Below, piece after piece: positions 1 to 64,000 of a stretch of DNA of 64,000 nucleotides. Both the position numbers and the translations under genes were made by a program. The notes below the pieces were generated by a model. The model saw nothing but the letters and a program-made list of their open reading frames with translations, was not told where the DNA came from and did no database searches. The stretch lies in IMG/VR virus record IMGVR_UViG_3300028886_000051. The stretch is one strand, 5' to 3'. Positions within the stretch are counted from its first letter, which is position 1, and each line of letters begins with the position of its first letter. Origin of the DNA: a virus. Lineage: Duplodnaviria; Caudoviricetes.

Positions 1-2
1 GC

Positions 3-899
3 GGTCTTTCTATCGAAACATTTGGTACATGGCTCAACACTTCGATGTATGAGATTCCTACGCTTGCGATTGTAAACGAAGTATATTTTAGAATGGCGTA
101 TAACTATGATGAATTACTTGATAGCTTCAAAAAGAGATTAGATGAAAAGTACGAAAATCTCAGAAGCGGTCATTGGTATGCTGGTACATTTTCTGAATTT
201 GGTCTTAGAAGAAGACTTTCTGCTGAAGCACAGGAATTAGCTGTTGAGAAGTTCTCACATTTGAATGATACATTACACAGTCCTTCTAAATTTGTTGGTA
301 CATCCAATGTATATCTTGCGAAGAAATATAACCTTACACCTGTTGGAACTATGGCTCATGAATGGATTATGTGTTCTGGTCAGGGTAATCACAAGCACAA
401 TCCAGCATATTCAAACTGGTATGCCTTAGATGCATGGGTTAGAGAATATGGTGTGTTAAATGGTATTGCACTCACAGATACAATTACAACTGATTGTTTC
501 TTAAAAGACTTTCAGTTGACATATGCAACATTATTTAGTGGTGTAAGACATGATAGTGGTGATCCGATTGAATGGGGTGAGAAAATGATTAATCATTATG
601 AGTCACTTGGTATTAATCCTAAAACAAAAACACTTCTGTTTAGTGACAGTCTTGATTTTGAAAGAGCTGATAAGTTATTCAGACACTTCCACGATAGAGT
701 AAATGTTGCATTTGGAATTGGTACTTATTTGAGCAATGACACAGATGTTCCTGCTTTAAATATTGTGATGAAAACCACTAAATGTAACGGTATGGATGTT
801 GCCAAGGTGTCTGACGTAGAAGGAAAAGGCATGTGTAAAAACCCTGATTATGTTGATTATCTAAAGAGATGTATTAATTGGAGAATTGATCATGAATAA
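3..899 (+). CDS. pncB: Nicotinate phosphoribosyltransferase (5'-partial)
   Basis: Frame open from window start; motifs EFGLRRR, GTSN, GTMAHEW, RHDSGDP, FSDSL, FGIGT. Confidence 0.92.
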   Translation, partial: GLSIETFGTWLNTSMYEIPTLAIVNEVYFRMAYNYDELLDSFKKRLDEKYENLRSGHWYAGTFSEFGLRRRLSAEAQELAVEKFSHLNDTLHSPSKFVGTSNVYLAKKYNLTPVGTMAHEWIMCSGQGNHKHNPAYSNWYALDAWVREYGVLNGIALTDTITTDCFLKDFQLTYATLFSGVRHDSGDPIEWGEKMINHYESLGINPKTKTLLFSDSLDFERADKLFRHFHDRVNVAFGIGTYLSNDTDVPALNIVMKTTKCNGMDVAKVSDVEGKGMCKNPDYVDYLKRCINWRIDHE

Positions 900-1518
900 A
901 ATTTTACTTATACCAGGAAGTTTTAATCCGATTACAAACGCTCATGTTGATATGGCATTGACTGCTAAAAAAGCGGTTAATGCCGATGCTATATTGTTTA
1001 TTCCTGCACATGATACATATGTTGCGAAGAAAAAGACTTTGATACCTGGATATTGTCGAGTATCATTGATTAATTCAATGCCAAATTGTGATGAAAATAA
1101 TATGTGGGCATCCGAAGTTGAGACAACCAGTTTCTTTCCACAGAGGACATATAACACCATTGCTCAGATAAGAGATATGAATGAAAAGGATTATATCTTT
1201 AATGAATATTATATCTGTTTAGGAATGGATAATATTGAAACACTCACAACTTGGTATAACTGGAAACCGTTTGTCGAAGAATACAATTTTGTAGCATGTG
1301 TGAGAGAAGGTCAGAATCTTGAGGCTACTTTGAGAGAAGCAAATCTTATGGAATATAAAGATCATTTCACAGAAATTCAGATACCAGAAAATCATACTTC
1401 TTCAAGTTTGGTTAGAGATTTATGTGAAAAGGGTGAATTTGAAAAAGTAAAAGAGTTAGTCCCTAAAAATGTATATGAGTATTTGATTCGGTTTTATGAT
1501 GTGATGAATCGAATGTAG
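892..1518 (+). CDS. nadD: Nicotinate-nucleotide adenylyltransferase
   Basis: GSFNPITNAH (HxGH-like), GMDN, SSSLVR; lies between pncB and nadE. Confidence 0.88.
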   Translation: MNKILLIPGSFNPITNAHVDMALTAKKAVNADAILFIPAHDTYVAKKKTLIPGYCRVSLINSMPNCDENNMWASEVETTSFFPQRTYNTIAQIRDMNEKDYIFNEYYICLGMDNIETLTTWYNWKPFVEEYNFVACVREGQNLEATLREANLMEYKDHFTEIQIPENHTSSSLVRDLCEKGEFEKVKELVPKNVYEYLIRFYDVMNRM

Positions 1519-1534
1519 AAAGGAGAATATATAA

Positions 1535-2272
1535 ATGTTTGATGCTAAGAAAGTAAAAAATGAAATCGTAGAATGGATCAGAGATTGGTTTGAACAGAAT
1601 GGTAAAGATTGTATGGCAGTAGTGGGAATTTCTGGTGGTAAAGATTCAAGTGTTGTAGCTGCATTATGTGTAGAAGCTCTTGGTAAGGATAGAGTTTTTG
1701 GTGTGATGATGCCACAGGGAAGACAAAGAGATATTGAATATAGTCGTAAACTTTGCAGTTTTTTAGACATCCCACGCACTATTATTCCAGTCGGAACAAT
1801 TGTTGATGTTGCTGAATATGAAATTAAAACATCATTAGATGAAGAGTTATCAATTCAGACAAAAACAAATCTTCCTGCTCGTATTCGTATGGCTACTCTT
1901 TATGCTGTATCACAGACAGTAAATGGCAGAGTAGCAAATACGTGCAATCTTTCAGAGGATTTTGTCGGGTATGCGACCAAATTTGGTGACGCTGCTGGTG
2001 ATTTCAGTCCGTTATCTCGGCTTACAGTAACAGAGGTTAAGGCTATTGGTCGTGAGTTAGGTCTTCCATCTGAATTAGTTGATAAGACACCTACTGATGG
2101 TCTTTGTGGAAAGACAGATGAAGACAACCTTGGATTTACTTATGCTGAATTAGATGCATATATCAGAGATGGAATTGAACCAAGTGAGGAAGTAAAAGCA
2201 AAGATTGATTCAATGCATGAGAAAAATCTGTTTAAATTACAGCCAATGCCAAGTTTTGTGTATGAAGCGTAA
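1535..2272 (+). CDS. nadE: NH3-dependent NAD+ synthetase
   Basis: GISGGKDSS, NLPARIRM, GYATKFGD, PTDGL, DEDNLG. Confidence 0.93.
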   Translation: MFDAKKVKNEIVEWIRDWFEQNGKDCMAVVGISGGKDSSVVAALCVEALGKDRVFGVMMPQGRQRDIEYSRKLCSFLDIPRTIIPVGTIVDVAEYEIKTSLDEELSIQTKTNLPARIRMATLYAVSQTVNGRVANTCNLSEDFVGYATKFGDAAGDFSPLSRLTVTEVKAIGRELGLPSELVDKTPTDGLCGKTDEDNLGFTYAELDAYIRDGIEPSEEVKAKIDSMHEKNLFKLQPMPSFVYEA

Positions 2273-2278
2273 ATGACA

Positions 2279-2323
2279 TACTATATATAGTGTTTATAGA
2301 AAATATAGACACTATATATAGTA
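2279..2323. repeat. 45-bp inverted repeat (TACTATATATAG motif); degenerate second copy at 22985-23029
   Basis: tactatatatagtgtttata-gaaaa-tatagacactatatatagta. Confidence 0.75.
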
Positions 2324-2374
2324 ATATTTTTACCAAGAAACATAGATTTCTTCTGCTCTAGCAGAGAATATATA

Positions 2375-2572
2375 AATGAGGTAAAACGAACTGAAAACCT
2401 GAGATGGTGAAAAGGTAAAGATGAAGGCTGAAATTAACAAATCAGTCAACCGATGAGCGTATAGGCTGAAACTCATTTGAGAATATAATGCCTTGGAACA
2501 AACCTCGATCCTAACATGTAATGATGAGGAATAAGGATGCTCTCATAGAGTACAGAAATGAATGTACTTTTA
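2375..2572 (+). ncRNA. Possible structured non-coding RNA
   Basis: No ORF of 60 aa or more; stems aaatgag/ctcattt, ggctga/tcagtc, agagtaca/tgtacttt; follows a GAGAATA motif. Confidence 0.3.
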
Positions 2573-2584
2573 ATATGAAAAGAG

Positions 2585-2914
2585 GTGAAGTTTTTGAAAA
2601 TCGTACAAAATAAATCACATTATGATTTTAGAATAAAAATCGGAAATAACTATATAACTGTTGCAATGCTTCATCCGTGGCTATTTAGTAAACATAATCA
2701 TAAATACAATCTGTATTTTTATTATTATGGAGCTGAGTATGAGGAAGGAACATATGCCTGTTGTCATAGAAATGGGAACGAAAAAATGGTTGTATACGAA
2801 CAAGAAGATGAACTTCATAAAGAATTCCTTAAAAGAGTAACAAGGATAGTTTCAAAGAAGTTATATGTTATAGGAAGCTCAATACTAGAAGAAATAAAAT
2901 ATATTGAGGATTAG
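2585..2914 (+). CDS. Hypothetical protein
   Basis: ORF with SD GAGGTG; start may be the nearby TTG. Confidence 0.6.
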   Translation: MKFLKIVQNKSHYDFRIKIGNNYITVAMLHPWLFSKHNHKYNLYFYYYGAEYEEGTYACCHRNGNEKMVVYEQEDELHKEFLKRVTRIVSKKLYVIGSSILEEIKYIED

Positions 2915-2923
2915 GAGAATAAT

Positions 2924-3184
2924 ATGGCAGGATTTGTATCAAAACAACCAAATGGATTATATTGTAGATTTTCGACAGTCACGGATTGCCCTACGGCATG
3001 GAATATGACAAGAGAAGATTATATCAATATGAAAATGCAGGAAGCAAAAGAAGATGCTGAAGATGTATTGGATAATTATCTGAAGCCGTTTGATATGATG
3101 GTGGATATGTATTATCCAAACAATATGACAAAAGAGGAATTTGATAAATTCCTTGAAGAGACCGGATATAGTAAAGGAGAGTAA
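2924..3184 (+). CDS. Hypothetical phage protein
   Basis: ORF with SD. Confidence 0.7.
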   Translation: MAGFVSKQPNGLYCRFSTVTDCPTAWNMTREDYINMKMQEAKEDAEDVLDNYLKPFDMMVDMYYPNNMTKEEFDKFLEETGYSKGE

Positions 3185-3189
3185 ACCAT

Positions 3190-3450
3190 ATGAAGAAGAA
3201 AATTTTAGCAGTTGCATTAGGATTAACATTATGTTTTGGAATGACTAGATGTACCAATGTTGTCAATATTGATAAGACAATTAAGAGTCCGAATTCAAAA
3301 TTATGTGATTTCGAGGTTATTGAAACAAATTTTTATGGAGCAATTTTAGTAGACAAAAACACCAATGTTTTATATTACTGGATTCAGGGTGATAGTATGA
3401 CACCAATCTATAATTCAGATGGAACAGTTAAATTATACGATGGAGAATAA
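3190..3450 (+). CDS. Secreted/lipoprotein-like hypothetical protein
   Basis: Signal peptide MKKKILAVALGLTLC; VDKNTNVLY..MTPIYNSDG motif. Confidence 0.65.
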   Translation: MKKKILAVALGLTLCFGMTRCTNVVNIDKTIKSPNSKLCDFEVIETNFYGAILVDKNTNVLYYWIQGDSMTPIYNSDGTVKLYDGE

Positions 3451-3595
3451 TATGATAGATAATAAATTACGCAATCAATATAGACAAGCTGTTGGTGATT
3501 TAAAAACAGTATTTAAAGAAACTTATTTGTACAGATTTTGCGAAGAAGTTGTGAAGAGATTAAGTAAGATTTTGAGATAGTAAGGAGATTAATAT

Positions 3596-3904
3596 ATGAT
3601 ATATAAACATAGCAAAATAACAATGCCACGAATGAATTTATTTCAGAGTAATGCATTTAGATTGAAAAATGGAGCAATTTACGAATCTATTGAATTAGCA
3701 TATGTTTCAGAAGATGGTCTTGTAGAAAAAGAAATTACTAACTATGAGTATGATACGGATTCAAGAATCTTATATCTTCCAGATTATGAGAAAGAAAATG
3801 TATCTGTTAATCGAAGAGTTCTTATTAAATACGAAGTAGAAGTAGATTGTGTAAGACATTCAGATAGTTTTACAGATGGTAATTTTGTATCATTTAAGAT
3901 TTGA
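3596..3904 (+). CDS. Hypothetical protein
   Basis: ORF with SD. Confidence 0.65.
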   Translation: MIYKHSKITMPRMNLFQSNAFRLKNGAIYESIELAYVSEDGLVEKEITNYEYDTDSRILYLPDYEKENVSVNRRVLIKYEVEVDCVRHSDSFTDGNFVSFKI

Positions 3905-3926
3905 ATAATGTGATGGAGTTGATTAT

Positions 3927-4163
3927 ATGACAGAAGAATATTTTAATAGCCATGTTAAAAGATGTAAAAAGTGTGGTAACATTCCACAACTGGTTTCTGA
4001 AACAACTTTATTTGCAAAATCTAATGAACCAAAATACAAAATTATTTGTTGGAATTGCAAATGGGAAGATGGAGAATATAAAGATAATAGTAGAACAGGT
4101 TTGTGTAAAACACCTGAGTCTGCATTAAGAATTTGGAATAATAAGTTTGGAAGAGAGGATTAA
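3927..4163 (+). CDS. Lar-like (restriction alleviation) zinc-finger protein
   Basis: CxxCG...CxxC...WN pattern typical of the Lar family. Confidence 0.5.
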   Translation: MTEEYFNSHVKRCKKCGNIPQLVSETTLFAKSNEPKYKIICWNCKWEDGEYKDNSRTGLCKTPESALRIWNNKFGRED

Positions 4164-4165
4164 AT

Positions 4166-4441
4166 ATGAGTATTGATTTAGAGTTATATAGAAAAACTGT
4201 TAATTCAAGCGATAGAGTTTTTACAGGCAAGAAAGACATAAATGGAAGACCAATTAAAGTTGGTGATGTAATTGTCCCTGTTGGTGGCAAAGAACAGTAT
4301 TGTGTTAATTATTCAGAGGCAAAGAAGTGCTATTATGGATTGGGATTTGGAAATAAAATTCTTCCATTTAAGAAATTTTCAAAATGTGAAAATGTTGGTG
4401 TGGCAATTCGTAATGAAGATGCAAATAAAATTTTTAAATAA
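4166..4441 (+). CDS. YopX-like protein
   Basis: FTGKKDINGRPIKVGDVI motif. Confidence 0.55.
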   Translation: MSIDLELYRKTVNSSDRVFTGKKDINGRPIKVGDVIVPVGGKEQYCVNYSEAKKCYYGLGFGNKILPFKKFSKCENVGVAIRNEDANKIFK

Positions 4442-4581
4442 AAGGTAATCCTAAAAGTCATTGACAATAGGATAGAGGCTGTGATTCTTAGCCATCTGGC
4501 TTAAAAATAAGGCAGTAAACGGTTTGGTAAAAGACGAAGAATCCGAAGTTTCCTTTGGACGATAAGAAAGAGAGGTAAAAT

Positions 4582-4989
4582 ATGTATATTTGTTTAACAG
4601 TATTAATTGGATTATTAGGACTTTGCGTGGGAGCAATTATTGGACTTGGAATTGATTCTAAGATCAATCGTGATTACATACTTGGAATGAACAATATTAC
4701 TAAAGAATATTTAGAAAAAGTAATTGATTTAGAAAAAGGATATTTCAATACAATTGCGACAGATTTAGCAAAAGCAGTAGATGACATTAACAAAGTATAT
4801 GAAAAGCCAATTTGGAGAAAGACAGAAGAAGAATTACCACCATGTTCAGGATTATATTATGGCAAGATTAAAGGTAATCCACATGGAGAGAATGCTATGT
4901 GGAAAGTAGTATATAACGACAATGAATGGAGCTTATCTGGCTATCCTGATAATAAAGTAGAAATTAGTGAGTGGACAGAGATCTATTAA
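4582..4989 (+). CDS. Membrane-anchored hypothetical protein
   Basis: N-terminal hydrophobic helix. Confidence 0.6.
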   Translation: MYICLTVLIGLLGLCVGAIIGLGIDSKINRDYILGMNNITKEYLEKVIDLEKGYFNTIATDLAKAVDDINKVYEKPIWRKTEEELPPCSGLYYGKIKGNPHGENAMWKVVYNDNEWSLSGYPDNKVEISEWTEIY

Positions 4990-5058
4990 GAGAATATTAA
5001 TACGAAAGGAGCGAGAGATTTGCTGCAGCATTAAATCTGGATTTGCTCTGAGTAAGAA

Positions 5059-5820
5059 ATGTTAGAGATTAACAAAATATACAATGAAGATTGCCTCGAA
5101 GGTATGAAAAAGATTGATGATAAGTCAATAGATTTTATCTTCACAGATCTTCCGTTTTCAACAACCCAGAATTCATGGGATGTGTTAATTCCATTCGAGC
5201 CATTATGGAAACAATACGAGAGAATCATCAAAGATAATGGTTGTATTGCATTATGGGCGCAGTCGCCATTTGATAAGAGACTTGCTTGTAGTAATGAAAA
5301 ACTATATCGCTATGAATGGATTATCGAAAAGACCAAAGCAACTGGTCATCTAAATGCTAAGAAAATGCCTATGAAGGCACACGAAAATGTCTTGATTTTC
5401 TATAAGAAACTCCCTACATACAATCCGCAAATGACAGAAGGACATACACCTGTTCATTCTTATACAAAGCATACAACAGATGGTAGCTGTTATGGTGCTA
5501 CAAAGACTGGTATTTCAGGTGGTGGCAGTACACAAAGATATCCAAGAGACGTTCTACAGTTCAAGTGGGACACTCAGAAAAGTAGCTTGCATCAGTGCCA
5601 AAAGCCTGTTGAAGCGTGTGAGTATTTTATTAAAACCTATACCAATCCAGGAGATTTAGTTCTTGATTCATGTGCAGGAAGTTGTACAACTGCAGTTGCA
5701 GCTTTGAACACAGGTAGAAAATACATATGTTTTGAGAAAGACAAGGATATTTTTGAGGTTGGAAGTAAGAGAGTGGCTGAGTATATTAGTCAAGATTTAT
5801 TAATGAGTGCAACTAAATAA
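5059..5820 (+). CDS. N6-adenine/N4-cytosine DNA methyltransferase (beta class)
   Basis: DCLEGM, DLPF (motif IV variant), HQCQKP, VLDSCAGS. Confidence 0.88.
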   Translation: MLEINKIYNEDCLEGMKKIDDKSIDFIFTDLPFSTTQNSWDVLIPFEPLWKQYERIIKDNGCIALWAQSPFDKRLACSNEKLYRYEWIIEKTKATGHLNAKKMPMKAHENVLIFYKKLPTYNPQMTEGHTPVHSYTKHTTDGSCYGATKTGISGGGSTQRYPRDVLQFKWDTQKSSLHQCQKPVEACEYFIKTYTNPGDLVLDSCAGSCTTAVAALNTGRKYICFEKDKDIFEVGSKRVAEYISQDLLMSATK

Positions 5821-5890
5821 GAGAATAAGAATAATGAAAGGAGACGAGGTTCGTGTACACAAGAAGGAATTCCTTACTCCAAGTAATTAA

Positions 5891-6622
5891 ATGGTATATC
5901 AAGGAAGTAAAAACAGATTGGCAAAATTTTTAGTGCCAATTATTCAGAAGTATATTGATGATAATAATATCAAAACTTACATAGAGCCTATGGTTGGTGG
6001 AGCTAATCTTATTGATAAGATTAAATGTGACAAAAGAATTGGAGCAGATATTAATGAGGAATTGATTGCTTTGTTAAAATATGCTCAGACAGACAATAAT
6101 TTATCTATTGCGCCTGAAGTATGTACATTTGAACATTACGCAGATGTTAGAGAAGATAGAAAACATGGAACTCATAAGTACTCACCAGAATATATTGCAT
6201 TGATTGGATATATGGCAAGCTATGGTGGTAGATACTTTGATGGCGGTTATGGTAGAAATTCTGATGACAGTTCTGTATACAAGTCAAGATTTGATAATTT
6301 CAAAGAGCAAGTTCCAAACTTGAATGATATAGAATTTACATGTTGCGATTACAACGATTTCGCAGACTATAAAAATTGTCTTTTCTATTTTGATCCACCT
6401 TATAAGGGAACAAAACAGTATTCTAAACAGTCTATTGATTATGATTCTTTTTACGATTTTCTTCGTAAACTTTCAGAGAATAATATAGTGTTGGTAAGTG
6501 AATATAATATGCCTGATGATTTTACTTGTATTTGGCAGAAAGAGCGTAAGGTGTTGCAGAAGTCAGATAGGGTTACAGGTGAAAAAGCAGTAGAAAAGTT
6601 GTTTATAGTTGATAAAAACTAA
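5891..6622 (+). CDS. Dam/D12-class adenine methyltransferase
   Basis: YQGSK, EPMVGG, FDPPY. Confidence 0.88.
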   Translation: MVYQGSKNRLAKFLVPIIQKYIDDNNIKTYIEPMVGGANLIDKIKCDKRIGADINEELIALLKYAQTDNNLSIAPEVCTFEHYADVREDRKHGTHKYSPEYIALIGYMASYGGRYFDGGYGRNSDDSSVYKSRFDNFKEQVPNLNDIEFTCCDYNDFADYKNCLFYFDPPYKGTKQYSKQSIDYDSFYDFLRKLSENNIVLVSEYNMPDDFTCIWQKERKVLQKSDRVTGEKAVEKLFIVDKN

Positions 6623-6767
6623 AAGGAAATTTTGGTTTCTTGGCTTATCACGAAAACTATACAATATTTATGGACAAACAAGAGAATATAACAATGTAAT
6701 TACAATTAAAGAAAGGAAAAACGTTCACATGTGAGTAAAGCTGCGCAGCTACTATCGGTGAACAAAT

Positions 6768-7640
6768 TTGAAAAATACATATATTAAATCGCCTCTAAAT
6801 TATGTCGGAGGCAAGTATAAACTGTTACCACAGATTATACCCCTTATACCAAAAGATATTAATACATTTGTAGATTTATTTGGTGGTGGATTTAATGTTG
6901 GGATTAACATTGAAGCAAAGCATTTGGTTTACAATGATATTTGTAAACAGGTGGTAGATTTATTGGAACATTTCTACAATAATGATTCTGAGTATATTCA
7001 TAATATGATTTTAAAAACCATATCTGATTTTGGATTAAGCAGGTCTGATCTTAATGGTTATGAAGCATATGGATGTGAGTCAAGTAAAGGTCTTGGCGAA
7101 TATAATAAACCTAAATACTTTAAATTAAGAAAAGAATACAACTCTAATCCTGATTGGATTAAATTCTATACACTTATAACGTGTTCGTTTAGTAATCAGA
7201 TACGATTCAATTCTAAAGGTGAATTTAATATGCCTTATGGAAAACGTGATTATAATATTTCCCTACAAGAAAAATTAAAGACTTTTGTTGATGAAATGCA
7301 TAAAAAAGACATTCAATTTTGGAATAAAGATTTTAGAGAATGTAATTTTTTTGCAGACGATTTTATATATGTTGATCCACCATATTACAACTCGGTTGCT
7401 ACTTATAATGAAAATGGCGGTTGGTCAGAACAGGACGAGAGAGATTTGTTAAGTGTGTTAGATGTTGTGGACAAGCATGGCAGATTTGCACTAAGCAACA
7501 ATCTTAAATATGATAATCCGTTATTAGATGAATGGAAGAATAAATATAACGTTCATTATCTAAATGGTGATTATAGCAACTGTAATTATCAGAAAAAGGA
7601 CAAGAGTGCCGATTGTGAGGTATTAATCACAAATTATTAA
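6768..7640 (+). CDS. Dam/D12-class adenine methyltransferase
   Basis: NYVGGK, DLFGGG, RFNSKGEFN, VDPPY, EVLITNY. Confidence 0.9.
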   Translation: MKNTYIKSPLNYVGGKYKLLPQIIPLIPKDINTFVDLFGGGFNVGINIEAKHLVYNDICKQVVDLLEHFYNNDSEYIHNMILKTISDFGLSRSDLNGYEAYGCESSKGLGEYNKPKYFKLRKEYNSNPDWIKFYTLITCSFSNQIRFNSKGEFNMPYGKRDYNISLQEKLKTFVDEMHKKDIQFWNKDFRECNFFADDFIYVDPPYYNSVATYNENGGWSEQDERDLLSVLDVVDKHGRFALSNNLKYDNPLLDEWKNKYNVHYLNGDYSNCNYQKKDKSADCEVLITNY

Positions 7641-7644
7641 AATC

Positions 7645-7687
7645 TCAACCTCTGAAACGCCTTAAAATCAAGGCTTTCAGAGGTTGA
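7645..7687. repeat. Motif-B inverted repeat AAASCCTT-N6/7-AAGGSTTT; related copies at 4496-4515, 18762-18802, 26570-26600, 26681-26705, 46707-46737
   Basis: tcaacctctgaaacgccttaaaatcaaggctttcagaggttga. Confidence 0.7.
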
Positions 7688-7900
7688 AAAAGCAAAGGAA
7701 AACCACGTTTCCTTCGAGGAGGTGATTGATTGGATACATCGTGTGAAACTTGTAAATGTAACACCTGTAAGATGAATGAAAATGGTGGCATTTATGGTGG
7801 ATGTTTTGATTGTGAAGATTGCAAAGAACAAGATTTACACTGTGAAGATTGTTCAATGTATGAATATGACAAAGATAGAATGAGTAATTAGGAGAAATTT

Positions 7901-8404
7901 ATGGGTAAATCATTAGAATTTGTAAAAGAACGAATTACATCAGGTCAGTGCAATGGCATGGAGAATAATAAATATGAATCCATGATTGAACAAGATATAC
8001 GAGAGTTATTTACGGTTGTTAATTACACCAAAAATGGAACAATTTTAGCAGATGTACCTTATCTTAAAGGCGACAAACCTTATTTTAATGTGATTATTAA
8101 GCATGATCCAGATGCAGATTTTGAATATTTCACAATGCAGCGTTGCAATTGTGATGGAACGTTTGTATTCTTTCAAGATTTAATGGGTGAGTGCATAGAT
8201 AAAATGATTCATCTTAAAACCTGTAATGTAAATAAGGAGATTCCAAAAGATTTAACTGGATATTCTATTATTTATACGGTTGGAGATTTTGTATTAGCGG
8301 AAGAGTTTGGAGATGAATTTGCAACCAAAGAAAAGCCTTGGATGCAGAGTAGATTCACCGCTATGTTGCCAATTAAGTTTGATATAGTGAAGAATGGAGA
8401 ATAA
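7901..8404 (+). CDS. Hypothetical protein
   Basis: ORF with SD. Confidence 0.7.
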   Translation: MGKSLEFVKERITSGQCNGMENNKYESMIEQDIRELFTVVNYTKNGTILADVPYLKGDKPYFNVIIKHDPDADFEYFTMQRCNCDGTFVFFQDLMGECIDKMIHLKTCNVNKEIPKDLTGYSIIYTVGDFVLAEEFGDEFATKEKPWMQSRFTAMLPIKFDIVKNGE

Positions 8405-8672
8405 CAATATGAGAGCATATGAATTACGACAACATGACGTAATTTCCTATTATCCTCCACAACCACACAAACAGGAATATAAACTTGGAGAATACATTTC
8501 TATTGATGAACTAGCTGAAGCAATGTTTGGTTCACCTGCTTTAAGATTAGATAGAGATAAAAATGAGGACAAGATACTTCAAGTTATAGAAATAAAATAT
8601 GTGAAATTTCCTTGGTGGAAGTTTTGGAAGAGAAGAAAATATGTTGAAGAATATCATTTAGAAGTTATGTAG
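8394..8672 (+). CDS. Hypothetical protein
   Basis: ORF; likely start at 8409. Confidence 0.6.
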   Translation: MENNNMRAYELRQHDVISYYPPQPHKQEYKLGEYISIDELAEAMFGSPALRLDRDKNEDKILQVIEIKYVKFPWWKFWKRRKYVEEYHLEVM

Positions 8673-8684
8673 GTAGGTGAGAAT

Positions 8685-8894
8685 ATGTTTCAAAAATCAG
8701 AAAAACAGAAAATATGTGATTGGGTTGCTGATGTAGTGCAACATAATATTCAAATTCTCAATAAATTATCAGAAAAGAAAACACCACAAGACATTGAGGT
8801 TATTGAGAGTAATGGTAAGAAGTATATTGCATTGGATGATGTACATAAATTACTCGATGATAGATTTGAGGAACATAGATTATTAGGAGAATAA
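8685..8894 (+). CDS. Hypothetical protein
   Basis: ORF with SD. Confidence 0.6.
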   Translation: MFQKSEKQKICDWVADVVQHNIQILNKLSEKKTPQDIEVIESNGKKYIALDDVHKLLDDRFEEHRLLGE

Positions 8895-9083
8895 CAATAT
8901 GAAAAGATACAAATTAACCAGAAGTCCTAACCCAGAAACTCATGCATCTGGCGAAGTAATATTTATAAAAGATGAAAATGGTAATGAGCTTAATGTCGGA
9001 TTTAGCGATCAATGTGATGCATTTGATAAGAGTGTCACCGCACACTCGTGACTTCAGTCATGAGTTAGGTGACACAATATAAA

Positions 9084-9281
9084 TCATTCAATAAACTCAA
9101 TTATATCTTCAATTTTACAATGAAAATATTTACATATGCTGTCTAATGTAGACATTGAAATATATTCATTTTTGGATATTTTTGCAAGAGTATTCATACT
9201 CATTCCAGTTGCCTCACGAAGTTGAGTTTTTGTCATATCTTTTTCAACTAATAATCTTAATAATGGTTTATATGAAAACAT
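9084..9281 (-). CDS. XRE/Cro-C1 HTH regulator
   Basis: SYKPLLRLL...TLAKISKNEYISMSTLDSICKYFHCKIEDI; SD AAGGAGGTG. Confidence 0.85.
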   Translation of the reverse strand: MFSYKPLLRLLVEKDMTKTQLREATGMSMNTLAKISKNEYISMSTLDSICKYFHCKIEDIIEFIE

Positions 9282-9303
9282 AATATACACCTCCTTTATT
9301 TAG

Positions 9304-9392
9304 ATTATAACATAAAAGATATTGTAGTCAATATATAATATATAGAAAACTATATAAAATATGTTGACAAAATATATAGATAATGGTATATT
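9304..9392. promoter_or_regulatory. Back-to-back sigmaA promoters for the HTH gene (-) and tnpB (+)
   Basis: TTGACA(9364)-17-TATATT with extended TG; TTGACT-16-TATAAT on minus strand; repeated TATATAGA. Confidence 0.7.
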
Positions 9393-9436
9393 ATATATAG
9401 AAACACATATATTTAATTTAGAAAGGAGGATATTTT

Positions 9437-10774
9437 ATGAATATATTTTCATCTTATAAAGTCAAAATCAAACATTATAATCATATATTTGAACAAACAG
9501 TTGAGATATACAGAAATGCAGTATCCTTCTTTATAAATGTTTGTGATAAAGAATGGGATGTATTAGAATCATTAAAGAATCTTGAAAGATGTAGAAAGCT
9601 TGAAGAATTAACTTTACAGACAAAGAAAAATCAAAATCCTAAATATGATTTTAATGAAAAATTCTATAAGATGCCATCATATCTAAGACGTTCTGCAATA
9701 AATACTGCTACTGGATGTTATTCATCCTATTATTCCAATTTAAAGAATTGGGAAGAAAAATCTATTGGTAGTAAACCAAGATTGCAGTTAGACAGAAATG
9801 TTATGCCCACTTTATATAAAGATAATATGTATATTCGTACAGATGATAATACTGCAAAAATTAAAATCTTTCATAGAAATGATTGGGTTTGGCTAGATGT
9901 AGCATTAAATAATCAGGATGTAAAGTACATTCAAAATCATTGTAAATTCAAAAAGGAATATGTACCTACATTAAAGAAACAAGGTAAGTGTTGGTATTTA
10001 GTATTTCCTTTTGAAGATAAAGTTGAATTTCAAAAAGTAGATATTCAAGACCAAATAATATGTGCAGTAGATTTAGGTCTTAACAATAATGCTACTTGCT
10101 CTATAATGCAGTCTGATGGAACTGTCGTTGGAAGAAAATTTGTGAATCTTGCAACAGAAAAAGACCATTTATATAAAGCATTAAATAGAGTTAAGAAAAC
10201 ACAACAAAATGGCGCAAGAAGATGTCCTACTCTTTGGAAACATGTAAATGATTTGAATACTGATATTAGCAGAAAGACAGCAAAAGAGATTATAGATTTC
10301 GCAGTTTTATATAATGCTGATGTAATCGTATTTGAACATTTGGATACACAAGGAAAGAAAAATGGTAAAGAAAAACAGAAACTTGCGCTTTGGAGAAAAC
10401 AAGAAATACGAAAACTTGTAGAACATAAAGCACATATATTAGGAATTAGGATTAGTCATATATGTGCATGGAATACAAGCAGGCTGGCGTTTGACGGTTC
10501 TGGAAGAGTAGAAAGAGGTACTTATATTCAAAATGGAGTTGAAAAATACAATTACTCTATTTGCACTTTTCCAAATGGTAAACAATATCATTGTGACTTA
10601 AATGCCAGTTATAATATCGGAGCAAGATATTTTATACGAGAATTTTTAAAATCCGACTCAGTGATGAGAAGGTTGCCTAGTCAGACAAAAGATTCTGATT
10701 ATGGTACGGGAACAACACGCACCTTGTCTACGTTAATTAGGCTTAATGCGGATTTATGTGGCAATGCTGTATAA
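9437..10774 (+). CDS. tnpB: TnpB RNA-guided endonuclease
   Basis: RuvC triad AVDLG, VFEHL, CDLNASYNI. Confidence 0.9.
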   Translation: MNIFSSYKVKIKHYNHIFEQTVEIYRNAVSFFINVCDKEWDVLESLKNLERCRKLEELTLQTKKNQNPKYDFNEKFYKMPSYLRRSAINTATGCYSSYYSNLKNWEEKSIGSKPRLQLDRNVMPTLYKDNMYIRTDDNTAKIKIFHRNDWVWLDVALNNQDVKYIQNHCKFKKEYVPTLKKQGKCWYLVFPFEDKVEFQKVDIQDQIICAVDLGLNNNATCSIMQSDGTVVGRKFVNLATEKDHLYKALNRVKKTQQNGARRCPTLWKHVNDLNTDISRKTAKEIIDFAVLYNADVIVFEHLDTQGKKNGKEKQKLALWRKQEIRKLVEHKAHILGIRISHICAWNTSRLAFDGSGRVERGTYIQNGVEKYNYSICTFPNGKQYHCDLNASYNIGARYFIREFLKSDSVMRRLPSQTKDSDYGTGTTRTLSTLIRLNADLCGNAV

Positions 10775-11033
10775 TATCTGAGTTAAGAACTGTATGGTAG
10801 ATAAGTAATCCGATTTCTAAAGAATTGGAAGCACGCCACTTTAGTGGTGTGAGTGTTCACTGATGCCGAAACCATGTGTGAGTTTATGAGAGTTTATTCA
10901 AATAATGATGTTTTTGGCGAATCGAAGTTAGCTTTTGTACCTGCTAATATTAAACAGTTATCACATAAAAAATATGCACAGATGTATATTGACAAGTTAC
11001 AGAGTATTGTAGATCAGATGGAGGAATAAAACT

Positions 11034-11258
11034 ATGGGTAAAGTTGTAGATATGAGTAATTTTGATCCGTTATTTGATAATTTGGAAAAGTACGTGAATA
11101 AACAAGGGTGTACTCTTGGTAAAGATGCTGAGAGGTTACAAGAATTATTACATTCAATTCAGTATTGTTATATACATGGAGTATTAACAGAGAGTCAAAA
11201 TGAATCAGCTTGTAAAAAATTTAGAAAACAGTTTCAGAAAGCTTTATATGAGAAGTAA
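11034..11258 (+). CDS. Hypothetical protein
   Basis: ORF with SD; stop overlaps site at 11257. Confidence 0.65.
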   Translation: MGKVVDMSNFDPLFDNLEKYVNKQGCTLGKDAERLQELLHSIQYCYIHGVLTESQNESACKKFRKQFQKALYEK

Positions 11259-11293
11259 GAATGAAGCATTTCCTTAGGAAAGGAGAACAATAA

Positions 11294-11569
11294 ATGGAGA
11301 CATTTTCAATAGTAGAAAATATAAATGTGGATAAGTTGAATACGAAAATTGCAGAATTTGTATACAGAGAAGGGCATGATCCTTATATATTTGCAAATAA
11401 AGAGACACTTGATGCATTAATTAAGCCAATTGAACAAGCTGAAATGTTTGCAAATTCTTGGGGAATTGGACTTGTAAGTTCATATAAGGGTTGTCTTACT
11501 GGTATGTATCGTGGGAATAAAATGTTCAGAGATGATACATTAAAATTCGGAGAGATTGAGTTGAGATAA
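11294..11569 (+). CDS. Hypothetical protein
   Basis: ORF with SD. Confidence 0.65.
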   Translation: METFSIVENINVDKLNTKIAEFVYREGHDPYIFANKETLDALIKPIEQAEMFANSWGIGLVSSYKGCLTGMYRGNKMFRDDTLKFGEIELR

Positions 11570-11591
11570 GAGAATAAATACATATAAAGAG

Positions 11592-12089
11592 GTGATTATT
11601 ATAAAAGTTATTAAGAATAATTTTAACAAAATCAATTTGAATAAAAACATTGAAGAAAAATCTAAAAAAATACATATCTTCTGTGAACATTGTGATTCAG
11701 AATTAGAAGTATCTAAAGAAGATACTCACATTGGATGGCTTGGTGCAGCATTTGTTAAGTGTCCTTGTTGTGGACAAGAATCAATGGTTGATGAATTAGA
11801 AGGAATTACATTAACAAAAGACAATATTGATTATCCTATACATTTCAACAGAACTAATAAGGATTTAAGAAATGTTGTTGAAGTGCAGAAAGATAAAGTT
11901 ATTGAAGAAATTCAGAGAGGTATTGATTATTTTAGAGCACATAAAGATGAATTCTATTGGTACACATGTCATGGAGACTTGTTTTTGATTATATTCAGAT
12001 ATGAAGGCGATGAAGAATACTCTATATTGGTCACAAGAGATTTTTATGAGACAGATATTCCTTTTGAAAAGGAGGATTATAATGACTGA
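11592..12089 (+). CDS. Zinc-ribbon hypothetical protein
   Basis: CEHC...CPCC. Confidence 0.65.
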   Translation: MIIIKVIKNNFNKINLNKNIEEKSKKIHIFCEHCDSELEVSKEDTHIGWLGAAFVKCPCCGQESMVDELEGITLTKDNIDYPIHFNRTNKDLRNVVEVQKDKVIEEIQRGIDYFRAHKDEFYWYTCHGDLFLIIFRYEGDEEYSILVTRDFYETDIPFEKEDYND

Positions 12090-12411
12090 TTTTGAAACAT
12101 GGCTACATGATTTTGGATATGAGCATATTTTTCGCATGTTAGAAATTCGTAGACCAGGACAATATACTCCTTATGAGATGGATAAGAAATTTTCGGATCA
12201 GTCGCTATATTTAGATAATCACTTTAGACATATTCAGATTAAAGAAGCTATTGAGCTTCCTGATAAAGATATTCTGATTGGATTCAGAGAAATATATGAT
12301 AGTGAAGATCTTGAAAAGGAATGGGAAGAATCGGTTATCTATTATAAGAAGTTGAGTGAGATTGAACTTACATATTTTCCAGATGACGATAAAATTGAGA
12401 ATTGGGAGTGA
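12082..12411 (+). CDS. Hypothetical protein
   Basis: ATG with AGGAGG SD. Confidence 0.65.
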   Translation: MTDFETWLHDFGYEHIFRMLEIRRPGQYTPYEMDKKFSDQSLYLDNHFRHIQIKEAIELPDKDILIGFREIYDSEDLEKEWEESVIYYKKLSEIELTYFPDDDKIENWE

Positions 12412-12415
12412 GAAG

Positions 12416-13000
12416 ATGAATTATTTTATATCAGATTTACACTTGAATTGTCAGAATAAATACGAAGGAAGAACGTTGGAACACGATAAAATTCTCAAGG
12501 AAAATTGGAACAATACAGTTACTAATGGTGATACAGTATATATTCTTGGAGATATTGGTAAAGAAGGTGGAAATAAAGAAATGGAATATCTTTGCGAGAT
12601 TATTTCCACTCTCAAAGGTAAGAAAGTGTTAGTACAAGGAAATCACGAGAAGCTAAAAGATATTAGAGTTAAACAGTTGTTTACTGAGATTACACCATAC
12701 AAAGAGATTAGTGACAACTTTAATGGTATCAATCGTAATGTAGTTCTATGTCATTATCCAATATTATTTTGGAATGGACAGCATAAAAATTGGATTCATT
12801 TATATGGACATCTGCATAATACTAATGAAGAAATTTTATATAAGGAATGTATGGAAAAGATTAATGAATACTTTTCAAATCAAAGTATGAAAGGTTATAC
12901 AGATTGTCCACCTGCTAGAGCATATAATGTTGGTGTAATGATGCCATATATGAATTATACGCCAAGAACATTAGAAGAAATCATTAAGAGTGGAGAATAA
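12416..13000 (+). CDS. Calcineurin-like metallophosphoesterase
   Basis: SDLH, LGD, GNHE, CHYP, GHLH motifs. Confidence 0.85.
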   Translation: MNYFISDLHLNCQNKYEGRTLEHDKILKENWNNTVTNGDTVYILGDIGKEGGNKEMEYLCEIISTLKGKKVLVQGNHEKLKDIRVKQLFTEITPYKEISDNFNGINRNVVLCHYPILFWNGQHKNWIHLYGHLHNTNEEILYKECMEKINEYFSNQSMKGYTDCPPARAYNVGVMMPYMNYTPRTLEEIIKSGE

Positions 13001-13006
13001 ATATTT

Positions 13007-13654
13007 ATGAAACTATTAGAAAAATATAATTGTATTTTTTGCAAATATAGAAAACTTAACAAAAATCATGATTATGCTTGTATGGATAGTTGGGAAAAAG
13101 ATGAATCCGGTTATCCAATTGGTAAATGTAACTCATTATCAAATATATACTATGATAAAATCATCAGACTTTTTCCATTCAAGCAAATTGATTATTGGCG
13201 AACAGAAAGAGCATATAAAAAAGAAGAAAGGTACAATAAAGCAATGGACAAGAAATATGAAGATTGTTGTATAGAAACAGATGATTGGAAATTTATTTGG
13301 GGAATAACAAGTTGGGATGATTTATCTGGTCACGAAGCCAATATGTATACCATGAATGATATAGATATTACATATAACAAGAAGAAAAAAGAATATATGC
13401 TTGGAGTAGAAACGGCATATATATTTGAAACATATGCTTCAGAGTGTAATTATCTAAGAGCATGTTTGGACGCATTTTCAAAATATATGGACGCTAATGG
13501 ATTAGATAAGAACAAACAGTATAGTTTATTCATGAGCAATCCTTGTACAAGTATGGTAGCTTATTCGATTGAAGAATTATATACCAATTTTAAAATTTTT
13601 GTTGATGGATTTTGCAATCAGAATACCACAGAAAATAAAAAGGATGGAGAATAA
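13007..13654 (+). CDS. Hypothetical protein
   Basis: ORF with SD. Confidence 0.7.
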   Translation: MKLLEKYNCIFCKYRKLNKNHDYACMDSWEKDESGYPIGKCNSLSNIYYDKIIRLFPFKQIDYWRTERAYKKEERYNKAMDKKYEDCCIETDDWKFIWGITSWDDLSGHEANMYTMNDIDITYNKKKKEYMLGVETAYIFETYASECNYLRACLDAFSKYMDANGLDKNKQYSLFMSNPCTSMVAYSIEELYTNFKIFVDGFCNQNTTENKKDGE

Positions 13655-13656
13655 AT

Positions 13657-13833
13657 ATGTGTAATCTTTGTAATTATAACTCGCCTGACAATCGAATATA
13701 TGTAGATCCATTAACAAATGAACATTATTTGGATATTGAAACATCTGAATGGGATGAATACGATGATGGATTTGTTCATCAAAGAGAATATATTGCGTAC
13801 TGTCCTTATTGTGGAAGAAAGTTAGGAGAATAA
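13657..13833 (+). CDS. Small zinc-finger protein (58 aa)
   Basis: MCNLC...YCPYCGRKLGE read from sequence. Confidence 0.6.
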   Translation: MCNLCNYNSPDNRIYVDPLTNEHYLDIETSEWDEYDDGFVHQREYIAYCPYCGRKLGE

Positions 13834-13851
13834 AATACAAGAGGTGATTCG

Positions 13852-14361
13852 ATGAGATGCAGAGATTGTCCTTATGGGATTGAAGATTTTACATTAAGAA
13901 CAGAAATATATAAATCGGTATACGGTGAATATCCAGATGAAGATAGAGCCAATCAATCAGAACAGTTTGTTTGGTGCGATAAAGTTGGTGGCAAAGTTTA
14001 TTCTTTTGGTCATTGTAGTGATTGGTATGAACACGATGAAGAAAAGCATAAGAATCATTCTAAGAAAAAGAGAATAAATAAACGTGAGAGATATTTGAAA
14101 CATCAGAATCACCTCAGATATTTATATGAAACTGTTGGTGGTTATTATCCAACGCCTGTTAGATATGTGGATGAAATATGGATTAAGGGTGTTGGTTATG
14201 TTAAAAATCCAAAACCATATTATCAGAGATTGTATCGTGGTAAGAAAAGTAAATATTTGAAACAGTTATCTAATAGGAAAATACGTAGATATAAAGGTGA
14301 ATTGCATAATGGTTATCAGCACATACATAAAATTTTTGATTGGTGGAATGAATTTTGTTAG
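13852..14361 (+). CDS. Basic hypothetical protein
   Basis: ORF with SD. Confidence 0.7.
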   Translation: MRCRDCPYGIEDFTLRTEIYKSVYGEYPDEDRANQSEQFVWCDKVGGKVYSFGHCSDWYEHDEEKHKNHSKKKRINKRERYLKHQNHLRYLYETVGGYYPTPVRYVDEIWIKGVGYVKNPKPYYQRLYRGKKSKYLKQLSNRKIRRYKGELHNGYQHIHKIFDWWNEFC

Positions 14362-14373
14362 GAGAATAAATAT

Positions 14374-14847
14374 ATGAAGATAGAATTAATCAAATTAAAA
14401 TTTAATAATACTCATTCATACAAGTATAAATCATTTAATTATTGTTGTGATGAGATTCAGAATGATAAAGCTATTGTATTTACAGGTGAAGATATAAATG
14501 ATATTGGTGGAGAATATGAAGATGATGGCGTTTCTATCCCACAACTTTGCACTTCACATACAGAAGTTATTACATCTTATGAAGACGAATGGGAGCAGAC
14601 AGATAATTATCCAATTCAATTTTGCCCTCACTGCGGAGAGAAGATTGAGATTTCAGTCATAGATGAGATTGATGTATCTGATAAGTATAATGAATTATCT
14701 AAACAGCGTGAGGATTTATGGAAGAAGTGTCAAAGAACAGATAGTAAGAAGAAAGAAGCCGAACTAAGAGAACAGGTTAGAAAGCTTGATAATCAGATTA
14801 ATGGTTTCTATTTATTAGATGAGTGGAAAGGAGATGTATATGTATAA
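14374..14847 (+). CDS. Hypothetical protein (CPHCG)
   Basis: ORF with SD. Confidence 0.7.
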   Translation: MKIELIKLKFNNTHSYKYKSFNYCCDEIQNDKAIVFTGEDINDIGGEYEDDGVSIPQLCTSHTEVITSYEDEWEQTDNYPIQFCPHCGEKIEISVIDEIDVSDKYNELSKQREDLWKKCQRTDSKKKEAELREQVRKLDNQINGFYLLDEWKGDVYV

Positions 14848-15253
14848 ACAGATTATTATTGCAAGAAAAGATTTAAACATGAGTCATGGTAAACTCGCAG
14901 CTCAAGTCAGTCACGGCTCTATGGCATTTCTCAGTTGGTTTATTAGAAATAATGCCGATTTAGATGGTCATGTTGATGGCTATATTGACGAAGATATTCT
15001 TCACAATTGGATTGATGGTGAATTTACAAAATGTGTTCTTCAAGCCAAGAATAAGAATCAGTTGCTAAAAGCTAAGACTATGGCAGAAGAATTGGGAATG
15101 GTTGAAGGTAAAGATTTCTGGTTAATAAAGGATAATTGCCACACCGAATTAAAGCCCGAAGAAGATGGTAGAACACTTACTGTAATTGGTTTTAGACCAA
15201 TGGACAGTGAGATTATTGATCAGATTGGAAGAAAATATCATTTATATATGTAA
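14840..15253 (+). CDS. Peptidyl-tRNA hydrolase, PTH2 family
   Basis: KQIIIARKDLNMSHGKLAAQVSHG, IKDNCHTE, TVIGFRP. Confidence 0.88.
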   Translation: MYKQIIIARKDLNMSHGKLAAQVSHGSMAFLSWFIRNNADLDGHVDGYIDEDILHNWIDGEFTKCVLQAKNKNQLLKAKTMAEELGMVEGKDFWLIKDNCHTELKPEEDGRTLTVIGFRPMDSEIIDQIGRKYHLYM

Positions 15254-15270
15254 GAATGGAGAATATTAAA

Positions 15271-15546
15271 ATGGCAGTATTTAAAAATTTTAAAGACGAT
15301 GAGCTGATTGTAAGCTGTAAATGTGGATGTGACGAAGGTATCCACTTCAAGATTTATGATTATGGAGATGGCGATTATGCTTTCTTAACATATACAAACG
15401 GTAACTTTTACACTCAGCAAAGACCATTCTTTGAGAAGTTGAAGAAAATTTGGGCGATTATCAGGAATAAGGATTTTTATTATTCTGATATTGTGCTTAC
15501 AAAGGAAGATTTTAACGAGTTTAAAGAATGGATTAATAGAAAGTAG
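15271..15546 (+). CDS. Hypothetical protein
   Basis: ORF with SD. Confidence 0.65.
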   Translation: MAVFKNFKDDELIVSCKCGCDEGIHFKIYDYGDGDYAFLTYTNGNFYTQQRPFFEKLKKIWAIIRNKDFYYSDIVLTKEDFNEFKEWINRK

Positions 15547-15592
15547 AGTAACAAGAATTTCAGATTTTATTGGTTTTGAGAAAGGAGAATAT

Positions 15593-15883
15593 ATGAGCGA
15601 AGATAGACTTAATTATATTGAAAAAGAAATTAGTAAAACACCACTTTATTCATTGCTTGGAGCAGATGGCATTGATGAGTTGAAGAATAGAATCATTGAC
15701 ATTATTTGTGATCAGGTTCAGAAAGATTTGAGAGATAGTTCGTATTATCTTATTAGTCCAGATGATGTCAATGAGACTCTTGAAGAGAATATTGTTCAGG
15801 AAGCTATTAATGAATTGAAAGAAGAGTGGAAAGACAAACTTAAAGAATACATGTCTAAGAAACTTGAAGCGATGATGAAGTAA
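15593..15883 (+). CDS. Hypothetical protein
   Basis: ATG with AAGGAG SD. Confidence 0.65.
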   Translation: MSEDRLNYIEKEISKTPLYSLLGADGIDELKNRIIDIICDQVQKDLRDSSYYLISPDDVNETLEENIVQEAINELKEEWKDKLKEYMSKKLEAMMK

Positions 15884-15898
15884 TTGGAGGTAGATAAA

Positions 15899-16549
15899 AT
15901 GTCATATTGGACTTATATCAACGGTACAATAACAGTTCATCCTATGGGGAGAACACAGCCTGAGAAGAGATATATTCTTGAAACAGTGCTAAATCATTTG
16001 CCTAGAGTAACAGGTTCTGAGGGTGACATGAATACATATATAATTCAGAAAAATGGTTATAACAGTTCATGTTCATGCGATGAATTCGGCGAAGTGACAA
16101 ACAATTTAGTAGATAGATACGGATATAAGAGTCGTAGTAGAGGATGGTTACAAACACAGGATGAATATATACTTGTTGTAAATGCTGCTTTAAGAGACAG
16201 AGAATTTGAACAGACTTATAGAGAATTTATGAAATGGTTTGTACGACTTTGTAAAAGAGTAGGCTGTGAAGATGTTCTTGTAGAAATCAAAGGATATGAT
16301 AAGTCAACTGTTATCAAAGATAGAAATATTCAGAGAAAGAAATATTCTTATAAGAGTGTTTTCGATGGATTATTTGAAAATCCAAGTTGGTGCAACGACA
16401 GTAAAGATGGATACAAAGAGCCGAACTGGTGTGAATTTATGATGTGGGACAGATCAAAAAATTCTAATTATCCTATGACTCTTGCTTACAAATATTTCAA
16501 CGATGAAGAAAATGACAAGGAAGTTGAGAGAAGAATGAATTATAGATAA
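15899..16549 (+). CDS. Hypothetical protein
   Basis: ATG with GGAGG SD. Confidence 0.7.
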   Translation: MSYWTYINGTITVHPMGRTQPEKRYILETVLNHLPRVTGSEGDMNTYIIQKNGYNSSCSCDEFGEVTNNLVDRYGYKSRSRGWLQTQDEYILVVNAALRDREFEQTYREFMKWFVRLCKRVGCEDVLVEIKGYDKSTVIKDRNIQRKKYSYKSVFDGLFENPSWCNDSKDGYKEPNWCEFMMWDRSKNSNYPMTLAYKYFNDEENDKEVERRMNYR

Positions 16550-16598
16550 CTTCACAAGAAAGCAACATATCCTTGGATTATAGAAAAGAGGTGATTAA

Positions 16599-17078
16599 GT
16601 GTTAGTACCTGCAATTCTGTATAAAGAGCAGATAAAGAAAGAATTTCAGAAATATTATTATACAACAGATATGATGTATGAAACTGGTTGCATGTGTAAT
16701 TGGAGTCCTGAAATTGCAGAATGTCCAAATGAGAGTCAATTTCAATATGCAATAATTGATAAGAACGAAAAACTCATTGGTTACTTAGGGTATTCAGTAG
16801 ATTGGTATGCGTCTAAAGCGTATAACTTTGGATTATTTTCATTCGACAGAGGAAATATTTTGGTTGGTAGGGACGTATTCGATAAATTAGAAGAACTGAT
16901 TAAAACATTACATAGAGTTGAATGGAGAGCTGTTGGTGGGAATCCTGCTTGTAGAGGTTACGATAGCTTTATCGAGAGACATAATGGAACGAAACATGTT
17001 CTAAAAGATTCAATTAAGGACAAGAATGGTGAATATCACGATGATATTATTTATGAGATTGTGAGTGGTGGAGAATAA
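16599..17078 (+). CDS. GNAT/RimJ-RimL-like acetyltransferase
   Basis: KLIGYLG...LHRVEW..GNPA...GEYHDDIIYEI pattern. Confidence 0.6.
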   Translation: MLVPAILYKEQIKKEFQKYYYTTDMMYETGCMCNWSPEIAECPNESQFQYAIIDKNEKLIGYLGYSVDWYASKAYNFGLFSFDRGNILVGRDVFDKLEELIKTLHRVEWRAVGGNPACRGYDSFIERHNGTKHVLKDSIKDKNGEYHDDIIYEIVSGGE

Positions 17079-17099
17079 TACATTGGAGGTGAAACCGTA

Positions 17100-17309
17100 A
17101 TGGATGATTATAAGAATTATATTGTAATTGGAAATGAATATAACGGGTTAGGAGAATCTGCCGATCCTGATAGTTGGGACAGTGTAAAATATTATTTTAA
17201 CACAGAAGATGAAGTAAAAGATTTTATTGATAGAAATCCATCGTTTTTATTTCATTTAAAAGCAATTTACAAAGTAGAAGAATTAGATATTAATAGTTTT
17301 ATTCATTAA
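17100..17309 (+). CDS. Hypothetical protein
   Basis: ORF with SD. Confidence 0.6.
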   Translation: MDDYKNYIVIGNEYNGLGESADPDSWDSVKYYFNTEDEVKDFIDRNPSFLFHLKAIYKVEELDINSFIH

Positions 17310-17454
17310 AGGTTAAAATAACAAGAATCCAATCTTTCATTGGAAAATTTTGTAAAAATAACAACATAAATGGTAGTTGCAAATGCCATAAAATAAAAGA
17401 AAGGAAAAGATAATCCTAGGTAAAAGGTTATGTACATAACACTCAGGTATATGA

Positions 17455-18744
17455 GTGAACCCAATTTACAATGAGTATCTTACATTCTTGCGAGATACGA
17501 CCAAACAGCCATTAGAAGATCTGAAAGAAGGCTACTTTTGGCTAGATAAATCAATTATTAAAGGATTTGATAAGCAAGGAAATGAACATAAATTCTATCG
17601 AGTGAAGATTGAAAATTCGCTTGAAAGATTGGATTGCATCAAATTGAAATCCTACGACAATATATCAGATGTGGATTTAGCAAGTTGGCAAGATTTAATC
17701 GAATTACAGAAAGAACATCTAACGCAGCTTGAAGCTGATTCATTAGAACTAATCAAAGAAAAGACAGAGAAATTTAATACATATACTTCAATAATTCCTG
17801 TTTCTATGGGTAAGGATTCAATGCTTACCTGTCATCTAGTCAGAAAATTATATCCAGAAACCAAAGCAATATTCAATAATACTTCACTTGATTGTGCTGA
17901 TACATACAGAATGGTTAAGACTTTCCCTAATTGTGAGATTATGAATCCCGAGAAGGGATTTTACCAGTATATTAAAGAACAGAATATTATATTTAATAGA
18001 ATTTCTCGTGGTTGTTGTAGAATCTTCAAAGTAGGTGAAATGGTTAGGCGTTTAGACCATAACAAACCATATTTAATGTGGATGGGTATGCGAAACGAAG
18101 AATCTAATACTAGAAGCGGATATCAAGATGAATGGATAAATGAGCAGGAATGGGGTAAGACCTGTTGGCAAGGTATTCTTCCTATTAGAAAATGGTCAGA
18201 AATGGATGTATGGCTTTATACAATTTGGAAGAATGTGCCTATTTGCTCAAAATATAAAAAGGGATATGCTCGTCAAGGCTGTAATATTGCGTGCCCATTC
18301 TATACGAAGTCTACTTGGATTTTGGACAAGTATTGGTATCCACAGGCTTATGAGAGATGGAGAAACATCTTAAAAGAAGACTTCATTGCAAATAAGAAAT
18401 GGATAATCATGAACTGCACCATTGATGAATATCTCACACAGGCTTGGAATGGTGGAACATTCAGAGATGAACCAACCGATGAGGTTATTCAGGAATTTGC
18501 TGAGTACAATGGATTGAATGTTGGTGACACAAAAGTAGCAAGACAATATTTTAATAAGTATTGTGATGAGTGTGAAAAGAGAATAAAAGATAAAACAACG
18601 CTGGCAATGAATATGAAATTCCATGGAAGAGATGTGTCGAAGTTCTTGTGTAAGAAATGTTTCAAAAAATTATACGAGATGGATGATGATAAGTGGAATA
18701 TGTATGTTGAGTCATTCAAAAGAGACGGTTGTGCGTTGTTTTAA
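17455..18744 (+). CDS. PAPS-reductase-family (PP-loop, DndC-like) protein with C-terminal Zn finger
   Basis: VSMGKDS, RGCCRIFK, GMRNEES..RS, PIRKWSEMDVW, RQGCNIACP. Confidence 0.8.
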   Translation: MNPIYNEYLTFLRDTTKQPLEDLKEGYFWLDKSIIKGFDKQGNEHKFYRVKIENSLERLDCIKLKSYDNISDVDLASWQDLIELQKEHLTQLEADSLELIKEKTEKFNTYTSIIPVSMGKDSMLTCHLVRKLYPETKAIFNNTSLDCADTYRMVKTFPNCEIMNPEKGFYQYIKEQNIIFNRISRGCCRIFKVGEMVRRLDHNKPYLMWMGMRNEESNTRSGYQDEWINEQEWGKTCWQGILPIRKWSEMDVWLYTIWKNVPICSKYKKGYARQGCNIACPFYTKSTWILDKYWYPQAYERWRNILKEDFIANKKWIIMNCTIDEYLTQAWNGGTFRDEPTDEVIQEFAEYNGLNVGDTKVARQYFNKYCDECEKRIKDKTTLAMNMKFHGRDVSKFLCKKCFKKLYEMDDDKWNMYVESFKRDGCALF

Positions 18745-19018
18745 CAGAGAATAAATAATTAGAGGTCACAAAAGCCTTGAAAAATAAGGCTTTTGAAACC
18801 TCAAAAGCCGATGAATTTTTTCTTTCTTTTGGACAGATTGGAGGTGTGAAATGAAAAAGTATTATAGACAAGCAATCGCATTTCTTTTAGTATGGTTCTG
18901 TAGTGGTGTAACGATGTATTCATATCAAGCAGAAAATAAAATACTTGGAATTACTTTTACACTTTTAAGTTTTTTATATTGGTTCATTATAGACAAAGAT
19001 GATTAGGAGAATAAATAC

Positions 19019-19234
19019 ATGACACAATTACCAAAAACGAGTTGTAGTATTCCAATGCCAGAAGTTGCAGCTATTTATAATCCAAAAGTCATTGCAAGAA
19101 TAAAGCTCTGTGGTGGTGCTGTAACGATTAATGTTAATGAAACAATGGCATGGAAGAAACCAACTGATGAGCAGATTAAAAACTTACATGATTTATTTTG
19201 TATTGATGTTGAGATATTAGACAGAGGAGAATAA
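19019..19234 (+). CDS. Hypothetical protein
   Basis: ORF with SD. Confidence 0.6.
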   Translation: MTQLPKTSCSIPMPEVAAIYNPKVIARIKLCGGAVTINVNETMAWKKPTDEQIKNLHDLFCIDVEILDRGE

Positions 19235-19238
19235 TACT

Positions 19239-19433
19239 ATGAAGGGTAAATATAGAGGCTGCGACATAGAAGTAGAACGAGGTGGTACAGAGTTCTTAAC
19301 CTTTGCAGTATTCGATGATGGATATGAAGTGACAAGTGGATTTTCTGAAAGTAGTGACACTGTGAGAGATTATTTCAGTTATATGAAAAGTGTAGTAGAT
19401 GACTATAAAGAACATCCAGAAGATTACGAATAG
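19239..19433 (+). CDS. Hypothetical protein
   Basis: ORF with SD. Confidence 0.6.
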   Translation: MKGKYRGCDIEVERGGTEFLTFAVFDDGYEVTSGFSESSDTVRDYFSYMKSVVDDYKEHPEDYE

Positions 19434-19445
19434 GAGAATAACATT

Positions 19446-19754
19446 ATGAAGATTATAGCAGGTGATTATTTCGGTAAAAATATTCAGTTTGTGTGTAGAT
19501 GCTGCAACTGTGTATATGAAGTTGAATCAAAGGATGATTGGAATATTCGAATGGAGAGTCCATATCGTTTTGGTTATTTAATCCCTACTTACAATGTTAT
19601 GTGTCCTAATTGCGGTCATGAAGAATATCTTGGCTGTGATCCAGACGATTTAAAAGGAACGGAACTGGAAAACCTACATTGTCCTTGGATTCCATTATTG
19701 AAGAAGAGAGAAGATTGGAATAAACGATATAGGGTTGAGCCAATAAGAGAATAA
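19446..19754 (+). CDS. Zinc-ribbon hypothetical protein
   Basis: CRCC...CPNCG. Confidence 0.6.
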   Translation: MKIIAGDYFGKNIQFVCRCCNCVYEVESKDDWNIRMESPYRFGYLIPTYNVMCPNCGHEEYLGCDPDDLKGTELENLHCPWIPLLKKREDWNKRYRVEPIRE

Positions 19755-19773
19755 ACATTTGTGAGGTGAGCAG

Positions 19774-19974
19774 ATGAAAGCATATAAATGTGATATTTGT
19801 GGTGAATATTGCGATTATTCTCATGATATCTATGGTAACATAATGGTGCGAACTAAAAAGAAAAATTTTAAGAAAATGAAATACATAAACGAATTATGTG
19901 ATAGTTGTTTTGAGGATTTACAGAGATATATGCAAGATAAATATTTTGAGCATATGGATAAATATTCAGAGTAA
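19774..19974 (+). CDS. Small zinc-finger protein
   Basis: CDICG...LCDSC. Confidence 0.6.
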   Translation: MKAYKCDICGEYCDYSHDIYGNIMVRTKKKNFKKMKYINELCDSCFEDLQRYMQDKYFEHMDKYSE

Positions 19975-20017
19975 AGATTCGTTTCTTTTGAAATTTTAAC
20001 AGATAGGAGTGATATAA

Positions 20018-21148
20018 ACGAGGGTATATAAAGATAAACAGTATCTTATTTTTGATTATGAAGATGGACGCACTGTAAAATATGATTTCGCAACGAAGAC
20101 CGCTATTGGAATTAAGGGTAAACCAGTAAAGAATCTGTGTAGTCAGCTAAGTGGGTTTACTCTAAATGAGTTATTTGATTGTTGTGATGATGAAAAGTAT
20201 GCGAAGTTTTTACGATTTATTAGAAATTCAGAAACATACTCATATTCAATAAGCAACATAGGAACAATTCTTGATAGAGTTCCAAGATATGATAGATTTG
20301 AACAAATTTTCTCAGCAGGATTTGATGACATTATCAAAGATGGTTATCGGTTCAAGTATTCTATAAATGAGATTCCAAAATCTCTAATCAAATTATGTCG
20401 TAAATATCCCATTAAATTATCCAATAATACTGTTAAGTATTATAAAGAAAATCAAGATGCACATTACATAGCTTATAACTTGGATTATCTAAGTTTAGAT
20501 TCTGATGATATTTATATCGTTTGGAATACAGAAACATGGGATAGAGTTGATGGTGCTTGTATTTATTATTCATTTTTTAATAAATTAGTGAATGACTTTG
20601 GATATAATGCAAAGGATTTATGGTTGTATCTGGATAGAATCAAGACATTTGAGGCAGTTGAAGATATGGGTTTCTTAATTCGTGAATTGTACGATTACGC
20701 TGATATGATGAATCAACTTAGCCCTAAATTTGACAAGTACCCAAGACATTTTTTAACTACACATAGAATTGCTTGTAGAAATTACGATCGAATGAAGAAA
20801 GAGTTCTCAGAAGAGTTATTTAAAAAGAGAATAAATAAACAGTACGAATGCTCTTTTGGTGATTACATATTCATTTATCCAGATTCTACACAGGATATAA
20901 AAGATGAGGCTGCTTCACAAAACAACTGCGTAGCTTCATACATAGATAAGGTTATTGACGGTAAGTGTCACATTCTTTTCTTGAGAAAAAAGAGTAAGCC
21001 AGACGAGAGTTTGGTAACGATTGAAGTAAGAAATAATCATATTGTACAGGCTAGACGAAGATTCAATGATGATGTAACAGCAGAGGATCAGAAAGCTATT
21101 GATGCATTTAACAAAAAGTTTGCAAATAAGAAGGATAAAGTAGCATGA
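20018..21148 (+). CDS. PcfJ-like protein; probable ACG start
   Basis: Frame open from ACG at 20018 behind AGGAGTGA; EAASQNNCVASY, ILFLRKK, TIEV, IVQAR motifs. Confidence 0.75.
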   Translation, partial: TRVYKDKQYLIFDYEDGRTVKYDFATKTAIGIKGKPVKNLCSQLSGFTLNELFDCCDDEKYAKFLRFIRNSETYSYSISNIGTILDRVPRYDRFEQIFSAGFDDIIKDGYRFKYSINEIPKSLIKLCRKYPIKLSNNTVKYYKENQDAHYIAYNLDYLSLDSDDIYIVWNTETWDRVDGACIYYSFFNKLVNDFGYNAKDLWLYLDRIKTFEAVEDMGFLIRELYDYADMMNQLSPKFDKYPRHFLTTHRIACRNYDRMKKEFSEELFKKRINKQYECSFGDYIFIYPDSTQDIKDEAASQNNCVASYIDKVIDGKCHILFLRKKSKPDESLVTIEVRNNHIVQARRRFNDDVTAEDQKAIDAFNKKFANKKDKVA

Positions 21149-21585
21149 TTAAAGGAGATCGAATTAAATTAGTTCGTAAGATGGGTGTGTTTGATAACAT
21201 TGGTGAGATTTGTGAAGTGACTGATATTCAGGAAGGTGGAGTAATCTGCTTTAAATTCGGTGGCTGCCATCTTGGTTGTATGTCATATGACGAGTATGAA
21301 AAGTATTTTGAAAAGGTTGAGACACCTGTAAAGAAACCTTGGAGCGATTGGAGTTTGGCACACAAACTTACTTTTATTGATATTAAGGGCGATGAAAAGA
21401 CTATTAAATATCAGTATAGAGATAATGGTAAGAGAGTCCAGGTTAGAAGTGGTGCTTTGAAAGCAGGTTCATCTTGTTATGACGAGGACGAATTTAGTCT
21501 TAGTAGTGGTTTGGAACTGGCAGAGATGAGATTAGTCGTAAAATACCTTGATAATCAGGTTAAGTCGATTGCAAAGGCGATGTAA
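21145..21585 (+). CDS. Hypothetical protein
   Basis: Translationally coupled ORF. Confidence 0.7.
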   Translation: MIKGDRIKLVRKMGVFDNIGEICEVTDIQEGGVICFKFGGCHLGCMSYDEYEKYFEKVETPVKKPWSDWSLAHKLTFIDIKGDEKTIKYQYRDNGKRVQVRSGALKAGSSCYDEDEFSLSSGLELAEMRLVVKYLDNQVKSIAKAM

Positions 21586-21606
21586 GGATAAAGCGGAGGA
21601 ATTCTT

Positions 21607-21873
21607 ATGACAAGAACGTATTGTGATGTATGTAACAAAGAAACAAGTTCGGTAGCAGAATATATGTTACCAAAGCGTGTGCCGAAATATGCGACAGACA
21701 AAGCGGGTAATAAAATAATGCCATTTGGAGAGACCGTTAAACCAGTAAAAAAGGAGTTGTGTCCAAGATGCTCTCGTTTATTAAATGTATTTATAGATGG
21801 TTATTTAGCAGCTTTGAGTACGGAAGATGATAAATATACAATTCAATTTAATCTTATTCACGAAAGAGAATAA
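21607..21873 (+). CDS. Zinc-finger hypothetical protein
   Basis: CDVC...LCPRC. Confidence 0.65.
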   Translation: MTRTYCDVCNKETSSVAEYMLPKRVPKYATDKAGNKIMPFGETVKPVKKELCPRCSRLLNVFIDGYLAALSTEDDKYTIQFNLIHERE

Positions 21874-22003
21874 CAACATATAGGAAGTATTCTGAAAGAG
21901 TAATCAATCAGATAGTGGTCACAGGTTCATGACCAACATACATAAAAGTCTATGTAAAGAGAAATGGTTCTCATGAATTATCGGTTTCCTTTGGAGGTGA
22001 CAA

Positions 22004-22282
22004 GTGTTTAATATTGGTGAATTGGTTATAGAAAAAATACAGAGTTATGAATTATGGACAGATGTCCCTAGCTATGAAAGGCTAGATGTTGTACATTGCG
22101 TATTATGTTTAATTCCTAATCCTTATGATTCGATAAGAGAATATTTAAAAAGAAGGAAAGAACATAATAAAAAATATAAAGAATTTTGGTCTAATGCAGA
22201 TAAAGTAATTTTCAATAATGATAGAAGTATGTACAGAGCTGCGATTATGACAAAATTAGCAGTGAATGAAGAGGCGAAGTAA
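22004..22282 (+). CDS. Hypothetical protein
   Basis: GTG with GGAGGTG SD. Confidence 0.6.
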   Translation: MFNIGELVIEKIQSYELWTDVPSYERLDVVHCVLCLIPNPYDSIREYLKRRKEHNKKYKEFWSNADKVIFNNDRSMYRAAIMTKLAVNEEAK

Positions 22283-22519
22283 ATGATAACACCACCAGTA
22301 ATACAAAGTTTAACAAACGAAAATACAATATTGGCAAGTGCTTCTATAGAAGATTTGCAAGAATATAAGAAAAATGCTTGTAAAATTCTTAGAAGTCAGA
22401 CGCAGTGTGCTACTGCAAAAATCGTAGAAGAATTGATTGACCAGGAAATTATGAATAGAAAAATTATTGAAGAATGGAATAAAATCTATGAACAATTTCC
22501 TGAACATGTAGGAGTGTGA
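22283..22519 (+). CDS. Hypothetical protein
   Basis: ORF. Confidence 0.6.
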   Translation: MITPPVIQSLTNENTILASASIEDLQEYKKNACKILRSQTQCATAKIVEELIDQEIMNRKIIEEWNKIYEQFPEHVGV

Positions 22520-22944
22520 TACCAATAGAATTAGAGAATAATCCAAAACAGATTGAAGAAAATCTTAAAACTGTACTCACATTAGAATATATGGGAATTC
22601 ATATCGAAGACACAAAAGAGCAAGGTTTTAAACAATTATATTATTTCTCAGTGCCAGAAAGATCTACACTAAAAACCGAATCTGCAAAAGAACAAGCTGA
22701 GACAGCAGATGATTTAATTCAAGTTGCGAAAGCTACTTTGACAGAAATGATTCTCGATTCGTGCAAATCTGAATTTGACGATGAAGATGAAGAATTTTAT
22801 AAAGATGTAGAGAATAATATCTCAGACTATGCTTTGTTCTTTGCAAAAGTCAGAAAAGGAGAAGTATGGAATAAGGAAATGGGTAAAGCTGCCGTTAATA
22901 AAGCGGTTGAACTGTTAAAAAACCTATCGTACAAACAGGTTTAG
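22516..22944 (+). CDS. Hypothetical protein
   Basis: ORF. Confidence 0.65.
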   Translation: MIPIELENNPKQIEENLKTVLTLEYMGIHIEDTKEQGFKQLYYFSVPERSTLKTESAKEQAETADDLIQVAKATLTEMILDSCKSEFDDEDEEFYKDVENNISDYALFFAKVRKGEVWNKEMGKAAVNKAVELLKNLSYKQV

Positions 22945-23074
22945 AAGGAGAATAACTATATGTAGTCGATTGGTAAAATTTATATACTATATATAATGCC
23001 ATAAAAGAGATAAATCACAATATATAGTAATAAAAGTACCAAGAAATTTCGATTTTTTGTGAGGAGGTGAAATC

Positions 23075-23509
23075 ATGGAGAAAGTAATTAAATATAGATG
23101 TTCTAAATGTGGAGAATTATTTGATACACCTGAAGATGCTTTAGCACATGAAATAAGACATGAAAGAATTGAGAAGGCTAATGAGATGCTTGATGAAGGA
23201 TATACATTAAAGCAAATCAATGACGAGTGTGAGATTTGGGATTCTGTGCCAGAACATTTAGAGAATGTAAATAAAGATAACTGTTTTAAAATTAGCTATT
23301 GGCAATGCTGCGACAAACCCGCATATCAAATTATGCATATCTTTTTTGATGGAAGAGTAAATGTAAGAGGTTGTGGTTCGTGGAGTGGATATTATGGCAA
23401 TTGCCTTAGATTAGATAGTCGTGATTTGGAAGATCCAAGACCAAAGGAAGAGTTATTTGTAGATGGTAGATATACAAGTAGATGGGAATTATATTTGGAG
23501 AATATATAA
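23075..23509 (+). CDS. C2H2-like zinc-finger hypothetical protein
   Basis: YRCSKCGELF...ALAHEIRH. Confidence 0.65.
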   Translation: MEKVIKYRCSKCGELFDTPEDALAHEIRHERIEKANEMLDEGYTLKQINDECEIWDSVPEHLENVNKDNCFKISYWQCCDKPAYQIMHIFFDGRVNVRGCGSWSGYYGNCLRLDSRDLEDPRPKEELFVDGRYTSRWELYLENI

Positions 23510-23524
23510 GTGGAGGTAATTATA

Positions 23525-23785
23525 ATGACAAGTTACGAATTTGAAAAAGCTGCAAAGAATGCAGTGATTCAGACATTGAGTGAAAACATTAGTATTGACC
23601 AGTTGGATCTCGTGTGGTTTGCACATGAGTTAGGTTATAAGAAGTGTACTATTTGGGGACAGCCGATGGGTAACAGATATGCAGAAGTTACTTATAACAG
23701 AGATAAAGATGAGATGTATGTAGATATTTATCAGAAGATTATCAACAATAAGATTTCGTCTGATGAGTTCAATTTTGAAGCGTAA
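23525..23785 (+). CDS. Conserved phage protein (DUF6275-like)
   Basis: VWFAHELG...YAEVTYNRDKDEMYVDIY. Confidence 0.65.
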   Translation: MTSYEFEKAAKNAVIQTLSENISIDQLDLVWFAHELGYKKCTIWGQPMGNRYAEVTYNRDKDEMYVDIYQKIINNKISSDEFNFEA

Positions 23786-23818
23786 AGGAGAATAACATAT
23801 TGAAAGAGAGGTACATAT

Positions 23819-24667
23819 ATGCCAGTACAGGATGATTTAGGCTGTCGCATGAAGACATTTTATGAGCAGATTCCTAAGACAAAATTAATGAGAAGGTGTC
23901 CAGTTGCTATCCGCATTGACGGAAAGGCGTTTCATACATTCACAAGAGGATTCCAGAAACCGTTTGATGAAGTGCTAATTAAGTCTATGCAGGAAACAAT
24001 GAAATACTTATGTGAGAATATTCAAGGCTGTGTTCTTGGTTACACGCAGTCAGATGAGATTACATTGATCCTTGTTGATTATAAGAAACTTACATCTTCA
24101 GCTTGGTTTGATTATGAAGTGCAGAAGATTTGTAGTATTGCGGCAAGTATGGCTACGATGGCATTTAATAAATTCTTCAGAGATAATGTTGGTGACTATT
24201 TATATGAGAATTATGACGATCAGTATTTAGCTGATTATATTAAAATTTTACAGAATGCAGTTGACAAAGGTGCAATGTTTGATGCTCGTTGTTTCAATAT
24301 TCCAAAAGAAGAAGTAACAAATCTCGTATATTGGCGACAACTTGATGCTTCTCGTAACTCAATTCAGATGGTAGGTCAGGTTTGTTTCTCACACAAAGAA
24401 TTACAGAATAAGTCATGCAATGATATTCAGGATATGCTTATTACTCAGAAAGGTATTAACTGGAACGATTTACCGACTTATCAGAAGAGAGGAAGCTGTT
24501 GTGTAAGAAATAAGATTGTTATTGAAACTGACAGTGTTACAGCAACTGCACAGTTAAGAGATACTTCTAAATCAGAAAATGAGTGGATTATTGATACAGA
24601 TATCCCTATTTTCAAGGGCGAAGGTAGAGAATATATTGATAGATTGGTATTTATTGGTGAAGAGTAA
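23819..24667 (+). CDS. Thg1-like protein (tRNA-His guanylyltransferase / 3'-5' polymerase family)
   Basis: RIDGKAFHTFT, YTQSDEI, FDARCF, WRQLDASRNS. Confidence 0.9.
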   Translation: MPVQDDLGCRMKTFYEQIPKTKLMRRCPVAIRIDGKAFHTFTRGFQKPFDEVLIKSMQETMKYLCENIQGCVLGYTQSDEITLILVDYKKLTSSAWFDYEVQKICSIAASMATMAFNKFFRDNVGDYLYENYDDQYLADYIKILQNAVDKGAMFDARCFNIPKEEVTNLVYWRQLDASRNSIQMVGQVCFSHKELQNKSCNDIQDMLITQKGINWNDLPTYQKRGSCCVRNKIVIETDSVTATAQLRDTSKSENEWIIDTDIPIFKGEGREYIDRLVFIGEE

Positions 24668-24687
24668 ATATAAAGGAGAATATACAT

Positions 24688-24909
24688 ATGAGTAATTTAA
24701 AGCAAAAATTAACAAAAGGTGGCGCAACAGCAGTTATTGTCATTACAATTTTGGCATTATGTTATGGACTTAGTTGGATTGTTACATGTGGAATAATCAA
24801 GCTTATTACAATGTGCTTTGGTTTGACATTTAAATGGTCTATTGCGACTGGTATTTGGTTGATTATCTGCATTTTAAAGTCAGTTTTCAATGTAACAGTA
24901 AAGAAATAA
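24688..24909 (+). CDS. Small membrane protein
   Basis: Two hydrophobic segments. Confidence 0.65.
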   Translation: MSNLKQKLTKGGATAVIVITILALCYGLSWIVTCGIIKLITMCFGLTFKWSIATGIWLIICILKSVFNVTVKK

Positions 24910-24961
24910 AAGCCGAGTAAACTGACATTTCTTGACCAAATTGGAGACAAGGAGGAATAAA

Positions 24962-25249
24962 ATGTGTTCTGATACAGTAATTGATTTATTAAGCATATTT
25001 TTAATATTGAGTATATTATTTGCAGGATTCTATATAGCCTACAAAGCGGATATCGAAAATATATCTGTTCTCAATTCTATAAAGAATTTTATTATTGATT
25101 TATTTAAAGATAGAAATATTTTAGGTAAATTTCTTTCAAGTGTTGTATTTTTATTATCTATTCCAGGCATGTTATATATGATTCTTTTAGCAATAGTTGA
25201 TGTGTTCATAAAGTTATTTATAAAAATATGGAAGTTAGGAAATAGATAA
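24962..25249 (+). CDS. Small membrane protein
   Basis: ATG with AGGAGG SD; two TM segments. Confidence 0.6.
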   Translation: MCSDTVIDLLSIFLILSILFAGFYIAYKADIENISVLNSIKNFIIDLFKDRNILGKFLSSVVFLLSIPGMLYMILLAIVDVFIKLFIKIWKLGNR

Positions 25250-25291
25250 AATTTTATATAAATAAGAGAATATATAGTTGGAGGTGAGAAT

Positions 25292-25597
25292 GTGAGTATG
25301 GTGAATTTAAATTTACACACAATTATATTAATTGTGTTATGTCATTTAATTGGTGATTATGTATTACAATGTGATTTTATTGCACAGACAAAAGGGAAGA
25401 ATTGGTATCATTTATTTGTACATTGTGCATTGTATTGTGTTCCATTCTTAATAGTATTTGGTTGGACATGGCAGTTAGCAGCAATTTTTATTTCGCATCT
25501 GATTATTGATCCGTTGAAAGCAAGATGGAATAAGATTACATACACTACAGACCAGACATTACATTATATAATCGGAATGCTTTATCTTATTGGTTAA
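25292..25597 (+). CDS. DUF3307-like membrane protein
   Basis: HLIGDYVLQ, HCALY, SHLIID, DQTLH. Confidence 0.75.
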   Translation: MSMVNLNLHTIILIVLCHLIGDYVLQCDFIAQTKGKNWYHLFVHCALYCVPFLIVFGWTWQLAAIFISHLIIDPLKARWNKITYTTDQTLHYIIGMLYLIG

Positions 25598-25699
25598 TCA
25601 ACCAAACAATTCTCAATAAAAATGAAAATCAAATAGAGAATAAGTAAGTGAAAGGAGTGAGTGGCAGCCTTAAAGATATATCGCTCTGAGTAAATTACA

Positions 25700-26524
25700 A
25701 TGTACGAACCAGTAATTAAATGGAGTGGAAGTAAGAGAAGTCAGGCAGAGAAAATTTTAACATTTTTCCCAAAAGAGATTGATACATATTATGAACCATT
25801 TTGCGGTGGAGCTTCAGTTTTAAGAAGACTTTTCGATAGCGATATACGAGTTAAGCATTATGTATGTAGTGATTTGAATAGTGGGCTGATTGACTTATGG
25901 AATGAAATCATTAACAATCCGTTAGAAGTTTCTACCTATTACAAGAAGCTTTGGAATGAATTAAATGTGGATGATGATAAGCAACGAAAGAAAGAATATT
26001 TTGCAAATGTTAGAGACAGATATAACAAAGAACATAATCCTTTAGATTTTATGTTTATTATGAGAACAACAACCAATGGTATGCCAAGATATAATCGCAA
26101 TGGCGAATTTAATAATTCATTTCATGTGACTAGAAATGGTATTATTCCTGAAACATTTGAGAAGATAATTTTTGAATGGAGTCAATTATTGAAACAGAAT
26201 GATGTTAAATTTATCAGTTGTTCGTATGAAGATATAAAACCAACAGAGAATGATTATATGTATCTTGATCCACCTTATGCAAATACAAAAGGTATGTATT
26301 ATGGAACTATTGATTATGAAAAATTTTGGGATTATTTAAGACAGTTACCATGCAGATATGCTTTATCTTTTGATGGCAAGAGTGGTGATATAGATAATAC
26401 TTGGAATGTTCCTAAAGACATATATACAACACATGAGTATTTACTAAGTGGTAATAGTAGTTTTAAACGTACAATTGGCAAATCGAACGACAGCATTGTT
26501 TACGAAAGTTTGTATGTAAAGTAG
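25700..26524 (+). CDS. Dam/D12-class adenine methyltransferase
   Basis: KWSGSK, EPFCGG, RYNRNGEFN, LDPPY. Confidence 0.9.
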   Translation: MYEPVIKWSGSKRSQAEKILTFFPKEIDTYYEPFCGGASVLRRLFDSDIRVKHYVCSDLNSGLIDLWNEIINNPLEVSTYYKKLWNELNVDDDKQRKKEYFANVRDRYNKEHNPLDFMFIMRTTTNGMPRYNRNGEFNNSFHVTRNGIIPETFEKIIFEWSQLLKQNDVKFISCSYEDIKPTENDYMYLDPPYANTKGMYYGTIDYEKFWDYLRQLPCRYALSFDGKSGDIDNTWNVPKDIYTTHEYLLSGNSSFKRTIGKSNDSIVYESLYVK

Positions 26525-26779
26525 AGAATATATATAAGTAGCAAGAAACCTGCGTTTCATTGGTTTCGCAAACCTAGTATTTACAATGGTTTCAGAGGTC
26601 AAAAATTTCAAAAATGCTCAAATCGAGCAAAAATCCCTAATTTTCAATGATTTTTAGAGAATAATAAAAATGAGGTGTTGAAAACCCTTATAAATCAAGG
26701 GTTTTACAGTATCAATATCAAGAAACAGAGAATATAAGAATAGTAAGAAATCACTGTTTCTTTGGAAAATTAAAAAAGA

Positions 26780-26929
26780 CATTGTGTGGTAAGTCTCCGA
26801 AAAGGGGTATGGAGAGTCTGAGCAGACGGATAGTGAGTTGGGATTGAGGTTTGAGACCTATGAGAAATAAGCTTCTGCAATGAGAAACCCTAGCTTTGCT
26901 GTAAGGTTCAAATCCTTACCCACACAATG
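26780..26929 (+). ncRNA. Enlarged tRNA-like RNA
   Basis: Terminal stem cattgtgtgg/ccacacaatg directly adjoining T-arm gtaagg-TTCAAAT-ccttac; internal stems. Confidence 0.6.
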
Positions 26930-26956
26930 AGATAAAAAAAAGAATATATAAGTGAG

Positions 26957-27268
26957 GTGAGAAAGATAGAGAATCTTATAAACTTATCAGATATTATTCT
27001 TGATAATTTAGAGAATATACATATAGACGCAAAAGGTACTGTCTTAGGAGAACCTAAAAGCATAAACATTGGAATTGATATTTCAGATTTAAATAATGCA
27101 GAAATGGAAATTACATGTTGGGACGAAAGAAATCCTACAACTGGGAAAATGGAGCGTAAGAAAAAAGCAACAATTAGTTTCACAGATTATGAAATGAATT
27201 ATAAGTTGCAGGATGAAACTAAAACAAACATATTGGAATGTTTGTGGAAAACAAGAAAAAGTAATTAA
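26957..27268 (+). CDS. Hypothetical protein
   Basis: ORF. Confidence 0.6.
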   Translation: MRKIENLINLSDIILDNLENIHIDAKGTVLGEPKSINIGIDISDLNNAEMEITCWDERNPTTGKMERKKKATISFTDYEMNYKLQDETKTNILECLWKTRKSN

Positions 27269-27498
27269 AATATCTAATCATCCTTGAACAAATCGTTCAA
27301 AATTTCTAGTAAACAAGAGAATAAATAAATGTGGAAAGCATTTGTATGGGTGGAAGAACAGCATACCCTTGGGTTTTTATACTCAAAAATCACTGTTGAA
27401 GATAGATTTTTACATAAATTTATTTTCTATGTTCCGTCCATTAGGGCGTTTAGATATAAGTTATCAATTAAATTTTATTATAAGGAGGATACTTTAGA

Positions 27499-28449
27499 AT
27501 GGCATTTAAAGTACAAAAAGCAGTAAGAGAAAAAATTTATACAAAGGTAGCACTCATGGCACCTTCAGGTGGTGGTAAGACTTATTCAGCATTAAGACTT
27601 GCTACAGGAATGAAAGAGGAACTTGAAAAGATTACAGGAAAGCCTTGCAGAATCTTAATGGCTAATACAGAGGGAGCAAGAGGTAGATATTACGCTAACG
27701 AGTTTGATTATGACATTATTGACCTCGTAGAGCCTTTCAATCCAGAGCAGTTTTCAGACGCAATTGATTTTGCAGTAAATGAAGGATATGACATTCTTCT
27801 TATGGATAGCACTTCTCCTGAGTGGGATGGTAAAGGTGGATGTCTTGAATTACAGCAGAAGGCTGGCGGTACATATCAGGCATGGGGTAAGGTAACTCCT
27901 AGACATGACGCATTTATCAATAAGCTTGCAACAAGTCCTATTCACTTAATCGCAACTATGAGAGGTAAGGATCAGTATGAGATTGAGAAGGATGATAGAG
28001 GTAAGACAAGCGTTAAGAAGCTTGGTGTTGGTGCAAAGCAGAGAGATGGTTTTGAGTATGAGTTCACTTGTACATTTACAGTAGACCAGAAAACACATAT
28101 GGCAGAGCCACAGAAAGATAACACTCATATCTTCGAGAATGACAATGCAACACTTCTTACAGAAGCACATGGTCAGAAGATTATTAAGTGGGCAAACACT
28201 TCTGATATTGAGCCAACAAGACCTAAGTTCACAGCATCCACAGCAGCAACAGAGCCAACAGAAGACATTACAGCAGTCAAGAAAGAGATTATTTCTCTTT
28301 GCACTCAGCTTGGAGGAACAAAGAACGAAGCTCTTATGACAACATTAAAAGAGTTTGTGCCTAGCGGAAATCCAAATGCAATTAAGGATGTGCAGAAAGC
28401 AAAGGATTGTTTAGCAAAGATTAAAGAGATTCAGCCAGTACAGGCGTAA
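27499..28449 (+). CDS. AAA_24/Sak4-like ATPase (recombination)
   Basis: Walker A APSGGGKT, LLMDS, ATMRGK; directly upstream of ssb. Confidence 0.8.
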   Translation: MAFKVQKAVREKIYTKVALMAPSGGGKTYSALRLATGMKEELEKITGKPCRILMANTEGARGRYYANEFDYDIIDLVEPFNPEQFSDAIDFAVNEGYDILLMDSTSPEWDGKGGCLELQQKAGGTYQAWGKVTPRHDAFINKLATSPIHLIATMRGKDQYEIEKDDRGKTSVKKLGVGAKQRDGFEYEFTCTFTVDQKTHMAEPQKDNTHIFENDNATLLTEAHGQKIIKWANTSDIEPTRPKFTASTAATEPTEDITAVKKEIISLCTQLGGTKNEALMTTLKEFVPSGNPNAIKDVQKAKDCLAKIKEIQPVQA

Positions 28450-28470
28450 TTATAAGGAGGACAAAAATAC

Positions 28471-28902
28471 ATGAATAAGACAATTTTAATGGGAAGACTC
28501 ACAAGAGATCCAGAGGTAAGATACACACAGGGCGACAATACATCGGCGGTAGCAAGATTTTCTCTTGCCGTTGACCGTAGATTCAAGAAAGATGGAGAAC
28601 AGACAGCAGATTTTATCAATTGTGTAGCTTTTGGTAAAACTGGCGAGTTTATTGAGAAGTATGGTCGTAAGGGTACAAAATTTGTTGTAGAAGGACGTAT
28701 TCAGACTGGTTCTTATACAAATAAGGATGGACAGAAGGTATATACAACAGATGTCGTTGTTGAGCAGGTTGAGTTTGCAGAGAGTAAGGCTTCTGCCGAT
28801 GGTAATGCAACTGGTAACACATATAATCCCGACAGTTCAACTGACACAGGCTTTATGAATATCCCTGACGGAGTGGAAGATGAAGGATTACCATTTAACT
28901 AA
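28471..28902 (+). CDS. ssb: Single-stranded DNA-binding protein
   Basis: MGRLTRDPEVRY, VEGRIQTGSY, acidic LPF tail. Confidence 0.95.
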   Translation: MNKTILMGRLTRDPEVRYTQGDNTSAVARFSLAVDRRFKKDGEQTADFINCVAFGKTGEFIEKYGRKGTKFVVEGRIQTGSYTNKDGQKVYTTDVVVEQVEFAESKASADGNATGNTYNPDSSTDTGFMNIPDGVEDEGLPFN

Positions 28903-28918
28903 AAAGAGGTAAATATGC

Positions 28919-29968
28919 ATGGACTTTTTCTTGACAGGAAATAAAAAGAAAAATGGTAATAATAAATATGTTGAGGTCGAATGTTCTGTATGCAGTTATA
29001 AAAAATGGCAGAAAGAAAGATGTCTCGACCTTAACAAGCCATGCAATAGACTTAAACATTTACGCCCTGACTTGGCATGTTTATTGGACGATACCGAAGA
29101 TGATTTTCAATATACTCCAAAATCTCATAAAATAGCTCGATGGAAATGTCCTTGTTGTAATACAAAATTCAATAGAACAGTATCAACAGTTACCACCAGA
29201 GGGTTTAACTGTCCTGTTTGTAGTGTTGGAATATCATTTCCGAACAGAATGATGTATGAGATATTAAAACAGTTAAATGTAGTATTCCATAGAGAATATG
29301 AATTTAGTTGGGCAAAGAAGAAGTATTATGATTTCTATATAGAAGAAATAAATACTATTATTGAAATGCACGGACAACAGCATTATGCCGACTGCAAAAA
29401 CTCACGTTGGGGAAAATCTTTTGAAGATATTAACAAAAATGATTTATTAAAAAGAGAGTTGGCTTTAAATAATGGAATAGAAAACTATATCGTAATAGAT
29501 GCTAGTATTTCAGAATATGATTATATTTTTGAAAATATCAAAAATAGCGAATTATCAAAGCTCTACTGTGTATCAGATATAGATAAAACCGTAATACTTC
29601 ATAAAATATATTCTAATGATTTTGTAAAAGAAATTATTAGATTATGGGAGTCAGGAGAAACAATTAAAAATATTGCGAAGGATGTAGGGCTATTTCATAC
29701 AACTGTGAAAAATATTATAAAAAATGCAGCATTAGGTGGTTTAACATTTTATGATCCTAATATAGAGATAAAAAAGAATAATAAAAGAATTGGACTATTT
29801 AATGAAAAAAGAATTGTTTGTCTTAATGATAATGTTGAACATAAGTCTATTGTAGCTGCTTCACAATATTATTGTATTAATACAAAACCAATAAATGACT
29901 GTCTTAAAGGGAGAACAAAATATTGTAAGTGTAAAAATGGAGAAAGGTTGGTATTTGAATATGCCTGA
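28919..29968 (+). CDS. Free-standing homing endonuclease-like protein (Zn ribbon + PD-(D/E)XK-like + NUMOD1-like)
   Basis: WKCPCC..CPVC, YDFYI...IIEMHGQQH, C-terminal SIVAAS...INDCLKG. Confidence 0.75.
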   Translation: MDFFLTGNKKKNGNNKYVEVECSVCSYKKWQKERCLDLNKPCNRLKHLRPDLACLLDDTEDDFQYTPKSHKIARWKCPCCNTKFNRTVSTVTTRGFNCPVCSVGISFPNRMMYEILKQLNVVFHREYEFSWAKKKYYDFYIEEINTIIEMHGQQHYADCKNSRWGKSFEDINKNDLLKRELALNNGIENYIVIDASISEYDYIFENIKNSELSKLYCVSDIDKTVILHKIYSNDFVKEIIRLWESGETIKNIAKDVGLFHTTVKNIIKNAALGGLTFYDPNIEIKKNNKRIGLFNEKRIVCLNDNVEHKSIVAASQYYCINTKPINDCLKGRTKYCKCKNGERLVFEYA

Positions 29969-30311
29969 AGAAAAATCATTTAAATGTGCATATAAATATT
30001 GTTTACACCACGGACAAAAGGTTAAAGCCTCTGAGTCCGTGGTAATAAACAAGAAACATTACCATTGGGATTGTGCAGGTATGAAACAAGAAATTAAAGA
30101 CTGTGTAGATGCTTATATGGATTGTATAGAAGATAAAACACAGTTCCCTATTGCATGTAGAGCAATAAACACAATGGTTTTTAAAAACAAAGTACCTATA
30201 GAGTTCATCAGAAAAAATATTGAATCATCGAAATTATATTATTCAACAAAACCTGTTCAGATTCTATATGGGCTTAGAAAGTTATTTTACGAAAAAGAAT
30301 TTAAAGCATAG
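29961..30311 (+). CDS. Hypothetical Zn-binding replication-region protein
   Basis: CAYKYC...HWDC; upstream of primase-helicase. Confidence 0.6.
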   Translation: MPEEKSFKCAYKYCLHHGQKVKASESVVINKKHYHWDCAGMKQEIKDCVDAYMDCIEDKTQFPIACRAINTMVFKNKVPIEFIRKNIESSKLYYSTKPVQILYGLRKLFYEKEFKA

Positions 30312-30322
30312 GCGGTGAGCAA

Positions 30323-32239
30323 TTGCTAATCGAAAAAACTGACATCGAAAAAGCTAAAGATAAACTTGGCGATAATAATGCCTTTTTAATGGCAGAACTA
30401 CTTGAATTAGAAAATTTTGATGACAAAAATCTGAAAGCCTGTTGTCCTTATCATAACGAGGATACTGCAAGCTTTATATATAACAAAAAAAATAAGACTT
30501 TTCATTGTTTTGGATGTAATAAAACGGTAGATATTATTGATGTCTTAATGGAAAAAGGAAATACATTCTTAGAAGCCGCCAAGTATCTATTCGAGAAGGC
30601 TGGTATCGAATACAGTTTTGGTGAAAAGGATGTAAGAACTCGTCACAATTATAGATATCCGCATGAAGAACCAATAAATGAAAAAGAGCATGTAGTTGAA
30701 TATTGGGGAAAACGTGGTATTTCAAAAAATGTAATCGACTATTTGGATATTCGAGAAGATTCGCATGGTAATGGCGTATTTAACTTTTATGATACAAACG
30801 ATGTTTTGACAATGGTTAAGTATAGACCTGCAAGAACAGTTGAAAAACATTCTGGTCAGCCTAAAACATGGTGTCAAAAAGACGCTGATACATCATCACT
30901 TTTGTTCAATATGAATAGAGTTAATACGTCAAAACCATTACTTATAACAGAAGGCGAGACAGACTGTGCGAGTGCTATTGAGGCAGGATATATCAATACA
31001 GTAAGTGTCCCTCTTGGGGCTGGCAATCTTCATTGGATTGAAGAAAATTGGGATTGGTTAAACAATTTTGATTCTATTATTATCTGGTCTGACAACGATG
31101 ATCCAGGTATTAAGATGAGAAAAGAATGTATTTATCGTCTTGGTACGTGGCGAACAAAATATATATCAACACCTGAATTCCTTGAAAAGGAGAACGGTAA
31201 GAGAGTTCCACTAAAGGATATCAATGATTGTTTACAAGTTGGAGGAAAAGAATTTGTTATGAATCTTATTTCAGAAGCAAAGGATGTTCCTGTAAAAAGT
31301 GTTGTTGATTATTCAGAGATTGAGGAGCTTGATATTTCTCAGATGGATGGCGTGAAAACTGGTATTAAACCATTAGACGATGAGTTGTTAAAAATCTTCT
31401 ATGGAACATTGACGGTATTATCAGGAAGACCTGGTAGTGGTAAGACGAGTATTATTGATCAGACAATAGCAAGAACTATTGATGATGGTAGTCCTGTATT
31501 TTTGTTTAGCAAGGAAATGCCTGAAAGAATGAGTGCAAACTGGTTCAATACAATTATTGCTGGCAGAAGAAATATGGTCGAAAGGACAAGCCGAGATAAC
31601 CGTAAATATTACATAGTTCCACAAGCAATACAAAAGAAAATGCAAGCACATTATAATAAGAAGCTTTTCATTTACAGAGATGATGAGCCAAATGATGTAG
31701 ACTCAGTTTTAAAATCTGCTGAAGAATGTGTTAGAAAGTTTGGGTGCAAGCTGATTGTACTTGATAATCTTATGATGATTGACTTGAATTGTTCTGAAAG
31801 TGACAAAAATACGGCACAAACAAATCTGATAAATGCACTTATTAAGTTTGCTGCTAAATTTAATGTAGCTGTTGTTCTGATAGCACATCCGAGAAAAACA
31901 CAAGATACAAATTCTGATATTGAAATGTATGACATATCTGGTACTTCTAATATTATCAATCTTGCTATGAGATCCATAGGTCTTAGAAGAGTTTCCAAAA
32001 AAGAGAAAAATGATCCGAAATCTAAATGGCATAACTACGATGTGGTTTTAACTGTTATAAAGGACAGATTGCTTGGTAAGGCAGATTTCCAGATGGGATT
32101 ATGGTATGACCTGACATCACGTAGATTTTATACAGATTACGATGAATATGACGCAAAATTTGCATGGGATGACAATGTATATACAGATAAGCTTCCGTAT
32201 GTTGATAGAAACATAGATAACACATTTCCAGACAAATAA
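30323..32239 (+). CDS. Primase-helicase (T7 gp4/Twinkle-like)
   Basis: CHC2 Zn finger, TOPRIM ITEGETD and DNDDPG, Walker A GRPGSGKT, LDNL, IAHPRK. Confidence 0.9.
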   Translation: MLIEKTDIEKAKDKLGDNNAFLMAELLELENFDDKNLKACCPYHNEDTASFIYNKKNKTFHCFGCNKTVDIIDVLMEKGNTFLEAAKYLFEKAGIEYSFGEKDVRTRHNYRYPHEEPINEKEHVVEYWGKRGISKNVIDYLDIREDSHGNGVFNFYDTNDVLTMVKYRPARTVEKHSGQPKTWCQKDADTSSLLFNMNRVNTSKPLLITEGETDCASAIEAGYINTVSVPLGAGNLHWIEENWDWLNNFDSIIIWSDNDDPGIKMRKECIYRLGTWRTKYISTPEFLEKENGKRVPLKDINDCLQVGGKEFVMNLISEAKDVPVKSVVDYSEIEELDISQMDGVKTGIKPLDDELLKIFYGTLTVLSGRPGSGKTSIIDQTIARTIDDGSPVFLFSKEMPERMSANWFNTIIAGRRNMVERTSRDNRKYYIVPQAIQKKMQAHYNKKLFIYRDDEPNDVDSVLKSAEECVRKFGCKLIVLDNLMMIDLNCSESDKNTAQTNLINALIKFAAKFNVAVVLIAHPRKTQDTNSDIEMYDISGTSNIINLAMRSIGLRRVSKKEKNDPKSKWHNYDVVLTVIKDRLLGKADFQMGLWYDLTSRRFYTDYDEYDAKFAWDDNVYTDKLPYVDRNIDNTFPDK

Positions 32240-32253
32240 GGAGAATAATTATT

Positions 32254-33108
32254 ATGATGGATGAAGAATTAGATTTTTTATTAGATACAATGACATGGAG
32301 TTTTTCAAGGCTGAATTCATTTTATAATTGTCCGCACGAATGGTACGAGAGATATGTAATGTGTCAAAAAGGAGAAAATGGTTTTTTCGGAGAATTTGGT
32401 GGCTGTTGCCATAAGATTCTTGAAAGATATGAAAAGGGCGAGATTTCACTTTTTGAAATCAGTCAAGAATATGAAAAATTATTTTCTGAAATGGTGGTGC
32501 ATGATGCACCACCTAATAAATATGTAGACATAAAACAATCGTATTTTGATAAAGGATTAGATTATTTTGACAATATAGATTTAGACCTTGAAAACTTTGA
32601 AATATTAGGAGTTGAAAAAGAGGTTAAGTTTAAGATTGCTGACAAAGATTTTATTGGATATATTGATTTACTTATAAGAGAAAAAAGTACAGGAAAAATT
32701 ATTATTTTAGATCATAAGAGTGCGTCTATAAAATTTTTGAAAAATGGAAATATAAGTAAATCTGATAAGCCACATGTCAGAGAATTTATCAGACAACTTT
32801 GTTTATATGCAAAACCTGTGCTAGAAGAATATGGACATGTTGATGAGTTATGGTGGAACTTATTCAAGGATAAAAATTGGTTAAAAATTCCATTTAAAAA
32901 AGAAGATTATAATGAAGCAATAAAATGGGCAGAAGATACTATAAAGTTAATTGAGAATGAAACAGAGTTTCCATGTAATCCAGATACATATTATTGTTGG
33001 AATTTATGCTCACAGAGAAATAATGCCTGCCCATATAAGCCACAGTTTGCAACTAAAAAGAAAGAAGATAATAGACAATACAATCCAGAGGAAAATAGAT
33101 TTGAGTAA
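32254..33108 (+). CDS. PD-(D/E)XK (RecB/Cas4-like) nuclease
   Basis: WSFSRLNSFYNCP, GYIDL, LDHKS, QLCLYA, C-terminal Cys cluster. Confidence 0.85.
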   Translation: MMDEELDFLLDTMTWSFSRLNSFYNCPHEWYERYVMCQKGENGFFGEFGGCCHKILERYEKGEISLFEISQEYEKLFSEMVVHDAPPNKYVDIKQSYFDKGLDYFDNIDLDLENFEILGVEKEVKFKIADKDFIGYIDLLIREKSTGKIIILDHKSASIKFLKNGNISKSDKPHVREFIRQLCLYAKPVLEEYGHVDELWWNLFKDKNWLKIPFKKEDYNEAIKWAEDTIKLIENETEFPCNPDTYYCWNLCSQRNNACPYKPQFATKKKEDNRQYNPEENRFE

Positions 33109-34000
33109 AAGAAAGTGGACAAAAGAAGAAGACAAAATTTTAGAAGAAGGTTGTATCTTAGGCAAGACATCAAAAGAAATAAGTAATGATTTGACTGAAA
33201 GAACGTACAACGCTGTTGATTTAAGAATAAGATATTTAGGATTAAATAAAATATACAATCGTTCAAAGTTAAATGATCTAACAGGAAAAATGTTTGGAAA
33301 TTGGAAAGTCTTACATAGAATTGATGATTACATTAGCCCTTCTGGGTATCATCAAACTCAATATATATGCGAGTGTCAATGTATAAATAAAACTTTAAGA
33401 CCACAATTGGCAATTAACCTGACAAGAGGAAAGACTAAATCGTGTGGTTGTTTATTAGGGGAAAACATAAGTGAAAGCAAGAAATCGTCTAATACATTTG
33501 ACTTATCTGGTGGATATGGGATTGGATATACAGAAAATGGCGAAGAATTTTATTTTGACAAAGAAGATTACGATTTAATCAAAGAATATAAATGGCATTT
33601 AGATAAATCTGGATATGTAGTAGCCTGTGTTAAAGGAACAACAATTAAAATGCACAGAATAGTTATGGGCGTAACCGATTCTAATATTCAGGTAGATCAC
33701 ATTAAGCATAGAGTGAATGATAATAGAAAGGCAATGCTTCGTTTAGTTAATCAAGTTAATAATTCAAGAAATAAAAGACTTTTAGATTCAAATACAAGCG
33801 GTAGTACAGGAGTCTATTTTAATAGGAAAAGGAATAGGTGGATAGCACAAATTTGTTGTAATGGTAAGGTTGATGTTATAGGTTCTTTTATTAACAAAAA
33901 AGATGCTATTGAAGCAAGAAAAATAGCAGAAGAAGAATACTTTGGAGAATATTCATATCGTAATTCTAGGAGGTGTTTTCATGGATATGAAAATCATTAA
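33101..34000 (+). CDS. HNH homing endonuclease with AP2 domain
   Basis: MHRIVM...VDHIKH...DNRK..LR; NTSGSTGV...W.AQI AP2 motif. Confidence 0.85.
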   Translation: MSKRKWTKEEDKILEEGCILGKTSKEISNDLTERTYNAVDLRIRYLGLNKIYNRSKLNDLTGKMFGNWKVLHRIDDYISPSGYHQTQYICECQCINKTLRPQLAINLTRGKTKSCGCLLGENISESKKSSNTFDLSGGYGIGYTENGEEFYFDKEDYDLIKEYKWHLDKSGYVVACVKGTTIKMHRIVMGVTDSNIQVDHIKHRVNDNRKAMLRLVNQVNNSRNKRLLDSNTSGSTGVYFNRKRNRWIAQICCNGKVDVIGSFINKKDAIEARKIAEEEYFGEYSYRNSRRCFHGYENH

Positions 34001-34250
34001 AAGTGAAAAGAGAATATGTTCATGTTGTATGGAAGAACATGAAGTGAAAACAGTTCTAGTTATGAATCATGCTACTTTTAAGAACTGTACAGTTGATTAT
34101 GAAGCAACATATCTGTTTTGTGAATTAGCAGAAGAACTTTATATGGATGAGCAGCAGATGCAGGACAATGACATAAGATTAAAAGATGCATATAGAAAAA
34201 AAGAAGGACTTTTGACATCTTCTGATATTATTGGAATTCGTGCAAAGTGA
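33981..34250 (+). pseudogene. Truncated MqsA-like antitoxin N-terminus
   Basis: CSCCMEEH...YRKKEGLLTSSDIIGIRAK stops where the HTH would begin. Confidence 0.55.
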
Positions 34251-34287
34251 TGAATTTTTATCTAAAAAATGAGTAGGAGGTGATATT

Positions 34288-37200
34288 ATCAGTAACTATA
34301 CAGTATATCATTTACATACAGAAGATTCTTTACTAGATAGTTGTACAAATTATAAGTTATATGTAGATAGAGCAGTAGAACTTGGACAGAAGGCTATTTG
34401 TTTTTCGGAGCATGGCAATATTTACAATAATATTGAGAAGAAGATGTATGCAAATAGCAAAGGTTTAAAATATCTACATGGCGTTGAGGTTTATTTGACA
34501 GCAGCACTTGAACCGAAACAAAGAGATAACTACCATACAATTCTTATAGCAAAGAATTTTGAAGGTGTAAAAGAAATAAACACATTGGTTGACTTGTCTA
34601 CACAATCAGACCATATGTACTATAAGCCAAGAATTACATTCGATGAATTTTTCAATATCTCTGATAATGTTATTAAAATTTCTGCATGTCTTGCATCTCC
34701 ATTGAGTAAATATCCTAATTTTATTGGAAAATTGGTTGATGAAAAAATAGTTGAATTAGAAAAAAATAAAGAAACAGAAGCTAACAAACTTTATACAGAA
34801 CTAAATTCAGAAGCTGCAAGAAATCAGTGGATTGAAGATAACACAATTATTCATAACACATCTTATGAAATATATGTAGAACAATGTATTGAAAAATCCA
34901 ATAATGCATTTGATTTACAGATAGAAGAAGCAAAATCAGAATTGGAAAATGCAAAGATTGTATATGACAAACTGATGAAAACATATGACTATTATGAAAT
35001 TCAGCCGCATGTTAAGTCTATGGATCAGATTCGATATAACAAAATGCTTTATGAGGCATCAAAAAAATATAACAAGCCTTTAATAGCAGGAACAGATACA
35101 CATAGTATTGATAGTTACAAGGCTGAGTGTAGGAGTATTCTTCAGAAAGCAAAACATATTGAGTTTTCAAACGAAGATGAATTTGACCTTACATATAAAT
35201 CGTATGACGAGTTAGTTGATATGTTCAAACAGCAAGGCTCTTTACCTATGAATGTTGTGTTGGAAGCTATCAAGAACACTAACCGCATGGCTGATTCTGT
35301 TACAGATTACGAATTAGATACAGCTTTTAAATATCCGATTCTCTATGACAATGAAGAAGAGGTATTTGTAGAGCGTATCTATAGAATGTATCATGAAAAG
35401 CTTGATAAAGGAATTATTCAACCAGATCCACGATATGAGGAGAATATAAAAGAAGAACTTCGAGTATTTAAGAAGATTGGTATGGTTGGATTCATGCTTT
35501 TCATGTCAGAATTGGTATGTTGGTGTTGGGATAATGGTATACCAATTGGTTTTTGTAGAGGTTCTGTTGGTGGTTCAACTATTGCATATTTAACAGATAT
35601 TATTGATGTAAACCCTGTAGTATGGAATACGGTGTTCTCTCGATTTGCCAATGAGGATAGAAAAGAGATTGGTGATATTGATTTGGATATTGCACCATCA
35701 CAAAGACATTTAGTATATGAGCATATCATTGAAAAGTTTGGTGCTGATAAAACAGCTTATGTGTTGGCTATCGGCACGATTTCTGACAAAGGTACTATTG
35801 ATGAGATTGGACGAGCTTTGAATATGCCACTTGGAGATGTCAAGCAAGTAAAAGCTCAGTATTCATTATTTACTGATGGTATTACTGATTGCAATGACAA
35901 GATTAAGAAAATTGAATCTATTGATGGATATGAAAATAATGAAAAGTGCTTAAAAGACTTGGAAGAACTTAGAAGTAAACTTGAGTATAACGAAAAGTCT
36001 TTGAAGGACTTAAAAGAAAAACAATATCCTAAGTTATTCTATTATTTTGACGGTCTTGTAGGAACTGCAATTTCTCAGTCGATGCATCCAGCAGGTATTA
36101 TTGTAAGTCCAGTAACACTACCTGATAATTATGGAACATTCTGGTCTAAGGATGGTAAACGTATTTTGAGTATCAATATGGAAGAAATTCACGAAGTTTC
36201 CCTCGTAAAATACGATTTGCTTGGTCTAAAAAACATAGAAATTATCAAAGATACATGTGAATTAGCACATATTCCGTATCCGAAATCCCATACAGTCAAT
36301 TGGAATGATGAAAAGGTTTGGGCGCATATTGCAGATAGTCCAGTAGGCATATTTCAGTTTGAATCAAAGTTTGCCTATGATTCAATGAAAAAGTTTGAAT
36401 GTCATTGCGTAAACGACTTGTCGCTTGTAAACGCTTCAATTAGACCTTCAGGAGAATCATATAGAGATAGGTTATTAGCACATGAACCAAACAAAAATCC
36501 ATCGGAGTTGATTGATAAATTGTTGGAAGATAATCATGGATTCCTTATATTCCAGGAGGACACAATTAAATTCCTTACAAATATTTGTGGTTTGAGTGGT
36601 AGTGATGCTGATAATATTCGTAGAGCTATTGGACGTAAGCAAAAAGATCGTCTTGAAGCTGCGTTACCATCTATTCTTGAAGGATATTGTAATATGTCCT
36701 CTCAGCCTAGAGAAATTGCAGAAAAAGAAGCACAAGCCTTTTTGAAGATTATAGAGGACAGCTCTAATTACCAGTTTGGTTTTAACCATTCAACAGGATA
36801 CTCAATGATTGGTTATATGTGTGCTTATCTCAGATATTATTATCCAAAAGAATTTATTACTGCGTATCTAAATAATGCCAATAATGAAGATGATATTATG
36901 CTTGGTACAGAACTAGCAAAACAACTTGGTATTACAATTCATAGCATCAAATTCAGACATTCTACTGCAAAGTATTCTTGTGATAAAGATGGTATTTACA
37001 AGGGTATTGCTTCTGTAAAGTTCCTAAACGAAGACGCTGCAAATGATTTATATTCCATTAAAGATGAGAAATTTAATACGTTTATTGACTTATTGGTAAG
37101 AATTTCTGACCTCAAAGTTGATAGCAGAAAACTTGAAATCTTGATTAAACTCGATTTCTTTGAAGAATTTGGTGGTATTCGTTATCTACTTACTTGTAGT

Positions 37201-37698
37201 GATTTGTTTTCAAAATATTATGGCAAGAAACAGATGAAGAAGGATAAGGCACTAGAGTATGGACTTGATTTTGATGTACTAAGAGAATGTTCTGGCAAGG
37301 AAACTCAGAAGACGTTTATGGAATTAGATAGTGCAAAACTACTTAATAAACTCTTGCAGAATATCCCAAATGAGAAAACTGATATGCGAACAAAGATTGC
37401 TTATCAGATAGAAAATCTTGGGTATGTAGATATTGTTGATAAAAAGCTGGCAGGTTATTGTGTGGCATTGGATCTCAATGTTGACTATTCTCCACGATTG
37501 AAGCTGTATGCATTGGCAAATGGTAATACAATTCCAGTAAAAATTAGCAAGAAAATATTCAAACAGAATCCTATCAGACGTGGAGATATTGTAAAAGTCA
37601 CGAACCAATATAAAAAACAAAAAATGAAAAAGGTTGATGGTGAATGGCAAGAAACAGATGAGCAAGAATGGTGGGTTTCTGAGTACCAAATTTGTTAG
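34288..37698 (+). CDS. dnaE: DNA polymerase III alpha subunit (phage DnaE); non-AUG start
   Basis: PHP motif HLHTEDSLLDS upstream of the tracked ORF; RGSVGGS, DIDLD, HPAG, KYDLLGL, FNHST. Confidence 0.92.
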   Translation: MSNYTVYHLHTEDSLLDSCTNYKLYVDRAVELGQKAICFSEHGNIYNNIEKKMYANSKGLKYLHGVEVYLTAALEPKQRDNYHTILIAKNFEGVKEINTLVDLSTQSDHMYYKPRITFDEFFNISDNVIKISACLASPLSKYPNFIGKLVDEKIVELEKNKETEANKLYTELNSEAARNQWIEDNTIIHNTSYEIYVEQCIEKSNNAFDLQIEEAKSELENAKIVYDKLMKTYDYYEIQPHVKSMDQIRYNKMLYEASKKYNKPLIAGTDTHSIDSYKAECRSILQKAKHIEFSNEDEFDLTYKSYDELVDMFKQQGSLPMNVVLEAIKNTNRMADSVTDYELDTAFKYPILYDNEEEVFVERIYRMYHEKLDKGIIQPDPRYEENIKEELRVFKKIGMVGFMLFMSELVCWCWDNGIPIGFCRGSVGGSTIAYLTDIIDVNPVVWNTVFSRFANEDRKEIGDIDLDIAPSQRHLVYEHIIEKFGADKTAYVLAIGTISDKGTIDEIGRALNMPLGDVKQVKAQYSLFTDGITDCNDKIKKIESIDGYENNEKCLKDLEELRSKLEYNEKSLKDLKEKQYPKLFYYFDGLVGTAISQSMHPAGIIVSPVTLPDNYGTFWSKDGKRILSINMEEIHEVSLVKYDLLGLKNIEIIKDTCELAHIPYPKSHTVNWNDEKVWAHIADSPVGIFQFESKFAYDSMKKFECHCVNDLSLVNASIRPSGESYRDRLLAHEPNKNPSELIDKLLEDNHGFLIFQEDTIKFLTNICGLSGSDADNIRRAIGRKQKDRLEAALPSILEGYCNMSSQPREIAEKEAQAFLKIIEDSSNYQFGFNHSTGYSMIGYMCAYLRYYYPKEFITAYLNNANNEDDIMLGTELAKQLGITIHSIKFRHSTAKYSCDKDGIYKGIASVKFLNEDAANDLYSIKDEKFNTFIDLLVRISDLKVDSRKLEILIKLDFFEEFGGIRYLLTCSDLFSKYYGKKQMKKDKALEYGLDFDVLRECSGKETQKTFMELDSAKLLNKLLQNIPNEKTDMRTKIAYQIENLGYVDIVDKKLAGYCVALDLNVDYSPRLKLYALANGNTIPVKISKKIFKQNPIRRGDIVKVTNQYKKQKMKKVDGEWQETDEQEWWVSEYQIC

Positions 37699-37707
37699 GA
37701 GATGTAA

Positions 37708-38247
37708 ATGAAACAGTATTATACAGACAAAAAGTATAAAGAATTACTGTCGCACATGGTTGTATTAGTAGACACTCGTGAGAATACTAATAAAAATGTT
37801 ACTGATTGGTTTGATAGGAATAACATCAAATGGAAGTCAAGAGCATTGAAAACAGGTGATTATGGTCTTATGGTTGAGAGTTGCCCTGAATTGGGCTTCT
37901 CAATCGACACCTATTTTAGTGATGAACTTTGTATTGAACGAAAGAATTCCGTAAGTGAGTTGGCTGGTAACATAGCAAATGCAACTAAAGATGATGACAG
38001 AATTTTTAAAGAATTTAATCGAATGATTAATATAGAGAAAAATTATCTTCTTATAGAGAATGACAGCATAGAGGATATTTTTACAGAGAACTATAAATCG
38101 AAATTGAATCCGACATCGTTTTTTAGAACATTGCTTACATGGCAAAGCAGAAATAACATGCACATTTATTTTGTAGAAAGAGAATATATGGGTAGGATGA
38201 TATACGAATTATGTAAAAATTGTTTGGATTCCAAGATATTAAAGTAA
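37708..38247 (+). CDS. ERCC4-domain nuclease
   Basis: VDTRE, GDY, IERKNS. Confidence 0.85.
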   Translation: MKQYYTDKKYKELLSHMVVLVDTRENTNKNVTDWFDRNNIKWKSRALKTGDYGLMVESCPELGFSIDTYFSDELCIERKNSVSELAGNIANATKDDDRIFKEFNRMINIEKNYLLIENDSIEDIFTENYKSKLNPTSFFRTLLTWQSRNNMHIYFVEREYMGRMIYELCKNCLDSKILK

Positions 38248-38257
38248 AGGAGAAAAT

Positions 38258-39013
38258 ATGGACAAGATAAAAATTTTTGAAGGACTATTAAATAAGTTTG
38301 AGACAGATGAGATTAGAGATTATTGTGCTGATATGATTAAGGAAATTCCAGATTATATCTTCACAATTCCAAGTAGTACATCTTTTAAGTATCATAATAA
38401 AACACAGTGTCAGCCACATGGTCAGATTTTTCATATTTTAATGTTTGCAGAAGTAATGAATTATGTTCTTGGATTAGAGTATGTGAAAGAAAAGACTAAT
38501 GAGAGACAGCGAGATTGTTTACGCTGTACACCAATTTTTCATGATGCAATTAAATGTGGGTTAAATGGTTCTCAATATACAGTACATGAACATCCGATGC
38601 TTGCAGGTGAGTGGGTGAGAAATACATCTGTTGAGCATGATGTAGACGCTAATACAAAAGCATATATTGCAAGATTATGTGAGAGTCATTCGGGCGAATG
38701 GACTTCTACAAAGAGAAGTAAGACTGTATTACCAAAGCCTGAAAATGACGAGCAGTTCTTTGTACATATGTGTGATTATTTAGCAAGTAGGTCAAATCTT
38801 GATATGACATATTCTGATGATGTAATTTCTGCATTAGGTGGTGTTGATATTCCAAAGGAAGAGTTACCAGATATTGATTCTTATGTAATTACATTTGGAA
38901 AATATTCAGGAAAGACACTTTCACAAATCAAAGAAATTGATCCTGGTTATATCTCATGGGCAAAAGAAAATATGAGCAGAGAGCCAGTAAGAAGTTTATT
39001 GGCTCAACTATAG
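38258..39013 (+). CDS. HD-domain hydrolase
   Basis: FHDAIK, SHSG, CDYLAS; C-terminal FGKYSGK motif. Confidence 0.8.
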   Translation: MDKIKIFEGLLNKFETDEIRDYCADMIKEIPDYIFTIPSSTSFKYHNKTQCQPHGQIFHILMFAEVMNYVLGLEYVKEKTNERQRDCLRCTPIFHDAIKCGLNGSQYTVHEHPMLAGEWVRNTSVEHDVDANTKAYIARLCESHSGEWTSTKRSKTVLPKPENDEQFFVHMCDYLASRSNLDMTYSDDVISALGGVDIPKEELPDIDSYVITFGKYSGKTLSQIKEIDPGYISWAKENMSREPVRSLLAQL

Positions 39014-39041
39014 AGAATAATACGGTAGGAGATAATAAGCT

Positions 39042-39257
39042 ATGAAAATTTTAACACGATTATTTACGAAAAATCTTACTAAAATTCCTTTGTTGTGGAT
39101 TACATTCAACTGGAAGTTGTTTAAAAAGAATGGTGCAAAAGGTTCTTGTATATGTAATATTCATCCTTGTCTAAAGGATGATGAACACATTATTTCCACT
39201 ATGAATGAACTGTGTGATTATATTAGAGAGAATTACGACATGAAAGGAATTATATAA
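39042..39257 (+). CDS. Hypothetical protein
   Basis: ORF with SD. Confidence 0.6.
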   Translation: MKILTRLFTKNLTKIPLLWITFNWKLFKKNGAKGSCICNIHPCLKDDEHIISTMNELCDYIRENYDMKGII

Positions 39258-39258
39258 C

Positions 39259-39453
39259 ATGAAAATCATTAAACAAGGTGAATTAAAACCTGCCATAAAA
39301 AGAATAACATGTGAGAATTGTGGCACGATTTTTGAAGTAGAAAAGAATGAATGTAATTGCACTTCGCAAATGGGAGTTATGCACGATGGACTTGGTTCTT
39401 ACAACATTAAATGTCCTACATGTAAGGATACACAATATTTTAATTGGAAATAA
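39259..39453 (+). CDS. Small zinc-ribbon protein
   Basis: CENCG...CPTC. Confidence 0.6.
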   Translation: MKIIKQGELKPAIKRITCENCGTIFEVEKNECNCTSQMGVMHDGLGSYNIKCPTCKDTQYFNWK

Positions 39454-39464
39454 GGAGAGAGCAA

Positions 39465-39842
39465 ATGAACAGAGATGAATTATTGAAAAAAGAAATAATG
39501 TCAAAAAAGGATACAATAAAAAATGCGTTCTTGAATCGTCTTACTTATGATAAGTGGGATAAGAAATCGCCTGTTTACGCCTATAATATTGTGCTATCTG
39601 AGTTTGAAAAAATTGATGATGTTGAACGAATTGAATTTTTATTACATCCATTCAATATCACACCATATGTAGTTTACTTTTCAAATAAAGAAGATTTAGA
39701 AGCTTATAAATGGGTTCATGATACTATTGAAAAAGAAATAGATGATAGGATTGCAGAAGGTTTTAAGGATCATATTAGTGATTTTGTTGATTGCAAAGAC
39801 TTATATTCAGGAGACTGTGCAGTATTTGCAGTCAGTCATTAA
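39465..39842 (+). CDS. Hypothetical protein
   Basis: ATG with AAGGAG SD. Confidence 0.6.
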   Translation: MNRDELLKKEIMSKKDTIKNAFLNRLTYDKWDKKSPVYAYNIVLSEFEKIDDVERIEFLLHPFNITPYVVYFSNKEDLEAYKWVHDTIEKEIDDRIAEGFKDHISDFVDCKDLYSGDCAVFAVSH

Positions 39843-39904
39843 AATCCAAGTAAAGACGGATTTCTCGTCCGTCATTTATATGAAATGAAAGAGAGGTATA
39901 AAAT

Positions 39905-40459
39905 ATGGTTTATGGAGTATTTGGTGGTTGTTATAGTGATTGGTATGTAGTTGGTTATTTTAACAATCGTCAAGATGCGGATAAATATTGCTGTGTATGT
40001 GGTGATGGTGATTATTATGTAAAACCGTTAAAAGATTTAACTGATGAAAAAGATTTATCAAAAGTATCATTAAAATACCATCATAAAGTTTTATTTGATT
40101 ATAAAGATGATGAAAACAGATGGGTTATGAGAGAAGAACCTGAAAGATACAATTGCTATATTGATAATGATTTAAGATGTAATAGTGTAAGACAAGGAAC
40201 ACTATGTAGAAATAATTGGGTATGTTTTAGTATAAATATTGACCATGATGATAGAAATTTAGCAGAAAAAATTGCTCAAGACTATTTAGCTGAACTTCGT
40301 TCTTATGGAGATGGAAAAATTTATGAAAAGAATATTGAATTGATGAATGATAAATTCGCAGCACCATTCAAGGAAAAAGAGAGAATAAGAAAAGAAGAAG
40401 AAATTAGACAAAAAGAAATTGCAGAATTAGAAAGATTAAAGGCTAAGTATGATGCATAA
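39905..40459 (+). CDS. Hypothetical protein (bracketed by sites 39849/40458)
   Basis: ORF with SD. Confidence 0.7.
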   Translation: MVYGVFGGCYSDWYVVGYFNNRQDADKYCCVCGDGDYYVKPLKDLTDEKDLSKVSLKYHHKVLFDYKDDENRWVMREEPERYNCYIDNDLRCNSVRQGTLCRNNWVCFSINIDHDDRNLAEKIAQDYLAELRSYGDGKIYEKNIELMNDKFAAPFKEKERIRKEEEIRQKEIAELERLKAKYDA

Positions 40460-40496
40460 TAAACGACAGTTTCTTGCGAAGATTAGAGGTGATTAA

Positions 40497-40778
40497 GTGG
40501 TATTAATAAATATAAATGACAACTGGGAAGAAGTTAGAGATTTGGAAGATGTTTCTAAAATAATCAGAGAATATTTTAATGAAGATTTGGCTTATGAAAT
40601 GGATAAGATGATTCCTGAACATACAGACGAAGAATATCGGGATTTAGAATGGCAATTAGAGGAAAAAGATGGCGATATTACTTCATTAGAAGATGAAAAT
40701 GATACTCTTAAAAATCGAATTGAGATTTTAGAAGATAAAATAGAAGAGTTGGAAGAAAAATTAGATAAATGCAAATAA
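40497..40778 (+). CDS. Acidic coiled-coil protein (bracketed by sites 40458/40780)
   Basis: ORF with SD. Confidence 0.65.
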   Translation: MVLININDNWEEVRDLEDVSKIIREYFNEDLAYEMDKMIPEHTDEEYRDLEWQLEEKDGDITSLEDENDTLKNRIEILEDKIEELEEKLDKCK

Positions 40779-40818
40779 CAAGAAGCCATTATTTTATGTG
40801 GAGATTAGGAGGTAGAGA

Positions 40819-41082
40819 ATGAAAGTAATTTTACAGTATACAGCTTGTATGTCTGACGATAAGAATGTTTTTGGAGTATTAGCTAGAAACAATGTAGAAA
40901 TTATTGAAACGAAACAAAAGCAGTTTTCAATTTATCCACTTGTCACAATTAGAGTCAAAGATACAAATACACTTAATAAAATTTTAGAGCAGTTAAATGA
41001 AAAATCTGTTTACGGGGTTAGGATTGCAAAAGTGAAATCAGACAAATCATTTATTGAGAGATTGAAGATGTTATTTAAATAA
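40819..41082 (+). CDS. Hypothetical protein (bracketed by sites 40780/41089)
   Basis: ORF with SD. Confidence 0.65.
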   Translation: MKVILQYTACMSDDKNVFGVLARNNVEIIETKQKQFSIYPLVTIRVKDTNTLNKILEQLNEKSVYGVRIAKVKSDKSFIERLKMLFK

Positions 41083-41135
41083 ATTCACAAAAATCTAAAC
41101 TTTCATTGGGATTTAAAAAATAGGAGGATTAAGAT

Positions 41136-41924
41136 TTGAAATTTGAGAATACAGAGGTATGGGGATTTGAACACGCATTTAGGGGTTTAAGAAATCCAAA
41201 AAATTCTTGGAATAGAAGTGATAGTAAATTTAATGATTATTATGACGAAGAACGAGCAGATGTTGATTTTGATGAATTATTAAAAGTATATCCTAATGCA
41301 TATATACATCATTGTAACATTAATGGATATTATACAGATATTATTGGTGAAGCGGATTTGAAACTTGCTCAGACTCTTATTAAAGCAGGAAATGAGCATA
41401 GAAAGTTTATGCGACAGATTTTTGTATCGGTTGATATTACAGCTCCTCTTTATTGGTGGAAAGAATTTGATACTTATAAAGTAGGAACGGTTGCGAACTC
41501 ATCGAGTACAATGCACAAGCTTGCTACAACACCAATTACATTAGATTGTTTTGAGATTGATGATTATGACAGAAATTTATCTCTTGCTGATAATCCAAAG
41601 GATGATGACGGGTTAGATAATATTTCAACATTTGAAGAGGATATTATTTATGTATTAGAAAATATTCGTCAGAAGTATCTTGAAACAAAAGATAAGAGAT
41701 ATTGGAAAGAGCTTATACGTTGGCTACCTGAATCATGGTTACAGAAGCGTACAGTTACAATGAATTATGAAAATGTTCGTAATATGTACTTTCAGCGTAA
41801 AAATCATAAGCTTACAGAGTGGTCAGAGTCATTTATCAAATGGGTAGAAACACTTCCATACGCAAAAGAGTTGATTATGTATGAGGCTAAATATGTTAAA
41901 ACATGTCATGATAAGCGAATCTGA
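41136..41924 (+). CDS. Divergent ThyX/Thy1-like protein
   Basis: HRKFMRQI, APLYWWKEFDTY, LPES, RKNHKL.EW; canonical RHR motif absent. Confidence 0.55.
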   Translation: MKFENTEVWGFEHAFRGLRNPKNSWNRSDSKFNDYYDEERADVDFDELLKVYPNAYIHHCNINGYYTDIIGEADLKLAQTLIKAGNEHRKFMRQIFVSVDITAPLYWWKEFDTYKVGTVANSSSTMHKLATTPITLDCFEIDDYDRNLSLADNPKDDDGLDNISTFEEDIIYVLENIRQKYLETKDKRYWKELIRWLPESWLQKRTVTMNYENVRNMYFQRKNHKLTEWSESFIKWVETLPYAKELIMYEAKYVKTCHDKRI

Positions 41925-42096
41925 ATATGAAGAGTATTGTAGATTAAAAGAAAAAGATTCACCTAAACTCAAAAAGCGTGTTAATTATAGAAAATATTGT
42001 CCAGTGTGCGGTTACTTAGTTGACGACTTAGTGCCGCCACAGAAATATTGCGATAGGTGTGGACAAAGGTTATGTACAAGTTTATTTGAAATATAG
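41893..42096 (+). CDS. Small zinc-finger protein
   Basis: CPVCG...CDRCGQ. Confidence 0.6.
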   Translation: MLKHVMISESEYEEYCRLKEKDSPKLKKRVNYRKYCPVCGYLVDDLVPPQKYCDRCGQRLCTSLFEI

Positions 42097-42104
42097 GAGA
42101 TAAT

Positions 42105-42317
42105 ATGAGAAATCCGAATAGATTATATAATTTCTATAGTGAAGTGACTCGGCTACATATGACATATATGCCAGATTGGAGAGCAGGACAATTCTGGTTA
42201 AATTTCTTGTTTTGGTTACAAAATGAAAAGAGAATTGATGGCTTTATTCCAGAAGAGGATAAAATGCTTACATATTTAAAAGAATATTGCGGAGAAAAGG
42301 AGGAAGTAAATGAATAA
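42105..42317 (+). CDS. Hypothetical protein
   Basis: MRNPNR...PDWRAGQ. Confidence 0.65.
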   Translation: MRNPNRLYNFYSEVTRLHMTYMPDWRAGQFWLNFLFWLQNEKRIDGFIPEEDKMLTYLKEYCGEKEEVNE

Positions 42318-44325
42318 ATTTGATATTACATCAAGGGTTGAAGAACTCAATAAAGCTTCCGAAGCTTATTATAATACTGGGCAGCTTATTATGAGTGATA
42401 CTGAGTTTGATAATAAGCTTGAAGAATTAAGACAGTGGGAAGAAGAGACTGGCATTGTGTTATCTAACAGTCCAACACATAATGTTGGTGCAACAGTATT
42501 AGATAATATAAAAGAAGTTACTCATAAAACACCAATGCTTTCACTTGAAAAGTGCCACAGCACAGAAGAGATTATTAAATTTGCAAATAATCATAATCTT
42601 GTGGCTTCTGTAAAGCTAGATGGTTTAACTGTACGTCTTACTTATAAAGATGGTAATTTAGTTTTAGCAGAATCCAGAGGGAATGGTACAGTCGGATCTG
42701 ATGTGACCGAACATGTTAAGCAATTCACCAATGTTCCATTACATATTGATAAGGAAGGAACTTATATAATTGATGGTGAAGCACTGATTAAATTAGATAA
42801 TTTTGCTGAGATTAATACAAACGGAAAATATAAAAATAGCCGTAATTTAGCAGCAGGCACATTATCAAGTCTTGATACATCAGTTGTAAAAGATAGAAAA
42901 TTATCTTGGTACGCTTGGGAAGTCGTTGATGGTTCTAATATTAATGGGTTTCAAAAACAATTACTTGAGGCTGCTGATTTTGGTTTTGAAATAGTTCCAA
43001 ATGTTTTGTTGAGTAAAGTAAAAAAAGATAATAATTTTCACGATGACAATTTGGCAATAGAAGCCTGTCTACATCTTATTTTTAATATTGCTGATAATAA
43101 TAAGTTACCTCAAGATGGTGTTGTATTTAAGTTTGATGATGTAGCATACGGAAAATCGCTTGGTAATACTTCACATCATTTTAAAAATGGTATTGCTTAT
43201 AAGATATTCAATGATTCAGTAGAAACAGAATTGGTAGACATTGAATGGACAATGGGCAAGACAGGAAGTTTATGTCCAACTGCTGTGTTCAACCCTGTGA
43301 AAATAGAAGGAAGTACAGTAAATCGTGCATCACTTCATAATATTTCAATAATGAAAGAAATTTTAGATAAACCTTGGGTTGGTCAGCATATTGGTGTGTT
43401 TAAGGCAAATCTTATAATTCCACAGGTTCGATGGGCTGAACAAGGTAAACCTTTTAAGGACGGCAATGAAGAAATGTATAATGAATTAAACATTCCTGAT
43501 AAATGTCCTATTTGTGGTCAACCTACAAAGATTGTTAAAGAGAATGATTCAGAAGTTCTTTACTGTACTAACGAAGACTGTAAAGGACGATTACTTGGTC
43601 AACTTACACACGCTGTATCAAAATCAGCTCTTAATATTTCGGGTTTATCAGAATCTACTCTCGATAGATTAATTAAGCTTGGTTGGGTAACTTCTATTAA
43701 AGATATTTATCATTTATCAGACTATAAAAACCATATGATTGTACTTGATGGTTTTGGTAAAAGGTCTATTGAAAAACTTCTTAACTCTATTGAAGAGTCT
43801 CGTAATACAAGTCTTGAGCGTTTTCTTTATAGTCTATCAATTCCGTTGCTCGGCAAATCAGCAAGTATGATGATTGCAGATTCTGTTGATTATGACCTCG
43901 ACACGTTTATTAATGAAATGACAATTAAAGGCGCAGAATACTTTAGATATTTGCCTGGTGTTGGAGATTCGTTAATAAACTCACTCAATATTTATTGGAA
44001 AAATCATTACTCAGACATACTTCAGTTGGCAAATGAGTTTACGTTTGAGACACAGAAATCCATTATGTCAGAAACCACAAATGAATTAGAGAATAAGACT
44101 TTTGTTATTACAGGAAGTGTAAAACATTACCAGAATCGTGATGCTCTCAAAGCTGATATTGAAGCTCATGGTGGCAAAGTCGTAGGAAGTGTATCTTCTA
44201 AAGTAAATTATCTTATTAATAACGATATCAACTCAACTTCATCTAAAAATCAGAAAGCAAAATCGCTTAATATACCAATTATAACAGAAGAAGAGTTTAT
44301 TTCTTTAATTGAGGGGAGTTTGTAA
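42310..44325 (+). CDS. ligA: NAD-dependent DNA ligase
   Basis: MLSL, KLDG, SRGNG, RNLAAG, DGVV, Zn finger, HhH, BRCT. Confidence 0.95.
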   Translation: MNKFDITSRVEELNKASEAYYNTGQLIMSDTEFDNKLEELRQWEEETGIVLSNSPTHNVGATVLDNIKEVTHKTPMLSLEKCHSTEEIIKFANNHNLVASVKLDGLTVRLTYKDGNLVLAESRGNGTVGSDVTEHVKQFTNVPLHIDKEGTYIIDGEALIKLDNFAEINTNGKYKNSRNLAAGTLSSLDTSVVKDRKLSWYAWEVVDGSNINGFQKQLLEAADFGFEIVPNVLLSKVKKDNNFHDDNLAIEACLHLIFNIADNNKLPQDGVVFKFDDVAYGKSLGNTSHHFKNGIAYKIFNDSVETELVDIEWTMGKTGSLCPTAVFNPVKIEGSTVNRASLHNISIMKEILDKPWVGQHIGVFKANLIIPQVRWAEQGKPFKDGNEEMYNELNIPDKCPICGQPTKIVKENDSEVLYCTNEDCKGRLLGQLTHAVSKSALNISGLSESTLDRLIKLGWVTSIKDIYHLSDYKNHMIVLDGFGKRSIEKLLNSIEESRNTSLERFLYSLSIPLLGKSASMMIADSVDYDLDTFINEMTIKGAEYFRYLPGVGDSLINSLNIYWKNHYSDILQLANEFTFETQKSIMSETTNELENKTFVITGSVKHYQNRDALKADIEAHGGKVVGSVSSKVNYLINNDINSTSSKNQKAKSLNIPIITEEEFISLIEGSL

Positions 44326-44876
44326 TGCTTATATTAACTGGAAAATCTGCAAGTGGCAAAGATACTATAACTAATATCTTAATAAAAAAATATGGCTTTA
44401 AAAAATTAATAACATATACAACTCGCCCAATGAGAAAAAACGAGATAAATGGTGTTACATATCATTATATTTCAGATGAAGAATTTCTTAATAAGGTTGA
44501 AAATGGATTTTTTGCTGAATGGAAAAAATATAAAACAACTCAAGGAATTTGGTATTATGGTTCTGCTATAGAAGATTATGCAAAATCAGACAATAATACA
44601 GTAATAATACTTACACCTAATGGTATTAGAGATATTAAAAAATTAGGCTTTAAAGATATAAAAATTTTTTATATCTTTAGCGATAAGGATACTATTAAGA
44701 AAAGACTAAGTATCAGGGGAGATAATCCTGATGAAGTTATTAGACGTATGGAAAAAGATGATGAAGATTTTAAAGATATAACAAATTTAGTTGATGAAAC
44801 TATAATGAATACCTTTGACAGTAAAATATCATCAGTTGTAAATGAGATTCAATCACTCTACAAAAAGAGAATATAA
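44325..44876 (+). CDS. gmk: Guanylate kinase
   Basis: GKSASGKD, YTTRPMRKNEINGVTYHY. Confidence 0.88.
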   Translation: MLILTGKSASGKDTITNILIKKYGFKKLITYTTRPMRKNEINGVTYHYISDEEFLNKVENGFFAEWKKYKTTQGIWYYGSAIEDYAKSDNNTVIILTPNGIRDIKKLGFKDIKIFYIFSDKDTIKKRLSIRGDNPDEVIRRMEKDDEDFKDITNLVDETIMNTFDSKISSVVNEIQSLYKKRI

Positions 44877-44894
44877 CTATATATAATAAAGGAA

Positions 44895-45779
44895 GTGATA
44901 ATAATTAGAATCCAAAGAATAATTTCTATATTAATATGTATTTGTTGGTCAGCTATATTGGGAATAGCTTTAACAGATAAATCTAGTAATAAGTCAACAC
45001 TAACAACTAATAATAATATTAATATAGAAGAAACAAAATTGCCAATTGCAGGTATTAGTAAGTATATAACGAATATAGTATCAAATCCAAATAGCTTACA
45101 AGAGTCTGAGCCTGAAATTGACGAATCCGAACAAGCGACTGAAGATTGGCACATAGGTTATACAAATGCTTATGTAAACATCAGAGCTGCCCCATCTATA
45201 AACTCAGAAGTATATACAGTTTATCCATACAATATGGAAATATCTTATACACCATATGATTCAGAATGGTATGAAATAAAATATGGTGTCTCAAAGGCTT
45301 ATATAGCCCTTCAATTTGTTTCAGACAATAAAATAGACTACGTTGAAATTAAAATGCCTAATAATAATGGCTTTAAATCCTATATGGATTATAGAACTAT
45401 AACAAATAAAGAAAGCTCACAATATTTGTTACAAAAAAGTGCTTACTCTGGTAATTATGGTATTAGAGAAGTGAATGGTAGATATTGTGTGGCATTAGGT
45501 ACATATTTTAATTTGGAAATAGGAAGATACTTTGATTTGATCTTAGAAGATGGCACAAGCTTACCTTGTGTAGTTGGTGATATTAAAGCTAATAAAGATA
45601 CATTATCTGATAACATAACAACAGCTCATAATGGATGTGTGAGTGAGTTCATTGTAGATACAAACGAACTTCATAATATTGCCAAGATAAATGGTAACAT
45701 TTCTTATTGTGAAGAAAATTGGGGATATAAAGTTGTAGCGATTAGGATATATGATAAAAATTATTTTAAGGAGGAATAA
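44895..45779 (+). CDS. Membrane-anchored SH3b + putative cell-wall hydrolase domain protein
   Basis: N-terminal TM, VNIRAAPS SH3b, KSYMDYR...VALG...GDIKA. Confidence 0.6.
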   Translation: MIIIRIQRIISILICICWSAILGIALTDKSSNKSTLTTNNNINIEETKLPIAGISKYITNIVSNPNSLQESEPEIDESEQATEDWHIGYTNAYVNIRAAPSINSEVYTVYPYNMEISYTPYDSEWYEIKYGVSKAYIALQFVSDNKIDYVEIKMPNNNGFKSYMDYRTITNKESSQYLLQKSAYSGNYGIREVNGRYCVALGTYFNLEIGRYFDLILEDGTSLPCVVGDIKANKDTLSDNITTAHNGCVSEFIVDTNELHNIAKINGNISYCEENWGYKVVAIRIYDKNYFKEE

Positions 45780-45783
45780 TGAG

Positions 45784-46041
45784 ATGGAAACAAGGATAGA
45801 AAAGAAGATAAAGTTTAAAAACTTTGAAGAAGTTGCTAACTTTATTGACGATATGACTTCGGTAAATACTGACGTAGATGTGATTAGCAATAAATACATA
45901 GTATCAGCAAAATCTATTATGGGTTTATTAACATTAGATTTAAGTAAGATCTTGGACATCTATTTTTATGGTAATGAAGAATCAGAGGATTTTAAGAAAT
46001 TTATTGACATAGTTGAAAAATATGCACCAGAAAGGAATTAA
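45784..46041 (+). CDS. HPr-like protein (Ser46 motif, no His15)
   Basis: VSAKSIMGLLTL. Confidence 0.7.
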   Translation: METRIEKKIKFKNFEEVANFIDDMTSVNTDVDVISNKYIVSAKSIMGLLTLDLSKILDIYFYGNEESEDFKKFIDIVEKYAPERN

Positions 46042-46791
46042 TTATATGTATATGATAAATGATAACCATATAGATTTATATAACGTTACAGTAGGCGATT
46101 GTATAGATTTATATGAATTTAAAGGTATAGTTTCAATTCTTAGTGATGGAATGTTGCTTGGATTTGAAAAAGATAGCTGTTTTGAGGGTAAATAGGGTAA
46201 AAATATGACAATATGTACAGATAAATGTACTTCTTGTGTTAATGGAGAGTTAATACAGAAGTCAAGGGCAGATATAAAAATACGTTGTGAAGCAAAAGAT
46301 AAACTTCTACCTTATGGGTGTAAAGTAGAATGTGAATTTTTTGAAAAGAAAAAGGGAGAATAATATGGGTGTAAATATAATTATATTAATTTTAATTGGT
46401 ATTTTTCTTTTAAATTGTTTATTTTGTTTTGCAATGTGTAAAGCAGCATCAGATTTTGATGATATTTCAGATTTAAAAGAAAGTGAGGAAAATAATTATT
46501 TTACCAATAATGACAACACATTCATTAGCTAGAGAATTATTGGAAAAGCCTGACGGATTCGTGACTGCAACTATTGAAGGTAAAGAATTTGCAGTCACAG
46601 GATTCCGAAGAATGGCAACTTGTGCAAATTATGATGATACAAGTTTATATTGGACTTTAGTGTTAAGTGAATGCGAAAATAATAAAAATAAAAAAGTATG
46701 ATGTGTAAAACCCTTGTAAAATAAGGGTTTCAGAGGTTTAAAATTACAATGAAAGGTTGATTTCTTGTGGAATTAAGAAAGGAGATAAAAT

Positions 46792-49017
46792 TTGAAAGTA
46801 ATTAAAAGAGATGGTCGAAAAGTTGATTTTGACCGTAACAAAATTATAAAAGCGGTTCTTGCTGCTTTCAATGAGGTAGATGGTGAAATTACCACAGAAG
46901 CAAAAAGAAAGGCTACAGTAATTACAAATCACATTGAATCATTAAATAAGAAGTCTATGAATGTTGAAGGTATTCAGGACATTATTGAAACGATGCTTAT
47001 GGATGGTAAGCGCAAAGATGTTGCTAGAGCATTTGTGATTTACAGAAATGACAGGACGAGAGAAAGAGAAAAACATAGCGACATTGTAAAGCGTGTTATG
47101 AAAAGAGTAAATGCAACAGATGTTCAGAACGCTAATGCTAATGTGGATGAAAAGAGTTTTTCTGGTAGAGAAAAAGAAGCGTCTGCCGATGTAGGAAAGA
47201 CCATTGCATTAGATTACGGTGGATTAAGCAAAGAGGTCGCACAGGCTCATAAAGATATGCTTATATATCAACATGATTTGGAAAAAGCAATTTATGGAGT
47301 GCATAATTGTCTTAATCTTGACTTTGGAGAAATTTTTACATACGGATTTAAGACACGCAATGGTGATGTAAGACCTCCAAAATCTTTCAGTACAGCTTGT
47401 CAGTTGGTTGCAGTAGCTTTTCAATGTCAGAGTCAGGTTCAGTTTGGAGGAGTTGGAAGTATTCATTTAGACTATGACTTAGCTCCTTTTGTAAAAATGA
47501 GTTTTTCAAAACACTTTAAAGATGGACTTAAATGGGTTGAAAATGAATCAGAAGATTATATTAATCATGTTCCAAAGTCTATTGGTATAGAAGATTTAGA
47601 AGCTAAATCACATAAAAAAGCATATGAATATGCTATGACAATGCTTGAAAATGAAGGTCAACAGTCAGCACAAGGATTATATCATAATTTAAATACTCTT
47701 GAATCACGTCAAGGCTCGCAAGTGCCATTCACTAGCATCAATCTTGGACGAGATACTTCACCAGAGGGAAGATTGGTTACTAAATGGATTATGAATGCAA
47801 GTATTGATGGTATTGGTGAACATCATTTAACAAGTATTTTTCCTATTAGTATTTTTCAATACAAAAATGGTGTTAATGCAAAACCAGGAGATCCAAATTA
47901 TGATTTGAAACAATTGGCATTAAAATCTATGTCAAAAAGAATTTATCCTAACTGGTGCAACGGAAATTGGTCACAGGCACATGAAGATGAAGATGATCCA
48001 GATACATTTTTCTCAACAATGGGCTGCCGTACTTTAGTTGGATATGACCGTCATGGGTTAGGTTATATTCGTCAGGGAAGAGGTAATAATGTACCAAATA
48101 CAATTATTTTGCCTAAGCTTGGCATTGAATATGGTATTTGTCTAGGCAAAAGAGATAAAGCAGATTTAGATGGATTTTGGAACGGTCTTGAAAATGCTTT
48201 ACAGTTATGTGAAAAAGGATTACTTGAAAGGTATGAATTAATCAAAAAACAGTCACCAAAATCAGCACCTTTCATGTATCAGAATCACACTATGAAAGGT
48301 TCAAGAGATTGTACTGAGACAGTAGAAAATGCAGTGAAACATAATACTCTTGGAATTGGATTGATTGGCGTTGCTGAAATGTGTGTTGCCTTATTTGGTA
48401 AAAATCATGCAGAGGATGAAAATATACACGCATTTGCATTATCAGTAGTTAAGAGAATATATGATTATGCAAAAGAAGCCAGTGAAAGAAATGATTTGAA
48501 TTTTGGATGTTATTTTACTCCGGCTGAAGGACTCTGTAGAACAGCATTAAAGGCATTAAGAGAACAATATGGTGTGATTCCAAATGTTACAAGCCATGAA
48601 TATCTTACTAATTCAGTGCACGTGCCAGTATGGCAGAAAGTTTCTATTTATGACAAATTAAGAATTGAAGCTCCATTTACAAAGTATGCAACATCAGGAT
48701 GTATCACTTACATAGAACTTGAATCTACTTTTGTACAGAATACAAAAGCTATAGAAGATATTATTGATTATGCTTTTAATGAGTTAGATATTCCTTATTT
48801 AGCATTTAATTTCCCAATTGATAGTTGTTTAGACTGTGGATACCAAGGTGAATTTAATAATGAATGCCCTCAGTGTGGAAGCAAAAACATTCAACAGTTG
48901 AGACGTGTGACAGGATACCTCACTACGGACTACCGCAATTTTAACGAAGGAAAACAAGCAGAAGTAGAAGAAAGAGTAAAGCATAGTGCATATACAAGCT
49001 TTGGAGATGAGAAATAA
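46792..49017 (+). CDS. nrdD: Anaerobic ribonucleoside-triphosphate reductase
   Basis: ATP cone VIKRDG, MGCRT, TPAEGL, CxxC..CxxC, RRVTGYL. Confidence 0.95.
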   Translation: MKVIKRDGRKVDFDRNKIIKAVLAAFNEVDGEITTEAKRKATVITNHIESLNKKSMNVEGIQDIIETMLMDGKRKDVARAFVIYRNDRTREREKHSDIVKRVMKRVNATDVQNANANVDEKSFSGREKEASADVGKTIALDYGGLSKEVAQAHKDMLIYQHDLEKAIYGVHNCLNLDFGEIFTYGFKTRNGDVRPPKSFSTACQLVAVAFQCQSQVQFGGVGSIHLDYDLAPFVKMSFSKHFKDGLKWVENESEDYINHVPKSIGIEDLEAKSHKKAYEYAMTMLENEGQQSAQGLYHNLNTLESRQGSQVPFTSINLGRDTSPEGRLVTKWIMNASIDGIGEHHLTSIFPISIFQYKNGVNAKPGDPNYDLKQLALKSMSKRIYPNWCNGNWSQAHEDEDDPDTFFSTMGCRTLVGYDRHGLGYIRQGRGNNVPNTIILPKLGIEYGICLGKRDKADLDGFWNGLENALQLCEKGLLERYELIKKQSPKSAPFMYQNHTMKGSRDCTETVENAVKHNTLGIGLIGVAEMCVALFGKNHAEDENIHAFALSVVKRIYDYAKEASERNDLNFGCYFTPAEGLCRTALKALREQYGVIPNVTSHEYLTNSVHVPVWQKVSIYDKLRIEAPFTKYATSGCITYIELESTFVQNTKAIEDIIDYAFNELDIPYLAFNFPIDSCLDCGYQGEFNNECPQCGSKNIQQLRRVTGYLTTDYRNFNEGKQAEVEERVKHSAYTSFGDEK

Positions 49018-49523
49018 TGTTACATATTGCAGGTGTGAATTATGAATCTATCGCAGATTCTGACGGTGTTTCATGTGTGATTTTCTTTAGCGGTTGTAAA
49101 CATTTTTGCAAAGGATGCCATTCAAAAGATACATGGGATTTCAATTATGGAATCCCTGTATCAGATGAATTAGCAATAACAATCAATAATGAAATAGATA
49201 AAAGACCATTCTTATCAGCTCTTGTATTGAGTGGCGGCGATCCAATGTATTCATCGTCAGAAGTATTAGAATTTATATCAAAAATCCACATACCCAACAA
49301 TACAATTTGGTGTTATTCTGGATTCTTAATCGAAGAAATTCAACAAAATTCAGAAATGAAAAAATTACTAGACAAGTGCAATATATTAATAGATGGTCAA
49401 TTTGAGATTGAAAAAAGAGTGATTAATTCTGGGTTTTATGGTAGTAGTAATCAAAGAATTTGGAGAAAAAATAAAAATGGTGAGTGGTTTATAGATTCTT
49501 CACGCTCTCCACATATTCAGTAA
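49017..49523 (+). CDS. nrdG: Anaerobic RNR activating enzyme (complete)
   Basis: CKHFCKGC, SGGDP, IWCYSGF, IDG, GSSNQR. Confidence 0.92.
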   Translation: MLHIAGVNYESIADSDGVSCVIFFSGCKHFCKGCHSKDTWDFNYGIPVSDELAITINNEIDKRPFLSALVLSGGDPMYSSSEVLEFISKIHIPNNTIWCYSGFLIEEIQQNSEMKKLLDKCNILIDGQFEIEKRVINSGFYGSSNQRIWRKNKNGEWFIDSSRSPHIQ

Positions 49524-49644
49524 GTATCTTATTGATGAGATTGGTTAATGAACGTCCATCTTTCTTAGCGAGTTCTTCTAATTTAGCTTTCATGTCTTTG
49601 TTCATATTAACAAGTACACCAGTTTTATCTTTACCGACAGCCAT
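49489..49644 (-). CDS. Ribbon-helix-helix regulator
   Basis: GVLVNMNKDMKAKLEELAKKDGRSLTNLINKIL; SD GGAGGTG. Confidence 0.8.
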   Translation of the reverse strand: MAVGKDKTGVLVNMNKDMKAKLEELAKKDGRSLTNLINKILTEYVESVKNL

Positions 49645-49666
49645 ATTATCACCTCCGTTTGAGAGA

Positions 49667-49742
49667 ATAATAACATATAGAACAGTTATAGTCAAGTTAT
49701 ATAACTTTCTGCTTGACAAAGGTTATATAACGGTTATATAAT
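49667..49742. promoter_or_regulatory. Divergent promoters with GTTATATAAC operator palindromes
   Basis: TTGACA(49713)-18-TATAAT; TTGACT-17-TATTAT on minus strand; GTTATATAAC at 49696 and 49722, near-copy at 49733. Confidence 0.72.
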
Positions 49743-49767
49743 CTAATCAGAAAAGAGGTGAAACAAT

Positions 49768-50982
49768 TTGAAGGTACAAAGATGTGAGCAGCATAATATA
49801 AAGTATGGAACTGATTTTTATAAATTTATTGATGAAATGTGTTTCAAGTCAAAGAATTTATACAATTATGCAAATTATATTATTCGTCAAGAGTTTATAA
49901 ATAATAGAAATTGGATTCAATATAATCAGTTATTTCATTTAGTTAAAGAATCCGAACCTTATAAGGATATTGGCAATAATACAGGTCAAGGTACTTTAAG
50001 AATTTTAGACAAAGCTTGGAAATCTTTTTTTAAGTCAATTAAAGATTGGAAGAAGAATCCAAATAAATATTTAGGTAGACCTAAACTTCCAAAATATTTA
50101 AAAAAGGATGGACGTTTTGTACTGTCCCTTGATAGCAACAAAGTGAAGTTGAAAGATGAATATGTATATTTTGCATGGAAGCCATTTAAACCATACAATA
50201 ATATGTTTAAGACAAACGCACAAGAGAGAATATTACAATGCAGATTCATTCCTAGATGTAGGAAGTATGTAATGGAAATCGTCTATGAAATCGAAGTACC
50301 AGACGTTTCAGAAACTTCTGATAGAGTAGCTGCTATTGATATTGGAGTTGATAATTTCATAACTATGGTAAACAACATTGGTGAAAATCCAATAGCTGTT
50401 AAAGGTGGAGTTATTAAGTCAATTAATCAGTTTTACAATAAACAGAAAGCAAATATTCAGTCAGAGTTGAAGAAAGTTAACGGAAAAGATTGGTCGAACA
50501 AGTTACAGAAACTTACAGACAAGCGGTATGAAATGATTAAATATCAGATGCATTGTATAAGTAAGTATGTAGTTGATTGGTGTGTCTTATATGGAATTGA
50601 CACATTGATTGTAGGACACAACGATGAATGGAAACAAAATAAACAAGGTATGCAGAACTTTACTTACATTCCATATGAACTATTTATTCAGATGCTTGCA
50701 TATAAATGTGAGAACAACGGAATTAGATTCATAGAAAATGAGGAAGCATATACTTCTGGAACATCATTTCTTGATAATGAAGATCCTGTAAAAGAGAACT
50801 ACAATAAGGAACGCAGAGTTCATAGAGGATTATTCATTGCAGATTGTGGAAAAAAGATAAATGCAGATGTAAATGGAGCATATCAAATATTAAAGAAGGT
50901 AATTCCTGAAGCTTTTAGCAAGGGAATAGAGGGTGCAGGTTCACACCCAACAATTATTAACTTGGCTATGCTGAGAGCGTAA
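49768..50982 (+). CDS. tnpB: TnpB-family endonuclease (rearranged RuvC-II, no Zn finger)
   Basis: IDIGVDN, ENEEAYTS, NADVNGAYQI. Confidence 0.88.
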   Translation: MKVQRCEQHNIKYGTDFYKFIDEMCFKSKNLYNYANYIIRQEFINNRNWIQYNQLFHLVKESEPYKDIGNNTGQGTLRILDKAWKSFFKSIKDWKKNPNKYLGRPKLPKYLKKDGRFVLSLDSNKVKLKDEYVYFAWKPFKPYNNMFKTNAQERILQCRFIPRCRKYVMEIVYEIEVPDVSETSDRVAAIDIGVDNFITMVNNIGENPIAVKGGVIKSINQFYNKQKANIQSELKKVNGKDWSNKLQKLTDKRYEMIKYQMHCISKYVVDWCVLYGIDTLIVGHNDEWKQNKQGMQNFTYIPYELFIQMLAYKCENNGIRFIENEEAYTSGTSFLDNEDPVKENYNKERRVHRGLFIADCGKKINADVNGAYQILKKVIPEAFSKGIEGAGSHPTIINLAMLRA

Positions 50983-51016
50983 TGTAAAGGGGATTATAAA
51001 ACCCCATGAATTCCGT

Positions 51017-51304
51017 ATTTCCTTCCCTGAGAAAACTATCTGGTTGTATACAGGGTTTAAATGGGATGATATTATGTGTTCTTTTGCAGGATTACAAGCT
51101 GATCACGTTGTATCAAATGAGAAAGATATTGAAGCGTGGGAAAAGAGAAGAGAAATAATTTCGCTATGCGATATTCTCGTTGACGGGGAATATATAGATG
51201 AGCAGAAAGACCTTACATTGAAGTGGAGGGGTTCAAAAAACCAAAACTGTATTGATGTAAAGCAATCTCTTGCTCAGAATAAAATTGTTTTATATTGTGA
51301 TTAA
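51017..51304 (+). pseudogene. nrdG: 3' remnant of a second, divergent nrdG allele
   Basis: ISFPEKTIWLYTGF...DILVDGEY...WRGSKNQ; lacks the N-terminal CxxxCxxC. Confidence 0.85.
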
Positions 51305-51320
51305 AGGAGAGGAGTAACAA

Positions 51321-51875
51321 ATGCCAAGAAAAACATTAGCAAATACAGAACTACCTATTGAAGAAACAGACATAGAAGAAGGTACATTACCTTTCTTCTT
51401 AATAGATGATGAATATGGTATAGCCTGTGACCAATATTGTTATATGTTGTGTAAAAAGAAACGTGCAAATAGAACAATAAAGGACGAAGATGGCAAACCT
51501 AACCATATAGAGTCATATTGGTCTTGGACACCTTTTAAGTATACGGGTACATTTCAATCTATTATGGAAACATATGTAGAACAGAAGGAACGTGGCTTAA
51601 ATAAAAGAATAGTAAAGTCAAAGGACTTTAAGCAAATACTTGAAACATATAATAAAATTCATAAAATTATATCAAATTCATTAGATGTAGAAGGCTTAAA
51701 CAAATCTTTTATGTCAGTAACAAGTTTACTAGATCAAAAAGAAAAACTTTTACAAGAGATTTCAGAAGTACACGAACTAAAGGAAGACCTATTAAAAGAG
51801 TACAATGAATTACAAACCTTAATAAAAGAAAAACGAAAGATTATTGTAGATAAACACAAACCATTAAAAAATTAG
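51321..51875 (+). CDS. Hypothetical protein
   Basis: ORF with SD. Confidence 0.7.
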   Translation: MPRKTLANTELPIEETDIEEGTLPFFLIDDEYGIACDQYCYMLCKKKRANRTIKDEDGKPNHIESYWSWTPFKYTGTFQSIMETYVEQKERGLNKRIVKSKDFKQILETYNKIHKIISNSLDVEGLNKSFMSVTSLLDQKEKLLQEISEVHELKEDLLKEYNELQTLIKEKRKIIVDKHKPLKN

Positions 51876-51887
51876 GAGGAAAAATAC

Positions 51888-52319
51888 ATGGAGACTATTA
51901 AAATTAAATATTTTGATAATGAGATAGATAAAATAGAAAAGATTAATAAGGGTGATTTAATTGACCTTCGTGCAGCAGAAACAGTAGAAATGAAAAAGGG
52001 TGATTTTAAATTAATTAAGCTCGGTGTCGGTATGAAGCTACCTGATGGATATAAAGCTAATATGTATCCACGTAGCAGTACATATAAAAATTTTGGTATT
52101 ATTTTAGCTAATAGTGTAGGACAGATTGATAATAGTTATAGCGGGGATTCAGATGAATGGAAATTTCCTGCAATAGCATTAAGGGACACAGTAATTCATA
52201 AAAATGATAGAATATGTCAATTTGAGATTCAGAGGATTCAGCCAGAGATTGAGTTTATAGAAGTTGAACATTTAGATGAAGAATCAAGAGGCGGTATTGG
52301 TTCTACTGGAATGAGATAG
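51888..52319 (+). CDS. dut: Trimeric dUTPase
   Basis: [30 protein letters not shown]. Confidence 0.93.
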
Positions 52320-52361
52320 TAAATAAAATATTAATAAGGCATAAAAAGCGAGGAGATAAAA

Positions 52362-52493
52362 ATAGACCACGAATATAAAGAAGGAAATATAAAAGTTATA
52401 ATTCAAATGCCTGAAGAAAACCCAAATGACGAAAAAATAAAAAATGAAGTAAAAAAAATAATGCAGGATGAATTGATATTTTTATTGAAATAA
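52362..52493 (+). CDS. 43-aa ORF with ATA start; candidate recombination directionality factor
   Basis: GAGGAG SD; immediately upstream of the recombinase. Confidence 0.35.
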   Translation: MDHEYKEGNIKVIIQMPEENPNDEKIKNEVKKIMQDELIFLLK

Positions 52494-52574
52494 GAAAAGT
52501 AAATGGGTATAATTTAGTGTATACAAATCTAATAATAATTTTTGTATACACTATTTTTTTTAGGAGTGATTTTA

Positions 52575-54320
52575 ATGAAGAAAGTAAGAATACTTTTAAG
52601 AGTAAGTTCCAATCAACAGTTAGAAGCCGATGGCGATTTAACAGTTCAAAGAGAAATTGTTTTAGACTATATTTCTAAACATGATGATTGGGAATTAGAT
52701 AATAAAGAATATTTTGAAGGTAGCAATAGTGGATATAAAAATGCAGTCAAAGACAGAGATGTATTGCAAGAGGCACTATCTGATGCAAAAAATAATGAGT
52801 ATGATATTCTCGTAGTATACAAAGATGATAGAATTGGTAGACGCATGTGGGAGATTGGTTCATATGTAATGCAACTAAAATCATATGGTGTTGATATTTA
52901 TACAACAAAAGATGGTTGTATATCGCCTGAAAGTAACGATGTTATGGGGCAGATGATGCTTGCGTTACGATATGGTAATGCACAAAAATCAAGCTCTGAT
53001 ACGGGACAAAGAGTAAAGGATACAGCCCAAAAACTAGTTAAACGTGGTAAATTTATGGGTGGAAAAGCACCTTATGGCTATGAGCTTGTATTGTCAGGAG
53101 AATTATCTAAACATGGAAGAGCTTTGCATAAATTAAAGAAAATACCAGAACAAGTAGAAGTTGTGAAATATATATATGATTTATCATTAAATAAGGAATT
53201 TGGTTCATCTAAAATTGCAAAAATTTTAAATGAGGATACTTATTATCATAGTTTAGCACCAAATGACGATTGGAAAAATGGAACAGTTACCTCAATTTTA
53301 ACAAATCCTATTTATTGTGGAATTACTGCTTATAAACGAAGAGAAAAAATTGATGGTAAATATCATTCTTTAGATTCAAAAGATTGGGTTTATGCAGATA
53401 AAATAAATGAAGAAATTGCAATAATAGACAAAGATATTTGGAACAATGTACAAGAAAAAAGAAGTAATCGTTCAGTGAGATATAGAGAAGGGGTATTAAA
53501 GGAAAAGGGGATAAATGTACTATTAAGAAATGACGGAGAATTGGCATTAATTGATGTTGCGTATTGTGGATATTGTGGCAGAAAATTAACAAATGGAACT
53601 AAATACAATTATTGGACAATAAAAGGTACTGGCGAAAAAAGAGCAAGTAAAATTCCAATATATAAATGTCAAACTGCTTGGTCTGGTGTTCCACATGATA
53701 GTACAAAAATGTATAGAGCTGATAAAATAGAAGAAATTGTTTTTAAATATGTAGCACAATATATTTCTATTTTACAAGATAATTCAGAAGTATATGAAAA
53801 GATACAAGAGAATAATAAAAAAGAAAGAGAATTATTTAACCAAAAAATAAAGAAAGAGAAACAAGAACTTGATAAAATAATTGATGGAATAGAAGTAATG
53901 AAAAGCCATCTTCCAGAAGCAATGTTGGGAAATTATCCATTAAGTGTTGAAATCATTGCTGATACAATAAAACAATTTGAAGAAAAAGAAAAAATACAAA
54001 AACAAAAAATACAAGAATTAAAGCAACAATATGAAGAAATGGAAATCGAAGAACAGGATTGGGATGAAGTATGTAAAATCATTCCTTCATGGATAGAAGT
54101 TTTTAATAATGCAGATAAAAAAACTAAACGTGTCTTAATCAATAAATTAGTTGATAAGGTTATTATCAAAAAAGATGAAATAACAGTTAAATTTAAGATA
54201 AATCTTAGTAAGCCCAGGCAACTCCAACCACGAATAAGTGAATACAATGGGGTACAGGAACAGCTACTCATTCGTGGTTACAGGAACATAATATTAAAGG
54301 ATTTAATAATTCAATATTAA
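52575..54320 (+). CDS. Large serine recombinase (integrase)
   Basis: LLRVSS, DRIGR, PYGY, NPIYCG, CGYCG Zn ribbon, coiled coil. Confidence 0.92.
   Translation: MKKVRILLRVSSNQQLEADGDLTVQREIVLDYISKHDDWELDNKEYFEGSNSGYKNAVKDRDVLQEALSDAKNNEYDILVVYKDDRIGRRMWEIGSYVMQLKSYGVDIYTTKDGCISPESNDVMGQMMLALRYGNAQKSSSDTGQRVKDTAQKLVKRGKFMGGKAPYGYELVLSGELSKHGRALHKLKKIPEQVEVVKYIYDLSLNKEFGSSKIAKILNEDTYYHSLAPNDDWKNGTVTSILTNPIYCGITAYKRREKIDGKYHSLDSKDWVYADKINEEIAIIDKDIWNNVQEKRSNRSVRYREGVLKEKGINVLLRNDGELALIDVAYCGYCGRKLTNGTKYNYWTIKGTGEKRASKIPIYKCQTAWSGVPHDSTKMYRADKIEEIVFKYVAQYISILQDNSEVYEKIQENNKKERELFNQKIKKEKQELDKIIDGIEVMKSHLPEAMLGNYPLSVEIIADTIKQFEEKEKIQKQKIQELKQQYEEMEIEEQDWDEVCKIIPSWIEVFNNADKKTKRVLINKLVDKVIIKKDEITVKFKINLSKPRQLQPRISEYNGVQEQLLIRGYRNIILKDLIIQY
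54226..54279. other. Candidate attP inside the integrase 3' end
   Basis: AACCACGAATAAGT...ACTCATTCGTGGTT (13/14 inverted match), 54 bp span. Confidence 0.6.
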
Positions 54321-54333
54321 AAATCGTAAAAAA

Positions 54334-54365
54334 TAGGGTATGTAGAAATTAATCTACATACCCTA
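54334..54365. terminator. Hairpin terminator between convergent integrase and endolysin genes
   Basis: tagggtatgtaga/tctacatacccta 13-bp stem; upstream A-run gives a U-tail on the minus strand. Confidence 0.8.
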
Positions 54366-54368
54366 AAA

Positions 54369-55274
54369 TTATCTTTTTTCAAGCACAATCTGAACCGCTT
54401 CGATACGTCTTTTCTGACCTGTTGTACCTGCCACGTTACCATTAGTAACCCAAGTACCCCAGCCAATACCCTGCATGTGTACTCTGTATTTTAATACATA
54501 TTTATCAGCATTGCTACCACAAAGTGATAACTTTATTGCTTCCATACGAAGTTTTCTTCCTTTAGTACCAATATAATTACCATTGCCGAATATAACCTGA
54601 TTCTGCCAGCCTATACCCTGTACGTGTGCCTGTCCTGCAATACCCACTCCAGGTGCATTGTCCAATCCAACAATACTTAGTGCTTCAAGCCTTAATGCTC
54701 TGCCTGTAGTTCCGCAGACTTCACCATCTTTAACAACCGATGTATCACCAAGATTTTCGCAATGACCTTTATATTTAATGCTAGGTTTTGCAGTATCTTT
54801 ATTTTTTTTACTTGTACTCATATCATATGTAATATAAGACTGTAATAACCAATGTGTAAATTTAGCATTACTTAACTTATTTTTTCTACAACCATAGGCA
54901 GAGCCATCTTCGGCTACATACATAGGAACACCATTTTCATAACCAATGAATATTCCTACATGCCCCTGCCTCCATACAGTAGCACCAATAGGAGCTTCGT
55001 TTATAGTTGAAATAGACTGTCTCTTAACAGCATCGGCATATAATTGACTACTGCCCAACATTTTATTTGTATACCACGAAATTAAGCCTGAACAATCGCA
55101 GCATACTTTACCAATCTTCTTTGAATCACTATTCCAAACATAGCTAACGCCATACATTTTCTGTAACTCAATAAACTTAGCCTTAGTTAATACTTGTCCC
55201 TTCATTCCATAAACATAAGGTGTTCCAATTTTTGATAATCCAAAATTTGCTAATCCATGACCTGTTAAACTCAT
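54369..55274 (-). CDS. Endolysin (NlpC/P60-like amidase + ChW repeats)
   Basis: PYVYG, DCSGL, GHVGI; repeated HVQGIGW/GTTG..RLEA. Confidence 0.85.
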   Translation of the reverse strand: MSLTGHGLANFGLSKIGTPYVYGMKGQVLTKAKFIELQKMYGVSYVWNSDSKKIGKVCCDCSGLISWYTNKMLGSSQLYADAVKRQSISTINEAPIGATVWRQGHVGIFIGYENGVPMYVAEDGSAYGCRKNKLSNAKFTHWLLQSYITYDMSTSKKNKDTAKPSIKYKGHCENLGDTSVVKDGEVCGTTGRALRLEALSIVGLDNAPGVGIAGQAHVQGIGWQNQVIFGNGNYIGTKGRKLRMEAIKLSLCGSNADKYVLKYRVHMQGIGWGTWVTNGNVAGTTGQKRRIEAVQIVLEKR

Positions 55275-55276
55275 AA

Positions 55277-57541
55277 TTAATTACTCCCTTCTGCGTTTTC
55301 TAACTTTTCAATTCTTGAAAGCAAATCATTATACTTGTTTTCAAGCTCTGTATTTTTATTTTTTAATTCTTCAATTTCTTTTTCATGTTCCTGAACTACT
55401 TTTATAAGTGGGGATATGAATTCTTCATATCGAAGTGAATATATATATTCACCTTCAATTTCTTCTGTTTTTATCTCGGTTAAAGGCGTTCCATCAGAAT
55501 TTAGAACAGCTTCTCCATTATCATCTAATACATCAACTACATATTCTTTTAATTTTGGTGATTTAACAAAACCCGCAAAATCTAGTGAAGACAAATGCAA
55601 GTCATTAAGTAATTGTTCTATATCTTGAGAAATTATGCCATAATGTGTTCTTCCTGAAGTACCATCATTATATTTATAAGCTTTTGGTTGCACACCCAAT
55701 ATAATAGATTTAGCCAATTCTCTAGTAATATCCGATATATCATGTTTTTCATTTTTATCTGAGGTTACAATGGTAGAACTTGCAGCGCAAATACTAGCCC
55801 ATCTGTGGTTAGAAAGTCCTAAATTTAATGGTGCACATCTTATATTAAATGCATCAGAAATAACTGAACTACCATTACCACATGGTCTAAACGATTTAGT
55901 ATCTATTACAACACCATATTTAATACCAGTTGAGCCATACATAGCAGTTTCTACATGATCTACACCATTAACAGATATAGTAGAATTATTACTTTCATTT
56001 ATTTTTACATATTTATCACTATTACCTATACGAATAAAATCAGTACAATCAAAGTAATTTGTAGTAATTCCTGTTGTATCTATTCTTGTATTAAAACCAT
56101 TTTGTGTGCTACCAAGTAATATTTCAGAAGTTTGTCCATTACCCATTGGGGATGCCGAGTTGGTACATCTAAGATGTAATGCACCTAAAGCATATGGTTT
56201 ACCATTAAAATAAGGAATTAAAGATATATGTCCATCTTCTATTGTTAACTCGGAAGTTACACGGGTTTCAGATCCACCACTGCTCTCACTGATAAGTGAT
56301 TCTTGACGAATATTTCCGCCTGTTATTTCAATATTCTTTAAATAGCCTTTTTCATTTTCAGGATCAACTGTAAAAACAGGACTTATGATATTTCCATTAT
56401 TAAGATTTAAAAATGTTCCGTCTTTAGAATATGGTGTTGTTGTTTCATCTGGATCGATATAATTTTTAGATTTAATGGCATCAGTTGCTATTTTATTGAC
56501 AGTAACAGCACCATCAACTAACATATTTCCATTAACCTTAACAGTACCGTTTAAAGAAATAGTGTCTGCAACCACTTTAGCCATTTTATTAGTTAATGTA
56601 ATGCTTCCTTCAGAATCTAAACTTGATACAACGGCATTTATTTTATCGGAAGAAACTTTAAGAGTTGCTTGTTCCTCAACTGGATTAATTGACCAATCAG
56701 TAGCTTTATTACCACGTTCCATCTTGAAATTCCAGAATGAATGTGTTGAGCCTTTTTTATTTACATCTACTCGCAAGTAATATCTACCACTTTCAGGACA
56801 TTTAAAAGTAAATGGAAGGCTACTTATTCTAAAAAAAGTTGTATACGCCATATCTTTTAAAAAAAATACTTCAACAGTATCTCCTCCGTTTATACCGTAT
56901 ATTCCGTCTGTTTTACAATTAAATGTGTATGTTTCGTCTTTTTCTAAATCTACATATATATTGTCAAACGTTTTAACAAAATCGTCCCTTGTAGCCGTTA
57001 TAGATAATTTGTTGTTTTCAGTATATATTGTTGAACCATTAATTAAATTGGCTGCACCAATATTTAAGTTTTTAATAGCTTCTATAGTATAATCCTCAGA
57101 AGTCTGTTGAGCTTTAGTAATTTTACTATTAACATCTTCGATAGTAGAGTAATCACTAAATTTTGTTTCTATTTTACCTATTTGGGTTGTATGACTGTTT
57201 GAAGTATCTATAACAGAATTTATGGCATCTTTCATATTAACCACTTTACCATCAGACTTTGTGATAGTAGTTTCACCAATAATAGTCTTTACGGAATTAT
57301 CACTTTCTGTTTTTGTATAATAATTTGTTTTTAACTCATTGTAGATTTTTCCAAATTCACCAGACATATCATTTACATTATGCCATTTTTTATCTTTAGA
57401 ACTATAATATTTTAATATATTCTGTCCATCATTTGTATCTAACCATAGTTCATTATCTTTTGGATTAGCAGGTGCATTAACACCTACTGTAACATCTTTT
57501 CCTTTTACATTTATAATTATTGAGCCTGTTGTTGAACCCAT
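55277..57541 (-). CDS. Tail fibre with peptidase S74 chaperone domain
   Basis: TSDKNEKHDI, HYGIISQD, LRYEEFISPLIK, C-terminal coiled coil. Confidence 0.85.
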   Translation of the reverse strand: MGSTTGSIIINVKGKDVTVGVNAPANPKDNELWLDTNDGQNILKYYSSKDKKWHNVNDMSGEFGKIYNELKTNYYTKTESDNSVKTIIGETTITKSDGKVVNMKDAINSVIDTSNSHTTQIGKIETKFSDYSTIEDVNSKITKAQQTSEDYTIEAIKNLNIGAANLINGSTIYTENNKLSITATRDDFVKTFDNIYVDLEKDETYTFNCKTDGIYGINGGDTVEVFFLKDMAYTTFFRISSLPFTFKCPESGRYYLRVDVNKKGSTHSFWNFKMERGNKATDWSINPVEEQATLKVSSDKINAVVSSLDSEGSITLTNKMAKVVADTISLNGTVKVNGNMLVDGAVTVNKIATDAIKSKNYIDPDETTTPYSKDGTFLNLNNGNIISPVFTVDPENEKGYLKNIEITGGNIRQESLISESSGGSETRVTSELTIEDGHISLIPYFNGKPYALGALHLRCTNSASPMGNGQTSEILLGSTQNGFNTRIDTTGITTNYFDCTDFIRIGNSDKYVKINESNNSTISVNGVDHVETAMYGSTGIKYGVVIDTKSFRPCGNGSSVISDAFNIRCAPLNLGLSNHRWASICAASSTIVTSDKNEKHDISDITRELAKSIILGVQPKAYKYNDGTSGRTHYGIISQDIEQLLNDLHLSSLDFAGFVKSPKLKEYVVDVLDDNGEAVLNSDGTPLTEIKTEEIEGEYIYSLRYEEFISPLIKVVQEHEKEIEELKNKNTELENKYNDLLSRIEKLENAEGSN

Positions 57542-57550
57542 TTTTAATTA

Positions 57551-60319
57551 TCACTCCTCATAATTAACTTTGCAAGTAAATTGACCACCATTACTTAACG
57601 ATGATGCATCTACCGTATATGTTTTTTTCGTTGCATTTTTAATTACTGTTCCATTCAAATACCATTGATAAGTGAAATTTCCTGTGGCAATAGTAGTAGT
57701 ACCATAATCATATATATTTGCTGTTAATACCGTTGTGTCAGTTATTGTAGTACCATTACTTGACGTTATAACAACATCGTATAAGAGTTTTCCATCTACT
57801 CTAGCAACTTTAGTTGTCATTTCTTGCATAATAGTATTTAACGACTTATCATCACTATCAAAATAAACTTTAGTAGAGTTAATAGAAGTAGTACCATTAT
57901 TTATTCCTGTAACAACAGAATCTATATTTAACTTATCTGCTGAAATACCATCATAAGTGTTAGACTTACTAGCCAATTTTTCAGACTTAATTAATCCATC
58001 TGCAATAGCCTTCTCTTTGACACCAGTTGAGTCAATTAATGTGCCTTTCCCTGTATCATCTAGTACAAAAAAAGTGAAGTTACCATCAGTATCTTCACCT
58101 ATTTGGATTCTTACTATGTTGTTTTTATCTCTGAATTGTATTACATTTTCAAAGATTGACAAATGACCACTCTCGGATAATATTTTAAATTCATTTGTAC
58201 TAATTGAATCACCAAAAATTGCTTTAGCAGTTATATATTCTGCGATTAAACTTTTTACAAATCCTTCTTCAAAGGTAACATTTTTTGATGTTAAATTAAT
58301 TGTTTGCATATCCCAAGAGCTAATATTACCAGATAAAAGAGTATTTATTTTGCCTGTATATGCTTCAAAATCCTTTACCTTAACAAAATCAAATGTTGCT
58401 TGATGAGCTTCAATCCATTCAGCTGTTATTATTTTTGAAGCAAGTTCATCAAATTTGGCTTGCTCAACTTCTAATAATTTAGTATAGATATAATTAGAAT
58501 CAATTGTGTCGATTTTTCCATCGGCTATTTTTTCAAGAGCGTTAATTTGTTCGCTAGAAAATACAGCACCACCCATAGACATATTCATTAATGCTGTTGA
58601 TAATTCAGCCCTTGTTACATAGTCGTTAGAGTTTTTAGATGAACTGCTACCTCCTGAACCACCGCTACCAGACGAATTGGTATATGAACTTGATGAAACT
58701 CCTGTTGAATTATTTAAAAGATAATCTAAATCGCTCATTCCGTTTACCGAACGAGTTGAATTACTAAAAGTTATTGAAAAATCAGAACTATTTTGTGGTG
58801 AAAATTCAAAAGAAATAATCCTTTCATCTAATGAATAATTTTCGTTCAAATAGACAACAATAAAATTTCCTAATGCTATTTTTTTATAATTGACCTTAAA
58901 CTCAGGTATTTTCATTAAATTTATTATATCAGTTTGAATTTGATACTGAGGTTGTGCTAAGGAAGATAGTGCTTCTGTCGCACTTATCATTAAATCATAT
59001 TGTTTCTGTTGAATCTGTTCTTCTGTATAAATATCAGTAATTGCAAAAGTGTTATCATTATAATCTCCCTCTTTGATAAACTGCGATAATTCAACTAATT
59101 GATCGGCGGTAAAATTATTTGCTAATAACACTTTAGATTTTATTGCAATTATCTCACTAGCAATATCTTTTAATTGAGATTCATAAGTTGAATATTGTTT
59201 CTTTTTACTATTAAGCTCTGTATTTATAGCATTTCTTTTTTCTAAATATTTATTATAGGTATTATAAAAAGGAGAAGTAGAAGAATTATATCCTTGTTTT
59301 TTATAATCTTCTATTGAGGTGTCTACAGACTTTAATAATGCCTCCAATTCGTCTATACCATAATCAGACCAATTCTCTGATTCCACATCATCAGGTTGTT
59401 TGTCTTTTAAAGCAGCCATTGTATTTTCAAGTTTGTTATAATCTAACTGCCCTTTTTTAAAAGATTCTTTATTATCTTCCCATATAGAAATATATGATTT
59501 CCAAGCAATCAATAAATCACTACTCATCCTAGAGTAAAAATAAGACAAATCATATATATATTCAAAACCACAATTCACTGCACGTATATCTAAATCTTCA
59601 TTGCCTGTAACACGTATACAATTAGTTATACCATTTTCATCTATTGGAGATTGGGTAAGCTTTTTGATGACTGTATTATTGCTTAAATAAACGTCCATAT
59701 ATTCACCAAAATGCTTTATAGGATATGCTGAAACAGTATAATTTTCAGTGTCAAATATAAATATACATTGTAATGTTTTCGCAACTTCCTCAGTTAAAAA
59801 GCTGTATATATTAATGCTTTCAATGGAAAAAGTTCTTTGCTTATTGATTAATTCAGGGTGTATATATCCGACAGACCAATTAGAAGCTTTCTCTAAAGCG
59901 AGGTTTAATAAAGACTTAGAAGTATCATTTTCATTATAAAAAGTTACTCCATCTATGCTTCCATCTTCACCACTATTTATATAAAATGAATTTAGATTTT
60001 TTTGAGACAATTCATATTCGATAGAATACAATTTACAATCTTTAGATTTAATTCCATTTTCATTTGTGTAAGTAGGAGTAGTAGACATCCACCACCCTAA
60101 ATTGTCTATATGTACTCTTGTGTTGGTTTCTATATCATCAAATGAATTTTCATTACCTTTATAGTATAACTGAAAATTAGCTTCACTATACTGATTCAAA
60201 TTTAAAGTAAACTTTAAATCAGTTGGTTTTCTGATACACTCATAAATATCTTTATTACCTTTAGCAATATACATTTTGCTATCAGATATTTTTTTTAGTG
60301 TTTCTAAATCTATAATCAT
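57551..60319 (-). CDS. Tail spike / Tal-like minor structural protein
   Basis: Position after distal tail gene; RIQIGED motif; Ig-like C-terminus. Confidence 0.7.
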   Translation of the reverse strand: MIIDLETLKKISDSKMYIAKGNKDIYECIRKPTDLKFTLNLNQYSEANFQLYYKGNENSFDDIETNTRVHIDNLGWWMSTTPTYTNENGIKSKDCKLYSIEYELSQKNLNSFYINSGEDGSIDGVTFYNENDTSKSLLNLALEKASNWSVGYIHPELINKQRTFSIESINIYSFLTEEVAKTLQCIFIFDTENYTVSAYPIKHFGEYMDVYLSNNTVIKKLTQSPIDENGITNCIRVTGNEDLDIRAVNCGFEYIYDLSYFYSRMSSDLLIAWKSYISIWEDNKESFKKGQLDYNKLENTMAALKDKQPDDVESENWSDYGIDELEALLKSVDTSIEDYKKQGYNSSTSPFYNTYNKYLEKRNAINTELNSKKKQYSTYESQLKDIASEIIAIKSKVLLANNFTADQLVELSQFIKEGDYNDNTFAITDIYTEEQIQQKQYDLMISATEALSSLAQPQYQIQTDIINLMKIPEFKVNYKKIALGNFIVVYLNENYSLDERIISFEFSPQNSSDFSITFSNSTRSVNGMSDLDYLLNNSTGVSSSSYTNSSGSGGSGGSSSSKNSNDYVTRAELSTALMNMSMGGAVFSSEQINALEKIADGKIDTIDSNYIYTKLLEVEQAKFDELASKIITAEWIEAHQATFDFVKVKDFEAYTGKINTLLSGNISSWDMQTINLTSKNVTFEEGFVKSLIAEYITAKAIFGDSISTNEFKILSESGHLSIFENVIQFRDKNNIVRIQIGEDTDGNFTFFVLDDTGKGTLIDSTGVKEKAIADGLIKSEKLASKSNTYDGISADKLNIDSVVTGINNGTTSINSTKVYFDSDDKSLNTIMQEMTTKVARVDGKLLYDVVITSSNGTTITDTTVLTANIYDYGTTTIATGNFTYQWYLNGTVIKNATKKTYTVDASSLSNGGQFTCKVNYEE

Positions 60320-61117
60320 TTATATTCCTACCTTTCGTGCAACATCATAAGATATTGTAATAGTTCCATTACCTGTGACTTTGATAGAGTTTATTCCAGG
60401 AGCCAAAGATACCCACACTCTATTAAATTTAGAATATAAATTTCGATTAGGAATAGAAGAAGATAATATCATGTTTTCACAATCCATAATAACTTCTTCT
60501 TGATTTAATAAATTTAAAACAGTTGTCTGGTTTAAAGTGGTATTTTCAATAGTAAAATCTCCAGAATCTTCTTTTATAATTTTTATATATGGCTTAATAT
60601 ATATTTCATTATTTAAAAAATCATCAGAAGTATTATTAAGTACAAATGTTTTGTTGCCTGATATAGTATAAGAAGTAGAAGCGGTTTGATATCCATATGG
60701 GCTATCACATTCAAAAGTTACGGCAACTCCTACAATACCACCATTATTTTTTTTAATTTCTATATTGGTTGCTATTGCATTGAAATGAACATTGCTACAA
60801 AGTGAATTATTAATTAAAAGTGTTGTATATTCATTTACCATAAGCCATTTATGAATATTACGAATTTCTTCTTTACTAAATGCTTCACCGTCACATTTCA
60901 TTAGTCCAAAACAAGGTTGTAATACATCTTCATAAGACAATTCGATTAACTTTGCTTTAGGATTATTACCAACATTTTCTTTTGTAACCTCTAATGATTG
61001 CGCAATATCAGGTTCAGAAAATCCACTGGATTTATCAAAAGAAACAATTATATATCCAAAATCGCTTTTAGAATTTTTACCATTGAACGTAAAGTCTATT
61101 GCGTCTATATATTCCAT
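60320..61117 (-). CDS. Distal tail protein (Dit-like)
   Basis: FTFNG start, FECDSPYGY, LAPGINSI; after tape measure. Confidence 0.75.
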   Translation of the reverse strand: MEYIDAIDFTFNGKNSKSDFGYIIVSFDKSSGFSEPDIAQSLEVTKENVGNNPKAKLIELSYEDVLQPCFGLMKCDGEAFSKEEIRNIHKWLMVNEYTTLLINNSLCSNVHFNAIATNIEIKKNNGGIVGVAVTFECDSPYGYQTASTSYTISGNKTFVLNNTSDDFLNNEIYIKPYIKIIKEDSGDFTIENTTLNQTTVLNLLNQEEVIMDCENMILSSSIPNRNLYSKFNRVWVSLAPGINSIKVTGNGTITISYDVARKVGI

Positions 61118-61188
61118 ATTAATATCACTCCTTTATATTTTATTTTAAATAAATAAGAGAGCCAACTTTGACATTGACTCTCCTAGAA

Positions 61189-64000
61189 TTATAATGGTCT
61201 ACAGTTATTTTTTTGCATACCTAATTTTTCTAAAGAAGTAGCGATTTTACTTGTTACATTCTTTGTTAATTGATTCTGCATATTTTCGAACTCTTTAGCA
61301 AAGTTCTTATCTATATTTCCCTGAACTGTTATTCCAGCATCTATATTTATGATAGGTGTAGAACTTCCAACCTTAGTAAAATTATTTTGTGGCAACTTAA
61401 AAGTCTTAACAAAATCTTCTAGTTTAGGCGTAATTTCAGGAAGATTTGATACAAGTTTATCGAAAGACTTGGTTTGCTCTAATGATAAAACTCTTTCGCC
61501 TTTCTTTGCAAATATAGTAACATCTTCACCAAAACTTTGAGCTAATTTATTAGACTTTCCGTTAACCACGCCACCTTCTGCAAACATTGGAAATGGAAGA
61601 TATTTATTTATTCCTGCTGAAGGTAAATTACCTTGTCCAGATTGTTCACCTAGTTTCTTACGAATTTCGTCACTAAGACTTCTAATACCATCTGCGATTC
61701 CATTGCTGATTTTAGATATAGACGTGCCAAGAGCGACACCAGCACCTATTCCAGCACCAGCACCTATTCCATTAAGTTTATCAAGCTCATATCTAAGTCC
61801 ATTTACTGAACTACTAGCCTTATTTGCAGCATCCTTAACGTTGTTAATAGAATTAACTGCACCATTACCATAGCCACTATTTAAAGCTGAACTTATCCAT
61901 TGTTTTAAATGAATAGACTCAACAGAAGTATTATAAAGATTTTGCCTAACTTTAGAAATTGCTTCATAAACTCCAGAATTATTACTAATATTAAATGCTG
62001 ACATTATAGTGCTTGCCATATTATTAGCCTGTGTCTGAACACTTTGAATATTAGTTTTAATTCCATTTAATTTAGCAGTAAAATTACTTGTGCTAGAATT
62101 AAGTGCCTGATTATATCCTGCGATAGCACTAGAACCTGTACGCCAAGGATTAATAATACAAGAATTAATAGATACATTTTGCTTTTTCTCTAAATCTAAT
62201 AAAGTTTTAGAAATCTCATTGGCTCTTGATTTGGCTTCGGCAATAGCTTTCTTTAATACTTTGTCTTCATTTTTTAAAGAATCCTTTAAAGCTTCGGTTC
62301 TTTTTTCTTGTGCATCCTTATAATCTTCTAACTCTTTATCCAAAGCATCGCTACGAGTATCTACAGCATGGTCATATTTATAATCTTCCAAATCATTAAC
62401 AGCTTCAGCAAGTTCAGCTTCAAGTTTTTCACGTTCAGCAATAGTAGCAGCATCATCTGACCCCATCATTGCATTGATTTTACGTTTAATAGAAGAAATT
62501 TCTTTTTCTTTTTGAACTATATTCTTCTTATATTCATATAAATCTTTTTCGGCTTGTAATGACTCTTTTTGCTTATTTATTAATTCTTCATAAGCATCAG
62601 TTTCATCGTTAATTGCATCAATAGCCTCATTAACTCTCGCTTCGGCTAAATCTAATATAGCCTTTTTAGCTTCTTCAGCAGTAGATATTGATGAAAATTG
62701 TGAATCTCTTAATTCATTCAATTTATCAGTGTACTCATTAATAGATACCTTGCCTTCTGAATATAATTTGTCAAGATATTTAATTTCTTCATTATATTGA
62801 GAAACTTCATTTCTTGCCAATTCATATTTTTGAGCTAATAAACCAATTCTAGTAATTGATTCAGAAGTAAATTTACCATTTGAAGTAACTGTATCTTTCT
62901 CTAATAGACTATTTAAACTGTCTAACTCACTTGAGATAGAAGAAAACTGGTCTTTAATCTTTTCAAGAGTATTCCAATGCAATTCATTAATAGATTTCTG
63001 AAAATCTTTTAAGTCATTTTCACAAGATATAATAGAAGAATCTACATCTTGTAATGCATCATACATATCTTTCCATTCATTTGAACCATATTCAATACCA
63101 TTTCTTAATGCAGAAGTCATTTGAGAAGTAAGTGTATCACGTTCTTCTTTAAGTATCTGAATTTGAGATTTAGTTTCGGTTATTAATTCTTCATAGAATC
63201 CTTGACCAACATTTTGTTCCTGAGTTTCTAATAAACTAACAACATCTTTAATTTTAGATTTATTTTTATCTAAGATGTTATACATAGAATCAAAATCATC
63301 TTTGATGTTGTTGAATTTATCAACTTCAAGATCTTTTAATGTCTGTTTTAACTCTATTAATTGAGAATTAATATCATCTACTTTATCAGCCCAAGTCTGG
63401 TAATTCTTAATTGCATCAGTAACCTCGGAATTTCCATTACCAATAAATTTATCTATTTCCAGACCACCTTCTTTGGCTAATCCTTTATATTGTTCGGGAA
63501 TTTTAGCCAAATACTCATCAGCCATTCTAGTATATAAATCACTGACTTGTTCTAAGGTGTTCATTTTAGATTTATTGATGTCTACTAAACTATCAACTAA
63601 AGCATTTTTATTGGCTGAACCCTCTAACTGTTCAATATGTTTTTGGGTATCGTCAATTAATGTGTTTAAATGATTAAGTTTTTCTTCGGCAAAATCTATT
63701 ATATCAATAGAATCTTTAGAATTAGATTTAGAGGAATCTGAATTAGAATTACTTGCTCTTAAAGTCGCATCAGGGTTTGTATCAACTCCTAAAATTGTTT
63801 TCTGAGTTAAATCAGATATTTTTTTAGAATCACTTTTTCGTTTATTCAAGACTTTATCTATTGTATCTTGAGATATTCCATTATTTAAAGCTTGAACCTT
63901 CCATGCTTCTAAAGCTGCTTCACTAACTGCATTATAACTTTCTGCTAATTCGTAATTTGTACTAGACAAATAAGTCATCGCATCTGCTTCAGTATTAATG
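61189..64000 (-). CDS. Tape measure protein (C-terminal part, runs off window)
   Basis: Long coiled coil, FAEGG motif, upstream of Dit. Confidence 0.82.
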   Translation of the reverse strand, partial: INTEADAMTYLSSTNYELAESYNAVSEAALEAWKVQALNNGISQDTIDKVLNKRKSDSKKISDLTQKTILGVDTNPDATLRASNSNSDSSKSNSKDSIDIIDFAEEKLNHLNTLIDDTQKHIEQLEGSANKNALVDSLVDINKSKMNTLEQVSDLYTRMADEYLAKIPEQYKGLAKEGGLEIDKFIGNGNSEVTDAIKNYQTWADKVDDINSQLIELKQTLKDLEVDKFNNIKDDFDSMYNILDKNKSKIKDVVSLLETQEQNVGQGFYEELITETKSQIQILKEERDTLTSQMTSALRNGIEYGSNEWKDMYDALQDVDSSIISCENDLKDFQKSINELHWNTLEKIKDQFSSISSELDSLNSLLEKDTVTSNGKFTSESITRIGLLAQKYELARNEVSQYNEEIKYLDKLYSEGKVSINEYTDKLNELRDSQFSSISTAEEAKKAILDLAEARVNEAIDAINDETDAYEELINKQKESLQAEKDLYEYKKNIVQKEKEISSIKRKINAMMGSDDAATIAEREKLEAELAEAVNDLEDYKYDHAVDTRSDALDKELEDYKDAQEKRTEALKDSLKNEDKVLKKAIAEAKSRANEISKTLLDLEKKQNVSINSCIINPWRTGSSAIAGYNQALNSSTSNFTAKLNGIKTNIQSVQTQANNMASTIMSAFNISNNSGVYEAISKVRQNLYNTSVESIHLKQWISSALNSGYGNGAVNSINNVKDAANKASSSVNGLRYELDKLNGIGAGAGIGAGVALGTSISKISNGIADGIRSLSDEIRKKLGEQSGQGNLPSAGINKYLPFPMFAEGGVVNGKSNKLAQSFGEDVTIFAKKGERVLSLEQTKSFDKLVSNLPEITPKLEDFVKTFKLPQNNFTKVGSSTPIINIDAGITVQGNIDKNFAKEFENMQNQLTKNVTSKIATSLEKLGMQKNNCRPL

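Follow-up and report, generated by a model that had tools for sequence, protein, structure and literature searches.

Position-labelled dyad sites in an SPbeta/phiCD211-like phage of gut Clostridia as candidate addresses for cassette exchange

The accessory genes of a large temperate phage of Clostridia in the gut (146-kb, SPbeta/phiCD211-like) are separated by many copies of a short dyad site, raising the question of whether these sites are regulatory elements or points at which genes are exchanged between related phages. A 64,000-nucleotide stretch of this phage (the window; IMG/VR record IMGVR_UViG_3300028886_000051) had been described in a sequence-only reading, which listed 21 copies of an AWGAAW-N6-TTTCHT palindrome and proposed an addressable cassette-exchange system. 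All 21 copies were recovered (14 exact, the other 7 one-mismatch variants; Table 1), and the strict pattern has 14 distinct matches in the window compared to 0.98 expected from shuffles (0/100 reach 14). The reported G at right-arm position 9 (17/21 sites) and the G+C richness of the spacers (61/126 vs. 31% for the window) were reproduced. The spacers are also all different as claimed, but this is the chance expectation for ~40 random 6-mers and has no weight alone, and the claimed common orientation carries little weight, given that the site is close to palindromic and many copies score well on the opposite strand too. The array does occupy positions 2335 to 51023 but is not limited to them: a further ~10 sites precede the window and a few are in the late arm, giving ~30-31 sites in the early arm and ~40 per genome. 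The model phage SPbeta has 29 sites of the same type (TAAAA-N6-TTTTA).

Table 1. Dyad sites in the window, named by their 6-bp spacers, and their occurrence in related genomes (G) and loci (L).
Site	Position	Strand	Match	Setting	Occurrence and homology limits
CATAGA	2335..2352	+	exact pattern match		29 other unique contexts; 9 left-flank, 11 right-flank types; identical map position in G001, G002, G004, G005
CCGAAG	4537..4554	+	exact match		collinear slot also in G001, both flanks differing
Weak degenerate extra site, additional to the 21	5030..5047	+	position-weight-matrix score 12.2	between two genes	
TTTTGG	6624..6641	+		immediately 3' of Dam-like methylase gene stop	G001, G002, G004, G005: right flank homologous, left flank not; L015 BLAST match stops at 6626
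ACCACG	7696..7713	+		3' of terminator-like hairpin	6/6 whole genomes; four unrelated left flanks, several right flanks
GAAGCA	11257..11274	+	exact pattern match	preceding stop within left arm	four relatives; 9 left-flank, 8 right-flank types; L015 and L029 BLAST matches stop at 11257
TTCAGA	15553..15570	+		right arm degenerate	relatives have TTCAGG at the collinear position
GCAACA	16556..16573	+			collinear in G002, G004, G005; L029 BLAST match begins at 16574
CCAATC	17323..17340	+	exact pattern match	5' of PAPS-reductase-like gene	collinear in G002, G004, G005; 7 left-flank, 8 right-flank types
TTTTTC	18811..18828	+	exact pattern match	3' of terminator-like hairpin	spacer kept in relatives despite different arm bases; 10 left-flank, 10 right-flank types
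GATTCG	19970..19987	+		stop codon within left arm	collinear in G002, G004, G005
TATCGG	21973..21990	+	exact pattern match	Shine-Dalgarno 2 nt past right arm	21 other contexts; 13 left-flank, 14 right-flank types; L032 BLAST match begins at 21992
TTTCGA	23041..23058	+			6/6 whole genomes; BLAST matches from four loci begin at 23040
CTGACA	24916..24933	+			6/6 whole genomes, flanks unrelated; BLAST matches begin at 24909 and 24919 or stop at 24933
CCTGCG	26543..26560	+	exact match		only listed spacer not found again in the fetched relatives
TCACTG	26745..26762	+	exact pattern match	last before replication core	collinear in G001, G002, G003, G005
GACGGA	39849..39866	+		first past replication core	28 other contexts; 8 left-flank, 13 right-flank types; many BLAST matches stop at 39854 (left-arm end)
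CGACAG	40458..40475	+			G003, G004; L014 and L017 BLAST matches begin at 40466, within spacer
CCATTA	40780..40797	+			also in G001, both flanks differing
CTAAAC	41089..41106	+			BLAST matches in several loci stop at 41085 or begin at 41092
GGTTGA	46749..46766	+	exact pattern match	5' of nrdD	9 other contexts; 8 left-flank, 6 right-flank types
TCCGTA	51006..51023	+	exact pattern match	junction of TnpB cassette and nrdG 3' remnant	within intact nrdG in G001, G002, G005; L027 and L043 homology stops at 51011-51012 (left-arm end)

The extended consensus of the sites, AAAnT-MMC-A[AGT]GAAW-N6-TTTC[TCA]T-TKG, corresponds to a 9-6-9 layout in which the inner GAAA/TTTC is specific and the outer bases are loose. 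The two half-sites are alike in base preference (position 1, A12 G5 T4; its mirror, A10 G6 T5), and the variable mirror positions of the two arms do not co-vary, which makes this a protein-type dyad rather than an RNA stem. The placement at gene boundaries also held, with 20/21 sites in intergenic gaps of the + strand gene model and the remaining site 2 nt past a stop. Stop codons overlap or immediately precede the left arm at 11257, 19970, 40458, 6624 and 40780, a start codon usually follows the site within 14-40 nt, and the replication core is free of sites (none between 26745 and 39849). The cassettes are promoterless ORFs, each site being wedged between a stop codon and a ribosome-binding site.

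Such placement would also suit a purely regulatory array of operators or stoperators, terminators, RNA hairpins or translational elements with no recombination role, whose overlap with mosaic junctions would arise merely because both occupy gene boundaries. The sites are numerous, intergenic and directly 5' of ribosome-binding sites, some come after terminator-like hairpins, and the stoperators of mycobacteriophages are distributed similarly (PMC9283540, PMC6550527). Against this reading, the stem that the arms could form would have 4-6 weak pairs and shows no co-variation; no sigma-70-type -35/-10 was found at a fixed distance from the sites, and at 21973 the adjoining Shine-Dalgarno leaves no room for a promoter. 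These points, together with the conservation and junction patterns described below, make a purely regulatory role highly improbable.

Comparison with related phages revealed a map of addresses. Spacers are conserved locus by locus, with 267 cross-genome site pairs having a common spacer compared to 5.6 expected, and the common spacers are fully collinear between relatives (31/31, 27/27, 23/23, 22/22 and so on). Within each genome compared, every spacer occurs only once, and the 80 loci around the recombinase gene discussed below contain 642 sites with just 66 distinct spacers. Among the 267 pairs, 120 have no homology in either 120-nt flank and 78 have one homologous flank, so that sites persist as islands between two unrelated flanks, which a regulatory array would not predict. 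The stoperator or operator alternative that had been raised alongside the cassette-exchange proposal fails to explain the locus-specific conservation of the spacers.

Free spacer drift, which would have spoken against an address function, was not seen. In 141 unique pairs with both flanks homologous, picked regardless of spacer, the spacers diverge by 0.9% compared to 5-7% in the homologous flanks and 11-18% at the variable arm bases; this locus-specific centre, ~6-fold better conserved than its flanks, is a further argument against a purely regulatory array. Spacer conservation exceeds that of flanking 6-mers at 23/25 addresses and, as judged from these divergences, the spacer centres are under purifying selection. 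Spacer G+C is 45% vs. 31% for the genome. The boundary between arm and centre is kept sharp by a depletion of A where the spacer begins (13/139) and of T where it ends (8/139).

Breakpoints of gain, loss and replacement between relatives were found inside the sites, as had been predicted. The 40-120 nt beside the sites are often unrelated between relatives and reassort freely, with up to 19-20 left-flank types, 17 right-flank types and 42 four-gamete quartets at single addresses. In pairs with one homologous flank, the variable bases of the left arm track the left flank and position 18 onward tracks the right flank, leaving only the GAAW-spacer-TTTC core in common; the junction is therefore inside the site core and not just anywhere in the gap, again contrary to a purely regulatory role. 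Linkage across the 24-bp site is near nil (the probability of the same right flank is 0.26 when the left is the same vs. 0.18 when it differs), compared to 0.49 vs. 0.05 within cassettes of 0.2-4 kb. The within-cassette linkage being only 0.49, exchange also occurs away from the sites. The BLAST-defined breakpoint density per base in the sites is only ~2x that of other intergenic gaps, a noisy measure because just 17-26% of the genome aligns between relatives. Additionally, position 16 in the arm is hypervariable and shows no linkage to either flank, a pattern not expected if exchange were clean and cleavage points fixed.

A candidate enzyme lies outside the window. The absence of a tyrosine recombinase from the window was confirmed, and two PF00589 genes were found elsewhere in the genome, of which one, TR1 (326 aa; profile-search E 1.8e-26), maps 9.4-10.4 kb upstream of where the window begins. 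Aligned with XerA, XerH and XerD, TR1 has R, K, HxxR, H and Y all in place and is thus Xer-like and apparently catalytically intact. Its best NCBIfam models are XerC and XerS, with both scores far below the equivalog cut-offs; TR1 is therefore not an orthologue of XerH or XerS. Its closest prophage-borne relatives are in Ruminiclostridium, Mediterraneibacter and Thomasclavelia. In genomes whose enzymes belong to the TR1 clade (62-100% identity), the arms read A[AGT]GAAW...TTTC[TCA]T. In three genomes with divergent recombinases at the syntenic locus (G003, G006 and G009), ATGAAA or WYGAAA is paired with arms of the TTTCAA or TTTCAT type; G006 and G009 have no addresses in common with TR1-clade genomes and G003 has 4-7. 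For the G009 homologue, XerS is the top-scoring model, and the very divergent G003 enzyme may lack the usual N-terminal domain. In G006, a TnpB insertion interrupts the recombinase gene, yet ~25-35 well-formed sites are present; the disruption may be a recent loss.

The change of arms together with the recombinase points to a phage-encoded reader of the sites. This bears on the possibility that a host Xer recombinase acts on them, as for IMEX elements and the dif modules of Acinetobacter, with the phage tyrosine recombinases serving dimer resolution or integration-related roles instead. The dif-like geometry with its 6-bp centre and the persistence of the G006 sites without an intact phage enzyme would fit a host enzyme, and host XerC/XerD do recombine pdif sites with identical or near-identical spacers in dif modules (PMC13141974). 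The arms, however, shift between phage lineages in concert with the phage-encoded recombinase and are symmetric, which XerC/XerD sites are not, and a host enzyme is accordingly considered unlikely.

With moderate confidence, the sites are proposed to be dif-like core sites of TR1, a phage-encoded Xer-type tyrosine recombinase, used for in-register cassette exchange. Two recombinase monomers would occupy the two 9-bp arms, reading the inner GAAA/TTTC specifically and the outer bases loosely, with strand exchange across the 6-bp centre. If matching centres are needed, the ~40 different centres of one genome could not recombine mutually and the genome would stay intact, the partner being a site with an identical centre, contributed by a relative that co-infects or by a prophage already resident. 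Each site would thereby act as a crossover point that carries a positional label and leaves gene boundaries intact; a single crossover would recombine two genomes in register and two crossovers would swap the cassette between two addresses. Genome comparison establishes the address map, the in-site junctions, the flank reassortment, the selection on centres, and the presence and apparent catalytic intactness of TR1 and its co-variation with the arms by lineage. From these patterns we infer that TR1 binds and cuts the sites and that identical centres are mechanistically required. Every computational check proposed in the sequence-only reading and run here came out favourably, and its interpretation is overall partly supported.

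In a competing explanation, the arms bind a non-catalytic protein, such as a stoperator-like silencer or an MrpR-like regulator, and general or annealase-mediated recombination uses the site as micro-homology. Intergenic regions that are otherwise unrelated would then have no conserved sequence but the 14-24 bp of the site, with matching spacers mattering solely by making the identical stretch contiguous. Short-homology recombination at the sites predicts the address map, core junctions, flank reassortment and constrained spacers equally well, and the phage encodes an SSB, an exonuclease and an ERCC4-type nuclease. A precedent for shuffling at regulatory motifs is provided by the PeSLs of T4-type phages (PMC2839356, PMC4122927) and one for a recombinase-fold repressor on a repeated element by SPbeta (PMC10516654), the G006 sites are retained despite a broken recombinase gene, and the tight placement between stop codon and Shine-Dalgarno is a possible regulator position. 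On the other side, TR1 keeps all the catalytic residues that MrpR does not, and a domain search found no MrpR-family domain in this genome. A 14-20 bp core is very short for homologous recombination to erase linkage almost completely, and a regulator leaves the A/T depletion at the spacer edges and the raised spacer G+C unexplained. Separate candidate operator arrays (12-bp palindromes with 31-bp spacing) exist in the genome, and both the layout and the bases of the site are similar to those of difH (PMC3325230, PMC5241119). Micro-homology at sites bound by a non-catalytic protein is possible but, on this evidence, less likely. Exchange by TR1 remains the preferred reading.

In engineered Cre/Flp cassette exchange, heterospecific lox or FRT sites with equal arms and different spacers do not cross-react. 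The proposed TR1 system would similarly swap a segment between two different sites in register without self-deletion, differing from that two-site laboratory design as an apparently natural array of dozens of sites with 9-bp arms and 6-bp spacers. In integrons, a tyrosine recombinase captures cassettes at one attI by way of attC sites that are folded, single-stranded and variable in sequence. Like integrons, the proposed system would combine a tyrosine recombinase with single-gene cassettes that lack promoters and have one recombination site apiece, but here the sites are duplex-type dyads at fixed positions and cassettes would be replaced in place. The description as a heterospecific, position-labelling array passed the computational tests proposed for it; the integron-like label fits poorly, there being no attI, single capture point or folded attC.

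Among known systems, the array comes closest to the pdif-bounded dif modules on plasmids of Acinetobacter, in which accessory genes are bounded by dif-like sites with two recombinase arms and a 6-bp spacer, recombination has been seen where the two spacers are identical or differ by one mismatch, crossovers map within sites, and exchange of a single module between replicons is proposed through cointegrate formation and resolution at same-spacer sites (PMC13141974, PMC6449649). The present array differs in its phage rather than plasmid replicon, in its symmetric arms and likely single phage-encoded Xer-like protein compared to host XerC plus XerD, in sites that all face one way rather than alternating C/D and D/C, and in having ~40 unique-spacer sites of conserved order rather than a handful with spacers often repeated within a plasmid. 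The promoterless cassettes and the tight site placement described above are a further difference. Inverted arms, a 6-bp centre, specific inner bases and loose outer bases are also found in XerH-difH and XerS-difSL (PMC5357621); in XerH-difH, the central region is 6 bp long and specific reading applies to the inner 5 bp (PMC5241119). The difH core, WTGAAAA-N6-TTTTCAA (PMC3325230), is nearly the present motif, especially the G006-type arms, with the A/T run of each arm one base shorter here, and TR1 aligns full-length with XerH. Those systems, however, have one FtsK-controlled dimer-resolution site per chromosome, compared to dozens of heterospecific sites here.

The promoter-early stem-loop (PeSL) motifs of T4-type phages are likewise short intergenic motifs that bound variable accessory genes, indels and replacements, but are promoter-plus-terminator units, all alike and thought to recombine homologously between any two copies (PMC2839356, PMC4122927). 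At the present sites, in contrast, there is neither a promoter consensus nor a co-varying stem, and every copy has its own conserved 6-bp label that would limit partners to the same position. As in Cluster A mycobacteriophage stoperators, dozens of short intergenic sites occur genome-wide, oriented with transcription; stoperators, however, are asymmetric 13-14-bp sites of a monomeric repressor with no variable locus-specific centre (PMC9283540, PMC6550527). Within the same phage group, SPbeta MrpR-SPBRE also ties a tyrosine-recombinase-fold protein to a repeated intergenic element (PMC10516654), but the catalytic residues of MrpR have been lost, and the ~10 promoter-embedded SPBRE copies that it binds are unlike the present sites in sequence.

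The 21 dyad sites (AWGAAW-N6-TTTCHT) listed in the sequence-only reading were recovered: 14 distinct sites match the strict pattern, where about one would be expected, and the rest are one-mismatch variants at the listed positions. Their alignment resolves a 9-6-9 dyad with invariant inner GAAW and TTTC and loose outer bases, a layout that agrees with Xer/Cre-type core sites, in which two inverted arms enclose a centre of 6-8 bp. Both half-sites have equivalent base preferences and mirror positions do not co-vary, as is typical of a duplex DNA site bound by two copies of one protein and not of an RNA stem. A reading of the sites as RNA hairpins or terminators was rejected for weak stems and lack of co-variation; changes at mirror positions are independent of each other, and A-C, T-C and T-T oppositions are common. 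The GAAW-N6-TTTC arrangement occurs 36-45 times per genome, compared with 8-27 for N5 or N7 spacing, and a weight matrix applied to the whole genome found about 31 early-arm sites, nearly all intergenic, and a few late-arm sites. The sites lie between the upstream stop codon, often within the left arm, and the next ribosome-binding site. Spacers have a G+C content of 45% compared with 31% for the genome, their first base avoids A and their last base avoids T. A plain 4-mer dyad count gave AT-rich noise and revealed no motifs in distant relatives.

No conserved sigma-70-type -35/-10 elements were found at a fixed distance upstream of the sites, and promoter-like matches were no commoner than in shuffles; a PeSL-type promoter-terminator reading was rejected, with no promoter hexamers at fixed distance and no co-varying stem. 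The stoperator alternative also appears not to hold, since these dyads are symmetric around a variable centre, unlike the asymmetric 13-14 bp stoperators bound by an immunity repressor.

The window corresponds to part of an IMG/VR virus record of 145,752 bp that is estimated to be 85% complete. Encoded within it are a DnaE-type polymerase, primase-helicase, NAD ligase, NrdD, SSB, an exonuclease and an ERCC4-type nuclease, along with a TnpB and a large serine recombinase. By tblastn, the polymerase is 43% identical to that of Clostridioides phiCD211-like phages and 34-37% identical to those of large Bacillus siphophages, and a megablast search of GenBank phages with its gene returned no match. 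Genomes of Mediterraneibacter, Ruminiclostridium and Thomasclavelia, and contigs as long as 0.77 Mb, carry relatives of TR1, an Xer-like tyrosine recombinase of 326 aa that is encoded upstream of the window and is the candidate enzyme of the sites. Combined, the polymerase affinities and these recombinase relatives mark the phage, to judge from its genes, as large, temperate and SPbeta/phiCD211-like, with gut Clostridia as its hosts. The cassettes of the window carry three Dam-like methylases, one N6/N4 methylase, PAPS-reductase-like and Thg1-like enzymes and many ORFans, cargo of the type involved in evasion of host defences, as well as PcfJ-like and two TnpB-type proteins. Additionally, a 445-aa ORF with a weak match to a Cas12f1-like TNB domain (E 1.8e-4, below cut-off) may be a second, divergent TnpB-like gene.

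A polymerase scan retrieved 61 loci, from 99% down to 33% identity. The genomes fetched for comparison were G001-G005, all complete and about 185 kb long, and the more distant G006 and G009. While the polymerases are 96-99% identical, alignment at the DNA level covers only 17-26% of the genome. Common spacers nevertheless link 267 pairs of sites across genomes (5.6 expected), with both 120-nt flanks non-homologous in 120 of these pairs and one flank homologous in 78. The order of common spacers is the same for every genome pair (e.g., 31/31, 27/27, 22/22), apart from two exceptions that look like chance matches, and no spacer was found repeated within one genome. All but one of the 21 originally listed spacers were found again in other contexts, with 3-14 flank types each. 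The excess of shared pairs and their collinear order thus bear out the conservation of spacers per locus that the sequence-only reading had proposed to look for; a map position labelled by one 6-bp spacer is termed an address below, and the segment between two addresses a cassette.

The same reading had asked whether gene gain and loss breakpoints fall within the sites. BLAST matches to the window repeatedly start or stop there (see table), and per base the breakpoints are 7-fold enriched at sites, an excess that falls to about 2-fold when other gaps are the reference; these breakpoints are noisy, given that 17-26% of the genome aligns, and were replaced by site-centred flank tests. Where a pair has just the left flank in common, identity remains 0.8-0.95 as far as left-arm position 5 and has fallen to background by position 16-18, whereas in pairs sharing only the right flank it climbs from background at position 18. 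Therefore, the arms travel with their own flanks and the core alone is common, placing the junctions between arm positions 5 and 17, inside the core.

A recombinase scan added 80 loci, which hold 642 sites but only 66 distinct spacers. At one address, represented in 54 genomes, 17 left and 15 right flank types occur in 35 combinations, and at another 19 and 3 flank types occur in 32 combinations with 42 four-gamete quartets. Across the 24-bp site, the right flank is predicted by the left at 0.26 vs. a baseline of 0.18, compared with 0.49 vs. 0.05 across whole cassettes (0.2-4 kb). As far as genome comparison allows, these results establish the sites as position-labelled crossover points that partition the accessory genome.

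Spacers do not drift freely between close relatives; free drift would have spoken against the original proposal. Among 141 unique pairs with both flanks homologous, selected blind to the spacer, divergence was 0.9% in spacers, 5-7% in flanks and 11-18% at variable arm bases; spacer positions 7-11 were almost invariant, and the spacer was the better conserved part at 23 of 25 addresses. Pairs with one true flank had identical spacers in 45 of 46 and 33 of 38 cases, pairs sharing only a repeated motif having been set aside by eye from examples; this fits recombination that would require matching centres. The constraint on spacers, together with their G+C content and edge bias, is unlike what a mere operator spacer would show, and a purely regulatory array is very unlikely.

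Individual rearrangements were also visible. The TnpB (IS605 OrfB) of the window ends in a hairpin abutting the left arm of site 51006, and L027 (of G006) and L043 have this TnpB together with its hairpin and left arm but continue into another spacer and right arm, so that the element behaves as a cassette or targets the arm/spacer boundary. At the same site, the window keeps only the 3' half of one nrdG allele, along with a complete second nrdG, and in G001, G002 and G005 the TCCGTA site lies within an intact nrdG; a site-like sequence within a gene served as a junction.

As the sequence-only reading had stated, the window holds no tyrosine recombinase: a genome scan found two PF00589 genes, both outside it. 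One of these, TR1, matches PF00589 at E 1.8e-26 (93 bits, cut-off 27). In alignment with XerA, XerH and XerD, it retains the box I R, the GKG-turn K, HxxR, the LGH His and the C-terminal Tyr, the last one residue later than in Xer proteins, and these catalytic residues are kept in five TR1-clade sequences and G009. The alignment with XerH spans residues 8-308; an AlphaFold2 model from a 5-row alignment had a mean pLDDT of 44.7, too low to be used for the two-domain C-clamp fold or in a structure search. The best NCBIfam scores (XerC 115.6 bits, cut-off 335; XerS 110.4 bits, cut-off 267) lie far below the equivalog cut-offs, so TR1 is Xer-like and not an Xer orthologue. More than 1500 relatives were found at E <1e-20, some on contigs of 0.5-0.77 Mb, which points to integrated prophages. 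A prophage in the Mediterraneibacter hominis NSJ-55 chromosome (L221) encodes a 44%-identical recombinase, with a GAAA-N6-TTTC site about 600 nt upstream of the gene; its spacer, TTTAAC, recurs in the phage group, where it labels the most frequent address upstream of TR1, a coincidence that may be chance. The serine recombinase of the window was set aside as the site enzyme because large serine integrases use long sites with a 2-bp crossover, not a 6-bp spacer.

The phage motif differs from difH (WTGAAAA-N6-TTTTCAA; PMC3325230) by one A/T pair per arm. The XerH-difH system likewise has a 6-bp centre, with the inner 5 bp of the arms read specifically and the outer bases via the backbone (PMC5241119).

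Within the phage group, TR1 is present in G001, G002, G004 and G005 at 62-85% identity, with the same arm type. G003 carries a very divergent PF00589 gene at the syntenic locus, G009 a 31%-identical recombinase, and in G006 (90% polymerase identity) a TnpB insertion has split the syntenic tyrosine recombinase gene. The arms of these three are of ATGAAA or WYGAAA type on the left and TTTCAA or TTTCAT on the right, the divergent or split recombinase of G003 and G006 occurring together with altered arms. G003 has 4-7 addresses in common with TR1-clade genomes, and G006 and G009 have none; the 25-35 sites that G006 nonetheless retains have an arm variant of their own and share no spacer with the window. 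A strict link in which the presence of TR1 equals the presence of sites fails, as G003 and G006 have sites without a TR1 orthologue.

Site-specific exchange at the sites by the phage Xer-like enzyme is the best explanation of these data and one we hold with moderate confidence, its enzymology being what we infer from site geometry and similarity to difH, from an intact Xer-like gene, and from arms that vary in step with recombinase lineage. Counting against it are the survival of sites in G006, the incomplete linkage within cassettes and the hypervariable arm position 16 (the base after TTTC), which differs in 14% of near-identical copies compared with 1% at its neighbours and tracks neither flank. 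The strongest alternative is that a non-catalytic protein binds the sites and recombination through short homology occurs there, as proposed for PeSLs; we regard it as possible, although distinctly less likely.

Among described systems, the closest is that of the dif modules of Acinetobacter plasmids, which are bounded by pdif sites with 6-bp spacers, have crossovers within the sites and recombine between sites with identical or one-mismatch spacers, with exchange of single modules proposed to proceed through cointegrates (PMC13141974). The phage modules are similarly bounded by dif-like sites with crossovers inside them, but the replicon is a phage, the sites per genome are many more, the spacers are unique with a conserved order, and all sites point the same way relative to genes instead of alternating in orientation as C and D modules. 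Whereas dif modules have asymmetric XerC/XerD arms and use host enzymes, the phage arms are symmetric and the enzyme is likely phage-encoded. Action of a host Xer enzyme, as on dif modules, is very unlikely here; the phage-encoded recombinase co-varies with arm type. The integron-like character suggested earlier does not stand: integron-integrase models score only 19-24 bits, and unlike integrons, with intI, an attI capture site and folded attC sites, the phage has sites at fixed map positions and not in an array downstream of attI. Membership of the MrpR-SPBRE system of SPbeta was rejected, as neither PF22823 nor PF22822 matches anywhere in the genome and SPBRE, derived from SPbeta, is an unrelated sequence; TR1 showed no BLAST similarity to MrpR.

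SPbeta itself (NC_001884; L005, L006) has 29 exact TAAAA-N6-TTTTA sites in its early arms compared with about 1.3 expected (16 vs. 0.83 and 13 vs. 0.47 by arm), and at least nine have as their TAA the stop codon of the upstream annotated gene. Many coincide with the ends of annotated genes, and for some the only annotation is a stem-loop. YopP, a core protein of SPbeta (PMC10516654), matches the PF00589 profile and is the natural candidate for the partner recombinase of these sites. For SPbeta-like phages, including SPbeta with its orphan YopP, natural recombinase-mediated cassette exchange by a phage-encoded Xer-like enzyme on heterospecific dif-like sites is a proposal on which we are evenly divided. 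Dozens of such sites would serve as position labels for the enzyme, crossovers between co-resident relatives would be confined to gene boundaries and always in register, and the outcome would be a programmed, sexual-like reshuffling of accessory genes (methylases, likely anti-defence genes) with genome order kept.

The usual account of phage mosaicism is that illegitimate or relaxed homologous recombination occurs rarely and that selection then favours junctions at gene boundaries. In these phages the DNA itself marks the junctions, and fixed, ordered, labelled sites account for the swap points of accessory genes in one large and abundant family of gut and Bacillus phages. Should the Xer-like enzyme of the phage prove to carry out the exchange, the array would be the first of natural heterospecific sites through which a virus exchanges cassettes in register, the equivalent in phages of plasmid dif modules, and a ready-made orthogonal site set for genome engineering. 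The idea is directly testable, as SPbeta of Bacillus subtilis 168 has the same architecture.

Coordinates of features (window positions unless another sequence is named)
Feature	Coordinates	Remark
Window in IMG/VR record	59027-123026 of the record	reverse strand
Single-base differences from genome record	14814; 48624	
Repeated BLAST match starts/stops at sites	23040; 24909-24933; 26543; 39854; 40466; 41085-41092	
Further BLAST match ends at sites	11257; 6626; 16574; 21992; 51011	
ACTATATATAGT-type palindromes, two copies	2280-2322	a short way upstream of site 2335
ACTATATATAGT-type palindromes, three copies	22955-23028	a short way upstream of site 23041
GGSTTTCAGAGGT hairpin	7648-7684	upstream of site 7696
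GGSTTTCAGAGGT hairpin	26587-26599	downstream of site 26543
GGSTTTCAGAGGT hairpin	46725-46737	upstream of site 46749
445-aa ORF	9437-10774	
Complete second nrdG	49017-49523	
TnpB (IS605 OrfB) with hairpin and site 51006	49768-51023	
3' half of nrdG allele	51006-51304	
Large serine recombinase	52542-54320	
4.7-kb late ORF	69719-74395	minus strand; beyond the window
TR1 gene	9.4-10.4 kb upstream of window	early arm
Corresponding TnpB region in G006	L027, ~16884-18140	
Split recombinase gene of G006	L128:7372-10142	
GAAA-N6-TTTC site of prophage	L221 7397-7410	

Two further types of repeated element accompany the sites. The 12-bp palindromes of ACTATATATAGT type, at 31-bp spacing, are also present upstream of sites in relatives; with 13 matches compared with 3.4 expected, they resemble an operator or promoter array distinct from the sites. 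A conserved terminator-like hairpin with GGSTTTCAGAGGT occurs three times in the window, at equal spacing where it precedes a site. Lastly, two sites (spacers TGCGTC and TATTCG) lie inside the late ORF, 23 bp apart in G001 and 600-740 bp apart in G000 (the phage of the window), G004 and G005, with unrelated flanks; the pair appears to mark a slot in a structural gene into which modules fit in frame.

Follow-up and report, generated by a model that had tools for sequence, protein, structure and literature searches.

A distant Shine-Dalgarno sequence before DNA-modification genes

Why would a phage hold the ribosome-binding sequence of a few genes more than 40 nt away from their start codons? 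In the 64,000-nucleotide stretch of DNA analysed here (the window), part of the Caudoviricetes record IMGVR_UViG_3300028886_000051, the table of long open reading frames (ORFs) contains only five genes, at 5059, 5891, 6768, 17455 and 25700, with a strong Shine-Dalgarno (SD) sequence 42–50 nt 5′ of the start, scored as an 8-nt SD match at that distance with a nearby SD absent or weak. The same five are the sole far-SD genes in the long-ORF table of the whole 145,752-bp (~146-kb) record, and they encode four DNA methyltransferases and one PAPS-reductase-like protein. An in-frame stop lies 0–6 nt 5′ of each start, so none of the five can be moved upstream, and weak SD-like triplets lie 9–14 nt 5′ of most starts of leader-bearing genes. 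The preliminary description had stated that all five modification genes share a split-SD leader, which holds for the window; beyond it, however, a sixth DNA-modification gene ~3 kb upstream, encoding a C5 methyltransferase (PF00145), carries no far-SD leader. For a leader on five of six modification genes among ~200 ORFs, the hypergeometric p is ~2e-9 if ORFs are treated as exchangeable.

The leader is an interchangeable, folded mRNA segment of ~45 bases that keeps ribosome-binding sequence and start codon apart; in a gut phage clade it stands before DNA-methylase and PAPS-reductase-like genes. The complete cassette begins at a AGAGAATA motif, 3–25 nt 5′ of the SD, continues with the strong SD and ~30–40 nt of folded insert, and includes the start codon. 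Rfam returned no family match to the leaders, a sigma-70-type scan of them found no promoter, a terminator of the PeSL type (see below) was likewise not detected, and we found no published description of such leaders. The first three leaders and their genes are arranged as follows.

4989–5058 (+): leader module of methyltransferase 1, starting with the AGAGAATA motif and ending directly 5′ of ATG; conserved in 66 related loci
5004–5011 (+): strong SD GAAAGGAG, 47 nt 5′ of the start (SD/ORF table)
5009–5015 (+): outer stem 5′ arm GAGCGAG, overlapping the SD; partner 5042–5048, two G-U pairs (MFE fold)
5021–5030 (+): perfect dyad TGCTGCAGCA, apex of the AGATTT/AAATCT stem (5016–5021 with 5033–5038; palindrome scan and fold)
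5042–5048 (+): 3′ arm of the outer stem, TTTGCTC; TGAGTAAGAA and then ATG come next (MFE fold)
5059–5820 (+): N6/N4 DNA methyltransferase (PF01555)
5820–5890 (+): leader module of methyltransferase 2; SD 5836–5843, of which GGAG (5840–5843) pairs with CTCC (5877–5880)
5853–5860 (+): dyad GTGTACAC, replaced by GTGCGCAC in L005 (palindrome scan and relatives)
5864–5875 (+): dyad AAGGAATTCCTT, replaced by AAGAAATTTCTT in L009 (palindrome scan and relatives)
5891–6622 (+): D12-class adenine methyltransferase (PF02086)
6681–6767 (+): leader module of methyltransferase 3; SD AGAAAGGA at 6710–6717
6723–6728 (+): outer stem 5′ arm GTTCAC; partner 6758–6763
6725–6734 (+): dyad TCACATGTGA, replaced by TCACCGGTGA in L174 (palindrome scan and relatives)
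6739–6750 (+): dyad AGCTGCGCAGCT, replaced by ACCTGCGCAGGT in L169 and GCTTGCAAGC in L174 (palindrome scan and relatives)
6758–6763 (+): outer stem 3′ arm GTGAAC, 4 nt 5′ of TTG (fold)
6768–7640 (+): D12-class adenine methyltransferase with a TTG start (PF02086)

The two remaining leaders repeat this design, and in the PAPS-reductase leader the GTG start itself lies in a hairpin, with a predicted probability of being unpaired of 0.01.

17370–17389 (+): hairpin ATGGTA/TGCCAT with conserved loop GTTGCAAA (17376–17383), 5′ of the SD (covariation)
17398–17405 (+): SD AGAAAGGA, 49 nt 5′ of the GTG start (SD/ORF table)
17415–17420 (+): dyad CCTAGG, ACTAGT or TCTAGA in relatives (alignment of relatives)
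17427–17440 (+): dyad GTTATGTACATAAC, replaced by GTAATGTACATTAC in L097 (palindrome scan and relatives)
17440–17457 (+): hairpin CACTCA/TGAGTG burying the GTG start (consensus fold)
17455–18744 (+): PAPS-reductase-fold gene (PF01507, phrog_424)
25635–25699 (+): leader module of methyltransferase 5; SD 25650–25657, stem GAGTGG (25659–25664) with TCGCTC (25681–25686)
25675–25682 (+): dyad GATATATC, replaced by GAAATTTC in relatives (palindrome scan and relatives)
25700–26524 (+): D12-class adenine methyltransferase (PF02086)

Leaders are conserved and exchanged as modules

About 170 related IMG/VR loci together yielded no fewer than ten leader families built to one plan. In 80 loci, 139 of the 143 flagged ORFs fell in such families, more families occurred in other loci, and the proteins behind classified leaders were without exception DNA methyltransferases or PAPS reductases. 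Homologues of the PAPS reductase in more distant clade members had other leaders, in which the SD is likewise hidden or nested hairpins that lack perfect dyads lie between it and the start. Leaders were 98–100% identical where the enzyme middle or reading frame behind them had 48–70% nucleotide identity, and the 4989–5058 leader is 97–100% identical in 66 loci whichever gene lies upstream. Some 70 nt are almost fully conserved between phages that differ by 35% in their proteins; the identity profile is mosaic and peaks sharply at the leaders, with leader homology ending at the start codon. Leader order is fixed along the methyltransferase array while reading frames vary, and two pairs of leader types share flanking scaffolds, 5059 with 25700 and 5891 with Ldr6. 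A 100% identical 242-aa methyltransferase stands behind a 25700-type leader in L045 and a 5891-type leader in L064, and the genes behind 6768-type leaders belong to four unrelated methyltransferase families.

Outer stems covary and contain G-U pairs

Outer-stem sequences vary from family to family but stay complementary, with G-U pairs and compensatory changes, which points to RNA. Thus GTTCAC/GTGAAC is swapped for GTACC/GGTAC in L013 and L020, GAGTGG/TCGCTC becomes GAGCGG/CCGCTC in L025, and the hairpin at 17370–17389 shows two compensatory pairs plus a U-G to U-A change. The preliminary description had proposed a shared cis-acting device specific to modification genes and counted a lack of covariation against it; the covarying, G-U-bearing stems, found across the about 170 loci only before methyltransferase and PAPS-reductase genes, bear the proposal out. 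Its suggestion that the GTTCAC/GTGAAC stem would bring SD and TTG about 9 nt apart agrees with the 5 + 4 nt left between them; for 25700, relatives favour GAGTGG/TCGCTC, adjoining the SD rather than lying inside it.

The 80-nt initiation regions of the leaders had predicted folding energies of −9.4 to −15.8 kcal/mol, compared with −7.8 ± 3.2 in 51 ordinary regions of the same genome, and predicted SD accessibility was 0.96 and 0.67 in families whose stem bridges SD and start and 0.28–0.47 in the others. Single-leader folds showed no significant gain over dinucleotide shuffles (z = +0.1 to −1.9).

Inner dyads are symmetric through the centre

Palindromes listed previously at 5021, 5853, 6739 and 17427 were exact, but GGCAGCC at 25663 is not palindromic, the real dyad of that leader being GATATATC at 25675–25682, and two dyads, AAGGAATTCCTT (5864–5875) and TCACATGTGA (6725–6734), had been missed. 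The 235 nt of leader contain seven perfect palindromes of at least 8 nt, whereas the window has 4.3 per kb, a ~7-fold enrichment (binomial p = 8.5e-5), and ten family representatives hold 15, compared with 2.3 ± 1.5 in shuffles, none of 5000 of which reached 15. In contrast to the outer stems, the dyads show no G-T and stay perfect through the centre by symmetric double substitutions, mostly transversion swaps, so a hairpin alone does not suffice to explain them. Their symmetry extends to 12–14 nt, covarying outside any restriction-type core of 4–8 bp; no pattern unites the ~30 different dyads, imperfect intermediates are few, and 6–8-nt dyads unable to fold alone are nonetheless maintained. 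Judged by these substitution patterns, the dyads appear to be under a separate, duplex-type symmetry constraint.

Nor, on the distribution of enzymes behind the leaders, are they the site that the enzyme encoded downstream recognises. Self-recognition feedback had been proposed earlier, together with the idea that the palindromes may predict specificities; here an enzyme would control its own synthesis by binding or methylating the target palindrome displayed in the leader DNA of its gene, or in an RNA that mimics it. The dyads do resemble type II recognition sites, some are hexamers avoided elsewhere in the genome (CTGCAG, 4 observed against 21 expected; CCTAGG, found only at 17415–17420), and restriction-modification precedents exist in SsoII, EcoRII and CfrBI (through references in PMC3874152). 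However, the identical enzyme with two leaders of different dyads and the one leader with four unrelated enzymes contradict the notion that each enzyme reads its own site. The two leaders of the 242-aa enzyme share the frequent tetramer AATT, but it is absent from other leaders of this enzyme family. The 5021–5030 core is invariant in all relatives, and its CTGCAG is invariant in the 66 loci while the enzyme middle, presumably the target-recognition region, falls to 48–70% nucleotide identity. Symmetry that outruns any known core and the same design on a PAPS-reductase-fold gene add to this, making self-recognition highly improbable; the palindromes as predictors of specificity are likewise not supported. 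The PAPS-reductase-fold gene also argues against a SAM or SAH sensor, and with no Rfam match the suggested ligand-sensing RNA found no support.

Modular translation-initiation cassettes as the leading reading

Taking architecture, conservation, covariation, modular swapping and gene-class specificity together, the reading that we favour, and to which we give an even chance, is that the five leaders belong to one clade-specific family of modular cassettes for translation initiation, which would throttle translation or gate it by structure while also acting as recombination linkers. The outer stem would close the insert in the mRNA. In the 6768 and 25700 types and in Ldr4 of relatives it would leave the SD free, ~9–14 nt from the start, as a split ribosome-binding site; in the 5059 and 5891 types and in Ldr6 and Ldr7 of relatives it would pair the SD, through its GGAG, with a CUCC-like complement that lies 9–10 nt 5′ of the start; the start codon behind the PAPS-reductase leader would be buried in a hairpin. 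We infer from these folds that the leaders act on translation and, as to direction, that the net effect is low-level, structure-gated translation of DNA-modifying enzymes, while the cassettes may serve as slot-specific conserved linkers behind which recombination swaps whole reading frames. With the SD free in some families and paired in others, one mechanism for all is an assumption, and the association with modification genes may be historical, reflecting duplication of one ancestral slot rather than function.

Opening of the stem in SD-paired families still leaves the SD 42–50 nt from the start. The cassette model gives no account of dyads perfect through the centre, nor of the retained 6–8-nt non-folding dyads.

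Several other readings address these features. Other proteins, such as Aca-type dimeric regulators or any array methyltransferase acting in trans, might read the dyads as duplex DNA and perhaps also as RNA hairpins. This would fit the perfect centres, lack of G-T and transversion-type swaps of the dyads, and the HTH proteins Aca2 and Aca1 bind both inverted-repeat DNA and 5′ UTR hairpins in anti-defence operons, with PAPS reductases among the regulated genes (PMC13551039). Yet ~30 patternless dyads would need many different readers, a Pfam search of ten small neighbouring genes found no HTH or RHH domain, and a DNA operator needs no position between SD and start, so we hold this unlikely. Pairing of two leader RNAs through loop-displayed self-complementary dyads, as a kissing or extended duplex, would let rising transcript lower translation or stability and so buffer gene copy number. 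Such pairing requires symmetry through the centre, and covarying stems do close loops with conserved self-complementary sequence (GTTGCAAA, loop 17376–17383; GCTGCAGC, apex 5022–5029), a design that retroviral dimerisation hairpins resemble; but RNA duplexes would tolerate G-U, which the dyads lack, some dyads overlap stem arms rather than loops, and we know of no precedent in phage mRNAs, making this very improbable. Recombination would account for the mosaic profile, the conserved slot order and the shared scaffolds: leaders might be mainly linkers from one duplicated slot, their dyads a by-product of template switching at quasi-palindromes, where templated correction would yield symmetric transversion swaps, with the T4-type PeSL cassettes as a shuffling precedent (PMC2839356). 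The ~70 nt of near-total conservation, the covarying outer stems and the scarcity of imperfect intermediates make this reading improbable.

The far SD itself may have another role. It could drive a short upstream reading frame, with the enzyme translated by termination-reinitiation or ribosome-mediated unfolding, as a start codon lies 3–13 nt 3′ of it in the 5059, 5891, 6768 and 25700 families and in Ldr6, and almost every variant of the 25700 and Ldr6 families has a 9–10-codon frame that ends 5–7 nt 5′ of the start. No such frame exists, however, in the PAPS-reductase, Ldr4, Ldr9 and Ldr10 leaders, and frames vary from 1 to 26 codons with stops at −36 to +43, the upstream ATG being lost in L169 and L171; we regard this as very unlikely. 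Somewhat easier to entertain, though still improbable, is a 5′ stabiliser of the STAB-SD or polypurine kind, in which a bound 30S subunit blocks 5′-exonuclease and translation starts through the weak GAG, GGT or GGTGA near the start. The AGAGAATA motif could be a promoter element, which would place the SD at the RNA 5′ end, and the cryIIIA STAB-SD and SP82 stabiliser are precedents (through references in PMC3997798), but the promoter scan was negative and a stabiliser needs neither the narrow 42–50-nt spacing nor a folded insert.

Comparison with known systems

Those stabilisers, the STAB-SD of cryIIIA and the polypurine 5′ element of Bacillus phage SP82, act on mRNA decay and share with the leaders a strong SD-like sequence far from the start in a Firmicute or phage leader, but as referenced in PMC3997798 they lack a fixed distance to the start and a folded dyad-bearing insert. 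Type II methyltransferase autoregulation (SsoII, EcoRII, MspI, CfrBI) likewise involves palindromic DNA 5′ of a methyltransferase gene; there, as referenced in PMC3874152, a promoter site belongs to a single enzyme, whereas the present leaders are not linked to a particular enzyme and carry their dyads between SD and start. In acr-aca operons, 5′ UTR RNA motifs are bound by the HTH proteins Aca2 and Aca1, with translational repression proposed against rising gene copy number (PMC13551039); leader hairpins of phage counter-defence genes, symmetric DNA that is also transcribed and PAPS reductases among the regulated genes recur here, but no Aca-like gene was found beside these arrays, and dyads that differ between leaders and phages fit no single Aca-like reader. 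The promoter-early stem-loop (PeSL) cassettes of T4-type phages, a sigma-70 promoter plus terminator (PMC2839356, PMC4122927), are also short conserved intergenic cassettes beside variable accessory genes that mediate modular shuffling; the present leaders, with neither element detected, include the start codon and occur only on DNA-modification genes. T4 genes 38 and 25, as described by Nivinskas 1999 and Malys and Nivinskas 2009 and reviewed in PMC3014915, have hairpin-bridged split ribosome-binding sites with the SD 22 and 27 nt from the start, and there too an SD lies too far away, an intervening hairpin shortens the effective spacing, the fold is backed by phylogenetic covariation, and the arrangement is restricted to one phage clade. 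The leaders described here differ from them in their 42–50-nt spacing, in pairing the SD itself in about half of the families, in an insert holding hypervariable perfect dyads, and in forming a multi-family interchangeable module tied to one functional gene class.

A distant Shine-Dalgarno sequence precedes five DNA-modification genes

Methyltransferases and PAPS-reductase-fold enzymes form the first line of phage counter-measures to restriction, and to our knowledge the way phages control such counter-restriction enzymes is largely unknown. The window reads along the minus strand of an IMG/VR phage record of 145,752 bp, whose nearest cultured relatives by DnaE are Clostridioides phages at 43% identity, and Shine-Dalgarno (SD) usage is strong throughout the genome, making a Firmicute host likely. 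Tabulating all long ORFs of the window and the whole record with their upstream 75–80 nt, we found an 8-nt anti-SD-complement match at 42–50 nt, with the nearby SD absent or weak, only before the genes starting at 5059, 5891, 6768, 17455 and 25700, confirming the far SD proposed for them in the preliminary description. This spacing exceeds the functional SD-to-start range in all five leaders. The starts are right, because an in-frame stop lies 0–6 nt ahead of each and the N-termini appear complete.

By Pfam, three of the five genes are D12-class methyltransferases; the others are an N6/N4 methyltransferase and a PAPS-reductase-fold protein. One further DNA-modification gene exists in the remaining genome: ~3 kb upstream of the window lies a C5 methyltransferase without such a leader, so that the suggestion of a leader shared by all modification-type genes holds for the five of the window but not for this sixth. 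With ~200 ORFs in all, chance is a very poor explanation for far-SD leaders on five of the six modification genes.

G000:C1:124896-126128 (whole record): C5 methyltransferase, Pfam match in two pieces, from model position 22

This C5 gene shows neither an obvious start nor an SD; in a related locus (L043:149-637), a C5 N-terminal part lies behind a leader of the type studied here. Elsewhere in the window, 9437–10774 holds a TnpB/Cas12f-like ORF with a weak TNB-domain match, and 23819–24667 a Thg1-like 3'-5' nucleotidyltransferase gene.

Leader families are conserved while reading frames vary

Related loci numbering ~170, for the most part from ~150-kb phages, were retrieved by searches with four of the proteins. 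The 5059 leader, from the AGAGAATA motif through the ATG, is 97–100% identical across 66 loci regardless of the upstream gene, even where the enzyme is only 63–67% identical, and a 50-nt profile gave 98–100% identity for the leader, 90–96% for the gene's first 50 nt and 48–70% for its middle. A far-SD screen of all ORFs in 80 loci flagged 143, of which 139 fell into leader families of one design, and more families surfaced afterwards in other loci. Each family consists of a strong SD, a 5' arm, one or two perfect palindromes (dyads), a 3' arm, a spacer and the start codon, the spacer being up to ~13 nt long and mostly A/T-rich, with none in Ldr4, a leader family of the relatives. The start codon is itself part of the module, since TTG starts each of the four proteins that follow the 6768-type leader.

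All proteins behind classified leaders are DNA methyltransferases (PF01555, PF02086, PF00145, phrog_799, phrog_11619) or PAPS reductases (phrog_424). The leaders occur in a conserved array order (Ldr9, Ldr6, Ldr4, 5059 type, 5891 or 25700 type, 6768 type) with varying reading frames within the slots, and homology breaks off at the start codon. Homologous methyltransferases of the cultured Enterococcus phage IME-EF4 and of MT836958, outside the clade, have an ordinary SD 7–8 nt upstream, indicating that the leader is not carried along with the enzyme family; in a megablast search the island matched no cultured phage. In nearly all leaders the far SD is preceded by a short motif, which also precedes several other genes:

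Window 4989, 5820, 6681, 25635 and ~25 other places: AGAGAATA, 3–25 nt upstream of the far SD

This motif, with 53 copies on the coding strand versus 17 on the opposite one, could serve as a promoter element of the phage, although it is frequent within genes as well.

In seven loci (L014, L019, L023, L025, L039, L071 and L072, at ~3000), a second N6/N4 methyltransferase separates the 5059 homologue from the leader; this homologue begins with TTG right after the upstream frame, the two being coupled or fused. PAPS-reductase homologues further out in the clade (positions ~1400–1500) have unrelated leaders in which the SD is likewise sequestered or set apart from the start: in type B (L099, L103, L111 and others) the SD is an ordinary one, paired across a covarying hairpin with CTCCTTTAAC upstream, and in type C (L106–L109) the ATG is separated from a far GGAG by nested hairpins whose loops are not palindromic.

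Outer stems covary

The arms that close the SD-to-start insert differ in sequence between families, and their pairing is always kept. These outer stems contain G-U pairs, functional on this strand alone, and change in a compensatory manner, as in GTTCAC/GTGAAC to GTACC/GGTAC and GAGTGG/TCGCTC to GAGCGG/CCGCTC; a further stem changes from ATGGTA/TGCCAT to AAGATA/TATCTT. This constant pairing, the G-U pairs and the compensatory changes are an RNA-structure signature, which bears out the earlier proposal of a shared cis-acting fold. The compensatory count obtained from the automatic MAFFT alignment, which misplaces the GTACC/GGTAC variant, is too low for the outer stem. Single-sequence folding against shuffles was not significant; the folding energies of the 80-nt initiation regions were −9.4 to −15.8 kcal/mol, versus −7.8 ± 3.2 kcal/mol for ordinary ones in the same genome.

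Across the window and 12 related loci, the sole Rfam match at gathering score was one tRNA, and a permissive threshold (E up to 10) added only chance-level matches, so that the suggested ligand-sensing RNA finds no counterpart among the curated families, riboswitches included. Two other candidates were rejected: integron attC sites, whose RYYYAAC...GTTRRRY core-site order is not that of the arms, which on direct reading have GTT...AAC in place of AAC...GTT and differ in each family, and the PAGEV motif, considered for a link to PAPS reductase, which the corresponding paper shows to be a plasmid motif of Vibrionales.

Inner dyads vary symmetrically

Four of the five palindromes in the preliminary description were exact; the fifth, GGCAGCC, is not palindromic, the true dyad there being GATATATC at 25675–25682, and two dyads (5864–5875 and 6725–6734) had been overlooked. 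The genome is AT-rich and has many perfect palindromes of at least 8 nt, 4.3 per kb, yet seven fall within the 235 nt of the SD-start intervals (p = 8.5e-5), and ten leader-family representatives of the clade contain 15 palindromes versus 2.3 ± 1.5 in shuffles. The inner dyads are perfect through the centre, and their variants arise by symmetric double substitutions.

Symmetric variants of the inner dyads
GTGTACAC / GTGCGCAC
AAGGAATTCCTT / AAGAAATTTCTT
TCACATGTGA / TCACCGGTGA
AGCTGCGCAGCT / ACCTGCGCAGGT
GAAATTTC / GATATATC
CCTAGG / ACTAGT / TCTAGA, and CCTATAGG
GTTATGTACATAAC / GTAATGTACATTAC
GCAGCTGC / GTAGCTAC
CCATATGG / TCATATGA
AAATGTACATTT / AAATCATGATTT

In the PAPS-reductase leader alignment, 160 of 160 cells pair and four pairs are altered on both sides, a score reached by none of 500 shuffles. 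A few imperfect dyads also occur: most 5059-type leaders have the centre AAATC-TG-GATTT, one locus (L169) an odd-length form and Ldr6 AAACGC-A-GCGTTT. A hairpin alone fails to explain the dyads, because those of 6–8 nt cannot self-fold, the four bases at a hairpin's centre would be its loop and under no pairing constraint, and the swaps are mostly transversions, without a wobble intermediate. The dyads therefore need a duplex reader (double-stranded DNA or RNA-RNA), templated quasi-palindrome correction, or both. The 5059 gene itself contains a pair of overlapping, perfect 12-nt palindromes (5680–5698; cores TGTACA and CTGCAG), which were considered as a related element and judged coincidental: L058 and L069 have broken versions, and the surrounding 3' block is generally conserved, at ~96–100% identity between divergent homologues.

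Several leader dyads are hexamers that the genome avoids, making a link to restriction-modification in trans possible. Across the whole record, observed versus expected counts were 0 and 78 for GGCC, 0 and 31 for CGCG, 9 and 46 for CCGG, 150 and 468 for GATC, 4 and 21 for CTGCAG, 0 and 11.5 for TCTAGA, 1 and 13 for ACTAGT, and 1 and 12 for GGTACC. This avoidance of short palindromes, which extends to many hexamers, is very strong although the genome has six modification genes. A separate dyad, GAAA-N6-TTTC, occurs ten times versus 3.3 expected (window 6626–6639, 7698–7711, 26545–26558 and seven more); the copy at 7698–7711, with spacer ACCACG, closes the methyltransferase island and recurs in relatives after different reading frames, usually past a long hairpin with a 12-bp stem.

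Discussion

The dyads had been suggested as possible predictors of enzyme specificities, with each enzyme perhaps recognising the site in its own leader. Neither suggestion is supported by the comparison across loci: a 100%-identical 242-aa methyltransferase lies behind a 25700-type leader in L045 and a 5891-type leader in L064, an 89%-identical relative has a third leader with different dyads, and four unrelated methyltransferase families follow the 6768-type leader. In addition, the CTGCAG dyad is invariant while the middle of the following enzyme varies, and symmetry and covariation reach 12–14 nt, outside any restriction-type core. Taken together, the dyads appear not to report the specificity of the downstream gene; homology to solved methyltransferases offered relatives too distant for inferring specificity. 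Methyltransferase self-regulation through a recognition site would need co-inheritance of site and enzyme, whereas leader and enzyme are unlinked here.

All families share one feature alone: a folded insert separates the start from the only strong SD, a position that implies an effect on translation or mRNA. On this basis we favour structure-gated, low-level translation, in which the leader fold would gate synthesis of the DNA-modification enzymes and the leaders double as conserved linkers for the exchange of reading frames. The geometry differs between families. In the 6768 type the SD is free and the stem leaves 5+4 nt (9–11 nt) to the start, as predicted when the stem was proposed to bring SD and TTG ~9 nt apart; in Ldr4 the two abut directly. 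The stem of the 25700 type gives a spacing of 1+13 nt here and 1+12 in relatives, borderline for a split site. In the 5059 and 5891 types, Ldr6 and Ldr7, the GGAG of the SD is within the stem, its complement 9–10 nt before the start, and the leader of the PAPS-reductase gene buries the start codon in its fold.

Several rivals to structure-gated translation stand, none of which fits all families. Upstream reading frames behind the far SD are one; as a unifying mechanism they were rejected, being inconsistent across families. The far SD could instead act as a 5' stabiliser, or RNA pairing could occur between leaders. Trans-acting proteins could bind the leaders, against which the ten small ORFs adjoining the arrays contain no HTH or RHH domain in Pfam. 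That the dyads are read as duplexes, either as DNA sites also displayed in folded mRNA or as self-complementary loops pairing leader RNAs, seems to us unlikely; if true, it would mean protein-independent or trans-acting dosage control common to all DNA-modification genes of the phage and a novel class of regulatory element acting on counter-defence genes. The dyads show selective or mutational constraint beyond current RNA-leader models.

Within the clade, modification genes from at least 15 unrelated protein families lie behind one interchangeable kind of leader, which points to common post-transcriptional control and makes the leader a predictor of DNA-modification genes, including families unrecognised by Pfam. 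The anti-restriction array is rebuilt by reading-frame swaps behind fixed initiation cassettes. Literature searches found no published description of such leaders. The promoter-early stem-loop cassettes of T4-type phages (PMC2839356) likewise place a conserved cassette beside variable genes and recombine between copies, comparable to the 98–100% identical leaders and fixed slot order seen here. Those cassettes, however, comprise a sigma-70 promoter and a stem-loop terminator, whereas a plus-strand scan of our leaders found no sites resembling either. The split initiation sites of T4 genes 38 and 25 (PMC3014915) differ from the 5059 and 5891 types, Ldr6 and Ldr7, where the SD is not single-stranded, but are akin to the 6768 type and Ldr4, in which a free SD is followed by a stem that shortens the distance to the start.

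Follow-up and report, generated by a model that had tools for sequence, protein, structure and literature searches.

Mosaic structure of a phage nrdG locus with a tnpB unit whose right end lies at an in-gene dyad

The nrdG junction region of the Caudoviricetes virus IMGVR_UViG_3300028886_000051 is a patchwork, and comparison with its relatives distinguished four parts with separate histories. As judged from the sequences, these are a type C nrdD-nrdG pair, a truncated Arc (RHH) module, a tnpB gene with an omega-RNA-like scaffold, and the 3' half of a family-type nrdG. Coordinates refer to the window, the whole 64,000-nucleotide stretch of DNA that was analysed. The best explanation overall, which we regard as likely, is that the right end of a tnpB unit lies in the family nrdG and that the left side has been replaced by recombination. 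Its demonstrated parts are the module boundaries, the invariant end of the unit, the way the unit is inserted at another dyad, and a conserved RNA structure. The structural reading of the locus is held with high confidence, and a homing function, considered further below, is tentative. A sequence-only reading had described a complete nrdG, then tnpB, and lastly a 3' half from a different nrdG, and gene calls and Pfam searches confirmed this order. Its description of one block between two equivalent sites gave way to four modules, with other junctions at about 49498-49505, in a left-end hairpin, and at 49761/49762, where the arc/tnpB junction has a ribosome-binding site on one side and a start codon on the other.

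The right junction coincides with the dyad ATGAAT-TCCGTA-TTTCCT (51006-51023). The nrdG remnant beyond it (51011..51304, plus strand; Fer4_12 positions 79-136, 3e-13) is a start-less open frame of 97 codons without a stop, which translates as (HE)FRISFPEKTIWLYTGF... and from 51008 onward is 72-85% identical in nucleotides to intact alleles. The dN/dS of the remnant against intact alleles was 0.16-0.18, near the 0.14 found between two intact alleles, which suggests that the truncation is recent. Uninterrupted nrdG was present in all 80 related phage loci examined (219 relatives were detected), and the corresponding junction in these alleles reads AAGAAA, AACAAA or AGGAAA, then TCCGTA-TTTC(C/T/A)T. 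Among the 80, 69 have the spacer, right arm and next bases of the window directly after A(A/C/G)(G/C)AAA, and the in-gene site that had been predicted for an uninterrupted allele, AAGAAATCCGTATTTCCT (K-E-I-R-I-S), occurs verbatim in 12 loci. Matches by blastn between the remnant and intact alleles started at 51008 or 51009, few of them instead at 51004 or 51013, and extended to 51304-51311. As anticipated from the single sequence, homology thus ends at the left-arm/spacer boundary of the site, and the intact alleles do carry the motif.

The left part of this junction belongs to a recurrent unit. The tnpB unit (49750-51011/12) opens with a ribosome-binding site some 20 nt upstream of the start codon and recurs in no fewer than 24 viral contigs with unrelated flanks (76-92% identity; copies compared included L084-L097 and L137), as well as in a Eubacterium segne contig. 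In at least eight lineages its end is GTAAA-hairpin-ATGAAT, each lineage then having its own spacer before TTTC, and the ATGAAT terminus is present in every copy. The site had been interpreted as a hybrid with a new left arm; its hybrid look is real, but ATGAAT is the invariant terminus of the unit and not a swapped arm. Similarly, the proposal that the dyads are recombination junctions holds only in part: what the junction shows is preferred landing of a tnpB element on the dyads, and not that a dedicated cassette-exchange recombinase uses them as substrates.

Insertion geometry was read from sister lineages in which the genes on both sides are the same. The empty site reads ...ATGAAA|TGTGAG-TTTCAAGAGGAGG and the occupied site ...ATGAAA|AAGAAAGG..tnpB..hairpin-ATGAAT|TGTGAG-TTTCAAGAGGAGG, which places the right end of the unit exactly between left arm and spacer, without target duplication. 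The left boundary of the unit is defined by this single pair, whose left flank has diverged. A second case, informative for the right side only, is the tnpB of L099 and L107 at ATGAAT-CCAATC-TTTC, with an empty homologue at 17323 of the window (AAGAAT-CCAATC-TTTC). Dyad spacers vary from site to site, and the right-end geometry was alike at nine different spacers; for the nrdG copy the right junction alone is visible. By these sequence comparisons insertion of the unit is of the IS200/IS605 style, with the left arm apparently acting like a TAM. Two tnpB-less relics of the last ~90 nt of the unit were detected in the window with model R1 (21897-21978, E 8.5e-7; 4457-4542, E 0.085), and both end at the left arm of a dyad.

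The omega-RNA-like scaffold and right end (50782..51011, plus strand) were recognized by covariation. Among nine copies, 11 pairs had changed on both sides, compared with 5.1 +/- 1.5 in shuffled controls (0 of 500 reached this value) and 1-3 in slid controls; the terminal hairpin (50990-51005) showed covariation in all four of its pairs, and ATGAAT (51006-51011) is predicted to pair with ATTCAT (50833-50838). The scaffold had no Rfam match, single-sequence folding gave no improvement over shuffles (z = +0.41), and no conserved left-end structure was found in the first ~150 nt of the eight copies compared. IS200/IS605 elements take their guide from the sequence flanking the right end. On this basis the predicted guide and target at 51012..51031 (plus strand) would be TCCGTATTTCCTTCCCTGAG, comprising the spacer of the in-gene dyad, its right arm and the next bases.

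The tnpB product (49768..50982, plus strand; 404 aa) matched OrfB_IS605 (PF01385, 2.8e-17) and Cas12f1-like_TNB (PF07282, 1.1e-11), with PDB matches to Cas12f/TnpB-like chains at 1e-6. The RuvC aspartates of IDIGV and NADVN are retained, zinc-finger cysteines are absent from the protein, and the canonical RuvC-II glutamate position holds a glycine (LIVGHND), G-H-N being set against M-E-D (IQMEDL) in the alignment with the Cas12f 8j12. Since this glutamate is missing, nuclease activity is only putative. TnpB clades with the same Glu-to-Gly change are known, some of them virus-specific and some without zinc fingers, and an alternative glutamate has been described for these RIIr clades (PMC10691335); the phage protein resembles them in both the substitution and the lost zinc finger. 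ENEEAYTS, about 38 aa downstream of LIVGHND, is a candidate source of such a residue. No Y1 TnpA (PF01797) is encoded in the 145.7-kb genome, and the tnpB element would therefore be non-autonomous; together with the lack of a conserved left-end hairpin, this weighs against the best explanation given above.

Upstream of tnpB, the Arc (RHH) module (~49498..49761, minus strand) has a truncated left end and stops on the other side at the ribosome-binding site GAGGTGA. Its RHH gene lies within 49489-49719 (RHH_5, 7.9e-5, at 22.8 bits under the 26-bit Pfam cut-off) and is probably 49489-49644, starting MAVGKDK. Only the right half of the left-end hairpin remains (CTCTCC at 49505); the full hairpin is seen in L120 as GGAGAGTCAG..CTGACTCTCC. 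A tnpB-facing promoter TTGACA-N18-TATAAT (49713-49742) matches at 12 of 12 positions and an arc-facing one at 10 of 12, with GTTATATAAC repeats at 49696, 49722 and 49733 over the tnpB promoter. Seven viral contigs (L114-L120) carry the module at 83-91.5% identity and in the same divergent layout, next to a different, canonical zinc-finger TnpB; by this comparison the module in the window is taken from a different TnpB element. Arc has been reported to repress IS605 promoters (Moon et al., bioRxiv 10.64898/2026.09.24.754181). The phage locus resembles that arrangement in its small RHH gene divergent from tnpB and in a strong intergenic sigma-70-type promoter with repeated short palindromes, which are putative binding sites. 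It differs in that the module is a fragment with a halved left-end hairpin, has been re-joined to a tnpB of another subfamily and has no tnpA beside it.

The left side of the locus begins with a portable linker of about 45 nt preceding nrdD (46749..46791, plus strand), which consists of the dyad ATGAAA-GGTTGA-TTTCTT (46749-46766), a conserved 5' leader and a ribosome-binding site. Many relatives carry this linker at 88-97% identity, upstream of nrdD or of unrelated small genes. The type C nrdD (46792..49017, plus strand; Pfam NRDD 6.7e-149; anaerobic ribonucleotide reductase with ATP-cone) has a 5' ATP-cone part (46795-47062) of the common family type, and L013, L014, L026 and L027 match it at 93-97% identity only as far as 47062 and at ~68% beyond. 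The type C nrdG that follows (49017..49523, plus strand; activase) is complete (Fer4_12 positions 4-136 of 137, 1.7e-34) and reads ...PNNTIWCYSGF.... Its sequence is native up to about 49497, the C-terminus being alignable with L108 and L110 as far as GEW(F/H/Y), and its last codons (..SPHIQ and stop) are antisense to the arc 3' end; the same tail occurs on an unrelated neighbouring ORF in L120. The TCCGTA-type nrdG target sequence is absent from this type C allele. L109 also has the type C nrdDG (46752 to ~49497), without arc, tnpB or remnant, and is 94.6% identical to the window over 46752-49468. As to whether homology resumes at the 46749 site, against L109 it starts inside the site, at 46752, whereas against other relatives blastn placed the left breakpoint at 46791, 47062 or 47153.

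Two other explanations were weighed against insertion followed by recombination. In one, the dyads A[AT]GAA[AT]-N6-TTTCYT are substrates of a dedicated site-specific recombination system, comparable to a tyrosine-recombinase core with a 6-bp spacer, which would cut at the arm/spacer boundary and swap cassettes between relatives, tnpB being just one cassette. The dyads are indeed conspicuous: ATGAAW-N6-TTTCYT occurs six times in the window against 0.30 expected, a count that none of 100 shuffles reached, and about 20 clear copies of the dyad lie at gene boundaries. The junction falls exactly at the arm/spacer boundary, homology to L109 begins within the 46749 dyad, and unrelated nrdG N-terminal halves are joined in frame exactly where the in-gene dyad begins the conserved nrdG island. 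The B' nrdG alleles have an in-frame 87-nt insert between 11-nt repeats of left arm and spacer, TTTC stands as the right arm at every tnpB landing site, the in-gene one included, which a 5-nt TAM alone does not predict, and genes for two tyrosine recombinases and one serine recombinase are present in the genome. Arm-spacer geometry and junction position agree with a tyrosine-recombinase-type core, yet the junction arm is the tnpB unit's own: every tnpB copy has ATGAAT unchanged, whereas the left arms of other dyads are variable, and this hexamer covaries with an internal tnpB segment, which marks it as part of the element itself. Moreover, other breakpoints at this locus lie in ribosome-binding sites or start codons, in a hairpin and in nrdD; an identical spacer and leader before different genes indicates breakpoints that are not confined to the dyad; unlike spacers would block a complete tyrosine-recombinase exchange; and no recombinase has an evident link to the sites. 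We consider this explanation improbable, and such a system is not needed to explain the locus.

The other explanation, to which we give an equally low probability, is ordinary homologous or short-homology recombination at gene-boundary linkers (regulatory dyads, ribosome-binding sites and the conserved nrdG island), with the position of tnpB incidental or produced by chimeric assembly across a repeated tnpB. Its precedent is the shuffling of modules by PeSL promoter/stem-loop cassettes in T4-type phages (PMC2839356; PMC4122927); these cassettes are likewise short conserved gene-boundary motifs, often a hairpin and motif before a ribosome-binding site, at which insertions and replacements end. 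PeSLs depend on homologous recombination and are not accompanied by a tnpB, and the phage motif differs from them as a 6-6-6 dyad with variable spacers and no recognisable promoter. Reassortment of this kind is visible in the family: N-terminal halves and middle segments of nrdG are freely reassorted at the conserved island of ~50 nt, small-gene insertions carry a duplicated ribosome-binding site GAAAGGAGATA, and the arc/tnpB junction separates a ribosome-binding site from its start codon. The nrdG junction, in contrast, falls on the outermost left margin of the island, where GAA is all that the partner has in common, and the right-end geometry at nine spacers and one empty/occupied pair is too regular for incidental crossovers. 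Related phages carry tnpB copies more than 90% identical, which could mislead an assembler, and the contig could be a chimera across tnpB; the join between the tnpB right end and the nrdG 3' half would still be a real short-range junction, with the two flanks unlinked.

In the preferred explanation, a tnpB unit of the IS200/IS605 family would abut, with its right end, the TAM-like left arm of the dyad in a family-type nrdG, and because the invariant ATGAAT of the unit mimics that arm, the dyad gives the appearance of a restored hybrid. All sequence left of the junction would then have been replaced, most plausibly by exchange between co-infecting relatives, for which leader linkers, ribosome-binding sites and tnpB itself would offer short stretches of portable homology. 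Such an exchange would have brought in the target-less type C nrdD-nrdG and the Arc repressor-promoter fragment that may now drive tnpB. With a guide of the form TCCGTATTTCCTTCCC..., TnpB would be aimed at the uninterrupted nrdG of relatives (TAM ...GAAA), and repair of the break from this genome would copy the Arc-tnpB unit together with the resistant nrdDG allele, that is, homing with co-conversion. The terminal ATGAAT appears TAM-like itself, and self-cleavage would be avoided only if position 2, or the final T in place of A, makes a difference. The nrdG-tnpB arrangement is a singleton, found in none of the 80 nrdG relatives examined (of 219 detected) and at none of 24 tnpB loci, which argues against efficient drive. 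Spread of the nrdG insertion among related genomes was not seen; the TGTGAG site, in contrast, is occupied in six contigs and empty in seven.

A more far-reaching proposal, which seems unlikely though less so than the two rivals above, is that the dyad is an address system used by RNA-guided nucleases and that the nrdG locus is a self-contained gene drive. The left arm (...GAAA) would be the TAM, the variable spacer and the bases after it the guide target, and the TAM look-alike end of the unit (..GAAT) would restore the dyad and protect its own locus. TnpB would cut the conserved nrdG core of competitors, and repair would install tnpB, Arc control and the resistant nrdD-nrdG. The intact nrdG of L047, which reads ATGAAT-TCCGTA, and the empty site at 17323 (AAGAAT-CCAATC) would be TAM-escape variants, and repeated rounds would account for the unrelated nrdG N-terminal halves joined exactly at the dyad.

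The locus shares features with two more kinds of known system. Like OMEGA systems such as ISDra2, it has a TnpB with the RuvC-I and RuvC-III aspartates, a structured RNA that overlaps the tnpB 3' end and ends at the right end, a right end ATGAAT adjoining the spacer and, before the unit, a left arm ATGAAA (both at the single site for which an empty allele is available), and a right-end flank that would be the guide. Unlike them, the phage unit has neither TnpA nor a recognisable left-end hairpin and starts at a ribosome-binding site; its terminal hexamer mimics the left arm of the target, it lands on a phage-wide 18-bp dyad instead of a bare 4-5-nt TAM, and its scaffold RNA belongs to no Rfam family. 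Free-standing homing endonucleases of phages are associated with intronless homing, marker exclusion and HEG islands, with nrd genes as frequent targets (PMC13565253; PMC10448857). As with these, a nuclease gene bounds an exchanged segment within or beside a conserved, essential gene, the carrier has a variant allele without the target, and the flanking remnant is a possible homology arm. The phage nuclease would differ in being RNA-guided, with specificity set by its flank, is known here from sequence alone, and stands in a singleton arrangement.

The puzzle of the hybrid site thus becomes a concrete, testable case, and where such tnpB elements land in this phage family is now visible. In Lachnospiraceae gut phages, a tnpB/omega-RNA unit that lacks both TnpA and a left end lands precisely on a phage-specific dyad, here inside an essential-type gene and with a resistant replacement allele adjoining. 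The idea of cassette-exchange sites calls for caution, as tnpB ends or their relics account for at least part of the junctions and hairpins seen at dyads. A published proposal holds that transposons could home into co-infecting phages (PMC13565253). Should the nuclease prove active, the locus would be a natural case of RNA-guided homing with co-conversion between phages, hitherto only a proposed concept, and TAM and guide would be identified for a RuvC-II-rearranged, virus-associated TnpB clade.

Four modules make up the locus, a patchwork with joins at a dyad (a 6-nt left arm, a 6-nt spacer and a right arm beginning TTTC), within a hairpin, at a ribosome-binding site and at the right end of tnpB, where it abuts an in-gene dyad. 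Its source record, an IMG/VR virus, spans 145.7 kb, and there are about 220 related contigs, mostly of 90-195 kb. The order of genes is nrdD (46792-49017), a complete nrdG of type C (49017-49523), a small RHH gene on the minus strand, tnpB (49768-50982) and a partial nrdG remnant (51011-51304), an open frame without a start codon that matches only positions 79-136, the C-terminal part, of the activase domain. This layout, proposed in the sequence-only reading, was borne out, as were the two 18-nt dyads at 46749-46766 and 51006-51023. Megablast of 46000-52400 returned no match among INPHARED phages, and relatives of the downstream ORF at 51321-51875 were absent from viral contigs. Nothing in Rfam reached the gathering threshold across the whole window, and the explanation that tnpB lies within an IStron or group I intron was dropped for that reason; the type C nrdG, being complete, also requires no splicing. 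A large serine recombinase (592 aa) is encoded at 52542-54320, 1.2 kb downstream of the remnant; the genome also encodes two tyrosine recombinases, at C1:132454-132927 and C1:20307-20828.

A search based on the remnant yielded 80 loci in related phages, and nrdG is uninterrupted in all 80. At the position of the junction these intact alleles read A(A/C/G)(G/C)AAA-TCCGTA-TTTC(C/T/A)T. The in-gene site predicted for an uninterrupted allele, AAGAAATCCGTATTTCCT, is present verbatim in 12 of the 80, and homology to intact alleles begins at 51008-51013 by blastn; the prediction thus holds, with the junction falling at the boundary between left arm and spacer, as had been anticipated. The remnant contains 97 codons without a stop. 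Compared with intact alleles it has a dN/dS of 0.16-0.18, near the 0.14 of one intact-intact pair, so the truncation of the family nrdG was recent relative to the divergence of the alleles. One intact nrdG (L047, ~7990-8010) reads ATGAAT-TCCGTA (VHEFRIS), with the left arm seen at the tnpB end and in the window's remnant; this may be a co-conversion footprint or a TAM-escape variant.

The relatives' nrdG genes are themselves mosaic (L004-L083, ~7600-8300 of each locus). Their N-terminal halves are of at least three unrelated types (A, B and B') and are paired with at least 15 middle segments in nearly all combinations. Halves and middle segments are joined by an island of about 50 nt that is almost invariant in nucleotides, including synonymous positions, with its Arg codon always CGT although the genome is AT-rich, and the dyad forms the exact left edge of this island. 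B' alleles (L005, L009, L029 and L051, ~7850-8010) contain an insert of 87 nt in frame (REKYPISQN...ENSKE), with an 11-nt direct repeat, AAGGAAATCCG, at either end; the repeat comprises the left arm and part of the spacer. The strict site pattern, ATGAAW-N6-TTTCYT, is enriched in the window (6 copies against 0.3 expected); in its looser form, A[AT]GAA[AT]-N6-TTTC[CT]T, the dyad usually lies 10-35 nt upstream of a start codon and sometimes after a hairpin.

Between unrelated flanks, 24 viral loci and a single bacterial contig hold copies of 49750-51011/12 that are 76-92% identical, and the RHH gene lies outside this unit. In at least eight lineages the unit ends with GTAAA, a covarying hairpin and ATGAAT; next come a 6-mer that differs between lineages and TTTC. 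The ATGAAT of the window's junction, which had been taken for a newly swapped left arm, is therefore the end of the tnpB unit itself. In the TGTGAG lineage, the empty allele has ATGAAA directly followed by TGTGAG-TTTCAAGAGGAGG, and the occupied allele, which has the same neighbouring genes left and right, carries the unit between ATGAAA and TGTGAG, ending in ATGAAT. For the CCAATC lineage the window itself supplies the empty homologue, at 17323: AAGAAT-CCAATC-TTTC (17323-17340) is the counterpart of the L099/L107 site (5217-5240) holding a tnpB 59% identical, and a degenerate hairpin copy lies just upstream of this dyad. Insertion 3' of a short motif, without duplication and with the right-end flank available as guide, is a geometry shared with IS200/IS605 elements. 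No left-end hairpin was found in the first ~150 nt of eight unit copies, no TnpA was found in the 145.7-kb genome, and a scan of genome contigs found no full TnpA-bearing element, its matches being a Eubacterium segne copy and two copies in metagenome-assembled genomes. The nearly identical Eubacterium segne locus, with the same flanks as the viral locus L085, makes Lachnospiraceae the probable hosts. Crossover by a serine recombinase in the middle of the spacer was rejected because the whole spacer TCCGTA is of recipient type, the closest tnpB copies carrying TGACGA. In L092 (4223-5300) a tnpB unit lies directly upstream of a small ORF starting MKVIKD, compared with MKVIKR in nrdD.

The last ~230 nt of the unit form a conserved, covarying structure in which 11 pairs change on both sides (shuffles 5.1 +/- 1.5, with 0 of 500 reaching 11; slid controls 1-3), and in nine out of nine copies ATGAAT has a predicted pairing partner, ATTCAT, inside the unit. 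The single-sequence fold of 50830-51031 was no better than shuffles. A covariance model built on the last 100 nt of the unit detected tnpB-less relics at 21897-21978 (E 8.5e-7) and 4457-4542 (E 0.085). These correspond to the last ~90 nt of the unit (omega-RNA-like), fill two intergenic gaps and each end in a dyad left arm (ATGAAT at 21973, AAGAAT at 4537), so some dyad-plus-hairpin units are tnpB remains. The relics may act as solo guide RNAs or be no more than products of decay. The model also detected a broken second tnpB outside the window (G000:C1:28166-29345; L003 1500-2704), 71% identical and located after a tail-fibre-like gene; as it is split into frames of 256 and 141 aa, it is probably a pseudogene. 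The window's TnpB has Asp in RuvC-I and RuvC-III, Gly at the position of the Cas12f RuvC-II Glu, and no zinc-finger cysteines. Clades with rearranged RuvC-II, some virus-specific, have been described with a proposed alternative Glu (PMC10691335); ENEEAYTS is a candidate for such a residue here, and nuclease activity is putative.

The RHH (Arc) module at 49505-49761 has counterparts of 83-91.5% identity in seven viral loci, where it adjoins, divergently, a canonical zinc-finger TnpB of 369-371 aa. It holds a 12/12 sigma-70-type promoter and three GTTATATAAC-type repeats, which fits the reported repression of IS605 promoters by Arc (bioRxiv 10.64898/2026.09.24.754181). In the window the module is a fragment, in which the left-end hairpin known from L120 is reduced to its right half. 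It is joined to the type C nrdG at ~49498, giving nrdG a foreign tail, SPHIQ*, and it meets tnpB downstream of the ribosome-binding site GAGGTGA but ahead of the start codon. A single native RHH-tnpB element was rejected, since the module occurs in none of the 24 tnpB loci and its homologues are paired with another TnpB type. In the canonical Arc-TnpB elements of L114-L118 (~3200-3290, reverse strand) the left-end hairpin is clear, GGATTCG...CGAATCC; similarity between their flanks is lost immediately to the left of TTGAAAAAT, placing the boundary (by eye, between TTGAAA and AAT) beside a TTGAAA motif that resembles the dyad left arm. A different 52-aa RHH-like ORF lies on the same strand ~270 nt upstream of the closest tnpB relatives (L084 3569-3727), and the RHH-tnpB pairing thus recurs in more than one form.

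On the left side, the relative L109 carries nrdD and type C nrdG at 94.6% identity over 46752-49468 and lacks arc, tnpB and the remnant; the boundary against it falls within the 46749 dyad. In comparisons with other relatives, homology stops at 46791, 47062 (the ATP-cone end) or 47153. The dyad and leader form a portable linker of ~45 nt ahead of nrdD or of unrelated small genes, and such small genes are inserted between this conserved linker and nrdD, with the ribosome-binding site GAAAGGAGATA duplicated at both insert ends (L004 5080-5400, L025 5452-5555, L030 5200-5370).

Insertion of a single element was rejected as the origin of the arrangement, because the left flank (the type C nrdG 3' end) and the right flank (the family nrdG middle) are contiguous in no genome. 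Two steps are proposed instead. The tnpB unit would have come to lie at the TAM-like dyad of a family nrdG, and its left flank would then have been replaced through recombination with a genome carrying type C nrdDG (and arc), tnpB itself being the most likely portable homology. Weak points are that neither TnpA nor a left-end hairpin was found, that the unit's terminal ATGAAT itself resembles a TAM, that the nuclease is putative and that the arrangement occurs once. A dedicated site-specific exchange system acting at the dyads is improbable, although a bare 5-nt TAM leaves unexplained the right arm at every tnpB landing site, even the in-gene one, the dyad exactly at the nrdG island edge and the repeat-flanked insert of B' alleles. 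The sequence-only reading of the sites as recombination junctions stands as to the allele with an in-gene dyad and the position of the boundary, but tnpB explains its "hybrid arm", and breakpoints also fall away from dyads. Ordinary recombination at conserved linkers (PeSL-like; PMC2839356, PMC4122927) would account for the patchwork, as would an assembly chimera; neither explains the regular right-end geometry, and this origin too is unlikely. The nrdG-tnpB arrangement is a singleton (80 nrdG relatives examined of 219 detected; 24 tnpB loci).

To judge from its sequence, the locus is a phage-adapted, dyad-targeting form of an IS605-family tnpB/Arc element without a left end. In the omega-RNA model the predicted guide segment beyond 51011 is TCCGTATTTCC..., and the predicted TnpB target following the TAM-like arm is TCCGTATTTCCTTCCCTGAG. 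The guide would now correspond to the conserved core of the relatives' nrdG, and the carrier allele would be target-less. As far as can be seen from sequence, a guide directed at the relatives' nrdG together with a target-less carrier allele would be the same layout as in homing or marker-exclusion cassettes (PMC13565253, PMC10448857).
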